64,000 nt of DNA from the NCBI GenBank assembly GCA_043228905.1, contig JBHGNT010000022.1, positions 2,294,001-2,358,000 of the forward strand, read 5' to 3'. A model generated the notes under the pieces. The model did no database searches. It had not been told where the DNA came from and saw only the letters and a list, made by a program, of their open reading frames with translations. This DNA is from Azolla caroliniana. Lineage: Eukaryota > Plantae > Polypodiophyta. The translations under genes and the position numbers were made by a program. How positions within the stretch are numbered: the first letter of the stretch is position 1; the number at the start of each line of letters is the position of its first letter. Below, piece after piece: positions 1 to 64,000 of the stretch.

Positions 1-1918
1 TCCCATATCTGGTGTGAAACGCGGTCTTCCATTCATCTCTTGGTCGGATCCGCACGAGGTTATATGCTCCTCGTAAGTCGATCTTTGTGAAGAACCTTGC
101 ACCATTGATCCGTTCTAAATGACTTGAGATAAGGGGGAGTGCATACCTATTCCTGATGGTGACCTTATTCAAGCCACGATAATCTATGACTGTTTGCCAA
201 ATTCTCCTATATATAGGCTCGAAGGACTTCTAGCTCGGTTGGTGACAAGTTGTAGATCGGGCCCCATAGTGGTTCTTTTCCCAATTGTAAATCAATGGGG
301 CAATCATACGGTCGATGATGAGAAAGCGTATTGGCTTGTACCTTATCAAACACATCGGCATAATGATGACACTTCTCTGGAAGTTGAACTGTGGATTCCT
401 CTTTAATGGTGTCAGAAGGTTTTAGTGATATTGCGAAGACAAACATTGCTTCCTTGCGTCCTTCCTCACGCCATTCACGTAGCGAAATGGTTGCAATCCT
501 ATGAGTAGATCCCCGGATTTCTCTTGTTCTCCGATCTATGTTTGGGTTGTGTAATTCGAACCATGGTAACCCCAGGACAATTGGATGGTTTGGACTACTA
601 ATTATATTAAATGATGTAACTACACACACCAAGTTATCTAGGACAACCTGAATTGGCTCTCACTCTTCTACGATTTTTCCGGAAGCAATGGGATGACCAT
701 CAATAACTATTACAGATGTTGGGCAAGAAAGTTTTCTTAGGGATATTTGACGAGCTTGGGCAAAATTCCTATCCATAAAGCAAGAGTTGGCTCCAGAATC
801 TAAGAGTGCTAAGACATGTACTAGAGGAATAGTTTTAGTACTAACCATTACTTGAGCTAAGAACACTTTGTTGACTTGCTTAGAGGAAATGGAACCACTA
901 ATGGGATGCACAAATCTAGGGTTGTCCAACCAAACGGCTCCTATTTTGGCTGGACTTAATCGTTTAACTCTTCTTCTAGTTGACTAAGGATTTCAAATTT
1001 GTTTGAAAGGCTTGGGCTATTAGTACTATTAGGACTATCAGATATTCCTACTGAAATAGAATCGGGGTTAGTACAATTACAACTAGCGACTATTTGGTTT
1101 ACTTGTCTTTTTGGCCTATGGGGACAGTTCAGTACAATATGCCCTGGTTCACCGCAATAGAGAGACATAGTCGATTTGCTCGGCGTTGCTGCTTTTCCTC
1201 TTCCGATAATGGTCCGCGATGACGTGTTGTGTCGATTTCCATCGGAGTTGGAGTATTTGCTGGAGACACATTATATGACTCCCTTGGAAAAGGTTTTGCT
1301 ACAACTGAGGCATAGGTGGGCTCTGATCTTGTCCTTGGCATCTAGAACTGACGTTCCGAACGTCGTTCAAAAAGGCGGTTATCGCATCGCACCGCGCAAC
1401 TGATTGCTTCTGTCAATGCCTTTGGCTCTTCGGAGAAAGTTAAGAGTAAATCCTTGACATCATTACGTAGGCCAAAATGAAATTGCTCCATTACGGTGGC
1501 AAGAAGATGGAAATTCGCAGCATAAGCCGAGGCCGGCCGCTCACCTTGGTGCAATCTTTGGATTTTGTTGATTGTTGTCCTGACATTGTCAGTATCTCCA
1601 AAATAGGCTTTAAACTCGCTAATAAACTCTTCGAAATTATTTAACAAGGGGTAGTTTTTTTCTAACAGGCAGGCGAACCATGCCAAAGTCGTGCCACTAA
1701 GTAGCGTGCCTACTAGTCCCACTCGTGATGCATCGATGGGATATCGAGAAGGATGCATTTGAATCACTAAGCGTACCTGATTAAGAAAACCTCTGAACTG
1801 TGATTGGTTCCCATCAAATTTCATAGGAAGTCCGATCTTGGGTTCTTTGTGAGTCCCTTGAGCGCTTGATCCTTGTGGCTATAGTGATACAATAGTCGCT
1901 TCAAATTGTTGTACACGT

Positions 1919-2647
1919 TGTCGTAACATATTTCATACACTACGTGAAAAACATATATAGTATTAGATTCACTAAATATGAAGAAATAGAAGAAAATATC
2001 AAAATATATATTACATGCATAGGGCAAGATTCAAACCTTGTACCTCCATGTTAATAAGTTCAAACCTTACCATTGTATTAACATATCATAAGTGATTTAA
2101 ATATAGATTTAATAGGTATAAGAGTTATATTTACGCCTATAAAATAGCAACCCATGCACATTTAGAGAGCGTAAAAGAAAAACTTTATTTAGAAGAAAAA
2201 CGCAAACAAAGAAAAAGTTACTCACGCACATCTAGCATACATGAGCACTATATTTAGAAATTAAAAGCATGGTAGAAAAAGCTATTCAGGGATATCTAGT
2301 CGCATTAACACATTAGAAAAGCATGATGCTATGTTTAGTCTCTTCTATCACTATATAAGGAAGTGAGAAAGAGGTATATAGTGTTGATTTTTTTAAGGGT
2401 TGATTAATATATTATATTCATGGGGATTCACGAATTTGCCGTCTATTTCTCTCTTGCAATCTAAATTCATATTCTTTCCTAAAACATTAAGTAATACACT
2501 ATACTCTTGGGATTCACGAGTTTCCTATCTCTCTTTCGTATAATCTATTTATATTCTTATTAGCCTTAAAACTCTCCTCCTCCTAGTGCATAACCCTAGC
2601 GGTTCCCACCCGACCCATGCAACGATTCGGCGCCAAAAGGCATGACA
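1919..2647 (+). repeat. 5' LTR
   Basis: TGTCGTA...GCATGACA; direct repeat of 8306-9034. Confidence 0.95.
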
Positions 2648-2651
2648 CATT

Positions 2652-2669
2652 TGGTGAACCCGACGTGAA
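2652..2669 (+). promoter_or_regulatory. Primer-binding site, tRNA-Trp
   Basis: TGGTGAACCCGACGTGAA is the complement of the plant tRNA-Trp 3' end (...TTCACGTCGGGTTCACCA, recalled). Confidence 0.9.
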
Positions 2670-2685
2670 CACGGGTGGCAAGGAG

Positions 2686-4716
2686 ATGGAAAGTCAACAA
2701 GAGGCTAACAATATGATGACAATGTTCGGGCAGATGCTACCAGAACAACGCGCGATGTCGGAGATTGGGGCGGCAGTAGAGCGGCTCGTGCAACGGAATG
2801 GGCAATTCAACGGGAAGGATGTGTCATGTTATTTGCGAGACTACAAGGTGGAGATGCTATGGTGTGGAATATCGGAAGACAACCTTCAATCGGGTGGCTA
2901 CGGAAGGGCTTCAAGGCAGTATCCACGGGTTACGACAACAAAATCCGACATGGGAAGCGTTTGAAGAAGCGCTAAAGACCATGTTCGCTATCGAGGACTC
3001 TTCCAAGGAAACGCGGTGGAGATTCGAAGATTGGGTGGAAACGCCGGACAATGGGTTGAAGGTCCTCGATGTGTTTTTGGCATTCAAAAGTCGATTTGGG
3101 AGGGGTTGTCCGTGAGAGATCAAGCTATTCTCACACCTTACAAAGTGATAATGTTCTTACGAGTCGTGGACGTGCAGAACCGGAAAGACCTTGGAGTGCT
3201 TCTAGAGGCCACGACTACTGAGAGTGGGCTCATCAATACATGGGAAAATGTGTGGGACATCATCGTGTGATACACAACAAGGGAGAAATGGCTTGGTAAT
3301 GAAGAAAAGAGGGTTTCAGAACTGATTCCAAAACCAAGATCCGGATTGGAAGACCATCAACCATGGGCTCGGGAGACTACGACTAAGAAGGGAATCGATG
3401 GAACCACGGCGGAGTAGTTGCTGAAGGAAATGGAGAATCTGAAAATTGTAGTGGTGAAGAAGTCGGAAGAGCATCCCACAAGTTCCAAGTATGTGAACCC
3501 TTGGTGCATATGGTGCGATAGCATTAAACATGATCGGAAGGATTGCGATGAGCACAAGGAGGCGCTACAACAAGATCTTATCTACTACGAGGGAAATCGG
3601 ATTCATTCGATGGACCGTCGGAAGCCACTCCGGCCGAACTTCCAAAAAGGCAGCATGAAGAAGGTCCTAGAGGAGGAAATAGCGGCGAAAAGAAATTATG
3701 CGACAACCGCGGGAATACGCGTGGGGGAGTCATCTGGAGCAAAAGCATCTTTTTGGCCGGAAGTGCTAGAAATCTTGGAGAAAGCCGACTTTGATGAAAT
3801 CCAGAGCATGGCGAAAGGCATCCAGGAAGCTACGGGATGGGAGTGCCTCGTAGATAAGAATAGCATACATGCGTTATGTCAATTGCATGGGGTGTATGTA
3901 CATGAGAAACGATGGTGCACGGATGATGCGGCCGGGCCATCAAAGACACTGGAAAGCTGGAACTTCGAAGGGAAGGGGAAAGGAAAAAAATTCCGGCATT
4001 CAAACTCGCTTCGGACATCGAACAACGGACAGACCTAAAGAAGGTGTTCGAAGAGAGAATCCTTGATAGTCGGGTGGAATTTTCTCTCCGAGAATTACTC
4101 GGAATAACGAAGAACGAGTTCCACGATCTTCTTGTGGATCTCATGAAAAGAAAGAGACAAACTATGGAGGAAAATGCTCCAAGGGTGAATGCAAATATCG
4201 TTCTAATGAACGACACGGAAGTGGAGGATGAAATTCCGAACTCCCACTACACAAGGCCACACTGGGCACGCGCAACCATGGAGACTCCGGTTTGAATCGG
4301 AAACGTCAAAGAGCCTATACTAGCATTGATTGATCACGGGTCAGAGATCAATTTGATGTCCAAGGAGTTCTACCGGAAGGGGAAGTGGCCTATAAACACC
4401 CGCCATGGATGGAAGATTTGGGCAGCCACAAAAGCCACGAAAGATCTATTTGCGGCTTGTCCGGATGTGACAGTGAAGATCGGAGATGTGGTGATTGACC
4501 AAAATTTCTTCGTGCAAGATGAGGTCTCACATTCCATGGTCCTTGGGAAACCTTTATCACGGCTTCACGAATGGAGACAAAGGTGCCCGATAGCGGAGCG
4601 GCTTTTGCACGAATTCGGAGCCAAAGCGGAGGGAAAACCGTCCAATTCCTAACTATCCCATCGAATCACGAAAGGAACAAGAGAGAGCTCTTGTCCCAAA
4701 CAAAAATGGATTTTTA
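2686..4716 (+). pseudogene. gag-protease, frameshifted with stops
   Basis: Gag-like FNGKDVSCYLRDY, CIWCDSIKHDRKDC knuckle, protease IDHGSEINLMS; ends ...KMDF*. Confidence 0.85.
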
Positions 4717-7700
4717 AAGCGGACTATTGCAGAGTGGGGAAGTGATAGTCTAAGAAGCCCTGATGCCCCACACAGGAAGAAAACTCTCGGAGCAAAACTA
4801 GTACGAATCGGTCTGGATGGGGCATCTACATACATGGCTGTAACTGGAGTAATGAAGAAAGAATTCTGAACGGTGCAAGATGAGTTGCAGTCTGCATCAA
4901 TCATAAAAGAAGACGAAGAGATTGTGGGAGTAGTCAAAGAAGTGTTCTTTGGGAGCACGATACAACGGCTTGAAGAGCTTGCGGAAGAGAATAGCTAGGG
5001 AGACTGGGTAGTTCCAGTGGAATCGGCCGAGATGTACGATATCATTGTGAAAATAGGGCCGGATGCACTCCGCAAAGAAGAAGCAATGATATGTACAAAA
5101 TATAAGACCGTGGAAAAGAAGGTGAAACCGTCTGCGGGACCGCTACCCACCAATAGTGAACAAAAGAGGAAAGAAGTCTCGAGAGATCCGACACTTCGGA
5201 AGTCCGTGGATATCAGACATGCCTTCACGAATGAGACCCAGAAGAAACTTTGGATCGGTGTAGGTGGGTTCCTCTTACCAAACAAAGAAGAACGATTTCA
5301 TGAGATGTTGGCGCGACATGGAAAAGCATTCACATTCACATCAAGAGAGATAGCGTGCGTTGATCCAAAGATAGTAGAACCAATGGTGTTCTCGATTGAT
5401 CATGTGCCGTGGAACCTGAAGCCGATTTTGGTGCCACGGGCGCATATTCCGAAAACCATTGAATTGCTCAAGGAGAAGGTGGCGATGGGGATTCTAGAGC
5501 CATCAAATGCTCCGTACTCAAATCGATGGTTTACGGTTCCTAAGAAGAATGGGTCACTCCGATTCATTCAAGATTTGCAACCGGTGAACAGGGTCACGAT
5601 CCGGAACTCCGGAATCGGTCCGATAGTGGATGAATTTGCGGGAGCGTTTGCCGGATGCGCGATATATACCATCGGAGACCTATACTCTGGATGTGACCAA
5701 TTCCAAATAGCCATGGAGAGCCAAGATATTATTACAATGCAAACACTGATAGGATTAGTCCGGATGTGTACGCTACCACAAGGAGTGACAAACTCGGTCG
5801 CACATATGATGAATGCAATGAACAAGGTGCTCCGAGACTACATTCCAGAGATAACAATGACGTTCCTAGATGACATTCCAATGAAAGGATGTGCAGTGGA
5901 AGAAAAAGATGAGACAATGGATGATCGAGGATGCTGAAAGTTCGTAGTTGACCATATTTGCGATTTCGAGAAAGTGCTACGGAAGTTAGAAGATGTGCAC
6001 CTAACACTCTCTGGAGAGAAATCAACATTTAGACAAGAAGAGATATTGGTAATCGGACATCTATGTGGGCCCTACGGACGAAGACCGTCGCCAGTCAAGA
6101 TCGATGTGATTCAAGCTATGAAAGAAATATGCGAGTCACAATCTGAAGTCTGTAGATTTCTTGGTGCTTGTGCATTTATCACATATGGATTCTACACTAT
6201 GCATACATTGCGGACCCACTCTATCACTTGCTGTGGAAGGGTAAGAAGTTCGAATGGAGGCCGGAACATACCAAAGCCATGAAGAAGCTCAAGAAAACAC
6301 TACGGAGGGTAGAAGCACTTAAGAAGCCAAACTATGACGGACCGATCATAGTACCGGTTGATACAAGTCCAACTGGGATTGGATGGGTCATCAACCTATT
6401 TGACTCGGATGGTTCGCGATATCTGATCCGATTTGTAGAAAAGGTTCTCAATGAAAGGCAACGTTGATATGCACAAGTTAAAAGAGAATTATGGGGAGTC
6501 GTGTCAGCGATAAAATCAGATCGAGATTATTTGATCGGAGCCGAAGTAGTGATTGAAACGGATTGTCTTCCGATACTCGGGATGATGCGGTGTTGTACGA
6601 TACCAGATATGGCTATGCTAAGATCAATTGCATATGTAAAGTCGCTTAATCCGGAGGTACAACACATCTCTAGAAAAGACAACGGGGTCGTGGATATGTT
6701 GTCAAGGGCACTGTTCGGAGATGACATAACCGAATCCGATAATGAAGAAGTTTCTGAAAACTACTTTACTTTAGAGCACATATGTCGGGTGAACGTAATC
6801 CGAGAATTTTGGGAAGCCGAATACAAGGGAGAAAGCCTGGTGATCGGGAAGGTGCTTTAAGAAATCGAGGAATCATCGGACAATATGGAAAAGAGAGTCG
6901 AGAACCAAAGTAAGAAGCAAGAAGTCTGGAAGTTCTTCTTGAACGATGGATTAATCTAGAGTGAGCCGAAAAGACCGAATGGCATACCACTGCGGGTATT
7001 CGGAACAAAAGCGCAACGAAATTGAATAATATCCGAATTTCACAAATCCGATTGGGCTGGACATCGGGGAAAATGGGCAACATTTGCAAAGATCAAACAA
7101 AAATATTGGTGGAAGAATATGTACAAAGATGTAGCGGAGTTCACGGGAAGCTGTGAGAAATGCCAAATCTACTCCGGAGTTCGACATCGAGATGAATTAC
7201 ATTTGACATTCTCACCGACAATCAACTTCACATGGATGGTCGACATTGTGGCCATGCCAACCAGGATCGGACAAAGGAAGTACTTGGTATTAGCTCGGGA
7301 AGATCTCATGAACCAAGTAGAAGGTCGGGCGCTACGGAGGAAAACATGTTCTGCAGTATGCCAATTTCTCTTGGAAGAAGTGTTCTGTACGTACGGATGC
7401 ATAGGACAAGTGATAACGGATCAGGGAGAACTTGACTCTGATAAAGCTAGGGAATTCTTCGCCAAACATGGAGTACAGTTAATGCTAACCATGGCATACA
7501 ATCCGAAAGACAACGAGAAGATCGAACAAGGACATAGTCCAATCGTTAAAGTACTTGCAAAAGCATGCAACGGAAGGGTGAAGAATTGGCCGCAGATGCT
7601 TCCGTATGCACTATGGGTAGATCGCACAACGCATAGTTTTGTGACCGGTTATATGCCAGCATAACTTATGACCGGCCAAGCACCGGTAATGCCGGCGGAA

Positions 7701-8204
7701 ACTGCAATTGCGACATGGACAATGCTGCCGTGGAAGGAAGAGATGAGCCGGGAAGAACTACTAGTGGTTCATATACGACAACTAGAGAGAAGACTGGAAG
7801 ACATAGCATAGTGGAAGCAATACACCGACAACAAGAAGCACGGCTCTGGAACAAAAGTCGATTCGACACAAAGCATCGTCTACGACCACGGAAGATTGAA
7901 GAAGGAGATTGGGTGATAGTTTATGAAAGTAGTTTGGCTCATCAACTCACAACGATCTAGAAATTCACTAAAAGGTGGTTCAGACCATACGAATTTCGGA
8001 AAGTTTTCGACAACGGAACCTACCAACTAAGTGAGTTCGATGGAATGGTACTACGGGTGCCTATAGCGGGGAAATGGGTGAAGATTTTCAAGAAACAAAC
8101 TAACGACGAACCCTACGTGACCATAGATAAGACCGTCAGCGAGGAGCAATCAGACAAAGATCACGGTGGTGTGGGAAGTGAAGAAATTGGGCTAGAATTG
8201 ATAG
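4711..8204 (+). pseudogene. pol (RT-RNase H-integrase), degenerate
   Basis: RT motifs LRFIQDLQPVN, LPQGVTNS, FLDDIP; RH VDTSPTGIG; integrase WMVDIVAMP, TDQGEL, AYNP. Confidence 0.9.
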
Positions 8205-8305
8205 TCACATAATGGGAGAAATTGAGGGTACTACGGATGAAGGAGAATAACGAGCTCCAACAACTTCGGCACATACTAGAGGATGTGCGGATTCAAAGGG
8301 GCGAG

Positions 8306-9034
8306 TGTAGTAGCGTATTTCGTACACTACGTGAAAAATGTATATAGTATTAGATTCACTAAATATGAAGAAATAGAAGAAAATATCAAAATCTATATTA
8401 CATGCATAGGGCAAGATTCAAACCTTGTACCTCCATGTTAATAAGTTCAAACCTTACCATTGTATTAACATAACATAAGTGATTTAAATATAGATTTAAT
8501 AGGTATAAGAGTTATATTTACACCTATAAAAAAGCAACCCATGCACATTTAGAGTGCGTAAAAAGAAAACTTTATTTAGAAGAAAAACGCAAACAAAGAA
8601 AAAGTTACTCATGCACATCTAGCATGCATGAGCACTATATTTAGAAATTAAAAGCATGGTAGAAAAAGCGATTCAGGGATATCTAGTCGCATTAACACTT
8701 TAGAAAACCATGATGCTATGTTTAGTCTCTTCTATCACTATATAAGGAAGAGCGAAAGAGGTATATAGTGTTGATTTTTTTAAGGGTTGATTAATATATT
8801 ATATTCATGGGGATTCACGAATTTGCCATCTATTTCTCTCTTGCAATCTAAATTCATATTCTTTCCTAAAACATTAAGTAATACACTATACTCGTGGGAT
8901 TCACGAGTTTCCTATCTCTCTTTCTTATAATCTATTTATATTCTTATTAGCCTTAAAACTCTCCTCCTCCTAGTGCAAAACCCCAGCGATTCCCACCCGA
9001 CTCACGCAACAATCTGGCGCCAAAAGGCACAACA
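8306..9034 (+). repeat. 3' LTR
   Basis: TGTAGTAG...GCACAACA; same length as the 5' LTR. Confidence 0.95.
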
Positions 9035-9170
9035 ATGTAACGTCAGCTCCCTATGTTGTTGTTTTTCTAAAGCTATTTGTTGAAGATCCCCCAACGGACG
9101 GTGATTTTCTTGTTCTAGTACAAACTTCTCTTTTAAGCATTGAAGCTCTGAGAAAACAAATTGAATACAA

Positions 9171-10055
9171 TGGTGACCTATCCTCCTCCTCATCAAATGT
9201 ACCAATCGAAGCATTGTCTTCATCTAAAAGCAAATGTTGTGACTCCAAATCATGTGTAGAAGATCTGGTCCGCCTTCGATCTGAGAAGCCTTGTAGATTT
9301 TGCAATTTGAATTTTATTATATCTATGGTTGACTTCCTTAAACGTCTAGCTTTTGCCATTGTAAAGTTGTACACAATGATATCCACCTGTTGCATGTGAA
9401 GGGTCAATGCGTTACGAATATTTCTTTTCGGCTTTCTATTTCCTCTTGAAGTTGGGCATTCCATCATCTCCAATGTATACTTGATTGTAAACGCATTCAT
9501 GCTTTTAGTGTTGTACCAATGCACCTTTGTAGACTTTATCTTATTTTGGTTTTCATGCATCACCATGTCCAATACTTTACCAATCCAGAATTGGTGCCCC
9601 ATGTCGTTGTCATCTCTAGGTGTGGCAATTAACATCCCAACCTTTATTTCTTGTGTGATTCCTTGCCAATGGGCTTCAACCGCTTTTGTCATCCTCGGTC
9701 CCACATAAATGTCTCTCTGTTGTGGATGGAGCAAGTTGTGAAGATCCGCATTAGATGCAGGAGGTGGCGTTTGAGAATTAGGCGAGTGTTGTACATACCA
9801 CGTAAATGATATTTGCAAGGGACAAATACCAATGAAGGAATTATCAATAATTTCTTGTTGATCACAAAAGAACATGTCCCACCATGAGGTATCTTGTGGT
9901 CCAACATAATTCTTTGTAGTATCGATTTGCTTCCTTTTGTCCTGTAAGGCTTGCATCTAGAAGTTCCTTTGTTCATCTACCAAGTCACTGTGCATTTCCT
10001 TTTTAGTCTCAATCGTCATTTGTTTTGCAACATACACAGTAGTTACAAATGGCAT
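9171..10055 (-). pseudogene. C-terminal part of the Sola1-like transposase
   Basis: Continues in frame from 43291-44051 once 10056-43290 and one GCAT are removed (...QFLLHM-PFVTTVYVAK...NF*MQALQDK...); contains FWIGKV...VHWY. Confidence 0.75.
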
Positions 10056-10329
10056 GGTTGAAAGCATGCGAGTGGAAACAATTAGCTATGTAAAAAGCTA
10101 CCATTGATAAACAGTCATTTTTGCAAAAAGCTACCATTGATAAATTAGCTATGAAAAATGCTACCATTGAAAACAGTAGAGAGTTTTAACTATATAAATG
10201 CGCACCATAAATGTGCAACATAAACGTGCAACATAAATTGATATGTGCACCATAAATTATATACTGAATTCCTAGGTCCATTATGCATGATCCTTTGCTA
10301 CATCACGTAGCCCATCTCTGGTTGAGTAT

Positions 10330-11015
10330 TCTGGCTTAGATTACTACCACTATTGCTAAACCCTATTGAGTCCACTCCTCCATTGCCGCCATTGTTTAGT
10401 CCAAGCATCAACTGCCAAGTTCACTCCTCCATTGCCGCCACTCTACACTTAGTTGCCACTATTGTGAGGGTCGTATATTCTTGCCACTTTTCGATCCAAT
10501 GCAGTTAATGGAGTTAGCTCCTTCTCCATTGCCGCCATTCTACTCTTAGTTGCCATCACTGTGCGTTCCAAGCATCATCTGCCACTATTCGATTTGACGG
10601 AGCTCACTCCTCCATTGCCATCATTCTACACTCAGTTGCCACTATTGTTCGGTCCTAGATTGCTACCACTTTTTGATTTCACAAAGTTCACTAATCCATT
10701 GCCATCATTCTACACTCATATGTCGTTACTGTTCGGTCGTGTATTGTTGCCACTTTTCAATCCGAGGGAGTTCACTACTTCTCCATTGCTGCCATTCTAC
10801 TCTTAGTTTTTGTCATTGTACGTTCCAAGCATCATCTGCTAGTGTTTGATCTGACGGAATTCACTCCTCCATTGCCATCATTCTACACTCAATTGTCGCC
10901 ATTGTTCGGTCTTGGATTGCCAGAACTATTCGATCAAACAAAGTTCACTCCTCCACTGTCGCCATTCTACACTTTGTTGTTGCCACTATTCGGCCCTGGA
11001 TTACCGCCACTGTTT
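10330..11015. repeat. Subterminal degenerate tandem repeat with core TTCACTCCTCCATTGCCRCCATTCTACACT
   Basis: The core recurs many times between the left TIR and the transposase start. Confidence 0.8.
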
Positions 11016-11165
11016 GTTCTTGGATTTCAATAACTATTCAATCTATTGATTAACTTGTGTATTGTTGTGTATAATCTTGTGTATTGCAGAATATTTTTGT
11101 GTATTGTTGTTGCCCATAGCCATCTTAAATACGTGTCTTTTTTTCGGGAAAATTAGGGTTTAAAT

Positions 11166-14100
11166 ATGTCAAGCCAAATGGAAGGGGAAGGAGGGTGTTT
11201 AGAATTACCCCTCAATGATCATCGGGATAGGGATGACGCTATCCGGACATGACAAGCAATATGAAAGTATTGGGCAGAAAAAAAAACATCGTCAATTGTT
11301 GAAGGATACGAAAGCCATAGTCACTAAAGGTAAAGATAGTATTGGTTGCGATATAGGTCCAAATATCACTGAGAATGGAAGTAATCAGACTACTATCATA
11401 GAGAGAAAGGTTGTAGACTATTTCAGTGTTCAAACCAAGCACATCAACAATGAAGACACAAAGGTAGTACTTTATGGAATATTAAATGATCCATCGATAA
11501 AGGAGTTAGTTGATTGTGATGGGCTTAATGCAAACATAACATCTGTACTAGTAAATAATCTCTGTACTAGTTTTGTATCCATGAGTAGGTCATAAGATGA
11601 TATTGTCTTAAAAAGTTCTAGTCTAATGATGTTACTTAATAGTGATGTTGACGATATTAACATCAATGTGCTATCTAAGGTAATTGGTGTTAGTAGAAAA
11701 AGTGTGTACAATACATTGAACTGGATAGTTTCGTCGGGTGAAGGAACTAGTCTGCTAAAGCTAACAACAAGATGTAAGCCAATGACACCCATAACATTAG
11801 AAATCAAGGATATAATCACAATATTTTGGACTAATGAGAGTAGGGTTTCACCCAATAAGAAGGATTTATGCAAGAAACGTGTTGGAAGGAGTCAATACGA
11901 GGAGCATCCCATTCATCTTCTTGATGTACCTTAGGTATTTACATTTATCTCAACATTTGTTTTGACTTTTGAGCTTAGTGAGTTAGCTTATTAGCTACCT
12001 CCAAATATGACCATACCAGAATAGCTAATTACTTACCTTAGAATATGACCATAGCTAACCAACTACCAATAATAGCTAATTAGCTACCAGAATAGCTAAT
12101 TAGTTACCTCAGAATATGACCATAGCTAACTAGCTACTAGTAATAGCTAATTAGCTACCAGAAATTAGCTACCTCAGAATATGACCATAGCTAACTAGCT
12201 ACTACTAATAGCTTAATAGCGATTGCCAATAGCTAATTTAGCTATTACCAATTAATTCGTTACCAGAATAATTAATTAGCTACCTAAGAATATCGATCAT
12301 AGCTATTTAGCTACCAGAATAGCTAATTAGGTACCAATCATAGCTATTTAGCTACCACAATAGCTAATTAGCTGCCTATGACAATAGCTAATTAGCTACC
12401 AAACTAACTAATTAGCTTCTTATCAGTATAGCTAATTAGCTACTTATGACTATAAGCTAATTAGCTACCAAAATAGCTAATCCCCTACCAGAATAGCTAA
12501 TTAACTGTGTATGACTATAGCTAATTAGCGACCAGAATTGCGAACTAGCTATTCCTAATAGCTAATTTAGTTATTACCAGATAATTAGCTACTAGGATAG
12601 CTAATTAGCTACCAATCATAGCAAATTAGCTACCACTCATAGGTAATTAGCTATTATAGTAGCTAATTAGTTGCCTCTGACTATAGCTATTTACCTACCA
12701 GAATAGCTAATTAGCTACCTAAGAATATGAGCATGGCTATTTAGATACCAAAATAGCTAATTAGATGTGTATGACTATAACTAATTAGCTACCAGAATAG
12801 CTAACTAGCTAAATAGCTACCTATGATTATAGCTAATTAGCTACTAGAATAGCTAACTAACTATTCCCAATAGCTAATTTGTTATTACTAGCTAATTTAG
12901 TTATTACTAACTAATTTAGCTACTAGGATAGTAACTATTCCCAATAGCTAATTAGTTATTACTAGCTAATTTAGTTATTACCAACTAATTTAGCTGCCAA
13001 GATAGCTAACTAGCAACCACAATAGCTAATTAGCTAGCCATCATAGCTATTTAGCTACCACAATAGCTAATTAGTTGCTTATGACTATAGCTAATTAGCT
13101 ACCAGATTAGCTAACTAGCTATTCCCAATAGCTAATTTAGTTATTACCAACTAAATAGCTACTAGGTAGCACTAATTAGCAATTAGCTACCGGAATAGCT
13201 AATTAGCTACCAAAATAACTAATTAGCTGCATTATGACTATTAGCTACCACTTAGCTAACTAGTTATTCCCAATAGCTAATTTAGCTATTACCAGCTAAT
13301 TAGCTACTAGGATAGTTAATTAGCTACCATAATAGCTAATTAGCTACCATAATAGCTAATTAGCTACCAATCATAGCCAATTAGCTACCGGAATAAATAA
13401 TTAGTTGCCTATGACTATTGCTAATTAGCCCAACTAATTAGCTACCAATCATAGCTATTTAGCTACCACAATAGCTTATTAGCTGTTATAAAAGGTTTGA
13501 AGCATAACTAATCAGCTAATCAATATGTCCATTTTATTACACAGGTCGATTTATTTATTAGGTTCAGGTGAATGCATTCAAATATCAAAGTTCGACTACG
13601 AACATTCGAGTCTCTTAAGCCACACTTTGTGAGACGCTTGAAGGATCGATACACATGTTGCATTTATGATGTAGAAATGGGTTTTCGCAAGCACTTTGTT
13701 AATCTACTGCGTCACTATAACGCCTCCCTAACTAATGCAGTTTGCACTTGTCAGTGCCGAATGTGTCGATCGAGCCCGCAAGAGCACTGTAAATCATGTG
13801 AGCATGTTATCTCTTTGATGGGTTGTCTTTTAGATTCAGTATTGTGTCTGAGAGAAATTGAGGCTATATTCCACAATTATAAATGTGTCATGGGTTTATG
13901 TCAAGATTGTGGCCCTAGTAGATTTAGGTGGTGTCCAAATGAATTGAGTAATGAAATATTAATCTCGGTCAAGTTATTTCAGCCAGTTGACACCAATTTT
14001 GAAGGAAAGGTGTTTAAAAGAAAGGATCTAGTTATGAAGTCGCTTAAACCAAGGGATTTGGCGTCTCTATTTGTAGTATCTCTAGGAAAGTTCATTAAAC

Positions 14101-15360
14101 ACAACTTCATTTATTCATGGCAAGCCCATCAGTTTAAGACTTGCATATCTAATTTTCCAAATGATGTAGTAGTCTCAATAGTAGATTTTGCAGAACATTA
14201 TACTTTCAAGCAACAGAATGAAATTCAATCTATGCATTGGTGTTCAATGCAGGTAACCATTTTTGTGCACATAACATAATTTCGAGTTTCAGGTGGTGTT
14301 AAAAAAGTAATTCATTTTTTAATTCTAATGATAAGAAGCATGATACCTTGTTTGTGTAACACTGTTTTATCTTACATTGGCAATGGTTATTATGTCAACG
14401 TTTGGAGCTTACTCAACATTGGGTCTGGTTCGATGGATCTGCGTCACAATTCAAGGTTAAAGGTCCATTTATTTTGTGGGGAGGTATCCTGCTATAACAA
14501 GTTTGGAGATGAGATGGATTTTTTTGGGTCTGGCCATGGTAAAGGTGACCATGATGGTGCAGGTGCTGTTATAAAGTGGTCACTTACCCATGAACAACTA
14601 AAGGCAGATGGTGTGTAGATGAGTTGTGCAGCACATGTAGTTGAATTTTTAAGAGCTAATATGTCAACGAGTGCAACTGGTGTTTATTCCTCGCGAGTCC
14701 GAGATATCAAACATGAATTTTGGGAAGTGAAGATAGATGAAGTAAATAGGGAGAAGACCTTGGAGTGCCAAGGAATTCCCGAATTGTGATCTCTCCATGC
14801 TATTCGCGGTTATTCTAGGTTGGATGGTCATTGTATTGTGGTTAGAGAATTAATTTGTTTTTGCGTCCATTGTGTGTAGGGAAATTGGAGGTATTGTTTA
14901 AACAAATCATATATTCAAAATTGGGAGTATCATACATTGAATGATAAGGAAGAAATTGATATGGAAACAGAAAAGAATGTTGACGTCACATATGAAGGAC
15001 GTGGAGATACTCTGAGTGAAGTCTTAAATGTTGGGGATAATTTCGCTATAAATGCAGAAGAAGGCAATTAAGAGGGTGTTGATTTCTATATATTGAAGTG
15101 CACGGTTAGTAAATAGTGTGCAACGCAGAATATTGTAGATGCTTGGGGAAATTTTGTATCTATCGGGACATTCTACATCGAAGGTATTTTTTACGATTAT
15201 GTGTATAGACTATTAGAAGACAAACTAGTGGCGTACATGTACTCTCATTTGGTCATGTGCATCAACATCCCAATGTCGCAATACAATAGCTGCTCAGGTT
15301 TATACATAGTTAGTGGTAATGTGTATGAATGTATTTACAACTGTCTTTTTTATATACAGT
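11166..15360 (+). pseudogene. Sola2-type DDD transposase, two exons (11166-11934; 13545-~15360), disrupted
   Basis: GT at 11935 and AG ending at 13544 join HLLDVP(Q/*)-VDLFIRF...MHSNIK in frame. Motifs: DFAEHY...NEIQSMHW, WFDGSASQFK, FFGSGHGKGDHDGAG, and Cys-rich segments. The end is approximate. Confidence 0.85.
11985..13520. repeat. Intronic satellite of palindromic TAGCTAATTAGCTA units
   Basis: Dozens of copies with short spacers fill the transposase intron. Confidence 0.95.
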
Positions 15361-15619
15361 CTTCTTTCTGTTCTTCTTTCTTAAAAACTAGTTTAATAAT
15401 ATCGTTTAGGGTTCTTCTTTCTTATATATATATTTACTCAAGTGAACCATGTACAAGTTAAAATAGTTTGCATAATTTGAAGAAAAAGTACTATCATGAA
15501 ATCAACAATCCTGAACATACTCTTAAAATTACTCAAAACAAGCAATTTAATTCTTCATTGATTAATCCGTCATCAAATTACATATTTATAACATCCCATT
15601 GGCAATGTCTACAAATCGC

Positions 15620-17298
15620 CTATAAATAGCTAAGGTCTTGCTAGTCAGTGGAACTTCTCTACATATATGATCTGCATACCGAGCTCGGTATGGAGTCCAC
15701 AACCATGCAGTTAGTTGGCAGCTCAATTGTTTTCACCAAGTAGTGTTCAGGCATTTCCTCGGGTAGAATGAGACAACATCTGCAAATGTTGAAGTAATGC
15801 CAGAAATGTTATGTATCCAAAATCAGTGTATTGTCGGCATTATATTTTGGCCAAGTGGCCCAAAACTCAGAAAGTCTTTTGAGTGTTGCAACATCCTTTT
15901 GCTCCCATTTCTCTCGTGTCCATTGACCCTTGAAATGTTGTCACCACTTCGGGAAGAATCTTTCTACACACTTCCACACATCTGTACATGGTTTTTCACT
16001 CCAAATAAACAAATCAAAGTATTGCACTACCCACTCTAGAAATTGATTTGCGTCCCTCCTTGGTGTCATATATCGCACACTCATCAGGACTTTATCAAGC
16101 TCCAAGATCAAGGGTCTTCTTTCGACTTCTAATGGTTTAGGTTTCCATTCCTGTAACTGAGCCTCTGTTACCCCAATTACTGGTAACACACGATCAATTT
16201 CAATCAACTCACGTTTTGTCGACACAATTGGTGTCCTTTTCCTCTTCACACCCCTTTGACGACTTAGTCATCAGTCCTTGTATTAGCTCGGTGCATGTAA
16301 ATACTGATCTGGTCGATATCAGCCCACTGGTATCACATGCTGCATCTACCTGCAAAATCAGATCATCTGTGCAACATGCTTGATCAATTTGCGTGACTAG
16401 ATCATTTGTGTCAGTTGCTACATCTACTTTCAAGAGGTGACCCTCTAAACACACAGCAACATCAACAGTTTCCACACTGCCATCGGCCTTAGGAGCAATA
16501 GATTCAAACCCTTTAGACTCTGCAACATCAGAAAACACCAACTATTCACACTCACAAAGTAACTAACAGTCTCACTAAACAACATAATGAACATGAAATA
16601 TTTTCCATCATAGAACAACATGAACATAATTATCTTGGAGAAACATCATAGATTTCTATTACATAATGTGGATCAAGCAACAACCAATCAAAGGTTTTAC
16701 TTGTCCAAATAGATCATAGTAAAACTTCATAAAACCCTAGGAAAATCGCTAACAATCATATCCCACTAATAAGTATTTTGCTCCAATTCAAGAGCCCCTT
16801 CACCGAGTAACTAGTCTTGTCCCTAATCGTGGCCCCTTCTTCAGTTTTTTCTAGCCGGTTGCCGATTTAGCTTTGCTTCTTTCACCCATTGCGCAAGTGT
16901 GTCCTCCTCCGACAACCATTCCATCACCTCAGCAGCGGCTTGCACATCAACCGTGTCTTGCGCTAGCTTTCCAGTTCTTTGGGATCTGTTTGGACATTAT
17001 CAGTAGTTGGACTCGATGGGGTGGAATCAAGGTTTTGGGATTCGAAGAAATGTTGCATCAAGTGTTCAAAAACATTGTTATTGTGAACCTCAGATTTACA
17101 TATTGTTCCCAATATTTCATGGCTTTTCACATCGTTGCCTAATTCAGTACAATCTTCCAAAAGAATAGAGTGGAGGTGATCTGAAGGAGATGTGATAGCA
17201 GGACTCTTACTTTCAGCCACGTTGGCAGCTATCTCCTCATCAGTTGCAGCGTCATCAGCACCGAACACCTCATGCACCCTCCTTAATCCACAAGATTC
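15620..17298 (-). pseudogene. 3' exons of the Sola2 second gene, ending in an FCP1/NIF (HAD) phosphatase-like domain
   Basis: RRPLILELDKVL...QFLEWVVQYFDLFIWS...KRLSEFWATWPKYNADNTLILD resembles FCP1/NIF motifs; upstream exons are acidic and low-complexity (16209-16541, 16963-17298). Confidence 0.6.
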
Positions 17299-17309
17299 TA
17301 CAACAACAT

Positions 17310-17463
17310 GGTAGCTAATTAGCTACTCAGCTACATCTTAGCTAACTAGCTATTCTTCTAGACTGTGACAATAGCTAATTAGCTACCACTGAGCTAATTA
17401 GCTACGTCGCTTAGGTATGGTAATAGCTAATTAGCTCAGTGGTAGCTAATTAGCTACTCTTTG
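17310..17463. repeat. TAGCTAATTAGCTA array, left part (contiguous with 35909-36405 before the insertion)
   Basis: Same palindrome on both sides of the CTTTG TSD. Confidence 0.85.
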
Positions 17464-20020
17464 TGTTACGAGCATGACCATATGATATCCCGTAGTGAGA
17501 ATTTACCGTAGTATTCTGACAACCTGTTAGGCCAAGTGTGAACTTGCCTGGGGGGCTTGGGTATCGCTATAAATATGAGGCCTAGCTACCCTCATTTCAT
17601 CATATCTTGACTATGTCGAGACTCTAACGTTGAGGTGGGTCAACTCTTGTAGCGAGCGCTCCAGCACCAGGTACGACTCGATGCCACGACGGTGGTATGG
17701 GACACCGATTGAGGCTTGAGTCCATCTCGATCCCTTCACTCGGGGGTGGTCAAGTGGATCGGCACCCTTCTTTCTCTCTCTCCTTTCTATCTATCTATGT
17801 TTTATCATTATCATATGCTTACTTTAGATCATAACTCTAACAGTTGGTATCCGAGCTTATGTTTCTAATGTTTCCTTTGTTTGTTTTTGTCTTCTTGATG
17901 GATGGTGATCGATCGTCGTGCGGTTGACCTTGATCTAGATAGCGATCAACAAAGGAACTTCGGTAACTCTTTCTTGTTTTCTTTTTTGTATTTTTTCTTC
18001 TCCCATCTAATCATGTATATGGTCAATATAAATTTTTTTTCATTGATTCAATGATGTTGTAGTGGTAATTAATTGGTTGTATAAAACGTTTACATATGTG
18101 TATGAGGTCAATACCTCATTTGACATATATTTGATATGTGATTCATGTCGTATGCGTACGAAGTTAATACCTCAATTGCGTATTACGTTCACATACATAT
18201 ATTATGTATGTGTATGAGGTCAATACCTCCATTTCTATGTAAATGATATGGGTTTGGTGTCGTATGTGTAAGAGGTCAATATCTCAATTGCGTATTAAGA
18301 TTAACCCTTATTTTTGGATGTTTTGTGTGCGTAGAGGCTATATGCCTCGATTACGTATCTCGATTTCATCATATGTTGGCTATTTGATGTTACAATTTTT
18401 TTAATATACACATATGTGGTCACGTGTATACGTATTTGATCGTATATATGTGATAAATAAACATATGTGTATATTTGATATTACGTGATCTTTGTATCGA
18501 ATGTTGTCCTTTTCGGGGAAAGGATCTTGGTGACCGTCCTCACGTTTTTGTGAGAATGGCGTAGTCACCATCCTTTTTTAAACAATTTTTTTGTTGACAT
18601 CCCCGTTGGTCACTTCGATTTCATTACGTAACAAAACGCTCATAGCCACAATGATTTTGAGAACGTAGGGCTTGACCCACTTCATGTGAGATCGCTCCTA
18701 TGGCACACATATCCGACAGTCCTCCCTCATTACATGGATACGATGCCACCTTGAGATCATTCTTACGAAAGGTATTCGTAATGACGTAACCATGTGATGG
18801 GTCACGTGGGCCTACTACGAAAAGAGGGTTCATTTGGCTTGACCATTAGGTTGCACTTTGGCATCTGCCATCGTAATTATGAGACTTGAGGTTAGGTAAC
18901 GTACCAACATAGTTTGTGGTAAATGAGGGGGAAATAAGGACTCTTGACATATATGTTTCTTTTAAAAAAACATATATGAGAAAATGCCTTGCATATCTCT
19001 TATACGCATAAAACATTAAACATTCAACACGAGCAACCTATTTGGTTAGCTCAAGTGTTTAATGCATTTGTTCTCAATGTCTCGAGTTCAAATATGACCA
19101 AGACCATACAACATTGTTGATACATATGACTATAATACATGTTTAGACTTTAGGTCTAAGTGCACTTCGGGGTCCTCGTAATAGGACTTAAAGAGCCAAA
19201 ACCACATATGTGGGCACAGAAACATAGTTTATTGTTAACATTTTTTTTGTGTATAAACTATTCATGATGCGAACATACATGGTTGAGCCTCGGGAAGCCA
19301 TCATGAAAAAAGTCGATATAGAGATTAGGGAAAGACATTCATTTGTCACCCCCATGGTTTTTAAAACACCTTTGTGTTACTAGAATAACCTGATCTTGAA
19401 CTTTATCTCATATGTCTAGAGAGGTATTGGTGTGAGACTATGATATCGATTAATGTTGGCCTATGATATGTTTGCATCACAACTTGATGTTCTGACTATT
19501 TGTTTGACCTTATCCTATTTCTTTGCCAAAAATAATCATTCAATGGCTCAGAATAACGACCCGATGTCATCCGCTCAAGCGGAAGGAACTCAAGGAAATC
19601 CTTCTGGAGCAATCTCCATTGAGTTGTATTTCTTACAAATACAAAATTTCCTTAGATGTCTGAACTTTGGCAATCTCAAAGTGCTCTCAGGGCACGTGTC
19701 ATTAGTTTACAACGTGACACTAATAGACCCATTGAGCGTCAAGGTGAACAATCATTTGTCGTAAATCCATTTACAGGAGAATAAAAGGAAAGAACCGAAG
19801 AAGCAATCTGCCCGGGGGCTCCACTATATATAAAGAGGTTGTATCACGTGCGTTCATGGCATCTTTTATAAACCCCTTATACGTATATTTTTTACTATTT
19901 TAGATACCCTTCTATAAAAAACGACTAATAAAAATACCCCTTCGTGTCAATATATATTTTGATAACAACTCATTTTAAATGCCCTTACATAGAAGACACA
20001 TGTATGTTTTATACATGTGT

Positions 20021-20055
<35 letters not shown>

Positions 20056-21983
20056 CATATGTATGTATTGCATTGTATTCCATGTTTATTTATTTATGTG
20101 TTGTATATCTTACATGTATGGCATGTGTCTATATGTTATGTGTATGTGTGTAGTGGCTTGTGTTTATTTGCACCTAAATCATAAAGAGGCCTACAAGAGA
20201 GTCGTTCCATGGACAATACAAGTTGCCCAACTTAGGGCATGTTTGATTTGGATAAAAAAGTGTCATAAAAAAATCTTGTTTTTGGTCACCCGACTCAAAG
20301 GCAGTCACCTAACAAGTCACTCGACTCAAATAAAGTACCCGACTATCTCAAGGCAAGCAAGTTACAAGTAAGGAAGTGATAAATTGAAAGAATGCTAAAA
20401 GTAAATGGCTTAGTGATTAGAGCCATTCCTTAGATTCAATGGGTTTAAAGTTTGAATCTTTGTTCCCTCTTAGTGAGAAGAGGGTTCGCTTTCCTTATTG
20501 GTCAATTTTGAGGTCTTTTACGTTTACTTCTTCTTCAACTTCTTTCTTTTTTAGGGTTTCAACATTTGGCTTTAGGGTATGAAGTTCCTTTACACTTCAT
20601 TTACATTTAAGGGGCACTAATAACGTTGTTGAATTCAACATCTTAATTATTAAATGTGTTCATTTTTTTTCATCACAAGTTTGTAGTTGTCGGCACACAC
20701 ACAAAGAAAAGATTAATTGAATTTTGAAGGACTTAAGGGAAGTGGCTCGACTTAACTTAAGGGAAGGGAATGTTATGATAGGAGAGAATTGGGGATACCA
20801 TGGGATTCTAGCAACAAGCAATTGATTCTTGCATGTCTATATTTCAAGAAGGGATAGAAACAAACAACATGGGAAGCTACAAACATGAACCAAATTTTGC
20901 ATTGAACCTAAGGTTTAGGGTTTACTAAAGTGGTAAGGATTGTTTTACTAATAAAGACTCAAGAGTTCATTATTTGGTTTAATAGTTATTCTCTATTTAA
21001 ACTTTATGAAATATCATCAACAATCATCATGAATACTCCATTGCAAGAAGTCCCTTCAAATGCTCAATCATTTCTCACATCCCAACATATTTCAATGAGG
21101 AAGAGATTAATATATGATTATTCAATATGTGAAGCTTATCAAACAATATATGTGCTACATGGATCTAGCCACATTTGACTTACATGATACATATCAATTA
21201 CACTATTGGCAATACAATATCCCCTTCTCGTACACCTTTTCCTCAAATTACATAGTTTGCAACAAACAAACACATGCAAAACCAACTTGCAATAATAATG
21301 AAACATGTTTCAAATCAAACCACCATTAGACCTAAGGGTCAAATGGTGTTTCAAAGAAACAATATTCATTAGACTAGATGAAAGTAATGGAAATAGTTTT
21401 ATATTACAACACATACAATTATTCATTTATCAATCAACTAGACTATCTTCCCCTTTTACAACAGCCACTCAGAAGCTTAAATATGTTTAATATTTGTAAT
21501 CAGTAGACCACCTCACTAGGTATCCTCTCCATATTTAAAATACTAATGAAGTGTTCTTCATTTTCCTACTACTTTACAAATGTGACCTTCTGATTGTTAC
21601 ATATCCGTTAGTCTAAGCAACAATCTACCTATTATGGGCTTTAAATTGCTCTATATTTAATTACTATGAGCATACAAGAGTTTAAAAGTAAACACATTTT
21701 GGTAAGCAACATGTGCATTGTATACAGTTGAGAAGCAATACCAGTTGATGTATAATTGAAAGTGAAACATGAATTATGTGCCCAAAACATTGATAAATAT
21801 TTAATCTAATTACCATGACTTACATGATGAATATAACACGTATAAGAGGAGCAAACTAGGACATACAAATTTAGTCCAAAGCTTTAGGATTTGGAAGTTT
21901 CAAAGTTTATGCAATTCATAGGAATGAAGACCAACCATACTGATAGAACAAAAGACAAACATAGGAAGAAATGCATGATTCAC

Positions 21984-22064
21984 AATCTTCTGGTAATGTT
22001 TGTTTCCACCTCTGCAAAGTTTGAGGTGGATAGCCATCATCCCAGGTCGAAAATAATTGGTTTC
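21984..22064 (-). pseudogene. SAMS: S-adenosylmethionine synthetase fragment 2
   Basis: ETNYFRPGMMAIHLKLCRGGNKHYQKI versus the plant MAT consensus [22 protein letters not shown].KT; preceded by a tttag acceptor. Confidence 0.75.
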
Positions 22065-22318
22065 CTAAATAAAATATATTTCTCGTCATTTCCATTTAAT
22101 TTGAAGAATAAAAAGGAAACACAATGAATACATAAAGCTATAGTACTATTATACATTCCTAAAGCAATATGCACAACCAAACATGATTTCTACTAAGCTC
22201 CTAAGAAGAACAATGTTCATTCTTTTCTCATGACTTTATTTGCATAAAAAAGAAGAAAATATGCCATAATGAGTGAAGAACAAGGCACAACATCCACCAT
22301 GGTCACAAGACAAATACA

Positions 22319-22453
22319 TACCCGGATAATGCAATGACGGGCAAGTCCTACTGCGACAATACTCTCCGCAGCTTGCTTCACAATGTAAGCTCCACTCCAA
22401 TCGACCTTGGTAGGGTCCTTCCTAGAGAACGCACCACCACCATGAGCTCCCCA
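22319..22453 (-). pseudogene. SAMS: S-adenosylmethionine synthetase fragment 1
   Basis: [45 protein letters not shown] matches the MAT signature GGGAFSGKDPTKVDRSGAY; not present in the ORF track. Confidence 0.92.
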
Positions 22454-22842
22454 CGAGGCTTCTCAAGAAGAAAAGAGTTCTTCTTGCCTATGAAATGATG
22501 ATAGCAAATACACAGATTAACATGGAAAAAAACATGAGAGGAAATGTTGCAAATGCATGTGTGCATGCATTCATACATGTATACAAACACAACCATGCAT
22601 ATGTAAATACTCATACACACATGCACACATGCGGAAATGGTTTAAAACTGATATAATACATAGATGATGAGCTACATAAAAGGAAGGTAACATTAAATAT
22701 TGTCGTGACTCTCTCTTTAAGAGATATTAATACACTTTTGTTGCTTCCATTTGCTTTCACTCTCTCTCTAAGAGACATTAATACATCTCCCCTTTCTTTC
22801 GAAAACCTAGTTCCTTTATCTATTAGACACTCTATTTAAGCT

Positions 22843-23563
22843 TTAGAAGAGTTGGTTATCCACAACATCGGTCACAAAAGGAATGTGAAGAATTTTTTCG
22901 AGAATGCAATAAACAATTCTGAAAACCATATAGTCAGAAGAAGCAAAACAAAGACAACATAGTAGAACAAGATGAGAAGATCAAAACCGAATCCACTCTT
23001 TGGGATGAGGATCCTCTAAACAATAAGAGGGATAACAATAAGAACATCCAAGACATATGCTTGCATTGCATTGAACCTAACATACCTCGGAAAGCTGGGA
23101 TTTTTGACAAGAGCAAGGTAAATTGTGAAAAAAATCACAAAATTTGCATATGGGATGCTCGAGTAGAGACAGAGGAGGAAACTGTCGTATTGCACCCCAT
23201 TGAGAATTGGAAGGAAATATCCTATTGTTGATAACACTCTATCTATGGCAAGTGTACGGCCACCATTCAAACCTCCATTCCTTGAAAATCCTCTGATTGT
23301 GTTGGTGATCATCTATGCTCTCCTTCTTCTGTCCTTTAACCATAACCCATTTCTTACTGATACGAGACCATGGAAGAGAGGGAGAAGACTGACCTAAGAT
23401 GGTAGTTTTTTATCAATACTTGAAGACCTAGTCGTGTGATGTCTCAACGAAGCCGTGAAGGAGGAGGACAAGAAATAACTTCTATGAGCGGTAACGCTAG
23501 GGGATCTTTTTGATTTTGCAATTGGTCGGAAGAGGAGGGGGAAGGAGAGAGATGTGCCGCCAT
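22843..23563 (-). pseudogene. TIC20: TIC20-II-like chloroplast inner-envelope translocon pseudogene
   Basis: DRVLSTIGYFLPILNGVQY...NPSFPRYVRFNAMQAYVLDVL...RILIP..GFG...IPFVTDVVDNQLF*; Ser/Arg-rich transit-peptide-like 5' part; stops, frameshifts and an internal deletion. Confidence 0.85.
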
Positions 23564-23809
23564 AGCCACGATCTCCAATACCTTTACTTTGTTTCTTTCT
23601 GTTTTCTTGTTCTTGCAATCCCCTTCCTTTAGATTTAGCGCTCTCTCACACTCTCTTTTACCCCCATAGCCCCTTTTTCTCTATCTCTGTCTCTCTCACT
23701 CCCCCTTTCTTTTCCCCCCACTTGTTTCCTAAAACACAAACATATGTAATCTCCCCCCTTTTCTTGCCCCATTTTTTAAACCAATTAATGTTTTAAAAAA
23801 AGTGTTGTA

Positions 23810-23875
23810 GCATGTTTATGTATGTATGTTCTATACACGTGTGTATGTTTATGGTTGTGGATATGTATATTCTTT

Positions 23876-23906
<31 letters not shown>

Positions 23907-24316
23907 CTCTCGCGTGATCTATACATGTGCATATATAATGTATTGTATTCCATGTGTTGTATGTATGGCATGTGCATATGTAAGTATGTGATATTATGTG
24001 TGTGTATGTGGAATGTTCTATATATATGCATATGTGTGTATTGTATGTACTATATGTATGGCATGTGTGTATGTACATGTATATATATGTTATGTGTGTG
24101 TGTGATGTGTATGTATTATATGTGCATGTGTATATATGTATGTATCTACATATTGTATTGTATTATATTGTATATATGGCATGTGTGTATATATTGTATT
24201 GTATGTATTGTGTGTCTAGCATGTGAGTATGTAGGGTATGTGTTATGTGTTTGTGTGTATGTTCTATGTATATGCATATGTGTGCATTGTATTGCATGTG
24301 TATGTATGTGTTATAT

Positions 24317-24364
<48 letters not shown>

Positions 24365-26182
24365 ATGTTCTATACGTGGGCTATTGTATGTACAACATGT
24401 GTGCGTATGACATGTATATGTGTTATGTGCGTGTGTATGTTCTATATATGTGCATATGTATTGTATTGCATGCATATATATGTATATGTTATGTATGCAT
24501 TTGTATGTACATATTGTATTGTATTAATTGTATATATGGGATGTGTGTATGTATTGAATTGCATGTGAATCTATGTACATATTGTAGTTTGTATGACCCT
24601 GTATGACCTATATATATGGTGACATGTGGAATATGTTTGCACATATGTAATGTATGTATGTAATATATGTATGTATGTTGTGTATGTACTGTATAAATGT
24701 ATGGATGTGTATGGATGTATGTTTGTAAAATTTATATGTGTATTATTGTAGGCATATGTACATATATATGGGTAGCAATGTATGAATGAATATATGTATG
24801 TATGTTATGCATGTAATGTATAAATGTATGTATGTGTATGGATGTATGTTTGTAAAATTTATATGTGTATCATGGTAGGCATATGTACGTATATACGTGT
24901 AGCAATGTATGAATGAATATATGTATGTTCATGTATGAATGTACATATGTATATGCATATGTAATGTATGTATGTATGTATGTCTATGTATGCATATATC
25001 CATATGTCAATGTATATGATTCGGTGTGTATGGATGTGTGATTGTAAGATGTAATTTATGTATATATCTAATGTATTTATATGTAGCAATGTATAAATGA
25101 ATATAGCCTATAGGTATGTCCATGTATGAATGTACATATGTGTATGCATATGTAATGTAATGTATGTACGTACGTACGTACGTACGTATGTATGTATGCA
25201 TATGTCAATGTACATGACTCAATGTATATGAATGTGTGATTATAATCTATGAATATGCAATGTATCTATGCACATGTATGAATGTACATGTGTATATATG
25301 TAATGTATGTATGTTTGTATGTGTAACAGTGTATGCATGTTTGCATACATGAGTGTGTGGATGTTTGTTCGTAATATTTATGTATGTGTATGTATATATG
25401 TACGTATGTGTATGTATATATTTATGTATGTGTATGTAGTTTGTGATGATATGTATGTATGTATGTAATGTATGTATGTAACGTATTTGTGTATGCATGT
25501 ATGTAATGTATGCATATATGTGTATGGATGTATGTTTGTAAAACTTATAACATTGTAGGCATATGTACGTATATATATGGGGATATGTGGAATATGTATG
25601 TACATATGTATGTATGTGTATGCATATATGTATATATCAATATGCATGATTCAATGAGTATGAATGTGTTTGTAATATGTGCATAATATGTATGTATATA
25701 TCTAATGTATGTATGTGTATGTATATGCGTGTGTGGTGCAGTGATATGTATGCAAATGTATGAATGTATGTATGTGTACATATACATGTAATGTATTTAT
25801 GTATGTATATATATGTAATGTATTTATGTATGTATATTTTTGGGATATTTTCATGTTTAGTATGTATATGGCTCGTATATGGATGTATGTTTGTAGTATG
25901 TATGTAATATGCATGTATATATCCAATGTATGTGTAAGCATACATATATCTAATGTGTGTGTGTGTGTATATATGTAAGTATTGTGGTTTGTATGGTCCT
26001 ATATCATCTATATATATGGTGATATGTGGAATATGTATGTACATATGTAATATATCTATATATGTATCTATATATGTATATGTGTAATTTATGTATGTAT
26101 GTGTGTGTAAATTTGTATATTGTGTAATTGGTATGGATTATATGCTATGTAATATCTAATTTATTTATGTGTGTTTGCGCGT
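23810..26182. repeat. Low-complexity TATG/TG satellite including (GT)n tracts; resumes at 29646-30320
   Basis: Composition is directly visible; ORFs here are spurious. Confidence 0.95.
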
Positions 26183-29100
26183 TGTCGTAGTGTATTTTGT
26201 ACACTACGTGAAAAACTTATAAAGTACCAATTTAATAAATAGGAATAAATAGTAGAAAATATTAAAATTTATATAACATGCATAGGGCAAGATTCGAACC
26301 TTGCACCTCCATGTTAATAATGTAATGTCTTACCATTACACTAGCATTTTATTAGTGTTTAAAAGTAGATGTTCCATATAGAAACGTAAGTTCACCTAGG
26401 ATAAACTTTAGTTAAAAGAAAACGCATGCTAAAAGAAAAAGCTACACATGCACATCTAGCGTGCATGAACGCTATAGTTGATAAAAAAAACGCACAAGTT
26501 AGAAAAAGCATGATCACTTTAGATAAAGCATATAGTCTATCTATAGGAAAAGCATGGGGTCTATAGTTAGAGAAAAAGCATGGATTACTAAGACTTCCTC
26601 ATCACTACATAAGGATGGGGAGCACAATGTAATTGTGTGTGAAAAATATTTGGGAAATTGGATATATTTCCTAAAACACCAACAATCAATAAAATATACT
26701 CGTGGGATTCACGAAGTTTAAGATAATCTATCTCTTTCAATCTAAATTCATATTCTTATCTAAATATTGATTAATCGAATAAAATATACTCGTGGGATTC
26801 ACGAAGTTTAAGATAATCTATCTCTATCAATCTAAATACATATTCTTACATAGATATTAATCAATAAAATACATTATACTTGTGGGATTCACAAGTTTCT
26901 AATAATCTACTCATAATTATAATAGTCTCAAATTCTTCTTTCTCCTAGTCCAAAACCTCGGCGGTTCCCACCCGACTCACGCAACGATCCGGAGCCGAAA
27001 GGCACGACACAGTTGGTGAACCCGACGTGAAGGCGGGTGGCAAGGAGATGGAGAATCAACAAGAGGCGATGAACATGATGATGATGATGTTCGAGAGAAT
27101 GCTACAAGAACAACGCGAGATGTCGGAGATCACGACAGTAGTACAACGGCTCGTGCAACAGAACGGGCAATTCGATGGAAAGGACGTGTCACGCTATCTA
27201 CGTGACTACAAAATGGAGATGTTGCGATATGGTATCTCAGAAAGATTGCAAGTGTTATCTTTCAACCGGGTGGCTACGGATGAGCTTCAAGAGAGAATCC
27301 ACGAGATACGGCAACAAAGCCCGACGTGGGAGTCCTTTGAAGAAGCTATACGAGACACATATGACTATCTAAGACCGAAGCGGACGAGGACATGGTCCAC
27401 GAACGGCGGTCAACAGTGGGTGAAAAGCGGCCACCGACTACCACCGAAGGAGAGCTTGATGCGGAAGGGTTCGGAGATGCATGAAAAGTCGCAAGTCGAC
27501 ATTGAAGGGGAGCTTAAAACCGAACCAAAGTCAAGGCCAACAAAGGACGAGGAGGAGGAAGATCGAGGACGAAAGGGTATCCCCACACCGGTTCCAGAGA
27601 CTTCGGCGGTTGTGCCCGTGCACCAACGTGAGACCGGAGAGACGGAATGTGTCGGCGGAAAAGTGGAGGACCGGAAGGGCAACGAGGAAGACAAAGTAAA
27701 TGAGCATGAACGAAGGGATTCCTTCACCATTGTTTCGGAGACTTCGGTACTCGAGCCCGGGTGTCGACATAACACCGAAGATAAGGAAAGTGGCGGCAAC
27801 GAAACGAAGGTCGAAGCCGATGCATACGAAGGAGAGATAGCCAAGGAGAACATGGCTATGGGTGAAACAACGGAAGATGATAATACCGAGGATTCCTACC
27901 CACTAATTCTAGAGACTTCGGCGGTTGTGTCCGAGAACCAACGTGAGACCGGAGAGACGGGAGGTGGCAACAAGGAAGGTAAAGTCGGAAGCCGGTTCGG
28001 ATGGAAGATGATCCGTCTGAAATTCCGATGTAAACAAAAGCATGACAACGCGAAGGTCGGGTCTACGATGGGAGAAGCATGTAATACGGAGCACGCACTA
28101 CGGCACCAAAAGAAGCACGTGCTACGGCGTAAAGAGAAGCACACGCTACGGCGCAAAAACGAGCACGCGCTACGGTGCAAAAATAAGCATGCACTACGGG
28201 GTAATACGACGCATGCACTACAATGGAATACGAAGCATGCGCTACGGCCTAATACGACGCATGCACAACATCGAGAAATAAAGCATGCATTAAATCCGCA
28301 CAAGGACCTAACAGCGAGCGCGTATTCGGAGGTCGACATCGACGCGTGGGTAGAACCTACAGAAGACAAGCGCGGAGTGGAGAGAGACAACACACCGAGA
28401 TGCTCAAGAGTACCACAAGGGACCATGACAACCACTCATGGCAATGCAAAGAATGAACGAAGATTATGGTGGATCGGATGGCGACAATGGTTCGGGTGGA
28501 AAGATTGGATGTGCTCAAAATGGAGAGACAAAGCCGACATAGCAAGAGAAATGGAGGGTACTACAAGTAAAGATGAATTACGAGGGCCGGTAATTGGAGA
28601 CTGGATAGAGCCTGCAACCGAACAAAACTGGAAACCGGGCGAAGTCGACAACCAAAAACCGGAGACCGAATGGGGCCGACAACCAAAAATGACCAGCGAC
28701 GAAACCAACCATGCGGAGAATGGACGGACGAGACTAACAATCACCGACAACTTCGGCACATACCGGAGGATGTGCGGGTTCGGAGGGGGCGAGTGTCGTA
28801 GTGTATTTTGTACACTACGTGAAAAACTTATAAAGTACCAATTTAATAAATAGGAATAAATAGTAGAAAATATTAAAATTTATATAACATGCATAGGGCA
28901 AGATTCGAACCTTGCACCTCCATGTTAATAATGTAATGTCTTACCATTACACTAGCATTTTATTAGTGTTTAAAAGTAGATGTTCCATATAGAAACGTAA
29001 GTTCACCTAGGATAAACTTTAGTTAAAAGAAAACGCATGCTAAAAGAAAAAGCTACACATGCACATCTAGCGTGCATGAACGCTATAGTTGATAAAAAAA

Positions 29101-29645
29101 ACGCACAAGTTAGAAAAAGCATGATCACTTTAGATAAAGCATATAGTCTATCTATAGGAAAAGCATGGGGTCTATAGTTAGAGAAAAAGCATGGATTACT
29201 AAGACTTCCTCATCACTACATAAGGATGGGGAGCACAATGTAATTGTGTGTGAAAAATATTTGGGAAATTGGATATATTTCCTAAAACACCAACAATCAA
29301 TAAAATATACTCGTGGGATTCACGAAGTTTAAGATAATCTATCTCTTTCAATCTAAATTCATATTCTTACATAAATATTGATTAATGTAATACTTGTGGG
29401 ATTCACAAGGTTTGATCTCTTTTCTCAATCTACTCTAATCTATTCTAAATTATTTCAATTTATTACTACGATTTAGATAAACCAAAACAATTATACTTGT
29501 GGGATTCACAAGTTTCTATATCTCTTTCTTATAATCTATTCATATTCATAACTAGATTAGCCTCAAATTCTTCCTCCTCCTAGTCCAAAACCCCGGCGGT
29601 TCCCACCCGACTCACGCAAACGATCCGGAGCCGAAAGGCACGACA
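26183..29645 (+). mobile_element. Young non-autonomous Gypsy-type LTR element lacking pol
   Basis: LTRs 26183-27009 and 28794-29645 related to 1919-2647; Trp PBS at 27014-27031; PPT-like GGAGGGGGCGAG; perfect TSD GCGT. Confidence 0.95.
27048..28853 (+). CDS. Gag-N-terminus fusion protein (~600 aa) with internal repeats and a Trp-rich motif
   Basis: Uninterrupted ORF. The first ~110 aa are homologous to gag at 2686, followed by ETSAVV..QRETGET repeats, (K/T)HALR repeats and RLWWIGWRQWFGWKDW. The stop lies inside the 3' LTR. Confidence 0.75.
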   Translation: MENQQEAMNMMMMMFERMLQEQREMSEITTVVQRLVQQNGQFDGKDVSRYLRDYKMEMLRYGISERLQVLSFNRVATDELQERIHEIRQQSPTWESFEEAIRDTYDYLRPKRTRTWSTNGGQQWVKSGHRLPPKESLMRKGSEMHEKSQVDIEGELKTEPKSRPTKDEEEEDRGRKGIPTPVPETSAVVPVHQRETGETECVGGKVEDRKGNEEDKVNEHERRDSFTIVSETSVLEPGCRHNTEDKESGGNETKVEADAYEGEIAKENMAMGETTEDDNTEDSYPLILETSAVVSENQRETGETGGGNKEGKVGSRFGWKMIRLKFRCKQKHDNAKVGSTMGEACNTEHALRHQKKHVLRRKEKHTLRRKNEHALRCKNKHALRGNTTHALQWNTKHALRPNTTHAQHREIKHALNPHKDLTASAYSEVDIDAWVEPTEDKRGVERDNTPRCSRVPQGTMTTTHGNAKNERRLWWIGWRQWFGWKDWMCSKWRDKADIAREMEGTTSKDELRGPVIGDWIEPATEQNWKPGEVDNQKPETEWGRQPKMTSDETNHAENGRTRLTITDNFGTYRRMCGFGGGECRSVFCTLREKLIKYQFNK

Positions 29646-30560
29646 GCGTGTATATATATGTAGTACATATATGTAACTTGTTTGTAAGTATGAAGATTTG
29701 TATAGATATAGTATGTAATATTAGGTATTAATATGTATGTGTATGTGTATATATATAATATGTAATTTATTTTTTTGTATGTATTATGTATATATGTATG
29801 TTAATATATATATGGTTGATTCTAATATGTATGTAGTATGTAATGCATGTATGTATGTGTATGTACATATTTATATATAGTAATATATATTTGTACATAT
29901 ATTTAGTCAATTTGCATGTATAAATGGGGGGTGGGGGGTTAAACGAATACTTAACTACCCATTCGTATTCGTATTCGTTTGCATTCAAATGGGAAACCCC
30001 ACGAATGTGAATATTTCAATCTATGTATGTAATATATAAAATATGTTTGTAAGAATGTGTATGTAAATATGTAATATTAATTTTATGTATGTATTATGTA
30101 TATGTGTATGCCAATATATATGGCTGATTCTAATATCTATGTAGTATATATTGTATGTATGTATCTACATATTTATATATGGTAATATATATTTGTACAT
30201 ATATTTATGTTTAATCAAAATGCATGTATAAATGGGTGTAATGTATATATATGCATATTTATGGATGTAATGTTTGAATGTAGGTATATATGGATGCATG
30301 AATGTATATGTATGTATGCTACTCCAAATTTGAGTATTGTTTGCATAATATATTCTTTACTATCTCATTAAAATATCTAATATTTCATGGGCTTATGTAA
30401 AAAAAATTCTAGCATAATTGATAATACCCTTATGTAAATATATTTTCAAATCTTTATTAATACCCTTATATATATATATTCTGTATCTCACTGATTAATT
30501 TAAACCCCTTTTGATGAACTCATGTGCTATCATACAAGTTTTGACAGTGAAGCCCCCTGG

Positions 30561-33500
30561 GCAATCTGCACGTGGTTGGGCCGATGGGAGTCTCATTTTG
30601 AGCTCTATCCCATGCCAGATAGTACGAAGATTGCATATGTTAGCCGAGAATTAGGGGGTAAGGCCGCCTGCTGGCATGGGCTCCGAACATTGGGGAGATT
30701 GCCCAATACTTGGACAGATTTTGTCACAATTTTTAAGGGCCAGTTTCTACAACCTCCCTCTTGAACCGAGGTGGCACAAGCTTTAATGAACCTCTCTAGC
30801 AGGAAGTTTTCCTCGCTAGAAGACTATGCCCACCATGCTAGAACCCAAATCCAAAAATCGGGTCTAGAAGGGGACAATTGGTTAATAGCTTGTTTTGTCA
30901 ATGGCATCCCCAATTTAGACTATCATTGGATAGTGCACGATAAGGATCCAAAATCCTTCGAAGAGGCTGTTGAAATAGTTCTCTGTCAACGCACTTTGAA
31001 GAAGGACGATAACAAACCCAACGAAGCCCGAGACTAAGCAGTCGCAATTCACTGGGAAACGCAAGACACCAACGAATTCATGGATCGTGATTGTAAGCAA
31101 CAACATCCTTAAAAGGGTCATACGAAAGAACAATGTCGAAAGCTCCAACGGAAAGAGCATGACAACAAAGCAAAAGTTGCAGACCAGAAAGGTCAAATTC
31201 CTAATGTCCTTGAGGTCTATACACATCATTTAAGTAATTGTCCATGTTCTTTCCCTCAATATGTATTGGGACCCAATGATTTACTATGTGCAAAGGGGTA
31301 TGTCAATGGATCTCCCATACAATTTTTATTTGATTTGGGAAGCTCACACAATTTTGTGAATGATCGTTTGGTTCAAGTATGGGGAATCCAACCCATCGTA
31401 AGTGATCACAACTTTAGGGTGCACTTGGCTCATGGAATAGTACAATACATCAAGGGGACGATTCATTCATTAGGAATTTCTATTGATACTTATGTAGAGG
31501 AAGTAGACTTCCATGTAATGAATCTTTGTACCACTGATGTAATATTGGGTTATCCCTGGTTTTATAATAAAAACTCTTCCTTGTCTATTGATTGGGTTCG
31601 TCATTCCATTTCTTTTGTACTAAACAATTGTACTCATTTTATTCAATGTGTAAATAGATAATCCCTTTCGATTGTTTCCTCTCCATCAATATCTGAGTTG
31701 TCTTGTTCTTCTTTATTTTATTGTGTACTTGATCCAAACATTCACGTTATAATATTGATAACGTCTCAGGTCAATTGACATATTTTGAACAACAACAACT
31801 CGATAAAATCTTAAATGATTTTCATGATGTTTTTTTGAGTGAACTACCACATGGGTTACCTCCTAAACGTATTATAGACCATAGTATAGATATTGTACCT
31901 GGCGTTGCACCAATAAGTATACCTCCTTATCGCTTAAGTCGATCCGAAGAGGATGAGGTATCTAAGAAACTCAAGGACTATTTACGAATGGGTTATATAC
32001 GTTATAGTAAATCTCCATGGGGTGGACTTGTTCTCTTGGTAAAAAAGAAAGAGGGCAGATGGGGTATGTGTACTAATTACCGACGCTTGAATAAAGTGAT
32101 GATCAAGAATTAATATCCATTGCCACGGGTTGACAATCTAATTGACCGTCTCTAGGGAGCTCGGTATTTTACGAAACTTGATCTCCGTACGGGGTACCAT
32201 CAAATTCGTATAAGTGAGGATAATGTTCCTAAAATGACATTTCATACACGTTATGGCCATTATTAGTTTTTGGTTATGCCTTTTAGTTTGACCAATGCTC
32301 CGGCCACATTTCAACAAGAAATGAATGACATTTTCCGAGAACAACTTGGAAAATTTGTCGTTATTTTCTTGGATGATATTCTAGTTTATAGTTGTACATT
32401 AGAAGAACATGCTAAACATGTTTGCTTTGTTTTACAAACATTGCACGACAAACAATTCAATGCGAAGATCTTAAAATGCGAGTTGTCCAAGAAATCAATT
32501 ACTTATCTTGGACATCTCATAACCGAATGAGGAGTTGAAATTGATCCTTCTTGCATTGAGAAAATCTACTCCCAATTGATGATGCCATTTACTGATATTC
32601 TAAAAGGTCAAACACGTTGTCGTAGTGTAATTTACACACTACGTGGAAATAACATTTTGTCCATCCGGATAGAGAATGAAATACCTGGTGAGAACCGGAC
32701 GAAGGAGGAATCGGCAAGGAAGAGCCGGATGAAGAAGGCCGGTGAGAGTCTCTTACGGGATGAAGAGACACAATTGTAAATAAAAGAAACATTAAAATTT
32801 CTGTTACATGCATAGGGCAAGATTCAAACCCTACACCTCCACGCAGACAAACTCCAACCTTACCATTATACTAAGTTATTCTAAGTGTTCTAAATATAGA
32901 TTTAATATGTATAAAACCTTTATTTTCGCCTACCTTTATTAAAAGGTAAGTCATGCATTTTTAGAATGCGTGAAAACTTTATTTATATGCACACTAATAA
33001 AATTATGCATGCACATCTAGTGGGCATGAATGCTAAATTTAGGAAATTGTAGTGGGAAAAGTAAAGCATGCAAATTTAGAGAGCATGAACACTTTAGAAA
33101 AGCAAGAAGCTATGCTTAGCCTCTTCTGTCCTTATATAAGGAGGAGAGAAAGATGTATAAGGGTTGGTTATTTTTGGATTAAGTATTGATCAATATAAAA
33201 ATTATTCGTGGGATTCACGATTTATGCATCTACTTCTTTCTTAACAACCTAAGTACCAATTAATATAGTATATTCGTGTGACTCACGAATTTCTTATGTT
33301 TCTCTTTGCTATCTACTCATAATTAATCTCTATCTCACGATCTCCTTTCTCCTAGTCCAAAACCCCAACGGTTCCCACCCGACTCACGTAACGATCCGAC
33401 GCCGAGAGGCATGACAATGTAAGTCTACAAAACATATTGTGTGGAATGCTACACTAGACCGCGCCTTTAAGGAACTCAAGGATCTACTGTGCAAGGTTCC

Positions 33501-35365
33501 TTCGCTTCTTTTACCCGATCCTTCAAAACCTTTTGAAGTTGAAACCGATGCAAGCGATTATGCTATAGGTGTTGTCCTATATCAAGATGGTAAACCAATA
33601 GCATTCGCGAGTAAGAAACTTGATTCTGCTCAATGTCAGTATACGGTTCAAGAAAGGAATTATTTGCAGTTATACATGCGCTCAAAACATGGCGCCATTA
33701 TCTTTATGGAAATCGTTTTGTGGTAACTACAGACCACGAGTCCTTGAAATATTTTTGTGATCAACAAGACCTGAAAGGTTGTAAGACATGATGGGCTGAT
33801 CTCATCCAGGACTTTGATTTTTCCATATGATATCATAAAGGTTCCATGAACATTGTCGCTGATGCACTAAGTCGCATCCGTGAAATTAACATGCTTAGCT
33901 TCATTGAAAGAACATCAGATCTTTATGATCACCTTCGAGGAAAGTATCCTGATGACAGTTATTTTGCAAAATACTGGGCAAGAGTTGAGTCTGGAACAGA
34001 CACCACCACATCCTCGAAGGAATCCTTCCACATTGCTAACGGTCTGCTCTACCGTAATGGGAAGGTTTGTATTCCAGATTTGCTTGAGGTGAAAAAGAGA
34101 ATTCTTTTTTAATGCCATGATGCACCCTTTGTGGGGCACCCTAGAATACATCATACACTTGTTCTCATCTCCACTCAATTCTATTGGCCTAAGATGTGTC
34201 CTAACATACATAGCTATGTGACTAAATGTCACCAATGTCAGGTTAACAAAGCCGAGCGACTCAAAACCGAAGGACTTTTACATCCCTTGGACATTCCCAA
34301 TAATAAGTGGGAAAGTATATCCATGGATTTTATTATTAGCCTTCCTCGCACCCAAAAAGGCCATGATGCCATCTGGGTTGTGGTTGATAGACTAACTAAA
34401 ATGGCCAGATTTATTGCTACTAAAACCATGATAACAGCTCTTGAATTGGCTTACCAATTCGTTGACGAGTTATTTCGTTTTTATGGGTTACTGATGGATA
34501 TCGTGAGTGATCGAGATCCAAAGTTTGCTAGTGACATCTGGACACGTTAGAAACTATGTTGAGCATGAGCTCCATGGATCATCCGCAATCCGATGGATAA
34601 ACAAAATGAGTAAATCAAATTATTGAGGACATGCTTCAAGCATACATTGGTGCAAAACAAACAAAACGAGAATGTTATCTCCCAATTTTGGAGTTTGCTT
34701 ATAACAGCTCCAAGCATACGTCGACGAGATATAGTCCTCTTATGTTGATGTATGGTTTTCAGCCATGAGCCCCTATTGATGTTAATATACATCATGATGA
34801 GTTGCGAAGTACGCAAAAATTTCTTTGGGATATGCAAGATATGTTGCATATTGCATGAGATAATATAAAAACAGCTCAAGATAGAGCGCGTTTTTACGCC
34901 GATCATAATAGGCAACCTTGTGTATTCAATCCTAGACAAAAGGTATTTTTACATGTACCTCACAATTCTAAGACATTGTCTATGGGTAAGTGCACTAAGT
35001 TAGCCCCACGGTTTTGTGGACCTTTTCAAGTCCTCAAACGCATTGGTTCATCAGCCTATTGTCTGACTCTTCTTGATGGCGTCGAAATTCATCTAGATTT
35101 TCATGTAAGTCGTCTAAAAGAACTTCTAGGTTCTGGCGACAATACAGTTAGAACTGAAACTCTGGTTACTTCTGAAGAATTATCTTCTAAACCACATGTA
35201 CCAGAAAGAATTCTCGATGTTAAAACAAAAAACCTGTGTACTAAAATAATCTGAGAATTTAAAATTAAATGGATGGATAAATCTATCAAAGATGGCACAT
35301 GGGAACGCGAAAATACTCTTAGAACTAAATTCCCTAACTTTCCATTGCAAGAGTGCAATGTTTTA
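30561..35365 (+). pseudogene. Chromovirus gag (3' part)-PR-RT-RH-INT-chromodomain
   Basis: FDLGSSHNF, FLDDILVYS, ETDASDYAIG, WESISMDFI, and chromodomain-like PERILDVK...KIKW...TWE. Confidence 0.9.
32618..33416 (+). mobile_element. Solo LTR of the Trp-PBS Gypsy family
   Basis: TGTCGTAG...GCATGACA with TSD ACGT/ATGT, inserted in the chromovirus pol. Confidence 0.92.
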
Positions 35366-35908
35366 AAAAGGGGGAGTATCTTACGGTCATGACCATATGA
35401 TATCCCGCGGTAAAAATTTACCGTAGTATTCTATACACATGGATAAGTGTGAGAGTTAAATGAGAGTGTAAAGAAGGGGAGGATTACTTTTAATCCTCAG
35501 GATTGAGATAACCCGTTAAAGCAAGTGTGAACTTGCTTGGGGGCCTTGGGTATCGCTACAAATATGAGGCCTAGCTACCCTCATTTCATCATATCTTGAC
35601 TACGTTGAGACTCTAACATTGAGGTGGGTCAACTCTTGTAGCAAGCGCGCCAACACCAGGTACGACTCGACGCCACAATGGTGGTATGGGATGCCGATCG
35701 AGGCTCAAGTCCATCTCGATTCCTTCGCTCGGGGGTGGTCGGGTGGATCGACACCCTTCTTTCTCTCTCTCCTTTCTATCTATCTGTGTTTTATCCTTAT
35801 CATATGCTTAATTTAGATCATAACTCTAACAATTGGTATCCGAGGTTATGTTGCTAATGTTTCCTTTGTTTGTTTTTGTCTACTTTAGATCATAAGTCTA
35901 GCACTTTG

Positions 35909-36405
35909 TCAATATGGTAGCAAGTAATTAGCTACTCTACTAAAGTATGGTAGTAGCTAATTAGCTACCACTTAGCTAATTAGCTAATGTACTAAACTAT
36001 GGTAGTAGCTAATTAGCTACCACTTAGATAATTAGCTACTCAACTAAAGTATGGCAGTAGCTAATTAGCTATTGCAATAAACTATGGTTGTAGCTAATTA
36101 GCTACCATTTAGCTAATTAGCTATTGTACTAAACTATGGTTGTAGCTAATTAGCTACTCAGCTAAAGTATGGTAGTAGCTAATTAGCTATTGTACTAAAC
36201 TATAGTAGTAGCTAATTAGCGACCACTTAGCTAATTAGCTACTCAGCTAAAGCATGGTAGTAGCTAATTAACTACCACTTAGCTAATTAGCTACTCAACT
36301 AAAGTATGGTAGTAGCTAATTAGCTACTGTACTAAACTATGGTAGTAGCTAATTAGCTACTCAACTAAAGTGCAGTAGTAGCTAATTAGCTACCACTTAG
36401 CTAAT
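35909..36405. repeat. TAGCTAATTAGCTA array, right part
   Basis: Regular GTAGTAGCTAATTAGCTAC units. Confidence 0.92.
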
Positions 36406-36508
36406 TGTGAAAGTTAGCGTGCGAAAGCGTTCGACAAACCGACTCAACCGGATAGCAACAGAAAATGAGAAAAGGTTTCATGGAGAACTTAACACAAAGA
36501 ATACGCAT

Positions 36509-36547
<39 letters not shown>

Positions 36548-36550
<3 letters not shown>

Positions 36551-36625
36551 TGTAGCTCAATTGGTAAGGTTGCCCAATGGAGACCAAGTGGTCATGGGTT
36601 AAACCCCTACATTCCACAGTGGCAT
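36548..36625 (+). other. tRNA-derived/SINE-like segment after a (GA)n tract within the Copia LTR
   Basis: A-box TAGCTCAATTGG and degenerate B-box GGGTTAAACCCC at tRNA-like spacing. Confidence 0.5.
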
Positions 36626-38056
36626 CTAGTGAAATAGAGATATATATGAAATATATAATAGAGAGGTGAGGAAATTGGGTTTCAAAACCAAGACAAGGCC
36701 AAGACATAGTGCTTGTAGTGTTATCGACTTACCACTAGGGTAAGCTAATTACGATAAAGAAAATAGAGAGAGAGAGAGAGTAGAACATAAACTTAATTCA
36801 AAATAACACTTAGAAACTTTGTGTACATAGAATGTGCTCAGTGAGCACTTTTATACAAGTCCATAAAGGATTGACAGAAGTACTGACAGGTACTTCAATA
36901 TTCCTACGTGCGACTGACACTAACTATGAGACAATGATTACCTAGTAGTCTAGGCTAGTACTAGGCTTCCGGTTTGCACTTGAATCCAGCTCTATGATCC
37001 GTCTCCCCGATCTGGCCGGTTGTATCCGGATACCGATCTGGCTCATCCTTTCGGATATCATCCAGATACCGATCCAGCTCTTTGATCCGGATACCAATCC
37101 GGCTCTGGCTTATTTAGCCGATCCGGATCCAGTTGAACTTGCTCGCTCAACGCTCGCCCTTAAGCTCAACTTGAGGTTGGATTGTGGTGTCAGTGTCTGT
37201 AGTAGCCGGTCCTTTCCTTCGGCTCCTTCTGTGTCCTCCCGCCTTGCTCGCGCTCCTCGTCCGGTCCGGTTCCGCTTCCCACGACCTGTCCGATACTGCG
37301 CACCTCGATCTCCTTGGCCGGCTTGTCTGCTCAACAGGCCCATATCAGCTCCTTTGCTGTTATGACTACGACGCTTGTCGATCTATCAGTTTCTCCGTGT
37401 CGGTGTCGACTTCCACTGCCTTCTTGTCCGGTTGGCCTTTAGTTGATCCGGCTTCCCCGAATCTTGAACCAGCTCTTGTCCGAGTCGGTGATCTCCAACT
37501 CGCTTCTTGATTTCAGGCTCTTCACCACATCAGACCATGTTCAGGTCTTGGCCTTCTCCTTCCGGTTGGCTTTGTCCTTCTTGACTTTGCCTCCGCCGCC
37601 ACTCGTTCCGACTTGTTCGGATGTGCCGACTCCCATCGTCAACTCAACCCCCTTTTTCCTCTAGTCTCCCCCTTTGCTGGTTCTTTCTTCCTCTTTGGCT
37701 CCTTGTCTAGTGCCTTCCGTTCCCTTTCCTATTCTCCCCCTCAAGTGCGGCACATTGAGATGTTGAATGTCGAGCATCTCCGAAAAGTGTTGCAACTTGT
37801 CCAATCCGAGCGGCTTGGTGAAGATGTTGGCAACTTGTCGATCTGTGTGAACATACCGAAGTTCAACTTCACCGCTCAGGACTTGCTCACAAAACAAAGT
37901 GATAATGCACTTCGATGTGCTTTGTCCAAGCATGGAATACAGGGTCTTGTCAAGTTGGATGCTGCTCATGTTGTCACAGTGGATCGGGATCGGGGTCAAC
38001 ACCTCGATCCGGAGGTCACGCAACAATTGCCGAAGCCAGATGGCATCACAAGTGGT

Positions 38057-38354
38057 TGTTGGCATAAAAGGCCGACTCCTTCCAAGTTGTATCCATCCGA
38101 GTGTGAACTCATGAATAAGTTAGGGCTTAGTATATAAGCGAATACCTAACATTGTATAGAGTGACGAGTGATACAGAGATGAAGCGTCTGTGTATTGTAT
38201 CTCTGAGAGAGATTGAGAACGAAGCAATAAAGCTTTCCATTAGAGCTTGCACTGTGTAAGTCCATGCCTATTCTACTTTCTGTGTACGTTGTTTGCTGTT
38301 CAGAACCAACAATAGATCCATACACATTTCCGCAAATCGCACTTGTTACCAACA
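38057..38354. mobile_element. 298-bp solo LTR inserted in the Copia RNase H
   Basis: TGTTGG...CCAACA termini, TSD GTGGT/GTGGC. Confidence 0.85.
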
Positions 38355-40991
38355 GTGGCAATGGTAGTGCCCCAGTACTTAGCCTCAGTACTTGATAGAG
38401 CCACTGTTGGCTGCTTTTTGCTCCTCCACGCAACAACCGTGCTACCAAGAGAAAACATATTACCGGAGGTGGGTCGACGATCCGATGCATCCCAACCCAG
38501 TCCGTATAACAGTCAACCAGCTTCCCAGCTATACCGTGTTGGTATAACAGTCCCCGATCCTTCGTGCAGCTAACATACCGGAGTATCCGGTGTGCGCACT
38601 GAAGGTGCTCGACGATCGGCTTCTGCATGAATTGGATGATCACTTCGACCGGATACATGATGTTAGGTCGAGTGATTGTCAAGTATATGAGGCTTCCGAC
38701 AATTTGTCAGAACTGTTTCTCATCACAGGCCGGGTCAAAGTCAGGACGTAGCTTCAGGTTCAAGTCCAGGGGTGTAGAGATCGGTCAACATTCTGTCATG
38801 CCGAACTTGTACAACATATTCAACACATAATGGCGTTGTGAGAGAAATATGCCATCGAGGGTTCGAATCACCTCGATCCCAAGAAAATAATGAAGGTCCC
38901 CCAGGTCCTTCATTTCAAATGTGTCTGACAGCTCGGACTTCACTTGGCTGATTTCAAGAGTACGGGGCCGGTGATGACTAAATCATCTACATAAAGAAAA
39001 ATGCAAACTGGACCGCCCGGACCGTTCTGGATGAACAATGAAGAGTCAGACTTTGAGGCCACAAACCCCATCTTACACAACCGATGTGTGATCTTCGCAT
39101 TCCAAGCTTGGGGGGCTTGCTTTAGACCGTAAAGTGACTTCTTGAGGCGGCATACTGCCAACTTGTTCATCTCCGATTGGAATCCGGGGGGTTGGATCAT
39201 ATAGACCCGTTCTTCAAGATCACCTTGAAGAAATGCATTCTTCACGTCCATTTGGTGAAGATGCCATCCCCTTGCCACAACAATTGTCAGTACCACGCGA
39301 ACCATCGTCATCTTCACTACCGGAGAGAAGGTCTCGTCGTAGTCGATTCCGTGGGTCTCTGGGTATCCCTTCGCCACTAACTGGGCTTTGTATCGATTGA
39401 CCGAACTATCGATGTTGTACTTTACCTTGTACATCCACTTGCAACAGATCGGATTGCACTATCCGGGTGGGTCAACCAGGTCCCAAGTGTCGTTGGCATT
39501 TAGTGCTCGCATTTCTTCCTCCATAGCAGCACGCCAACTTGCGTCTTTTGTTGCTTCTGCGTAGCTCTCCGGCTCACGCACCTCCACCCCTTAGTCATGT
39601 ACGCATAGTGATGTGCCATGTACTCATTGTATCCGTACCTTTGGATGGGGTTCTTCTGGCAGATTGAGTGGCTTAACTTTCCGTTAGCTAGTTTGAGGCC
39701 ATTTTTGGCCGGTTCGGACTTCCTTTCTGAAGATCCGCCTTCTTCCTTTCCGGGGTCAGATCCGCTTCAATTTGACCCTTCACTGCCGGTATCGTATTCC
39801 AACATCTTCTTCTTCCCCTTCTCTTTGCGCGTGAACCGTCTCCTCCGTTCCTTGTGCGGGGAGAGCATGACAGAGTCTCCACTACTCGCTGGTTCTTCAT
39901 CTGACTGGTCATCCCGATTCAGCCGTTCATTCGGTCCACTTAGCCGGAATTAGATCAGAGTCTCTTCTAGAGTGCCGAAGTCTTCATCATCTTCCAGGAC
40001 CTCGTCGGGCTCAATAGCCTCATCTTCCGGAATCAGGTCTTCGTCGGGAGTTGGAGTCAGTAGGGTGTACCATGATGCCGACTCATCAAACTCAACATTT
40101 CGACTTACTCATACTTGTTTAGTACGGTAACACTTATAACCCTTCTACTCATGTGAGTAACCGACTAGGATGCAGTTCTCCGACATCAGATCTAGCTTCT
40201 TCTGCTTCTCATCCGGTACATGCACATATGCTATGCTACCGAATATCCGAAGGTGCCTCAAATTTGGTTTCTGCCCGAAATACAGCTCCTATGCGGACAC
40301 CTTGTCTCCGATCCGGTTTTGGATGTAGACGGCTGTCCGTACCGCCTCAACCCAGTAGAATTGGGGCATGCTTTTCTCCTCTAGCATTGCCCTTGCCGCG
40401 TCGACAATCGACCGGTTCTTCCTTTCAGCCACACCGTTTTTGCTCCGGTGTGTATTTACCTCTGAATTCTTTCCGAATTCCGTTCTGCTGCAGATAATTG
40501 TTGAATTGGGCGGAAAAGTATTCTTTTCCGCCATCCGACCAAAGGCACTTGTTCTTCCTCTCCGTTTCCCATTCAACTAAGCTTTGAAGGTTTCAGAAAC
40601 ATTCGGAGACTTCGCTCTTCCTCTCAATGAGGTAGATCCATGTGTGTTGGCTGTAGTCGTCTATGAAGGAGATGAAATACCAAATCCTGCCAAGACTAAT
40701 GTTCTATGCCGGTCCCCATACATCTGAATGGATTAGATCAAGCCGGTGTTGCTTTAGTTCGGTACGGAATGGAAGCCGGTGTTCCTTCCCGAGTTGGTAG
40801 GCTTCACATATTTGGGCCTTCCGACAACTTAATTTCGGCAATCCGAACACAACTTGTTTCAATTGCAGGTCTTGAAGCCTTTGGTAATTGACTTGCCCGA
40901 TCCGCTTATGCCAGAGATCGATGTCTGATTCAATCTTCTGTCCTTTGGCAAACATGGCGGTGCTGACGTCATTAGTGTTGAGGATGAACAT

Positions 40992-41418
40992 TGCTCGGCC
41001 ACAACTGAGTCTTGAATCACTTCTATGAGAATGAAACACAGAAATGGGAAATGGAGTGTAGACAAGGAAATACATAGGATGCTTACGTGGAAAACCCTAA
41101 TAGGGAAAAACCACGGGAGCCCACAGACTCCAAACTATCACTATATGAGAAAGGTACATTCAGAGCCTCAAAGGCAACGACCTAGAGCTCTGTATCTTCG
41201 CCAACCGGTAGTTACAACAGAGTATCGCTCTATATCTCACACTCTCTCTGACTATTGCTCTCTGTACAACAGTTACAATAGTATGAAAACAACACTATGC
41301 ACTATCACATCCACATAAAGTGATTGCCCTAAGTCATATTTATACTTATATGAACTTAGGACTATTTACAAATGTAGCCTCAATAGGCTTACTCAAGACA
41401 TAACTAGCAAAGATGTAA
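40992..41418 (-). repeat. Partial Tnt1-like Copia LTR related to 48028-48822
   Basis: The reverse complement shares GTATAAATATGACTTAGGGCAA and GTGGGCTCCCGTGGTTTTT...TTCCACGTAA blocks; boundaries are approximate. Confidence 0.7.
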
Positions 41419-41458
41419 CTAATTAGCTACAACAAGAAACAAGAATTGATTAACTTAC

Positions 41459-43075
41459 TTGTAGCTTGTCCAAATTGTAATCAGCGACAGTATTTACACC
41501 TAGAAGGTCTAGGTTCATTGAAAGGACCTAGATCTCTATCTACAGTTGAATTTTCCGCTAGGGATCCATCGACCCCTCAATTTCAAGCTCATGTTGAGCA
41601 ACTTGTTCCAGATAATGCCTTAGTAGCAGATTTTCATGTACAAGTTATTTATAACATATTACATACTAGCAAAACAATAGGTACCTGATTGTTGTAACTG
41701 CCAAAGTGACTTTGCTCTCCATCGTAGCAGCCAATGTTGCTTTCTTTAAATCAGTCTTAAAAAACTCCAATGTCTCACAGGCTTCATGGACATTTTTTAG
41801 CATATAGTTAATCAATGTCTCACCTGTATCATCGATATTGGCTTTCATTGTGTATCGGTGTGGTGTATACTTGCGGGTTTGTTGGGAGTCGGCAATTGCA
41901 TCATCAACTGGCATGCTCCAAAATCTTGCCATTTTTTGTTGCAAGCTCCCCATCTTCCGGCATCTTTCTACCGATGCCTCACCATAAATTGCCCAAGCTG
42001 CCCTGTACATTTCAGGTTCACAAGATTCCTTCGATGTTTTACAATACTCGTATGCAAAAGCTCTAGCAAATGAAACGGACAACTTGTTATTGACCGGGAT
42101 CTCTTCATGTACTTTCTGGTGCAGTCTCATGCAGTCATTGTACATGTCCAGTAGTACACGCTTGAGCTTGACCTTGATTTTCACTCTAGGCACTTTATAT
42201 ACTGACATCCAATCTACATCACTAATCAATCTATATGTTAGAACAATAGGGTCAAAACCCTAGAACGACAGACCATATATGTTGTGAAAGTTCTCCTTTG
42301 TCTCGCAAAATTTGCGAATTTCATCCCTCTAGGATAGGGAGGAACAAGCCACCTAAAATAGAAAATCAGTAATCAGAATTGGTGCAAAAACAGAAATTTT
42401 AATGTGAATATGGTACAAAATTACAACACTTTGAGACAATAATTTGAAATTTGTTATCTCTCCTTTTCAACATGTATCAGAAATCAACCACTTAAAAAAT
42501 AAGAAACCCTAATCAGAATTTGTCATGAGAATTGGTGCAAAATTGCAACACATTGCAACAGTAATCTGAAGTTTGTAATTAGAAATTTGTAATGAGAAAC
42601 TTGTAATCTGAAATTTGTAATTAGAAATTTGTAATCAGAAACACTAAACCACTTAAGGGAAACACAAACCCTAATCATCACTAAAGACAGAAATCAACCG
42701 TAATACAAAATTCTGTCATTCAGAAAACACACTTGCTGCTACACCCGATCTTGGAGACATCCTTGTTTGGGACTCTAACGAATTCGCCCTATTCGATTTT
42801 TGGGAAAGATGAACAGACACCAAAGTTATAGACAGTTATTAGAAAGGAAAAAGAAAGTTTTTTTTAATATGTAACTAATACATACCTAGATGAGGATCGA
42901 ATTGGTCGTGTGTTGTAGCTTTGAAGGTGCAATGTCGATCTCAGAGTTTTTGTGCTGCTGCAAGAGCTTCGAGTCTGCGTTTGTGCTCAGAGTACTCTAT
43001 CTGTTTGGATTTCGAACTCAAACTTAGGATTAACAGGAATTTGATGACATTCAAGTCGACCTTAGATGATGGCAT
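41459..43075 (-). pseudogene. 5' exons of the Sola2 second gene, function unknown
   Basis: ATG at 43075, donor after 42886, acceptor before 42352, long exon including ORF 41666-42229, probable donor near 41458. Linkage to 15620-17298 is inferred. Confidence 0.5.
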
Positions 43076-43290
43076 TATTCCCCAAGTTCCACTTCGTCAG
43101 AAACCAAAGTTCAAATATTTGAGTATTCTCATAAATTAAATGACATGTATTTAACTAATAAAACATAAAATTTCGTAAACCATCCTTATGATTTGCCTAC
43201 AAAAAACTAGCTAAATAAATAGCTAATTAGCTATGGCCATTTTAGTAGCTAATTAGCTATAATAGTGTTTCCACTCGCATGCTTTTACCC

Positions 43291-44051
43291 GCATATGAAG
43301 CAAGAATTGGCAACCACCTTGTGGCTCCCACTTTGGGGAAGATGAATATTGATTTGCATGCAACAACGTACAACCACTTATATCATTTTTCTTTATCAAG
43401 AACACGTGATTGAATCTAATATTGTTTAGTTGGGCTAACACTTTCACATTTTCGTCCGCGCCATCTCCTATGTATCTGTTAAAGTTGTATATCTCCTTTA
43501 AGTGGATCACATTCGGACGTGGTGTATATGCATCACAAATGACGTCAAATAACTTCGGTAATGTGAAAGCATCATATTGAGACATCTGTCCAGAGAATGT
43601 ACTAAACATCTGATCAATATGGTCATGTGTGTGACCAACTAGAATGAAGTTAACTTTAACTTTCCTAAACATTCCTTGTTTCACCAACATGCTCAAATAT
43701 CCAAAGATGGTTGAATTCTTGTTCTCCCTAGCAATGTTGTCCAATTGAATGTAGAGAACTAGGAGTGATGGGAGTCCCCAATTCATCAAAACCCTTTGAA
43801 TCACAGTAACTATTAGGTTGGGGTTGTTGTGGACATTCCGGTAAGCAATGAAGACATGAGGTTTAATTATCCCATTATAAGCCAAACAACCCACCAAATG
43901 CATCTGAACGGGACATTTGTTGACGTCTTTTGAAAGCCTCCTAAGGTGGGGCAGACTCGTCTTCTTCCAGTACATACCATCAATCATTAGACACATATAT
44001 TGCTTCGGTTTCTTCAATGACTTCTCTTTGTGATGCATCGGTTTTTTCCGT
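43291..44051 (-). pseudogene. Sola1-like (DUF7869-type) DDD transposase catalytic region
   Basis: CLMIDGM...LYIQLDNIARENKN...VGHTHDHIDQMFS; cut on the right by the LTR element at 44052. Confidence 0.8.
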
Positions 44052-47000
44052 TGTCGCGAAGATTTTCGGCAATGGTGTGAAAATCGCATAAAACATACGA
44101 AATCGAGTATGAATCATATAAAACAATAATAGTGAAAATACTATTTAAAATAAGTTTAATATCTTAGCACAAAAAGATGGAGGTCTTCAAGAGCTTTCGA
44201 ATGCACTTTACTACATAAGAAACGAACATGTAAGTCTCAAGTTATGTGGGTAGGAAGTTTGCAAAGGAAAAGAGAAAGATAAAACTATGAGATATCCCAC
44301 ATAGACAGGACAAATAAACTTCGAATCCTTCCGGTTCAGAAGCCCGGAAATTCCACCTCACGATCCACACCTAATAACGAATCTTCACGACATAATTAAG
44401 TGGTAAACCCGATGTGAAGAAGCGGTAGGAAGGATCAAGACGAGGATCGACTAATACATGGAGATGGCATCCTCAAGCAATCAAGTGGGAGAGTTCGAAA
44501 GAATGATGATAATCGTCGAACAAATGATGAGATCTCGAGACAACGATGCGAGCGTGGAGAAGGCGACAATGTCGTTGAGCTCGAGGGTCAATTTGATGGA
44601 AGGAACATTATGAAGTTCCTTGATGGATATAGAAGGGAGATGAATTAGAGGGACGTGTTTGAAGCGTGTCAAATCACGAGTTTCAAGAGAGTGGTCACCA
44701 ATAACATCCAAAGACACATCATCGAGCTTCAAGAAGGCAAGAAAACATGGTCCGAATTTGAGAAAGCGATATTAACGGAGTTCACGACGGAAGATTTGTC
44801 AAGGACGACGGTGAAGAACCAAAGGTCAAAGCTAAAGAGAGAAGGATAATTGAAGCTTGTTCGATCAAGAGGGTCAATGGGTGCGAGGCCCATGAGATTG
44901 AAGAGATAGCCACGAAAAACGACATCGAGTCGGAGATGGCTATGAACGAGTCGATGGCGGATGGTCATGTGGAGACTTTGCTAACACTTCATCTAGAGAC
45001 TTGGAAAATTGCGTCTGGGAACCAACGTGAGACCCAAGAGACAGATGGTGGCGAAAAGGAAGAGAAGGACTAAGATAATACAGCCAATGACGACCACCAA
45101 ATTTTCTCCACACTTGTTCCAGACACTTGGGCAATTGCGTCCGAGAACCGATGTAAGACCCAAGAGACGGGAGGTGATGGCGAAGTACTGAAGGTCAAAA
45201 CTAATACATGAGGCAAAGAGAGAAGCATAATAAAGGATTCCTCAATAAAAAGGATCAATGGGTATGAGGCCCATGACTTTGAAGAGATAGCTATGGAAAA
45301 TGACGTCAAGACAAAGATGGTGAATGGCCATGAAGAGCCTTTCCCCACACTAGTTCTAGAGACTTGGGCATTAATCGATGTAAGACCCAAGAGACAGAAG
45401 TTGGTAGCGAGGAAGCAAAGGTCAATACTGATTCGAACAACTTTAAGATGGAAATGCCTAAGTGCTGCACGAGAAAAGTCGATGATGGAAATGTATGGGT
45501 TCCTCCACACTTGTTCTAGAGACTTGGGCATTAACCGATGTAAGACCCAAGAGAAGGATAGTGATGGGGAAGAAGCAAGGGTTAAAGCTGATATGTGCAA
45601 CAAAGAGTTTGAGCAAAATATGACAAGGGATGGCGATGACCAAGCAAGCCATGAGGATCCAAAGGATTTGATCAAAACATCTACCACAGACACTATTGTG
45701 AACGAGTCAATGTACCTTGAGCAAGGAGACGATCGAGACAAAGGTGGAACATTCATGAGATTTAAACGATTATCCTCAAGAAGAGAACAAGGGGCCATGA
45801 CAAGAAGTCATAGTAAACCAAATAAAAAACGAATGGTATGGTGGATTGGGTGGCAACAATGATTCGAGTACAAAGAAACATACATGCTCGACGTTGAGGA
45901 ATCATGCTAATCACAATTGCCGAAATCTCACATTCTCTATTCTTGACACGTACTGGAGGACGTGCGGTTTGGTGGGGGTAGATGTCGTGAAGATTTTCGA
46001 CAATGGTGTGAAAATCGCATAAAACATACGAAATCGAGTATGAATCATATAAAACAATAATAACGAAAATACTATTTAAAATAAGTGGTAAACCTAGTGA
46101 CGGATCTTCATGACATAATTAAGTGGTAAACCCGACGTGAAGAAGCGGTAGGAAGGATCAAGACGAGGATCAACTAATACTTGGAGATGGCATCATCACG
46201 CAATCAAGTGGGAGAGTTTGAAAGAATGATGATAATCGTCGAACAAATGATGAGATCTCGAGACAACGATGCGAGCGTGGAAAAGGCTGTCGCACCTAGT
46301 GACGGATCTTCACGACATAATTAAGTGGTAAACCCGACGTGAAGAAGCGGTAGGAAGGATCAAGATGAGGATCGACTAATACTTGGAGATGGCATCATCA
46401 AGCAATCAAGTGGGAGAGTTTGAAAGAATGATGATAATTGTCGAACAAATGATGAGATCTCGAGACAACGATGCGAGCGTGGAAAAGGCTGTCGCACCTA
46501 GTGACGGATCTTCATGACATAATTAAGTGGTAAACCCGACGTGAAGAAGCGGTAGGAAGGATCAAGACGAGGATCGACTAATACTTGGAGATGGCATCCT
46601 CAAGCAATCAAGTGGGAGAGTTCGAAAGAATGATGATAATCGTCGAACAAATGATGAGATCTCGAGACAACGATGCGAGCATGGAGAAGGCTGTCGACTA
46701 TGTCGTTGAGCTCGAGGGTCAATTTGACGGAAGGAACATTACGAAGTTCCTTGATGGATACAGAAGGGAGATGAATCAGAGGGACGTGTTTGAAGTGCGT
46801 CAAATCACGAGTTTTAGGAGAGTGGTCGCCAATAACATCCAAAGACGCATCATCGAGCTTCAAGAAGACAAGACAACATGGTCCGAATTCGAGAAAGCGA
46901 TATTAGCGGAGTTCACGACGGAAGATTTGTCAAGGATGAGTCTACATAGCTTGATGAGGTGGATAGAGAAGAAAAATAAGAAGATGAGCGCCTCGAGGGT

Positions 47001-48027
47001 GTACGACGAGTTCGACCAAATGTTTCGTTGTCCCCCCGGCACAAACCAAGTGCTGCTTGAGGAGGACAAGACTTTGTACTTCTTGAAAGCCGTGGACTTG
47101 AAGGATAGAAGAGAATTGGGGACTCTTCTCGAAGATGATACCCAAGCAAACGGGCTTGTGGCAGATTGGTTTGCTGTGAAGCAAGCAAGCAACAAGATCG
47201 ACATGCGTCATGAATGGCTTGATGATATTGACTGGGTAAGACCAAGAGTAGAAAAAACAAGACCACCTAAAGAAGTCGAGACGCCTTAACAAAGCATCCA
47301 ACATGAAAAGAAGATTGATGATAACTCGAGGACAATGACGGCCATTTCAAAGGAGGACAAATGTTTCCAAAAATGCATTGTGTTCGAAACAACGGATGAT
47401 GGAGCAAGCCAAATCGAAGGTTGCATCAAGGGAGATAAAGAGTGTGAGGTCGACATGATAGAGGATCTAGCCACTAAAGTCGACATCGAGGAGGTGGCTA
47501 TGAACAAAACAACAAGCGTCGACAATGACCATGGCCAAATTTTCTCCGCACTTGTTCCAGAGACTTGAGCAGTTGCTTCCGCTAACCAACGTGAGACCCA
47601 AGAGACGAGAGGTGATGGCGAAGAACCAAAGGTCTAAGCTAAAGAGATAAGCATAATCGAAGCTTGTTCGATCAAGAGGGTCAATGGGTGCGAGGCCCAT
47701 GAGATTGAAAAGATAGCCACGAAAAACGACATCGAGTCGGAGATGGCTATGAATGAGTCGATGGCGGATGGTCATGTGGAGACTTTCCTAACACTTCATC
47801 TAGAGAATTGGGCAATTGCGTCTGGGAACCAACGTGAGACCCAAGAGACGGATGGTGACGAAAAGGAAGAGAAGGACCAAGATAATACAACCAATGACGA
47901 CCGCCAAATTTTCTCCACACTTGTTCCAGAGACTTGGGCAATTGCATTCGAGTACCGATGTAAGACCCAAGAGACGGCGGAACCTGTGGTCGGCATCTGG
48001 CGGCGGAGCCGTTGAGCCGGCGACTAG
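44052..48027 (+). mobile_element. Tandem non-autonomous Trp-PBS LTR elements (second family), rearranged
   Basis: LTR 44052-44392, PBS TGGTAAACCCGAYGTGAA, deleted gag, internally deleted LTR 45983-46115, then a second internal region with gag 46585-47289 and VPETWA/QRETQET repeats. Confidence 0.85.
46093..46696 (+). repeat. Three ~202-bp tandem units, each LTR end + PBS + gag start
   Basis: Units start at 46093, 46295 and 46497. Confidence 0.9.
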
Positions 48028-48499
48028 TGTTGAGAGACAGGTTCCTCCGGATGGGAAGGGAGAAGAACAGTGCCGATGAACAATCTCGGCCGAGGCCGAT
48101 AGGCCCCGGTGAGAACCGGATGAGGAGTACCCGGCTACGGAGAGAGCCGCATGGTGCAGGCCCGGTGAGAACCGGATGAGGAGTACTCGGCTACAGAGAG
48201 CCGGATGGTGCAGGCCCGGTGAGAACCGGATGAGGAGTACCCGGCTACGGAGAGCCGGATGGTGGAGACCCGGTGAGAACCGGATGAGGAGTACCCGGCT
48301 ATGGAGAGCCGGATGGTGCAGACTCGGTGAGGAATGCTCACCGGATGCAGAGACATATTTGTAAATATGTTTCTGAGAGCCCATCGAGGCTATATTTGTA
48401 AATAGCCGAAAAGTCATATTAGTATAAATATGACTTAGGGCAAACTTATAGTTGTTGTCATTTTCTTGTTGGTGCAAGAAGAGAGAGCGTGGAACAGTG

Positions 48500-48547
<48 letters not shown>

Positions 48548-50006
48548 GGTCGTTGCCTCTGCTGTAACCGCCGCCTGTTGCAAAGATCGTGAGCACGAGG
48601 TTGTTCCCTCCGTGAACTCACTGTTGTACATTCTAGCATAGTGATAGTTTGCAACCGGTGGGCTCCCGTGGTTTTTTCCCTAGTTTGGGTTTTTTCCACG
48701 TAAACATCCTGTGTACTTTTCTCTCCTTTGTGTCACGTATTTTCCGTTTCCTGTTTTCTGTGTATGATTCTAAGCTTGGTTGTGGCCGAGTGTTGTGCAT
48801 AAGGAGCGTTGAGTTCTCGTCAAGTGGTATCAGAGGGAAACGACACAGAAATTGGACGAATCGTTTGGCGGCATGTTCAAGCTCACCGGCTCCAACTATT
48901 CAGTGTGGAAGTCGAAGATGAGGGACATGCTCGTGGTTAAAGACCTCTAGCTGCCGGCTCAGTTCGGGGACAAGAGACCGGACAAAATCGACGCCGTGAT
49001 ATGGGAAGTGATGCACATGAAGACAACGGCGTACATACGGTGCTTCGTCGACATGAGTCTGTACAACAACTTCAATGAAGAGAGTAAGGCTCATGAGCTC
49101 TGGGAGAAGATCGACATAATGTTTCAGAACAAAAATGTTGTTAATCAGGTTTCGGTATTCCGGAAGCTAGTAAGACTCCGGTACCAAGATGGCTCCAGCA
49201 TGGCGGAGCACATGAATGCCTTCCAGGGGCTGATACACCAGGCAACATCATTGGAAGTACCTCTCGCTGACGAGGTACTAGCGCTACTCCTGCTCGGTTC
49301 CCTCCCGGATAGCTGGGAGACGTTGGTCGTCACTTTGGGCAACGCCGGGCCGGAAGGAAAGTGGTTATCCCTAGCAAGAGTAAAGTCGAGCTTGCTAGTT
49401 GAGGAGGTGCGTCGGAAAGATAAAGATACGTGCTCTGACTCCTAAGTGCTCCTTACCGAATCAGAACGCGGAAGACATAGAAACCGTAGTCCCCAGAACT
49501 AGGAGAAGTCAAGGACACGGTCAAAGTCAAGGGGGAGGCCCACTTGCTTTTATTGCGGCAAGCCGGGACACTTCCAAAAGAACTGTCGGCATTTCCGTAA
49601 AGACAAGGAAACCGACGGTACCGATTCGAAACGGACCCCGGACCGGAACGGTAAAGACCGGAGGGGAACGGATCGGAAGGGAACGACGGCAATCACGGCA
49701 AGTGAAGAAGAGTTGATGCTCATCACCGAGGACAGTGAGATAAACCTTGCCGACGACGACATGACCTGGGTGGTATACTCCGGAGCATCGTTCCACCTTA
49801 CCCCGGACTGGAAATGCTTCTCATCCTACTCAGCTGGTGATCACGGCTGTGTCCGGATGGGGAATGAAGGTACATGCCGAATTGTCGGCATAGGAGACGT
49901 GTGGCTGTCAACACCAACCGGATGCAAGTTGCTGCTGAAGGATGTTCGACATGTTCCGGAGGTTCGTCTGAACCTGATATCAGCCGGTCGGCTAGATGAT
50001 GAAGGC
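48028..50006 (+). mobile_element. Tnt1-like Copia 5' portion (LTR ~48028-48822, iMet PBS, gag-PR)
   Basis: PBS TGGTATCAGAG at 48825; MFKLTGSNYSVWKSKM, LLLGSLPDSWETL, CFYCGKPGHFQKNC, WVVYSGASFH; ~54-bp U3 repeats at 48104-48340. The LTR start is uncertain. Confidence 0.88.
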
Positions 50007-52302
50007 TGTTGACCGGTCAGAAGAGCAAGGACAAGTGGGAAGGCGGAGTCGGATCGGATAATAGGAAGTAAATAATAGTATAATTATTATTCGGAGGGAC
50101 GGATCCGGTACAGTTGTACGGATCCGGATCCGGACCGATTCAGATGCCGGTTGCCTAAGCGCACTGATTGTAACCTTGCCGGATGCCTATAAAAGGATCC
50201 GATGATTTGTAAATGCTTTACGGAAGTAATACAAATATAATTATGGCGTGTTTATCTTCATCTTTGTATTGTTTTACCGTTTGTGCTTAGTATAATCATC
50301 TTACGCGTGTAACCTAGCATCCAATCCTTACCACCCCTTTGGAGAAGTGTCGGATAGACACCTGTGTTGAGGCTAGTCCGGCCAGGCAGACAACACTATT
50401 TTGGCGACCACGATTCCTGCAAAGTGCAGAGGACAACCGGGGGATGGATGTCTAGACCAAACGACGACCACATCACCGAACGAGGGAGACGATACACCGA
50501 ACGAGAGCAACGACGGGAAGCCCTACAGCAAGCCGTCGACGAGATCCGGCGAGATCGGTCATTCTCCAGAACTCTTCGGAGAGTCGAAGAAGAAGCATTG
50601 CAGTTCTGGGTTCTGCAAGTCCCCGACGAAGGCAGTAGCATAACAAGCCTGCAAGAGGCGGAAACGATACTACAGACGCTCTCCGGTGGCGACGGGGACT
50701 CGGAAGCATTCGCAACACTTGAGGCGGAGTCGGAAAGCGACGGAAGCGTTGCGTCCCGGTATAAAAGCAGCCACGACACACCAAACGACCCGGGGGAAGA
50801 GGAGTCGGAAGACTCAGTAACACCGGAGCCAGAGGAAGAAATAACCTTGGAGTTCGGTGACCGGCAACCGCCGAGGGAGGCTGACCGGATACCGACAACA
50901 CCCGCGAAGGAACTGAAGGAGCGGATACCGACAACACCCGCGAAGGAACCGAAGGAGCGGATACAGCCAACACCCGCGGAGGAACCAAAGGACCGGACAC
51001 CGGCAACACCCGCGGAGGAACTGAAGGAGCGGATACCGGCACCAACCGCGGAGGAACCAAAGTTTCTCACACCGACGCAACAGCGAACAGAGAGCGGAGA
51101 AAGCAGGAGAGTCAGTTGGACGACACGATGCCGTACCCATACCCAAAGTACCGGGATGAGCCCGACGCGGAGGCACACGTGTACGCATTCCTCCAAATAT
51201 GAGAAGCCAACCATGTCTCCCAAATACTGACGGAGCCCGAAGCCGAACGATCCAAAGTCGCTGAATTCGGCATGACCTTAGAAGGACCAGCGGCCCGATG
51301 GCACGCAAAGCACTTACCGGGCAGCTTTGCCACATTCGATGCCTTGAAGGCCAAATTCCTCAGGCTTTTTCACAGACAAGTTGAGCAAAGGGAATTGGTC
51401 GGGCAGTTCTACACCAACCGGCAGGAAGAGAACGAGACTGTGCCACAATTCATCATTCGGTTTCAGACCCTGCACAACCAACTGACGAGAGCACCACCCG
51501 AAGACGAAGCCAAAGCAGTCTTTTTGGCCGCGCTGAAAGAGCCACTTCGAACAATGTGCGGAGTCCTTGATTTCCGCAGCAGCACAATGGACCAAGTTAT
51601 TGATCGGGTCCTAGAAATGGACAAGACTAGCTCCTTCTTGTCGATGGGGATGTTACACTGGGCACTCCCGAAGGAGGAAGACCTGAGGTTCCGACAGGCC
51701 TTACAATGCACAACATGCCTAAATTCGGGCCACTCAACGGTAGACTGCACCCTGTGGACACAATGTATGATCTGCAACTCTCGAGCCCATACAACGGACC
51801 GATGCGAATATAACCTGTTAAATCGGCAGGCAGCACCGGTTCGACACATAGAACCGCGCAATCAGAACCCTGTTAACTCTTCGGGCCGGACAATGGCCTA
51901 ACACAGGGTGTCTACGTGAGACATTTCACCAAAGGGTGTTACGGCAACCGGATTAGACTTCAACGCTTAATCCGACTTAGTTAAGTTACTTATTAGGATC
52001 GTCTTCATAACACGCGTAAGATATACAATTAAGACAGAACGGCAATTGACAGAGATATAACAACGCTTAAGCTTTCATTAATTAACCGCTAACTATTACA
52101 TTGTATCCGGGCCTTTAAATAGGTTTCTGGTCTGTATTACAAAACGATGCCATCCGCACCTGTTCGGGATCGGTCCGGATCCGGAACGGCATACCAATTC
52201 CGGTCCGTCCGTCCACACTCATAGCTTAATTACAACCACATTCCTACTACTTAATTAGCTCTCCGTTTCCCACTTTGGACTCCTTTGCCGGCCGGTAACA
52301 CA

Positions 52303-52319
52303 TGGCACGCTCGTGGGAC
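52303..52319 (+). promoter_or_regulatory. PBS-like site (tRNA-Arg UCU type), antisense to the element, at the PPT position
   Basis: TGGCACGCTCGTGGGAC lies 2 nt inside the LTR; compare the complement of the tRNA-Arg(UCU) 3' end, TGGCACGCCCGGTGGGAC (recalled). Confidence 0.65.
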
Positions 52320-52406
52320 AGTACCTTGTACGTCGAATCCACAACCGACCCTTGCTATTCTTCGTCCAAAATGTCTAGAATGCTCTATTCGAGAGGCTCC
52401 AATGGT

Positions 52407-55296
52407 TCATCTGGAAGTGGTTGTTGTTGTTGTTGTTGCTGTTTGCTGCGGCGGGTCCGTTGGTGGTTGCTGCGGCTGCTCCTCCGTTTGTGGCTCTGAC
52501 ACCGGCGTCTCCATCGTTGCTCCCTGCGTCGTGGCGGTCTCCGGTTGACTGGTTCCCGGCTGGCCCTCAGCCGACGACGGTTCCTCATCACTAAGGTTAA
52601 CCGTTGTCGCTTCCTGCGCTTTTTCTTCCCGTACCCAAGACCGCTCGTAGCTTTCAAACTGGATTTGAGCGTCCAGCCTATCATCGTCCAGCTGAGCTAC
52701 GAGCTGTCTGACCTGCGCCAGCTGTTCATCTGCCAGGACTTGGAAGTCGTCGGCCAGCTCGTCCCGTATGGCGGTGAAGTCCTCGGAAGTCAGCGTATAA
52801 CAGTCATCTCCTTCCTTCCGCCGGTTTGCCACATCCGCCCGTAGCAACTGGAGTTCCGCCGCGTTTTGTGCCCACTTTGTCCACCATTTTACGGAGCTTT
52901 CATCAATCAAGTGCTTCGTCTGATTCAGCCATGCCCGGAGGATGGACTGAATCCGGCTCGTTCCCAATTGCGATTTGGTTTCTACCGCTTGCCATTCCTC
53001 CTTCAGTTGTTAGATGATTTTTACGTTGTCCTCCGCCTGCGCCTTGTAATGCGTCAGTTGCCTTTGATATGTACTTTGTAATTTCTGCAATACTGTAGAC
53101 GCTCTCTCTTTGTCTTCCTGCTGCTGCTTCTGGAGCTCCATCCGGACCTTCTCCGCCTCTTCCAAGCGTCTTGTATTTTCCGCCCGTTCGTCGGCGATCG
53201 CCGTTGCGGCCCGATCAACTGCCTGCTGGAGCTCGGCCATCCGTTCTTTATGCTCTATTTCCAGCCATTTGTAGTCCCGGTGCAGGTGCTCAAAATCATC
53301 CGTCTTTTGCTTGAGCCGTTCGTTGATCTGACGACGGGCCCGGTCCTCGCGGTCCTTCTGCTGGCGGAGCTCTTCCTTTAGCCGTTATATCTCTGTTTCC
53401 ACCGTTTTCCTTTAGCCGGTCGTACGCTTGATGGCCTTTCCGGAGGCTCTCCTCTGCCCGGCGGAGGTTCTCAGCAGTCTTCTTTAATTCGGCTTCGGCC
53501 GCCGTCTTCAATTCTCGTTCACGACTCCTTAGCGCTTCTTGTGCGGCAAGTTCCTCTCTCAATTCCGCAAGCTCCCGAGCTTGCGCCGCATCTCTCGCCG
53601 GAACGGTTTCCGTTGCCGGGGTCTTATTCCTATGTACAGGTCGTTCCGTTTCATTATTCTGTACACTTATCGGAGTCACCGGTGATTGGATCCGTATTTT
53701 AGCCATCTCCGTCGTGACCTGATCCAAATCTTTTTCAAGGCACCGGATTCTGGACCGGGCTGTCTCTAGTTGTTCGGTTGTGACGAGCAACCGTTCGCTT
53801 TGCGCTCTTTCTTCCGCCTCTATATACCCCACTGCTCCGGCTATCTGTTCGCCTATCCACCGGAGCCACACGCTACCGGTGCCTTGTTGTGCTTGCACGG
53901 AGGTTTGATAGATGGGCTCACTTGTAGAGGGGTGGTTCCGCCTGGTTGCGCCGAGTTGTAGTTCCGTTTCTGCCCGTGGACCATCCTGCTGTCCTTGGTC
54001 CCCTTGCGCTTCTTCTTGGCTGATCGAGGGAGGCTGCAGTGACCTTTCCGGCTCTGGCGGAATGGGACTTGCCGGTGTTGCCGGTGGTGCCGGGGCTTCT
54101 GTTTCCGGTTCCTTCTGCACCGGTTCCGGTTCCTTCCTTGGCGTAGGAGTCTCAGTATGGGGAGCCGGTGTTCCCTCCACTTGAGGGTCCGAACGTTTCC
54201 CGGCTGTCTCAACGGTCCTTGCCGACGACCGTCGCTGGAGGTGCTCCGTAGGCTCCTCCTCTATTTCCTCCTCCTGAGCTCCGGCATTGAGTTTTGCCGC
54301 CAAGGGGTCCACTTCTCGATTCACCGGTCGGCGGAGTGTGACCTTTACGGGTCGTGCCGGTGGTTCCTCCTGCGCCTCCGTTGGGCGCTTCCGGCTGCCA
54401 CTTCCTGCTGCCGCCTGGTCTGCATCCACCGCCTTTCCCTTACTGGCCTTAGAGGCCAACAGCTGCTGCCGTTTGGAAGCCGTCCTTGGGGTGTCGTCCG
54501 GCACTCTTCCTCGCTTCTTGGGCTGGACGGTCTGAACGGGTGGCACCAGCAGGGTGAGCCACTGCGTTACGGCGTGCCATATCCTTCGTCCGTCTTGGCC
54601 TTCTTTGCCGTCTTTGCCTCTGACGATCTCGATCGCCGCACACAACCCGTCTGCAATCAATACCGGCCAATCCACCTTGATCCCTTCATAGGTGGCGATG
54701 ATCATCCCTGCCCGGTTCTGCGGCATGACAGGGGGTCTAGGGTATACATGGCCGTATTCATGGAGCACACGAGCAATTTCGCGGAACAGCATATCTCCGC
54801 CGCCCTGTGTTCGGTAGCCCTTGCTGGCTAGAGAGTACTCACCAAAATACCTGATGAGTTGCTCCGGGGTTGGATTGTCGATCGTGAGTATGCCTCCCTC
54901 CGGAAGGCCTGTTAACGCTCGAATCGCCTCTGCCGTTATGACCTCTGTATCAATTTCCTTGATCACTTTGTCGGCTTCTTTGTGTGGTGGTACTTCCATC
55001 ATCATCAGGAAGCCCTCGAGCCCGTGTTGCTTCAGCCATGTCTTGGCGGCTTCCGACAGCGTTTGAGGGTCCATTTCTGTGTCGGGGTCGGACTGCGGTG
55101 GCGAGGATGGATGGTGATGAGAGCGGGGTTGAGAAAGAGAGAGTTCAGAAGGCGGGGGTTCTCTGTGCGCAGGTTCTCTTCTGATAATCTTGCAGCGTTT
55201 CGGTGCTTCTGTGCTCCTGGGTTCGCGAAAATAGAGGGTCTCTACGCGCAATGGTTTTTGTCTGTGCATTCTGGCGCCTTTTTCGAGTTTGTGCAT
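52407..55296 (-). pseudogene. Extra ORF downstream of pol (globular N-terminus, Pro/Glu linker, coiled coil), broken into three pieces
   Basis: ORFs 53296-55296, 53010-53240 and 52407-52967 are collinear, on the same strand as pol, and lie between the integrase and the 3' LTR. Confidence 0.7.
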
Positions 55297-55450
55297 GTCA
55301 CGTACTTAAAATAGCATTATGTCCTGTGGTGGCGCTTTAAATGCCCACTACGTACCTTTTCGCTCCACGCTCTTTTATCCATTCATTCCTCGCTTTTGCA
55401 TGATTGTTTTTTTTTTTTTTTTTTCAGTTATTATTCTTATTAGTGTGACG

Positions 55451-58336
55451 TCACATGTCCGTTGGTCCTCCCGGACCCTTACCGGCCACATTCTCTCCGG
55501 TTACCGGCTTGCCGTCTCTACCGTCTTCGTGGCTGCCGTCGATCCTTTGCTCAAACGGGTTCTTAGGCATCGGTCCTCTATATGCCTTTAACCAGAATCC
55601 ATTCACCCATTTGCCCAGCACTTCGCCGGCAAGTGTCCCCAACTGGTAGGACCCATTATACTCCCGTGTTAGCCAATATGGTCCGGTCCATCTAAACCTT
55701 AGTTTACCCGGCATCTTGCCCATCCGGGTTTGGAATACTAGCACTGGTTTGCCAATTGCGAACATTTTTTCGTTACCTTTCCTGTGCCGGTCGACGAATG
55801 CTTTCCGTCGCCGTTGCTCTAATTCTAAATGTAGGATGCTGGCCAACCGTTGTTCCTCCAGCTCACACAGCGCTGTCAACCTTATTGTCTCTGACTCCTT
55901 CTCGTTCAGCCGTTCTCGTAGCTGAATCCGTAAGCTAGGTACTTGAAATTCTACCGGCATGACCGCCTCGAGTCCGAACGCCAACCGGAACGGTGTTGTT
56001 CGGATGCTCGTTTTGTATGCCGTCCGGTATGCCCAAAGCGCGCTATGTAGCTTTCTGTCCCAATCCGTCCGGTTCTCGTTGACGATCTTCCGAAGGATGT
56101 TCTGGAGCGTCTTGTTTGTTGATTCCGCTAATCCGTTCGCCTGTGGATAGTAAGGTGTGCTTCGTTTGTGGACCACGGCATAGAAGGTCGTTAGGCTTTC
56201 CACCACTTGTCCGAGAAACTGCCCCCCTTGGTCACTTATCAATTCAATGGGGCATCCGTAACGGCACCAGATGTACTCATATAGAAACTTTGCCGTTGAC
56301 GCAGCGGTGTTATCCCGTAAAGCTTTGGCCTCCACCCATTTCGTGCAGTAATCCGTAGCAACGATAACGTACCGATTACCTGTTCTCATTGCCGGTGGCT
56401 TGAACGGTCCTATAAAGTCCCGCCCCCACTTTTGGAATGACTCGAGTGGTAGTACCGGCTGGTGTGGCATACGAGCTTGCTCCGTTGGCTGGCCCATTCT
56501 CTGGCATAGGTCACATTCTTTTGCGTACCGTACCGCATCTCTTAATGTCGTTGGCCACCATAGGCCACTTTGCCACATTTTTCTGGCTGTCGCATCTCCG
56601 ACATAGTGACCTCCGGCAACGCCGCAGTGGGCTTCCCTCAGTATCAGTTCTTTTTCATCGCTGCGCACCGCCCATCTCCATATGCCGTCAGCTCCCTTGT
56701 GGTACAGTGTGTCTTGCAGTAAGCAGAAATGTCGGCTTTGTACCGCTAGGCGTTTTCGTTCGTCCCGGTTCAGCTCTTCCGGAGGCAGTCCTGTGCTCAG
56801 AAACTGGTGCATATTTGTGAGCCACTTGTCTTCCTGGGCTACTGTCTCATCTGCTGCCGTCTCCGTAGTGACTCGAAACAGCTCCGCATCCGGAAACTCA
56901 TCCGGTACTCCGTCACCCGTCTCTCCGGACTCCAATCGGCTTAAGTAATCTGCTACGGCATGCTGTATATCGGGTCGGTGGAATATTTTAAACTCGAACT
57001 CCTGTAACAGTAAGGTCCACCGGGCCAATTTGCTGGTGAGTGAGGCCTTGGACACCAGGTAAAGGAGTGCTGAATGATCTACATGGAAGGAAAACTTCCT
57101 TCCCAATAAATAGTGCCGAAACTTTGTCACAGTGTAGATCATTCCTAGAGCTTCCCGTTCCGTAGTAGAGTAGTTCCGTTCTGCTTGGGATAGCTTCCGG
57201 CTGGCATAGTACACTGGCTGGTACCACTTTGGTTCCGTAAGCTGCATCAATACGCTTCCGATCGCGATGTCGGAGGCGTCCACGAACACGTGAAATTCTT
57301 TACTCCAATCCGGAGGTTGTACTACCGGTGCCTGCGATAATAGTACCTTGAGGGCCTTATACGCCCTATCCTCAGTATCGGTCCACTGGAATGGTGTCCG
57401 ATGTACGGCGGCATGCAACAGTGTGGCCAGGTCGGCCAAGTATCGGAGCATCCGGCTGTGCCACCGGATCTGGCCTAAGAACCGGCTCAATGCCTTTGCC
57501 GTTGCCGGCGCCGGTGCTTCTAATATGGCTTTCACTTTGTCCGGGTCGACTGCTATACCTTCCTGGCTTACGATATGTCCTAATAAAGTTCCACTGGACA
57601 CGCCAAATACACACTTTGCCGGATTCAAGCTTAGCCGGTACGCTCTACACTTTTCTAGACAAAGACGGAGATGCTGAAAATGGTCCTCCTCCCGGCTATA
57701 GACGGCGAAATCGTCAAGGAAAACCTGCATAAAAGCCGGTATATATTCACCAAAGATTTCCATGATGATTCTTTGAAACGTTGCCGGTGCTGTTTTGAGT
57801 CCGAACATCATCACCACGGCCACAAACACCCCCCATTCGGTGATGAATGCCGTTTTCTCTTGGTCGTCGGGGTGCATCCGGATCTGATTATATCCGCTGA
57901 ATCCGTCTAGGAAGCTATAGACCTCATGGCCGGCGACGGCATCCAACACGCCATCTGTGAACGGAAGTGGAAATGCATCCGTTGCCGTAGCCGCATTGAG
58001 TTTCCGGTAGTTCACGCAAACTCGAATTTTTCCGTTCTTCTTCGGTACGACTACGATCGGGCTCAGCCATGTCGCTTTCTTTACCGGACGGATAAAGCCA
58101 ACTCTTAGCAGTTTGTCGATTTCTTCCTTGACCTTGGCAGCATAATTGGGATTCATTCGGTACCGTCTTTGTGCCACTGGTTTTGCGGCTTTGCTCAAGT
58201 GCACTTGATGCTGGTATAACTGAGGGTCGAGTCCTCGCATGTCTTCGTATGACCAGGCGAATACGTCGCGAAATTCCGTGAGAAGTGTTATCATCGCCGT
58301 TTTGTCTCCGGACTTCATCTCCTTGGCGATGTGCAC
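55451..58336 (-). CDS. pol RT-RNase H-integrase (open for 961 aa, frameshifted upstream)
   Basis: LDGFSGYNQI, FLDDF, VDASDIAIG, HHCC zinc finger, DYCTKWVEA, SDQG, QANGLAE, WTGPY. Confidence 0.92.
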   Translation of the reverse strand: MHIAKEMKSGDKTAMITLLTEFRDVFAWSYEDMRGLDPQLYQHQVHLSKAAKPVAQRRYRMNPNYAAKVKEEIDKLLRVGFIRPVKKATWLSPIVVVPKKNGKIRVCVNYRKLNAATATDAFPLPFTDGVLDAVAGHEVYSFLDGFSGYNQIRMHPDDQEKTAFITEWGVFVAVVMMFGLKTAPATFQRIIMEIFGEYIPAFMQVFLDDFAVYSREEDHFQHLRLCLEKCRAYRLSLNPAKCVFGVSSGTLLGHIVSQEGIAVDPDKVKAILEAPAPATAKALSRFLGQIRWHSRMLRYLADLATLLHAAVHRTPFQWTDTEDRAYKALKVLLSQAPVVQPPDWSKEFHVFVDASDIAIGSVLMQLTEPKWYQPVYYASRKLSQAERNYSTTEREALGMIYTVTKFRHYLLGRKFSFHVDHSALLYLVSKASLTSKLARWTLLLQEFEFKIFHRPDIQHAVADYLSRLESGETGDGVPDEFPDAELFRVTTETAADETVAQEDKWLTNMHQFLSTGLPPEELNRDERKRLAVQSRHFCLLQDTLYHKGADGIWRWAVRSDEKELILREAHCGVAGGHYVGDATARKMWQSGLWWPTTLRDAVRYAKECDLCQRMGQPTEQARMPHQPVLPLESFQKWGRDFIGPFKPPAMRTGNRYVIVATDYCTKWVEAKALRDNTAASTAKFLYEYIWCRYGCPIELISDQGGQFLGQVVESLTTFYAVVHKRSTPYYPQANGLAESTNKTLQNILRKIVNENRTDWDRKLHSALWAYRTAYKTSIRTTPFRLAFGLEAVMPVEFQVPSLRIQLRERLNEKESETIRLTALCELEEQRLASILHLELEQRRRKAFVDRHRKGNEKMFAIGKPVLVFQTRMGKMPGKLRFRWTGPYWLTREYNGSYQLGTLAGEVLGKWVNGFWLKAYRGPMPKNPFEQRIDGSHEDGRDGKPVTGENVAGKGPGGPTDM

Positions 58337-61254
58337 CGGTTTTTGCTTCGTCCGTGGTGCCTAAATTCACCTCTTCCAATTGCGATGCTTTCACGCGCTG
58401 TGAAACGGCCATTTACCGTTCCAACGCTTCCTGCACTTGTCGTAACTCCCGGATTGCGTCTTTATCCGGTTCTGCTTCCGCCTCTTCCGGTTGTGGTAAG
58501 TACGGTGCTACGGCTTCGGCAATGTCAATATCGAACAGGGGTATGATCTTCGGGTTTTCCCGCAGGTATTGAGCTTCTTCTTCGTCCGCTAACCCTTCGA
58601 GCATGTTGACGCATTCCGCATACAACGGTGTACATTCCTTGCGAGTGCTCGTCCTTGGCTGTGTTGGTACCGTACCTTGGCTTTTCCTCGCCGGAAGGTA
58701 ATTATATTTTTTCGCCAATTCTGTTTGATATGTGCCGTTTTCAACCATGGCCGCCCCAGCAATAGTGGGTATGCGCCTTGTGCCTGTAATTGTAGCACTA
58801 TGGCCGAGATGTGAAATGTATGCCCGCCGACGGTGACTTCTAATTTCCGTATTAATCCTGTCGGCCGCACTGAGCTTGTATCGGCCATCCGCAACCAGAA
58901 CGGACACGGCTCCCACTCGTGGATTCCTAGGTCCTCACACGTCCGGAGGCTTATTACATTTACCCCAGAGCCTCCGTCTATAACTGTGCCGGGGAGTTCT
59001 TTCCCTTTTACAATGGCAGTGATTACCGGACTGCTGGTGTCTACCACTGTTGGTCCCTCCTCCGGATTCGAGAAGAGTACCAGTGCCAGTGATGGTTCTC
59101 CTGCCATCATGGCCATCTTCAGTCCTTCCGTGAATCTAGGCATGAGTTGTAGGAGTCTTCCTAGTGGTAACGTAATCTGGCATTCTTGCAACGCCTGCCA
59201 TGTCTCGTTCTCGGAGTGACTACCGCCGGCAAGCCCTACGGTGTTCTCCTTTTGCTGCTGTAAGTCTGTGGCATTCTGCTCGTTTGCTTTCTTTACCCAT
59301 TCCGTTGCTTGTTTGCGGATGGTTTCCTGTGTCTCCCATTCTTTGGCCATGCCCTTTGATCTTGTGGTCACCTGTTGCAGGTCTGCCACCTTAGGGACTA
59401 CCATATTTACCGCCGGTCGTTTTTCATAGCTCTTCACCGGGCATTGGTTACTATAATGGTCTTCTTGTCTGTAGTAGTAGCAGTAGGCTTTCCGGGCATT
59501 GCTAGATTCGGCATTGTCTGTTGTACCCGGGGCAGGTCCTACGGTACGCGCAGGCTTTTGTACCGGTTGGCTACTTGGAGCGCCTTGTTCCGGGTCCCGG
59601 GGGTAGCCGCCTTTTTTAAAATGCCATTTTTTGTTAAAGCTCTTCTTATTACGGTACTCTTGACGGGTTGCCCGTTATATCGGCCGTATTCCTCCCGTTG
59701 CTGACGATACCCGGGGGAGTGCTCCTGGTCGTACTGTTCGTATCGTCTATTGTAATCTTGGTGCCGATCATGCCGGTCATAGTTATCTCGCCGATCACCG
59801 TACCGGACATCATTTTCCTGTCGCTCGCCGTACCGGACATTATTTTCCCGTCGCTCGCCATACCGGACATCCTGTGCTGGTCGGTCACGGTCCATTCGCC
59901 GCCAACGTTCGTCTTCTTCGTCTCGGCTGCTGCGTGGCTCAATTTGTTGGACGGGCGATGCTTGCCAAGTCAACAGATTATACTCGCACCTATCCGTCGT
60001 ATGGCTCTTGGACTGACAGATTACACATTGCGTCCTCATAGTGCATTCTAGAGCCGAGTGTCCGGAATTCAAGCAGGTTGTGCACTGTATTGCTTGCCGA
60101 AACCGGAGGTCTTCATCGGACGGTAACGCCTGTTGAAGTGCGCCCAGTGTGAGCCAGGAGCTTGTCTTTTCCATCTCTTTCACCCGGTCAATGACCTGGT
60201 CGATGGTACTTGTACGGAAATCGATTACCGTGCAAACCGTGCGTAGGGGTTCTCGGAGTGCGTTTAGGAATATCGTCCATAATTCCTCCTCCGGGGGTGC
60301 ACGGGTAAGCTGACTATGCATCCGTTGAAACCGGATGACAAATAGGGGAATGCTCTCCCCTGCCTCTTGCCGGATAGTATAAAATAAGCCTACCATTACG
60401 GTCTGGTCCACCTCCTTTTGAAAAAAATGCATGAATTTAGCTTTTAAATCTGCAAAGGTGTTGATGGTAGACGGGTCCTGCGTCCGGCGCCATCTTGCTG
60501 CCGGTCCCTCCAATGTGACGCTAAACTCTGCTATCTTAGAGCGTTCTTCTTCCTCCGGTGTCAGTCGCTGGGACACATGGTTGGCTTCCCATGTCTGTTC
60601 AAATGCATGCACATGAGCTTCCGCGTCCGGATCATCTCTATACTTGGAGTACTGGAACGACATGTCGTCGTCCAGTATCGGTGCGCGGGCTAGTAGTGTT
60701 GGTGCTCGTTCCAGAATTTTCTCCGGTGTCGGTGGTCTTTCCCGATTTGATTCCGGTGTCGGTTGTTTCTCTTCCGCTGGTGACGGAGGCCTCTCCTCCT
60801 CGACTTCCGGTGTCGGAGGTCGTTCTTCTTCTGCTGGTTCCGAGGATTCCAGCGTTAGCACTTCCGGTTCCGGTTCCGGTTTCGGTAAGGTATCCGATCC
60901 TTCGTCCTCCGGTCCGCCCGGGGTTTTGTTGCTGCTACGGTAGTTCGTGTGCACGTTGTATTCCCCTTCGGAGTTCGATTCATATGCTGAAAAGGCCTCT
61001 GCTTCGCCTTCTCCGTTTGCCAACGCGTGGAGAAGGGATTCGGTTTCCCGAAGGCTGCTTAGGCTGTTGCCGTCGTCCGGGTGCGATGTTTGCTGTAACC
61101 AGTGGGAGTCCTCCGCTACTCTCCGGATTACGTTGGAAAACGAGCGATCCGCTCTAATTTCCTGCGCCGCTTGCTGGAAGGCCTCGCGTCTCCTTTGCCT
61201 TTCGGCAAGGCGTCGAGTTCGATCTATAACCAGGTCGTGCGTTGATCTAGACAT
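58337..61254 (-). pseudogene. gag-protease, frameshifted
   Basis: Gag with CTTCLNSGHSALEC and CVICQSKSHTTDRC knuckles; protease VIDGGSGVN; paralogous to the host element. Confidence 0.88.
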
Positions 61255-64000
61255 CCATCTGTGTCGTCGTTTGCTGCAAAAACAAGAATCGTGGTCGCCA
61301 AAAACTATGTTAACTCTTCGGGCCGAACAATGGCCTAACACACGGCGTCTATGTGAGACACTTCACCAAAGGGTGTTACGGCAACCGGATTAGACTTCAA
61401 CGCTTAATCCGACTTAGTTAAGTTACTTATTAGGATTGTCTTCATAACACGCGTAAGATATACAATTAAGACAGAACGGCAATTGACAGAGATATAACAA
61501 CGCTTAAGCTTTCATTAATTAACCGCTAACTATTACATTGTATCCGGGCCTTTAAATAGGTTTCCGGTCTGTATTACAAAACGGTGCCATCCGCACCTGT
61601 TCAGGATCGGTCCGGATCCGGAACGGCATACCGATTCCGGTCCGTCCGTCCACACTCATAGCTTAATTACAACCACATTCCTACTACTTAATTAGCTCTC
61701 CGTTTCCCACTCTAGACTCCTTTGCCAGCCGGTAACAAACCCGGATGAGGATCGATTCCGGAGAGACGACCGCTACCAACGCGAACGCGGTAACAGATAC
61801 GTTGATAGAAGACGCGATAACTATGACCGAGAGGAGAAACGCAGAGATAGCTACCCCCGGGACCGGTACGACCGAGACGAATCCCCGGAATACGAATGAC
61901 GCAAAGAAGAGAGGCGACAAGGGAACCGAAATTTCCGACGGAATCAGAAGCGTGGATTTTTCCGAAGAGAGGAACATCGGGAGGCAGCAAGGAATGACAA
62001 CTCGGTATCGGTATCAGATAACCGAAAAACCGAACACGACCGCCGAAGTATACCCACCCTCCAAACCGGGGACAAAGGAGAAACGAGCAACAGTCACAAG
62101 GTGTACTGTTATTACTGCCGTAAGGAGGGCCATTATAGTAACCAATGCCCAAGCAAAACCAATGACAAGCAGCCGGCAGTCAACATGGTTACAGCCCAAA
62201 TAACAGAAGTACAGCAGGTCACAACTCGGTCAAAGGGAAAGATCACCGAGTGGGAAGCCCAGGAGGCAATCAGAAAACAAGCGGCGCAATGGATCAAGGA
62301 GGCCAATGAACAGAATGCGGCAGAAGTAAGAGACCAAAATATGCCAAAAGACGAAGAAATCATACAGCCAGGAGAAAACCCGACGTGGCAAGCGCTCCAG
62401 GACTGTCAAATCGTGCTGCCGTTAGCACGGCTACTACAGTTGGTGCCACGGTTTACGACAGACTTACAGGCATCCGTGGGCAAACCGAAGCCGATGCCAG
62501 CACCGGCATTCTTCTCCAACCCGGAGGAAGGACCAGCTGTGGTCGATACAAGTAGCCCGGCGATCACGGCAATCGTGAAAGGAAAGGAAATTGCTGGAAC
62601 GATTATTGACGGAGGCTCCGAGGTGAATGTCATCAGCCGACAGACATGCGACAACCTGGGCATCCGGGAATGGGAACCATGCCCCTTCTGGTTACGCATA
62701 GCGGATACCAGCTCAGTCCGACCGACCGGGCTTATCCGGGATTTGGAAGTAACGATCGGAGGCCACATATTCTGGATATCGGCCGTGGTGCTGCAGCTGA
62801 ATGTACAAGGCGCGTACCCCCTACTGCTAGGACAACCATGGCTGCGAACGGCGCATATCAAGCAGAACTAGCAAAAGAACATGATCACATTCCGGCGAGG
62901 GAAAACAAAGGTACGAGTAGCGACGCAACCACGGGTGATCGCTAGTAAGGAAGCAACTCCACTATGTGCGGAAAGCATCAACATGTTGGAGGGATTACCG
63001 GACGAGGAAGTCGATCGGTACCTCGAGGAACACACACGAATCGTCCCACTATTTGAGGTGGATATCACGGCGGCAGTAGAACCGTACATCACGACGCCGG
63101 ACGAACCGGACCAAGCGGCGATCCGGGAACTGCGACAAGCGCAGGAATCCCTAGAGAGGGAAATGACGATATCCCAGAGGGTAAAAGCATCCCAACTAGA
63201 GGAGGTGGACCTCGGCACAACAGACAAGCCCCGACCGGTAAATGTCGCAAAGGAATTGCCAAAGGAAGAAAAGAAGGCAATGGTATCATTATTAACAGAC
63301 TTCAAGGATGTGTTCGCGTGGTCGTACGAAGACATGCGAGGGCTGGACCCCCAGCTCTATCAGCACCAAATTCACCTAAGTACGGACGCGAAACTGATCG
63401 CTCAACGCAGGTACCGGATGAATCCGAATTATGCGGCGAAGGTGAAGGAGGAGATTGATAAGCTCCTCCGGGTCGGACTTATCCGACCGGTCAAGCAGGC
63501 AACCTGGCTGAGTCCGATAGTGGTGGTCCCGAAAAAGAACAGCAAAATGCCGCAACGGTGACCGATGCGTTTCCACTACCATTTACGGACGGGGTGCTAG
63601 ATGCGGTAGCCGGCCACGAAGTTTGCAGCTTCCTGGATGGATTTAGCGGTTACAACCAAATACGAATGAACCCGGCCAACCAGGAGAAGACAACGTTCGT
63701 TATGGAATGGGGAGTGTTCGTCGCGGTCGTGATGATGTTCGGACTAAAGACGGCTCCAGCGACCTTTCAAAGGATAATAATGGAAATTTTCGGGGAATAT
63801 ATCCCCGGTTTTATGCAGGTCTTCCTTGACGATTTCGCGATCTACAGCCGGCACGGAGAGCATCTCGATCACCTCCGGCTGTGCTTAGAGAAGTGCCGCG
63901 AGTACCGGTTGAGTTTGAACCCGGCCAAGTGCGTCTTCGGAGTGGCAAGCGGCAACTTACTAGGGCACGTGGTGAGTAAGGAAGGAATCACGGTAGATCC

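Follow-up and report, generated by a model that had tools for sequence, protein, structure and literature searches.

A preliminary description of a 64,000-nucleotide stretch of the Azolla caroliniana genome (contig JBHGNT010000022.1, positions 2,294,001 to 2,358,000, forward strand; here called the window) proposed that two matching terminal inverted repeats (TIRs) enclose a complete Sola2-like DNA transposon with two genes. This raises the question of whether the element belongs to a real family and, if so, what its second gene does there.

Ends and decay of the window copy

The TIR pair, described as lying 33.2 kb apart, is real: 22 of 24 nt match (GGTTGAAAGCATGCGAGTGGAAAC at 10056 versus GGGTAAAAGCATGCGAGTGGAAAC, as reverse complement, at 43290), although the left TIR starts with GGT, a mutated GGG. 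The proposed GCAT target-site duplication (TSD) is present at both flanks. The element interrupts a transposase gene of another type, matched by Pfam to DUF7869 at 3e-43. When the element and one GCAT are removed in silico, a 608-codon DUF7869 frame with one internal stop results; the same joining shifted by 1–2 nt gives 16–28 stops. Empty sites agree: of 14 further members of the host family, 13 show an overlap of exactly 4 nt between the two flanks; the 14th gave a short alignment, yet has a single GCAT. The features are as follows (window positions; a dot means no strand).

10052..10055 (.): left TSD, GCAT
10056..10079 (+): left TIR of 24 bp (GGGTGAAAG... in its family form); a half-site of the family motif comes next
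10370..11030 (+): tandem repeats, degenerate, lying upstream of the first transposase exon
11166..11934 (+): transposase exon 1, HTH-like, with stops and a frameshift
11935..13544 (+): transposase intron, with an array of the palindrome TAGCTAATTAGCTA at ~11984-13490
13545..15342 (+): transposase exon 2, Sola2 DDD core (DFAE-Y, SDG-ASQFK, GHGKG-HDG)
15589..16519 (-): last exon of gene 2, acidic stretch and FCP1/NIF-like HAD domain with ELDKV replacing DxDxT; broken here
16794..17302 (-): acidic linker exon of gene 2
17311..17459 (.): motif array in the large gene 2 intron, left part
17464..35903 (+): Ty3/gypsy-type LTR element, nested here and itself holding other insertions; its TSD is CTTTG (5 bp); foreign to the family
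35904..36405 (.): motif array in the large gene 2 intron, right part
36406..41410 (-): nested copia-type fragment, no matching LTR pair and no TSD
41453..41602 (-): coiled-coil exon of gene 2
41684..42354 (-): gene 2 exon encoding the helical N-terminal domain, which fits no Pfam family
42738..43000 (-): 5′ end of gene 2, two small exons predicted from splice signals only; start codon mutated here
43219..43290 (-): subterminal copies of the motif at the right end, then the right TIR itself (43267-43290)
43291..43294 (.): right TSD, GCAT, pairing with that at 10052-10055
43295..44113 (-): 5′ part of the interrupted DUF7869 transposase gene; the 3′ part is 9051-10055

Subtraction of the nested insertions leaves ~9.8 kb, which supports the proposed two-gene element of about 10 kb. 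The word "complete" holds for the ends only; in the interior neither gene is intact, and gene 2 lacks its RING exon where the copia-type fragment sits. Transposase exon 2 has stops and frameshifts and has lost its 3′ end. The window copy is a dead, decayed member of its family.

A Sola2 family in a seed-free plant

Both genes of the preliminary description were found: a convergent, multi-exon second gene and a spliced transposase containing all four of the motifs named, with stops and frameshifts between them. Sola2 elements have 5′-GRG ends with short TIRs. The proposed Sola2-type identity holds motif by motif, by eye, against the published alignment (PMC3627910, Additional file 10), and D215, D298, D339 and HGKG are invariant across 48 transposase homologues. 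Animal proteins with the Sola2 motifs occur among the transposase matches; a midpoint-rooted tree of 97 cores, built without Sola1 or Sola3 references, places the plant clade (89/95) apart from the animal-named rows. The transposase has no match in Pfam, DUF7869 (the Sola1/DUF7869 type) included. Assignment to a superfamily other than Sola2 was rejected.

Genome-wide, the TIR pattern has 286 and 270 exact matches (556 together), and a reversed control has none. We examined 31 facing TIR pairs, picked out of the first 100 TIR matches listed. All 31 have GGG at both ends, a 24-bp TIR and, like the window copy, a 4-bp duplication of their own. Chance matching of the TIR was rejected. The TSDs (28 different sequences among 32) are 73% A+T. 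Young copies lie ~0.1–0.9% away from their own consensus, and both genes are open in 5 of the 31 copies fetched. The preliminary description left open whether gene 2 always lies within the TIRs; it does in all 31 copies examined. We rejected the idea that it is an unrelated neighbour. A search of the same genome for a sister family (queries P0129 and P0005) returned only this Sola2 family among the scored candidates. The family is an abundant, recently active cut-and-paste Sola2 transposon of a seed-free plant.

Plant Sola2 elements, and Sola elements with two genes, have been published before. In one conifer, Sola2 is reported to outnumber every other class II superfamily (bioRxiv 10.64898/2026.07.23.736688), and the account of Sola2 plus Fanzor elements in PMC3627910 describes two-gene elements of ~12–13 kb, contrary to the earlier picture of Sola2 as single-gene elements. 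The "undescribed plant lineage" is thus one that has been annotated and yet is seemingly undescribed, since our literature search found no description of it; nor did that search find the gene 2 cargo with the motif-array design. These arrays and the RING and pseudo-phosphatase domains, which the preliminary description lacked, are the interesting part of the element.

The second gene and the motif arrays

Along gene 2, a helical N-terminal domain (N-domain) precedes a coiled coil, which is followed by a RING-H2 finger and, last, by an FCP1/NIF-like domain, probably a pseudo-phosphatase. Its N-domain and coil exons are found in all 31 TIR-bounded copies, internally deleted ones included. Comparing young and old subfamily consensus sequences, we find dN/dS values of 0.22 (N-domain), 0.17 (coil), 0.38 (RING) and 0.19 (NIF); the transposase gives 0.16 for its core and 0.39 for exon 1. 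For the linker exon the value is 0.57 (interval 0.31–1.09), with no clear sign of selection. Four of the five gene 2 exons tested are under purifying selection. None of three contig sets aligned to copy L035 contained a splice joint of either gene, so the exon structure is drawn from splice signals and from comparison with homologues. The linker-to-NIF splice could not be fixed.

The NIF domain scores 31.1 bits in Pfam against a cut-off of 21.8. The catalytic motif of FCP1/SCP (NIF) phosphatases is DxDx(T/V); here it is replaced by ELDKV, and in five relatives by DLNGL, DLNGV or DMNGL. The domain is likely, judging by these residues, a pseudo-phosphatase. The length of its exon varies through 13-residue tandem units, with open frames of 353–405 aa. 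In the finger, both the young and the old consensus preserve the C3H2C3 ligand pattern CxxC-C-H-H-xxC-C-xxxC, although all Pfam RING matches fall below cut-off.

With 25 K+R against 22 D+E, the N-domain has only a slight basic excess. It folds confidently in the model (pLDDT 96, pTM 0.89); a shallow alignment had given an unusable one (pLDDT 46). The confident model found no match by Foldseek in the PDB (best E 2.1), by VIA over 48,161 chains (best Z 2.4) or in a viral structure library (best E 1.2), which does not prove a new fold. These fold searches returned no VANC entry, and the VANC structure 9LNK (PMC13547354) may be absent from the libraries. Among 65 aligned members there was no Pfam match, the DUF1985/PMD type included, and a profile search of solved structures matched coiled coils only. 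A likeness, suspected by eye, between the N-domain and the accessory ORF of a gypsy element at 53296-55305 was not supported as homology (probability 0.1% and 2%). In Atlas, the whole N-exon falls in unnamed clusters at 0.85. The N-domain of the moss clade pointed there to PF20167 (putative plant transposon protein) at 0.86, a lead only. Genome searches for PF10536 and PF20167 gave no signal, and neither did their controls.

Convergent homologues of gene 2 adjoin some, not all, Sola2 transposases on fern-like and moss-clade contigs, and the N-domain is their most constant part across clades. A convergent NIF exon lies next to the transposases of L093 and L095 (48% and 45% identity; NIF scores 55.3 and 27.1 bits), a convergent N-domain next to those of L099, L100, L105 and L150 (profile match 96.6%), and RING-like exons occur in L099 and L150. 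No gene 2 domain was detected in 9–10 kb of downstream DNA at L136, L140, L143, L145, L160, L164, L166 and L167. For L091, 2.4 kb of downstream DNA yielded no NIF exon.

The palindromic motif is concentrated in introns. Copy L031 has 46 full palindromes, of which 43 fall within the two large introns and the other 3 at the ends, with none in exons; the 31 copies have 8–65 each. The intronic motifs sit 2–4 kb from the element ends, the largest array being in gene 2's own intron. Related families have their own short motif arrayed in the homologous transposase intron, and across 12 such introns each top 9-mer occurs only 0–2 times in the other 11. Since each motif was chosen as the top word of its own intron, own-motif counts are high by construction; the signal is weak for L099, L143 and L113. 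In families with a clear left end the array motif also adjoins a shared TIR core: in L031, L090 and L095 it reappears behind that core, within 150 bp of the left end. Transposase-intron arrays are also present in L143, L145 and L167, loci without a detected gene 2.

At synonymous positions, both genes show a strong depletion of CG sites (0.15–0.18), and the transposase is depleted of CHG sites as well (0.28 versus 0.41, p=0.01). This pattern implies that the lineage has been methylated for long periods, in a test that codon usage confounds. Inserted copies have decayed equally at CG and CHG (13.1% and 13.8%), yet gene 2 has retained synonymous CHG cytosines (0.42 versus 0.47 for CHH).

Possible roles of gene 2 and known parallels

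We propose, at a probability of roughly 0.45, that the conserved gene 2 protein binds the element's own arrayed motif and keeps the element active against host silencing. The transposase would recognise the conserved outer TIR (GGGTGAAAGCA) and generate the 4-bp duplication, and the N-domain would read the family motif, the coiled coil probably joining it into dimers or oligomers. The RING-H2 finger could act as a ubiquitin ligase or scaffold, and the FCP1-like domain, with its altered catalytic residues, could dock on a phosphorylated protein of chromatin or transcription. From family to family, motif and reader would diverge in step, as with VANDAL/VANC and Spm/TnpA. In favour of the proposal are the gene 2 exons in all 31 copies, their purifying selection, the convergent homologues beside related transposases, the family-specific arrays, the CHG cytosines retained in gene 2 and the 13-residue NIF units, which vary as VANC variable regions do (PMC5735166). 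The long-term methylation footprint, the loci without detected gene 2, the mildly basic N-domain, the linker exon without clear selection and the choice of each intron's top word as its motif speak against it. A wider form of the proposal, which we consider somewhat unlikely, is that Sola2 elements of seed-free land plants have a sequence-specific counter-silencing system of their own, independent of VANC and TnpA, in which a reader of undescribed fold on the intronic and subterminal motif arrays would bring in a RING ligase and pseudo-phosphatase to eliminate or block the host's silencing proteins, reader and motif co-diverging from mosses to ferns.

The motif also occurs beside the TIRs, where transposase sites are expected, which may count against gene 2 as its reader. 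It is conceivable, if unlikely, that the transposase binds the arrays through exon 1 and activates its own element, with gene 2 targeting host proteins by ubiquitination or phospho-mimic binding. In exon 1, which changes faster than the core, there is an HTH-like match below cut-off (E 6.5e-5), and the three loci with arrays but no detected gene 2 fit as well; according to bioRxiv 10.64898/2026.08.24.746577, a transposase can by itself be a sequence-specific activator of cognate copies. The location of the largest array within gene 2's own intron, as in VANC, and the constancy of the N-domain argue the other way. Alternatively, gene 2 might be a transposition cofactor that binds subterminal motifs or the transposase during transpososome assembly or turnover and has no part in silencing. 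The second protein of PIF/Harbinger and end synapsis by TnpA are precedents, motif copies lie directly inside both ends, the tail-to-tail gene pair has been retained over deep divergence, and a RING finger could tag transposase for turnover. We find this unlikely: nearly all full motifs of L031 are intronic and far from the ends, and gene 2 seems dispensable for the chemistry, as the animal Sola2 transposases of Repbase stand in the alignment as single proteins and several plant loci lack a detected gene 2. RING and NIF are common host domains and tandem repeats easily arise in introns, so that gene 2 could in principle be useless captured cargo and the arrays slippage products. This highly improbable reading is largely refuted, and we rejected it, on dN/dS well below 1 in four of five exons; the identical domain order in fern proteins, the convergent position next to transposases of ~35–48% identity and the identity of array and subterminal motif in three families also oppose it.

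Like Repbase Sola2 (PMC3627910, Additional file 10), the Azolla family has the DFAENY-EIQS-HW, HD, SDG-ASQ(F/Y)K, W-FF-(T/S)-HGKG-DG core, an N-terminal FY/FW-SR-P-KKD and HxxC-C-YH region, short TIRs and an AT-rich 4-bp TSD. It differs in its own land-plant clade, its motif-array intron, its convergent N-domain/RING/NIF gene and a TSD not restricted to AWWT. Sola2-Fanzor1 of Dictyostelium fasciculatum and Polysphondylium pallidum (PMC3627910) likewise has two genes, the second in the 3′ part, short TIRs and a 4-bp TSD. Its cargo is a TnpB-like protein, to which the three-domain protein of the Azolla family, accompanied by motif arrays, is unrelated. VANDAL (MuDR) elements (PMC5735166) share an accessory gene, a short family-specific motif multiplied by tandem repeats in introns and non-coding DNA, copy-to-copy variation in repeat number and tandem peptide units in the accessory protein. 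They are MuDR elements with a long TSD; gene 2 gave no DUF1985/PMD match and adds a predicted RING and pseudo-phosphatase, and its family's motif is palindromic. En/Spm TnpA (bioRxiv 10.64898/2026.08.24.746577) is also a second element protein with clustered family-specific motifs near the ends, motif reading by gene 2 being putative; TnpA is transposase-derived with terminal motifs, whereas here the gene is separate and convergent and the arrays mainly intronic. Finally, PMC12477816 presents Sola1-1_Ec32 of Ectocarpus, a Sola element whose accessory gene lies on the opposite strand and is proposed to target the DNA of the element itself; it is a Sola1, with ParB and amino-methyltransferase cargo.

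Transposon anti-silencing has so far come mainly from angiosperm MuDR and En/Spm elements. If our proposal is correct, a third superfamily would use the same motif-array logic with an unrelated protein, the design would have been invented repeatedly, and a ubiquitin-based route would be hinted at. The family is suited to tests, having young copies, five with both genes open, and relatives that offer different motifs. N-domain, RING and NIF also occur together in single Adiantum nelumboides proteins, and multi-copy "hypothetical proteins" in fern annotations would become recognisable as likely transposon cargo.

Element boundaries, copies and the state of the window copy

A preliminary description of this element had proposed matching terminal inverted repeats (TIRs) and a GCAT target-site duplication (TSD), and both proposals hold: 24-bp TIRs with two mismatches lie at 10056 and 43290, with GCAT on either side. 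The window copy is inserted into a gene for another transposase:

9051-10055 and 43291-44113, minus strand: interrupted host DUF7869 (Sola1-type) transposase gene, recognized by its DUF7869 match

Excision of the copy together with one GCAT yields a 608-codon host frame with a single internal stop, and small shifts give 16–28 stops. In the interrupted host family, 13 of 14 other copies have flanks with an overlap of exactly four bases. This overlap and the restored frame make the element boundaries and the 4-bp duplication firm. The host family is itself multi-copy (804 first-look candidates), with some copies apparently identical.

A genome-wide search for TIR pairs had been suggested as a check; the 523-Mb genome contains 556 occurrences of the TIR pattern and none of a reversed control. 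We fetched 31 facing pairs, picked among the first 100 listed TIR matches, and each has its own 4-bp duplication. Twenty are 10.1–12.2 kb long, and the rest are 3.6–8.8 kb (deleted) or 15.6–24.6 kb (with insertions). The 32 TSDs comprise 28 different words, with 73% A+T. A search with 142 residues of the transposase core gave 1219 first-look genome candidates, and the 150 that were scored are 96–100% identical. Fifteen copies of the young subfamily diverge by 0.1–0.9% from their own consensus, a pattern that suggests a recent burst. In 5 of the 31 copies (L031, L035, L037, L039, L081), each of the seven coding pieces tested is complete and open. Other copies (L057, L059, L071–L076) have internal deletions, yet retain the TIRs at both ends together with the second gene's 5′ exons; the equal coverage pattern of L057 and L059 suggests an amplified non-autonomous subtype.

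The subfamily of the window copy is older and shares about 80% identity with the young one; its members lie 3–5% from their own consensus. The window copy is dead: both of its genes contain stops and frameshifts, a gypsy-type insertion of 18.4 kb (TSD CTTTG) interrupts it, and the expected place of the RING exon is taken by a copia fragment of 5 kb. About 9.8 kb are left once the nested insertions are subtracted, in line with the net length of roughly 10 kb first estimated.

The transposase and gene 2

The gene described earlier as a spliced, Sola2-like transposase indeed consists of two exons, and its core agrees motif by motif with the published Sola2 alignment (PMC3627910 Additional file 10). 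Three aspartates and HGKG are invariant among 48 homologues. Homologues with an organism name are from Ceratodon, Calypogeia, Cryptomeria, Taxus, Adiantum, Holothuria and Labeo. In a tree of 97 cores, which omits six loci, proteins lacking the two anchor motifs and any Sola1 or Sola3 reference, a 77-row clade (support 89/95) contains all four plant-named rows, and a nested 25-row clade (99/95) includes the element family and the related loci L090 and L093–L096. The outer TIR GGGTGAAAGCA is common to the family and loci L090, L095 and L143, at transposase identities of 59%, 45% and 35%.

The convergent multi-exon gene, gene 2, is likewise confirmed. In intact copies it begins with two small predicted exons and a helical N-domain of ~140 residues; a coiled coil and a RING-H2 finger follow, then an acidic linker and finally an FCP1/NIF-like domain that scores above the Pfam cut-off. 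Predicted splice signals are retained in 12–15 of the 15 young copies, the linker-to-NIF join being provisional. Whether gene 2 always lies between the TIRs had been posed as a check: every one of the 31 copies has the N-domain and coil exons, 30 have the RING exon (in one case only part of it) and 24 have a nearly whole NIF exon. The right end was located within 1.5 kb in 21 of 29 old copies. Between the young and old subfamily consensus sequences, dN/dS is 0.22 (0.12–0.36) for the N-domain, 0.17 for the coil, 0.38 (0.18–0.83) for RING, 0.57 (0.31–1.09) for the linker, 0.19 (0.10–0.32) for NIF and 0.16 for the transposase core.

The N-domain matches no Pfam family, and its predicted fold has a pLDDT of 96. 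A profile search found 150 proteins with this domain; among 69 scanned, NIF also occurs in 3 and RING in 4. Proteins of Adiantum nelumboides contain all three domains, ordered as in gene 2, and the nearest named gene-2 homologues are from Adiantum, which makes it likely that the plant carrying the element is a fern. All six NIF sequences in the alignment have an altered catalytic motif.

Linkage was assessed in 80 metagenome loci, mostly short, around related transposases. Two loci, L093 and L095, have a convergent NIF exon behind the transposase, and L095 is almost identical to proteins of Adiantum; a distant convergent N-domain lies behind L099, L100, L105 and L150/L152, and in L099 and L150 RING-like exons come after it. 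The 97-core tree places L099 and L100 in the clade with Ceratodon. No gene-2 domain was found in 8 distinct loci with 9–10 kb downstream, and L091 has only a linker-like ORF within 2.4 kb behind its transposase; small or decayed exons could escape in either case, and these loci argue against universal linkage. At locus L141, a 420-codon ORF (3658-4917, plus strand) ending in a RING finger directly follows a related transposase on the same strand, in contrast to the convergent arrangement elsewhere.

Published reports annotate Sola2 in a conifer (bioRxiv 10.64898/2026.07.23.736688) and a brown alga (PMC12477816), and describe Sola elements with second genes (PMC3627910, PMC12477816). In the literature, covered mostly by listings, we found no plant Sola2 with gene-2 cargo or motif arrays; novelty may also depend on Bao et al. 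2009, on entries in Repbase and on supplements of bioRxiv papers such as the conifer TE tables.

Motif arrays, methylation and the possible role of gene 2

Two introns, that of the transposase and the large one of gene 2, are filled with the palindrome TAGCTAATTAGCTA, which is also found just inside both element ends; exons contain no copy of it. Most of 23 scanned related loci have tandem repeats in the homologous transposase intron. In a comparison of 12 introns, the top 9-mer of each family hardly occurs in the others, the diagonal being high by construction. The array word recurs ≤150 bp from the left end in L031, L090 and L095, and weakly in L143. This family-specific arrangement, intronic and near the ends, points to a putative protein-binding site that changes between families.

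In old inserted copies, CG and CHG are mutated seven to eight times more than CHH, and the host thus likely methylates inserted copies. The active lineage has few synonymous CG sites in either gene; synonymous CHG sites are not depleted in gene 2 and mildly depleted in the transposase. This pattern fits a history of low non-CG methylation while active, and ordinary transcription or codon usage could equally produce it.

We tentatively favour a design like that of VANC (PMC5735166) or TnpA (bioRxiv 10.64898/2026.08.24.746577), with a probability of about 0.45. The gene-2 product would read the arrayed family motif and counter host silencing. The demonstrated part of this reading is anatomy, conservation and selection only. 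It is also conceivable, if rather unlikely, that the arrays are bound by the transposase itself. Slightly less probable is that gene 2 acts as a cofactor of transposition, and we consider it very improbable that a gene with the dN/dS values reported here is neutral cargo.

Other features of the window

Within the nested gypsy element, long degenerate TATG/TG-rich low-complexity tracts (23800-26100 and 29700-30500) are split by another insertion, whose direct repeats are at 26183 and 28794. After the right LTR of the nested gypsy element, a second primer-binding site, ~50 nt from its interior and a short piece of LTR end precede the TSD (35831-35903), suggesting aberrant strand transfer or deletion. 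By eye, a tRNA-like or SINE-like stretch with microsatellites on both sides is seen where the copia fragment has its edge (36540-36620). Another gypsy-type element has an extra 669-codon ORF after pol (53296-55305, minus strand) that matches no Pfam family; its weak resemblance to the gene-2 N-domain was unsupported by profile comparison. Two related gypsy pol regions, 72–75% alike, lie in opposite orientation at 57543-59086 and 62500-64000.

Follow-up and report, generated by a model that had tools for sequence, protein, structure and literature searches.

Element A and its genomic setting

The window, that is, the whole 64-kb stretch of DNA that was analysed, contains a Ty3/gypsy element of 9.9 kb on the minus strand (51871–61737), which was named as element A and has LTRs that are 97% alike. 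The 3′ LTR (51871–52300, minus strand, TG...CA) and the 5′ LTR (61308–61737, minus strand) are 430 bp each and identical at 417 of 430 positions, and 12 of the 13 differences are transitions (K2P 0.031). The element is flanked at both ends by the 5-bp target site duplication AACCC, at 51866–51870 on the left and 61738–61742 on the right. The RT, RNase H and integrase are encoded in an open frame of 969 codons with the catalytic motifs present (55451–58360, minus strand). In this copy the gag and protease region (58413–61362, minus strand) is spread over several frames, and an extra sense ORF downstream of pol (52407–55305, minus strand) is likewise broken; all the long ORFs (gag, pol and extra) are on one strand. 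Pfam found gag, protease, RT, RNase H and integrase in the Ty3/gypsy order, the protease being below the cut-off (E 0.004). The best PDB match of pol was the Ty3 Gag-Pol (E 8.7e-88), and the RT, RNase H and integrase motifs are intact and align with those of Ty3. A preliminary description of this DNA had claimed a normal PBS next to the 5′ LTR, and TGGCGACCAC (61291–61300, minus strand) indeed starts at 61300, 7 nt inside that LTR. The TGG site at 7 nt is common to element B and to a metagenomic relative, L002. The tRNA of this PBS, which we take to be of the Arg-UCG type, differs from that of the 3′ site described below; just 4 nt of the PBS match the tail of L083, a bacterial tRNA-Arg.

Element A has inserted into gag of element B, a related plus-strand element whose 5′ LTR and PBS are at 50007–50411 (plus strand) and which resumes at 61743 and runs off the window. 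Element B in turn lies inside a copia element. Copia remains are present at 48825–50006 (gag, with an iMet-type PBS at 48825) and at 38940–39458 (RVT_2); with element B inserted in the former, there are three nested levels. Elsewhere in the window, two related LTR elements (1919–9029 and 26183–29645) have the PBS TGGTGAACCCGACGTG, presumably of tRNA-Trp type, and are purine-rich before the 3′ LTR. The one at 26183–29645 is short, may be non-autonomous and has a T-loop-like GGGTTCG word upstream of its purine tract. Arrays of a self-complementary TAGCTAATTAGCTA unit were seen at 12000–13500, 17300–17460 and 35860–36410, and the region 43253–44113 near these arrays encodes DUF7869.

The extra ORF has an N-terminal helical domain (54511–55077, minus strand) followed by low-complexity and coiled-coil parts. 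The domain is common to the metagenome loci L007, L008, L017 and L021 and has 179 relatives, and the ORF had no clear counterpart in Pfam or by Foldseek. The model of the domain (pLDDT 77; one of five models confident and one middling) matched VANC21 (9lnk_A, a transposon DNA-binding protein) with Z 6.3 and rmsd 4.0 over 172 aligned residues, the next Z being 2.5. VANC21 is an anti-silencing protein of VANDAL transposons. On this tentative likeness of the predicted structure, the clade may encode an anti-silencing factor of its own. We saw no link of the domain to priming. At the C-terminus of the ORF (52373–52406, minus strand), an IL(D/E)IL-acidic tail is kept in element A, L002, L007 and L021, and the sequence preceding it is unrelated.

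A conserved tRNA-like site where the PPT is expected

The bases adjoining the 3′ LTR had been described as a tRNA 3′ end including CCA in place of a purine tract, and both parts of this description were confirmed. On the plus strand, 2 nt separate TGGCACGCTCGTGGGAC (block A, 52303–52319) from the end of the LTR at 52300; this spacer (CA on the plus strand; 52301–52302, minus strand) lies between the LTR and the tRNA-like CCA and is also of 2 nt in L002, L007 and L021. Of the 15 bases adjoining the 3′ LTR on its inner side, 53% are purines, and a run of at least seven purines occurs no closer than 178 nt. Block A, 17 nt long, complements tRNA-Arg positions 59–76, leaving a single tRNA base unpaired and including one G:T wobble. 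The match to tRNA-Arg(UCU) with one wobble and one gap, given in that description, also held, the tail cited there being that of L083, called as tRNA-Arg(TCT) by ARAGORN. The tRNA match resumes beyond a 13-nt insert with a 4-bp hairpin (52320–52332), which falls between tRNA positions 58 and 59. This second part, block B (52333–52344, plus strand), lies beyond the segment first reported, is identical at 11 of 12 positions with one wobble and complements the 5′ strand of the T-stem and the T-loop (about tRNA 47–58). On the sense strand the order is thus the T-stem/T-loop block, the 13-nt insert and the last 18 nt of the tRNA minus one base.

When both strands of the window were scored with the 18-nt tail of L083, the site was the top-scoring place ending in CA (14.5, against 12.5 and 10.5 for the next ones). 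This 17-nt margin by itself is modest, with one tRNA type scored, and the case lies in the position, the second block and the conservation. The site is non-coding, as the extra ORF stops upstream of it in all four of element A, L002, L007 and L021. In the 300 nt upstream, the longest match to the other half of the tRNA (5′ strand of the acceptor and D arm) was only 6–9 nt; therefore, the whole tRNA fold cannot form at the site. No tRNA gene was predicted by ARAGORN in the window or, when it was run without introns, in the 73 metagenome loci (one implausible prediction with a 2-kb intron was disregarded), and Rfam gave no match across 52200–52500.

Relatives were sought by a metagenome scan, from which the best 80 of 535 confirmed stretches were used, representing 73 loci. 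Among these, the 17-mer was found within three edits in 6 of 73 loci. In L002, L007 and L021 it adjoins the LTR, with 2 nt between it and TG, and both blocks are kept. These are the only close relatives among the best 80 of 535 stretches that reach the junction, and, as collapsed metagenome contigs from one accession series with a single LTR each, they gave three of three related contigs in which the motif is kept and the PPT is absent; siblings with an ordinary PPT had been named as what would speak against the claim. Their Pol is 91% (L002), 73% (L007) and 76% (L021) identical to that of element A. The LTRs of element A, L007 and L021 have no mutual blastn match, and the LTR of L002 is 76% like that of element A. 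The sites deviate in places: even the CCA is mismatched in L002, the T-loop has a mismatch in L021, and one tRNA base is unpaired in all four. L055 and L057 carry the motif in the opposite orientation, as the full 18-nt complement in a normal PBS. The match in L008 was rejected as a chance one, being inside the extra ORF instead of adjoining an LTR. Viral contigs yielded neither relatives of element A nor matches to the motif.

More distant relatives with a readable junction (L020, L029, L034, L045 and L053) have a purine tract 0–3 nt from TG in five of five cases, the LTR start being read from the purine tract and TG in L020, L034 and L045 and from LTR pairs in L029 and L053. In an integrase tree of 40 rows, element A, L007 and L021 fell in a 14-row clade (support 100/100) that has no PPT-labelled row, 11 of the 14 rows being without a visible junction and the root being a midpoint root only. 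The tree left out 34 of the 73 loci, L002 among them, for having less than 200 residues of the integrase query, and L030 received its PPT label by likeness to L029, its junction being unseen. The clade stands on its own long branch, apart from six rows that carry a tRNA-Asp PBS or lie near ones that do (L028–L031, L045 and L048), in a tree without named reference elements. In L024, a relative on the PPT side, a protease-like stretch (6076–6700) apparently follows the integrase in frame.

The conservation was also visible in the contigs of DNA sequencing runs aligned to the site. Contig depth over 52230–52480 peaked at 52293–52337 (45 nt), several-fold over the flanks, in four of four runs, and loose contig ends clustered at 52294–97 and 52340–47 in the same four of four. 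Thus, a 45-nt island is common to many contigs with unlike sequence on either side. The variant table for 52276–52334 gave no alternative letter at 3% or more, though L002 and L007 differ there; the table misses variants over the site, and aligning contigs to the site favours likeness.

The insert hairpin occurs in three stem versions, GTAC/GTAC, GGAC/GTCC and GCGC/GCGC, with 28 of 28 cells paired. Two of seven pairs change on both sides, and 4 of 500 shuffles reached the covariation score, with four sequences only. The compensatory changes occur among related contigs that include two with unrelated LTRs. When free, the strand takes up a long hairpin in which 7 nt of block A are concealed; this fold is no better than that of shuffles (z −1.4 to +0.5).

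Pairing of the last 30 nt of the tRNA with the minus strand was predicted using RNA parameters for an RNA:DNA hybrid and the bacterial tRNA (L083) as a stand-in, which gave co-fold energies of −32.9, −27.4, −34.9 and −25.1 kcal/mol for the four sites. None of 200 shuffles was as good at any of the four sites, so that the match is beyond chance, one of the points on which the original claim had been said to depend. In four of four predictions the co-fold is a three-way junction at tRNA 58/59, with both blocks paired and the 13-nt hairpin looped out. Block B adds to the binding energy, since only 0, 10, 0 and 12 of 300 block-B shuffles were as good at the four sites. The split between the blocks falls at A58/G59. 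The modified base m1A58 is unable to pair in Watson–Crick fashion and is where copying of the tRNA stops, at 18 nt (accessible part of PMC13191261). The A58/G59 split would fit a tRNA:DNA duplex that is naturally interrupted at this point, and it also agrees with block A having begun as a captured 18-nt copy.

The identity of the tRNA was pursued with a 20-nt pattern from the site, which was composed with a tRNA in mind and hit 20 prokaryote loci. Of these, 14 have an ARAGORN-predicted tRNA across the matching stretch, all tRNA-Arg (13 TCG and 1 TCT), and a tRNA was likewise predicted at one of two viral loci. Three of four runs aligned to L083 (X1, X2 and X6) had contigs over the last 30 nt of the tRNA. 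The listed pieces from X1 and X2 over these 30 nt numbered eight, with 0–2 other letters, and from 146 to 179 of L083 the aligned contigs gave no row with another letter. Run X23 had no contig aligned to L083 and was not counted as evidence. The loose ends on L083 extend across an anticodon arm that differs from that of the bacterial tRNA, with TCT in X1. These findings point to a host gene family of the tRNA-Arg(UCU) type, although bacterial tRNAs or long PBS copies may account for some of the pieces. In X2 and X6, the Arg-tail copies have TTT in the anticodon loop by majority letters, against TCT in X1, as variant genes or pseudogenes would. A loose end of X2 at L083:147 shows LTR-end-like sequence beside a tRNA complement that seems to reach beyond position 58, to about 30 nt. 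The split site could have arisen from long PBS copies. The own PBS matches the L083 tail over 13 nt in L007, 9 nt in L021 and 4 nt in element A and L002. The 5′ PBS was seen to have switched between two tRNA types within the clade while the 3′ site stayed (61291–61307; L007 5512–5529; L021 4199–4211), and the PBS matches of the clade are short, 9–13 nt where tested, at 4–7 nt from the LTR. These results together confirmed that the tRNA-tail site is real, conserved and structured; the route by which it may act in priming is what we infer from them.

Possible priming of the plus strand

We consider it rather likely, judging from the letters and predicted pairing, that host tRNA-Arg(UCU) anneals to minus-strand DNA and primes the plus strand in this PPT-less clade. 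Because the element RNA is identical to the tRNA at the site, the tRNA can bind minus-strand DNA only. When so bound, its CCA would point into U3, two bases before TG, where the PPT primer is normally located. Both blocks would be paired with the terminal 30 nt of the tRNA, and the 13-nt insert would loop out as a hairpin. RNase H would clear the RNA, and the CCA end of the tRNA would then be extended on minus-strand DNA, with two extra bases laid down ahead of the LTR TG. Subsequently, RNase H would remove the tRNA and integrase would trim the two extra bases. The site would be copied from the RNA genome instead of the tRNA, and the persistence of the fixed one-base gap would thereby be explained. 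The clade would then probably have given up the PPT, with both strands primed by tRNA and, in family A, by two different tRNAs. Particles of family A would package two tRNAs, one per strand, whereas families of the L007 and L021 type would use the same tRNA twice.

A rather unlikely alternative is that the primer is provided in cis, i.e. that the tRNA-like RNA of the element itself resists RNase H and acts as an atypical PPT, having begun as a captured tRNA copy. The resistance would come from the hairpin and a 10-nt tail ending in CCA, which would mimic a tRNA primer. The position and the 2-nt spacing are the same as those of a PPT, and a primer cut from the element RNA would have identical letters and position. 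In addition, the covarying stem is part of a long hairpin formed by the sense strand, RNase H is intact, and no second tRNA would be required in the particle. However, the energy of this hairpin was not above that of shuffles and the upstream half of the tRNA is missing (longest match of 6–9 nt in 300 nt). Self-priming also leaves unexplained why the tRNA-like T-loop letters, the CCA and the 3′ strand of the acceptor are found across families with unrelated LTRs, and why the insert is placed at 58/59. Of the two readings, priming by the host tRNA better accounts for the kept T-loop letters and the 58/59 split.

It is clearly improbable that the site has a role other than as a primer, for instance by pairing with the own PBS in RNA circularisation or dimerisation or by binding tRNA fragments or processing factors, with the plus strand starting at some other signal. 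Pairing of the 3′ copy with the 5′ PBS was predicted at −25.1 kcal/mol for L007 and −19.8 kcal/mol for L021, and the bipartite PBS of Ty3 also has a part at the 3′ end (PMC5371799, in its accessible part). That 3′ part of Ty3 is, however, complementary to the tRNA, whereas the site of element A is identical to it. In element A and L002, moreover, the PBS is for another tRNA and the predicted pairing is only −8.6 and −8.0, with the 3′ site unchanged. A PBS that changed while the 3′ site stayed argues against a role in pairing between the two, and no other purine tract is near the LTR of element A.

The preliminary description had also proposed replication from transcripts of either polarity, in which sense and antisense full-length RNAs would be packaged and each primed beside its own 5′ LTR. 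A TGG site does lie inward of each LTR, yet beyond this symmetry the proposal gained no support and we regard it as highly improbable. The gag, pol and extra ORF are all on one strand, and the two sites are unlike in spacing and build, the 3′ site being split, of 30 nt and with a 2-nt spacer, against 9–13 nt and a 4–7-nt spacer for the PBS. For its second strand each route would still require a primer, and this brings the argument back to a plus strand primed by tRNA. That the site is a functionless relic or a chance match in a single dead copy is hardly credible, since, in spite of the breaks in gag and the extra ORF of this copy and a 17-nt score just 2 points over the next place in the window, it is kept in non-coding DNA of families with unrelated LTRs and with compensatory changes.

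Priming of the second strand at a PPT is treated as common to retroviruses and LTR retrotransposons in the accessible parts of PMC5371799 and PMC13191261. A successful and recently active clade without a PPT would mean that this step is replaceable. Whether by a tRNA in trans or by a tRNA mimic in cis, the priming route would be one of which no account was found in the literature searched. Such elements would offer a natural system for studying primer choice and removal by RT and RNase H and the annealing of tRNA to DNA, and they raise the question whether tRNA fragments could block both strands. Annotation tools that score the PPT would class them as defective.

Relation to known elements

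The closest named relatives of the Pol are from the liverworts Riccia and Marchantia (41–45%), followed by seed plants (about 38%), and nearest of all are metagenome proteins at 76–91%. The host is on this ground probably a land plant other than a seed plant. A profile search of the 969-aa pol frame found no chromodomain, and element A is therefore not a chromovirus. A second, archaeal-type RNase H was found neither in pol nor in the stretch before RT, and there is no long insertion relative to Ty3, which sets element A apart from Tat (TatI–III, Ogre and Retand). The definition of Phygy and Selgy as short elements in which the polyprotein fills the internal part (PMC6317226, accessible text) does not describe element A, which has an extra ORF of about 3 kb after pol. 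Element A is a non-chromovirus Ty3/gypsy element that is nearest in make-up to Athila-like elements. As far as the available text of PMC6317226 goes, the plant non-chromoviruses (OTA/Athila, Phygy and Selgy) resemble element A in the order gag-PR-RT-RH-IN, the 5-bp TSD, an ORF after pol, a tRNA PBS several bases from the 5′ LTR and the lack of a chromodomain and of any second RNase H found. Three types of primer, all for the first strand, are given there, with tRNA-Arg among those of the non-chromoviruses, and a PPT precedes the 3′ LTR (same source and part); this PPT is kept in them, whereas element A is without one. Diaspora, of Athila, has an 18-nt tRNA-Asp PBS (PMC1142308, in part), the type seen in L020, L029 and L045, from which the PBS of element A differs.

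The absence of a PPT in element A, L002, L007 and L021 is unlike the canonical replication with PBS and PPT. An extra tRNA site may have been described in Drosophila micropia. A tRNA site replacing the PPT had no account in the literature searched, whose coverage excluded subscription journals and Repbase, and no precedent appeared in the accessible parts of PMC10886601, PMC13524379, PMC2797524, PMC12220202, PMC4139406 and PMC1142308. The tRNA tail searched as text gave only unrelated matches in papers and was absent from the available supplementary text files of PMC6317226. The Helenus TRIMs (Kojima, 2024; PMC10886601, in part) are, like element A, LTR elements with tRNA-derived sequence. In Helenus, however, this part is within the LTR and promoter-like, the elements are non-autonomous, and both PBS and PPT are kept.

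Ty3 and HIV-1 use a tRNA at the PBS for the minus strand and have the plus-strand signal just upstream of U3, as is the case with element A, according to the parts of PMC5371799 and PMC13191261 available. The plus strand of Ty3 is primed at the PPT (PMC5371799, same part), and in both Ty3 and HIV-1 a purine-rich segment of the element RNA serves to prime the plus strand (PMC5371799 and PMC13191261, same parts), whereas element A has a copy of a tRNA tail there. The bipartite PBS of Ty1 and Ty3, in which two blocks bind the acceptor end and the T arm of the tRNA, is likewise comparable with the predicted site of element A (PMC5371799, accessible part). In Ty1 and Ty3 these blocks are on RNA and serve the minus strand, whereas those of element A are on minus-strand DNA at the position of the PPT.
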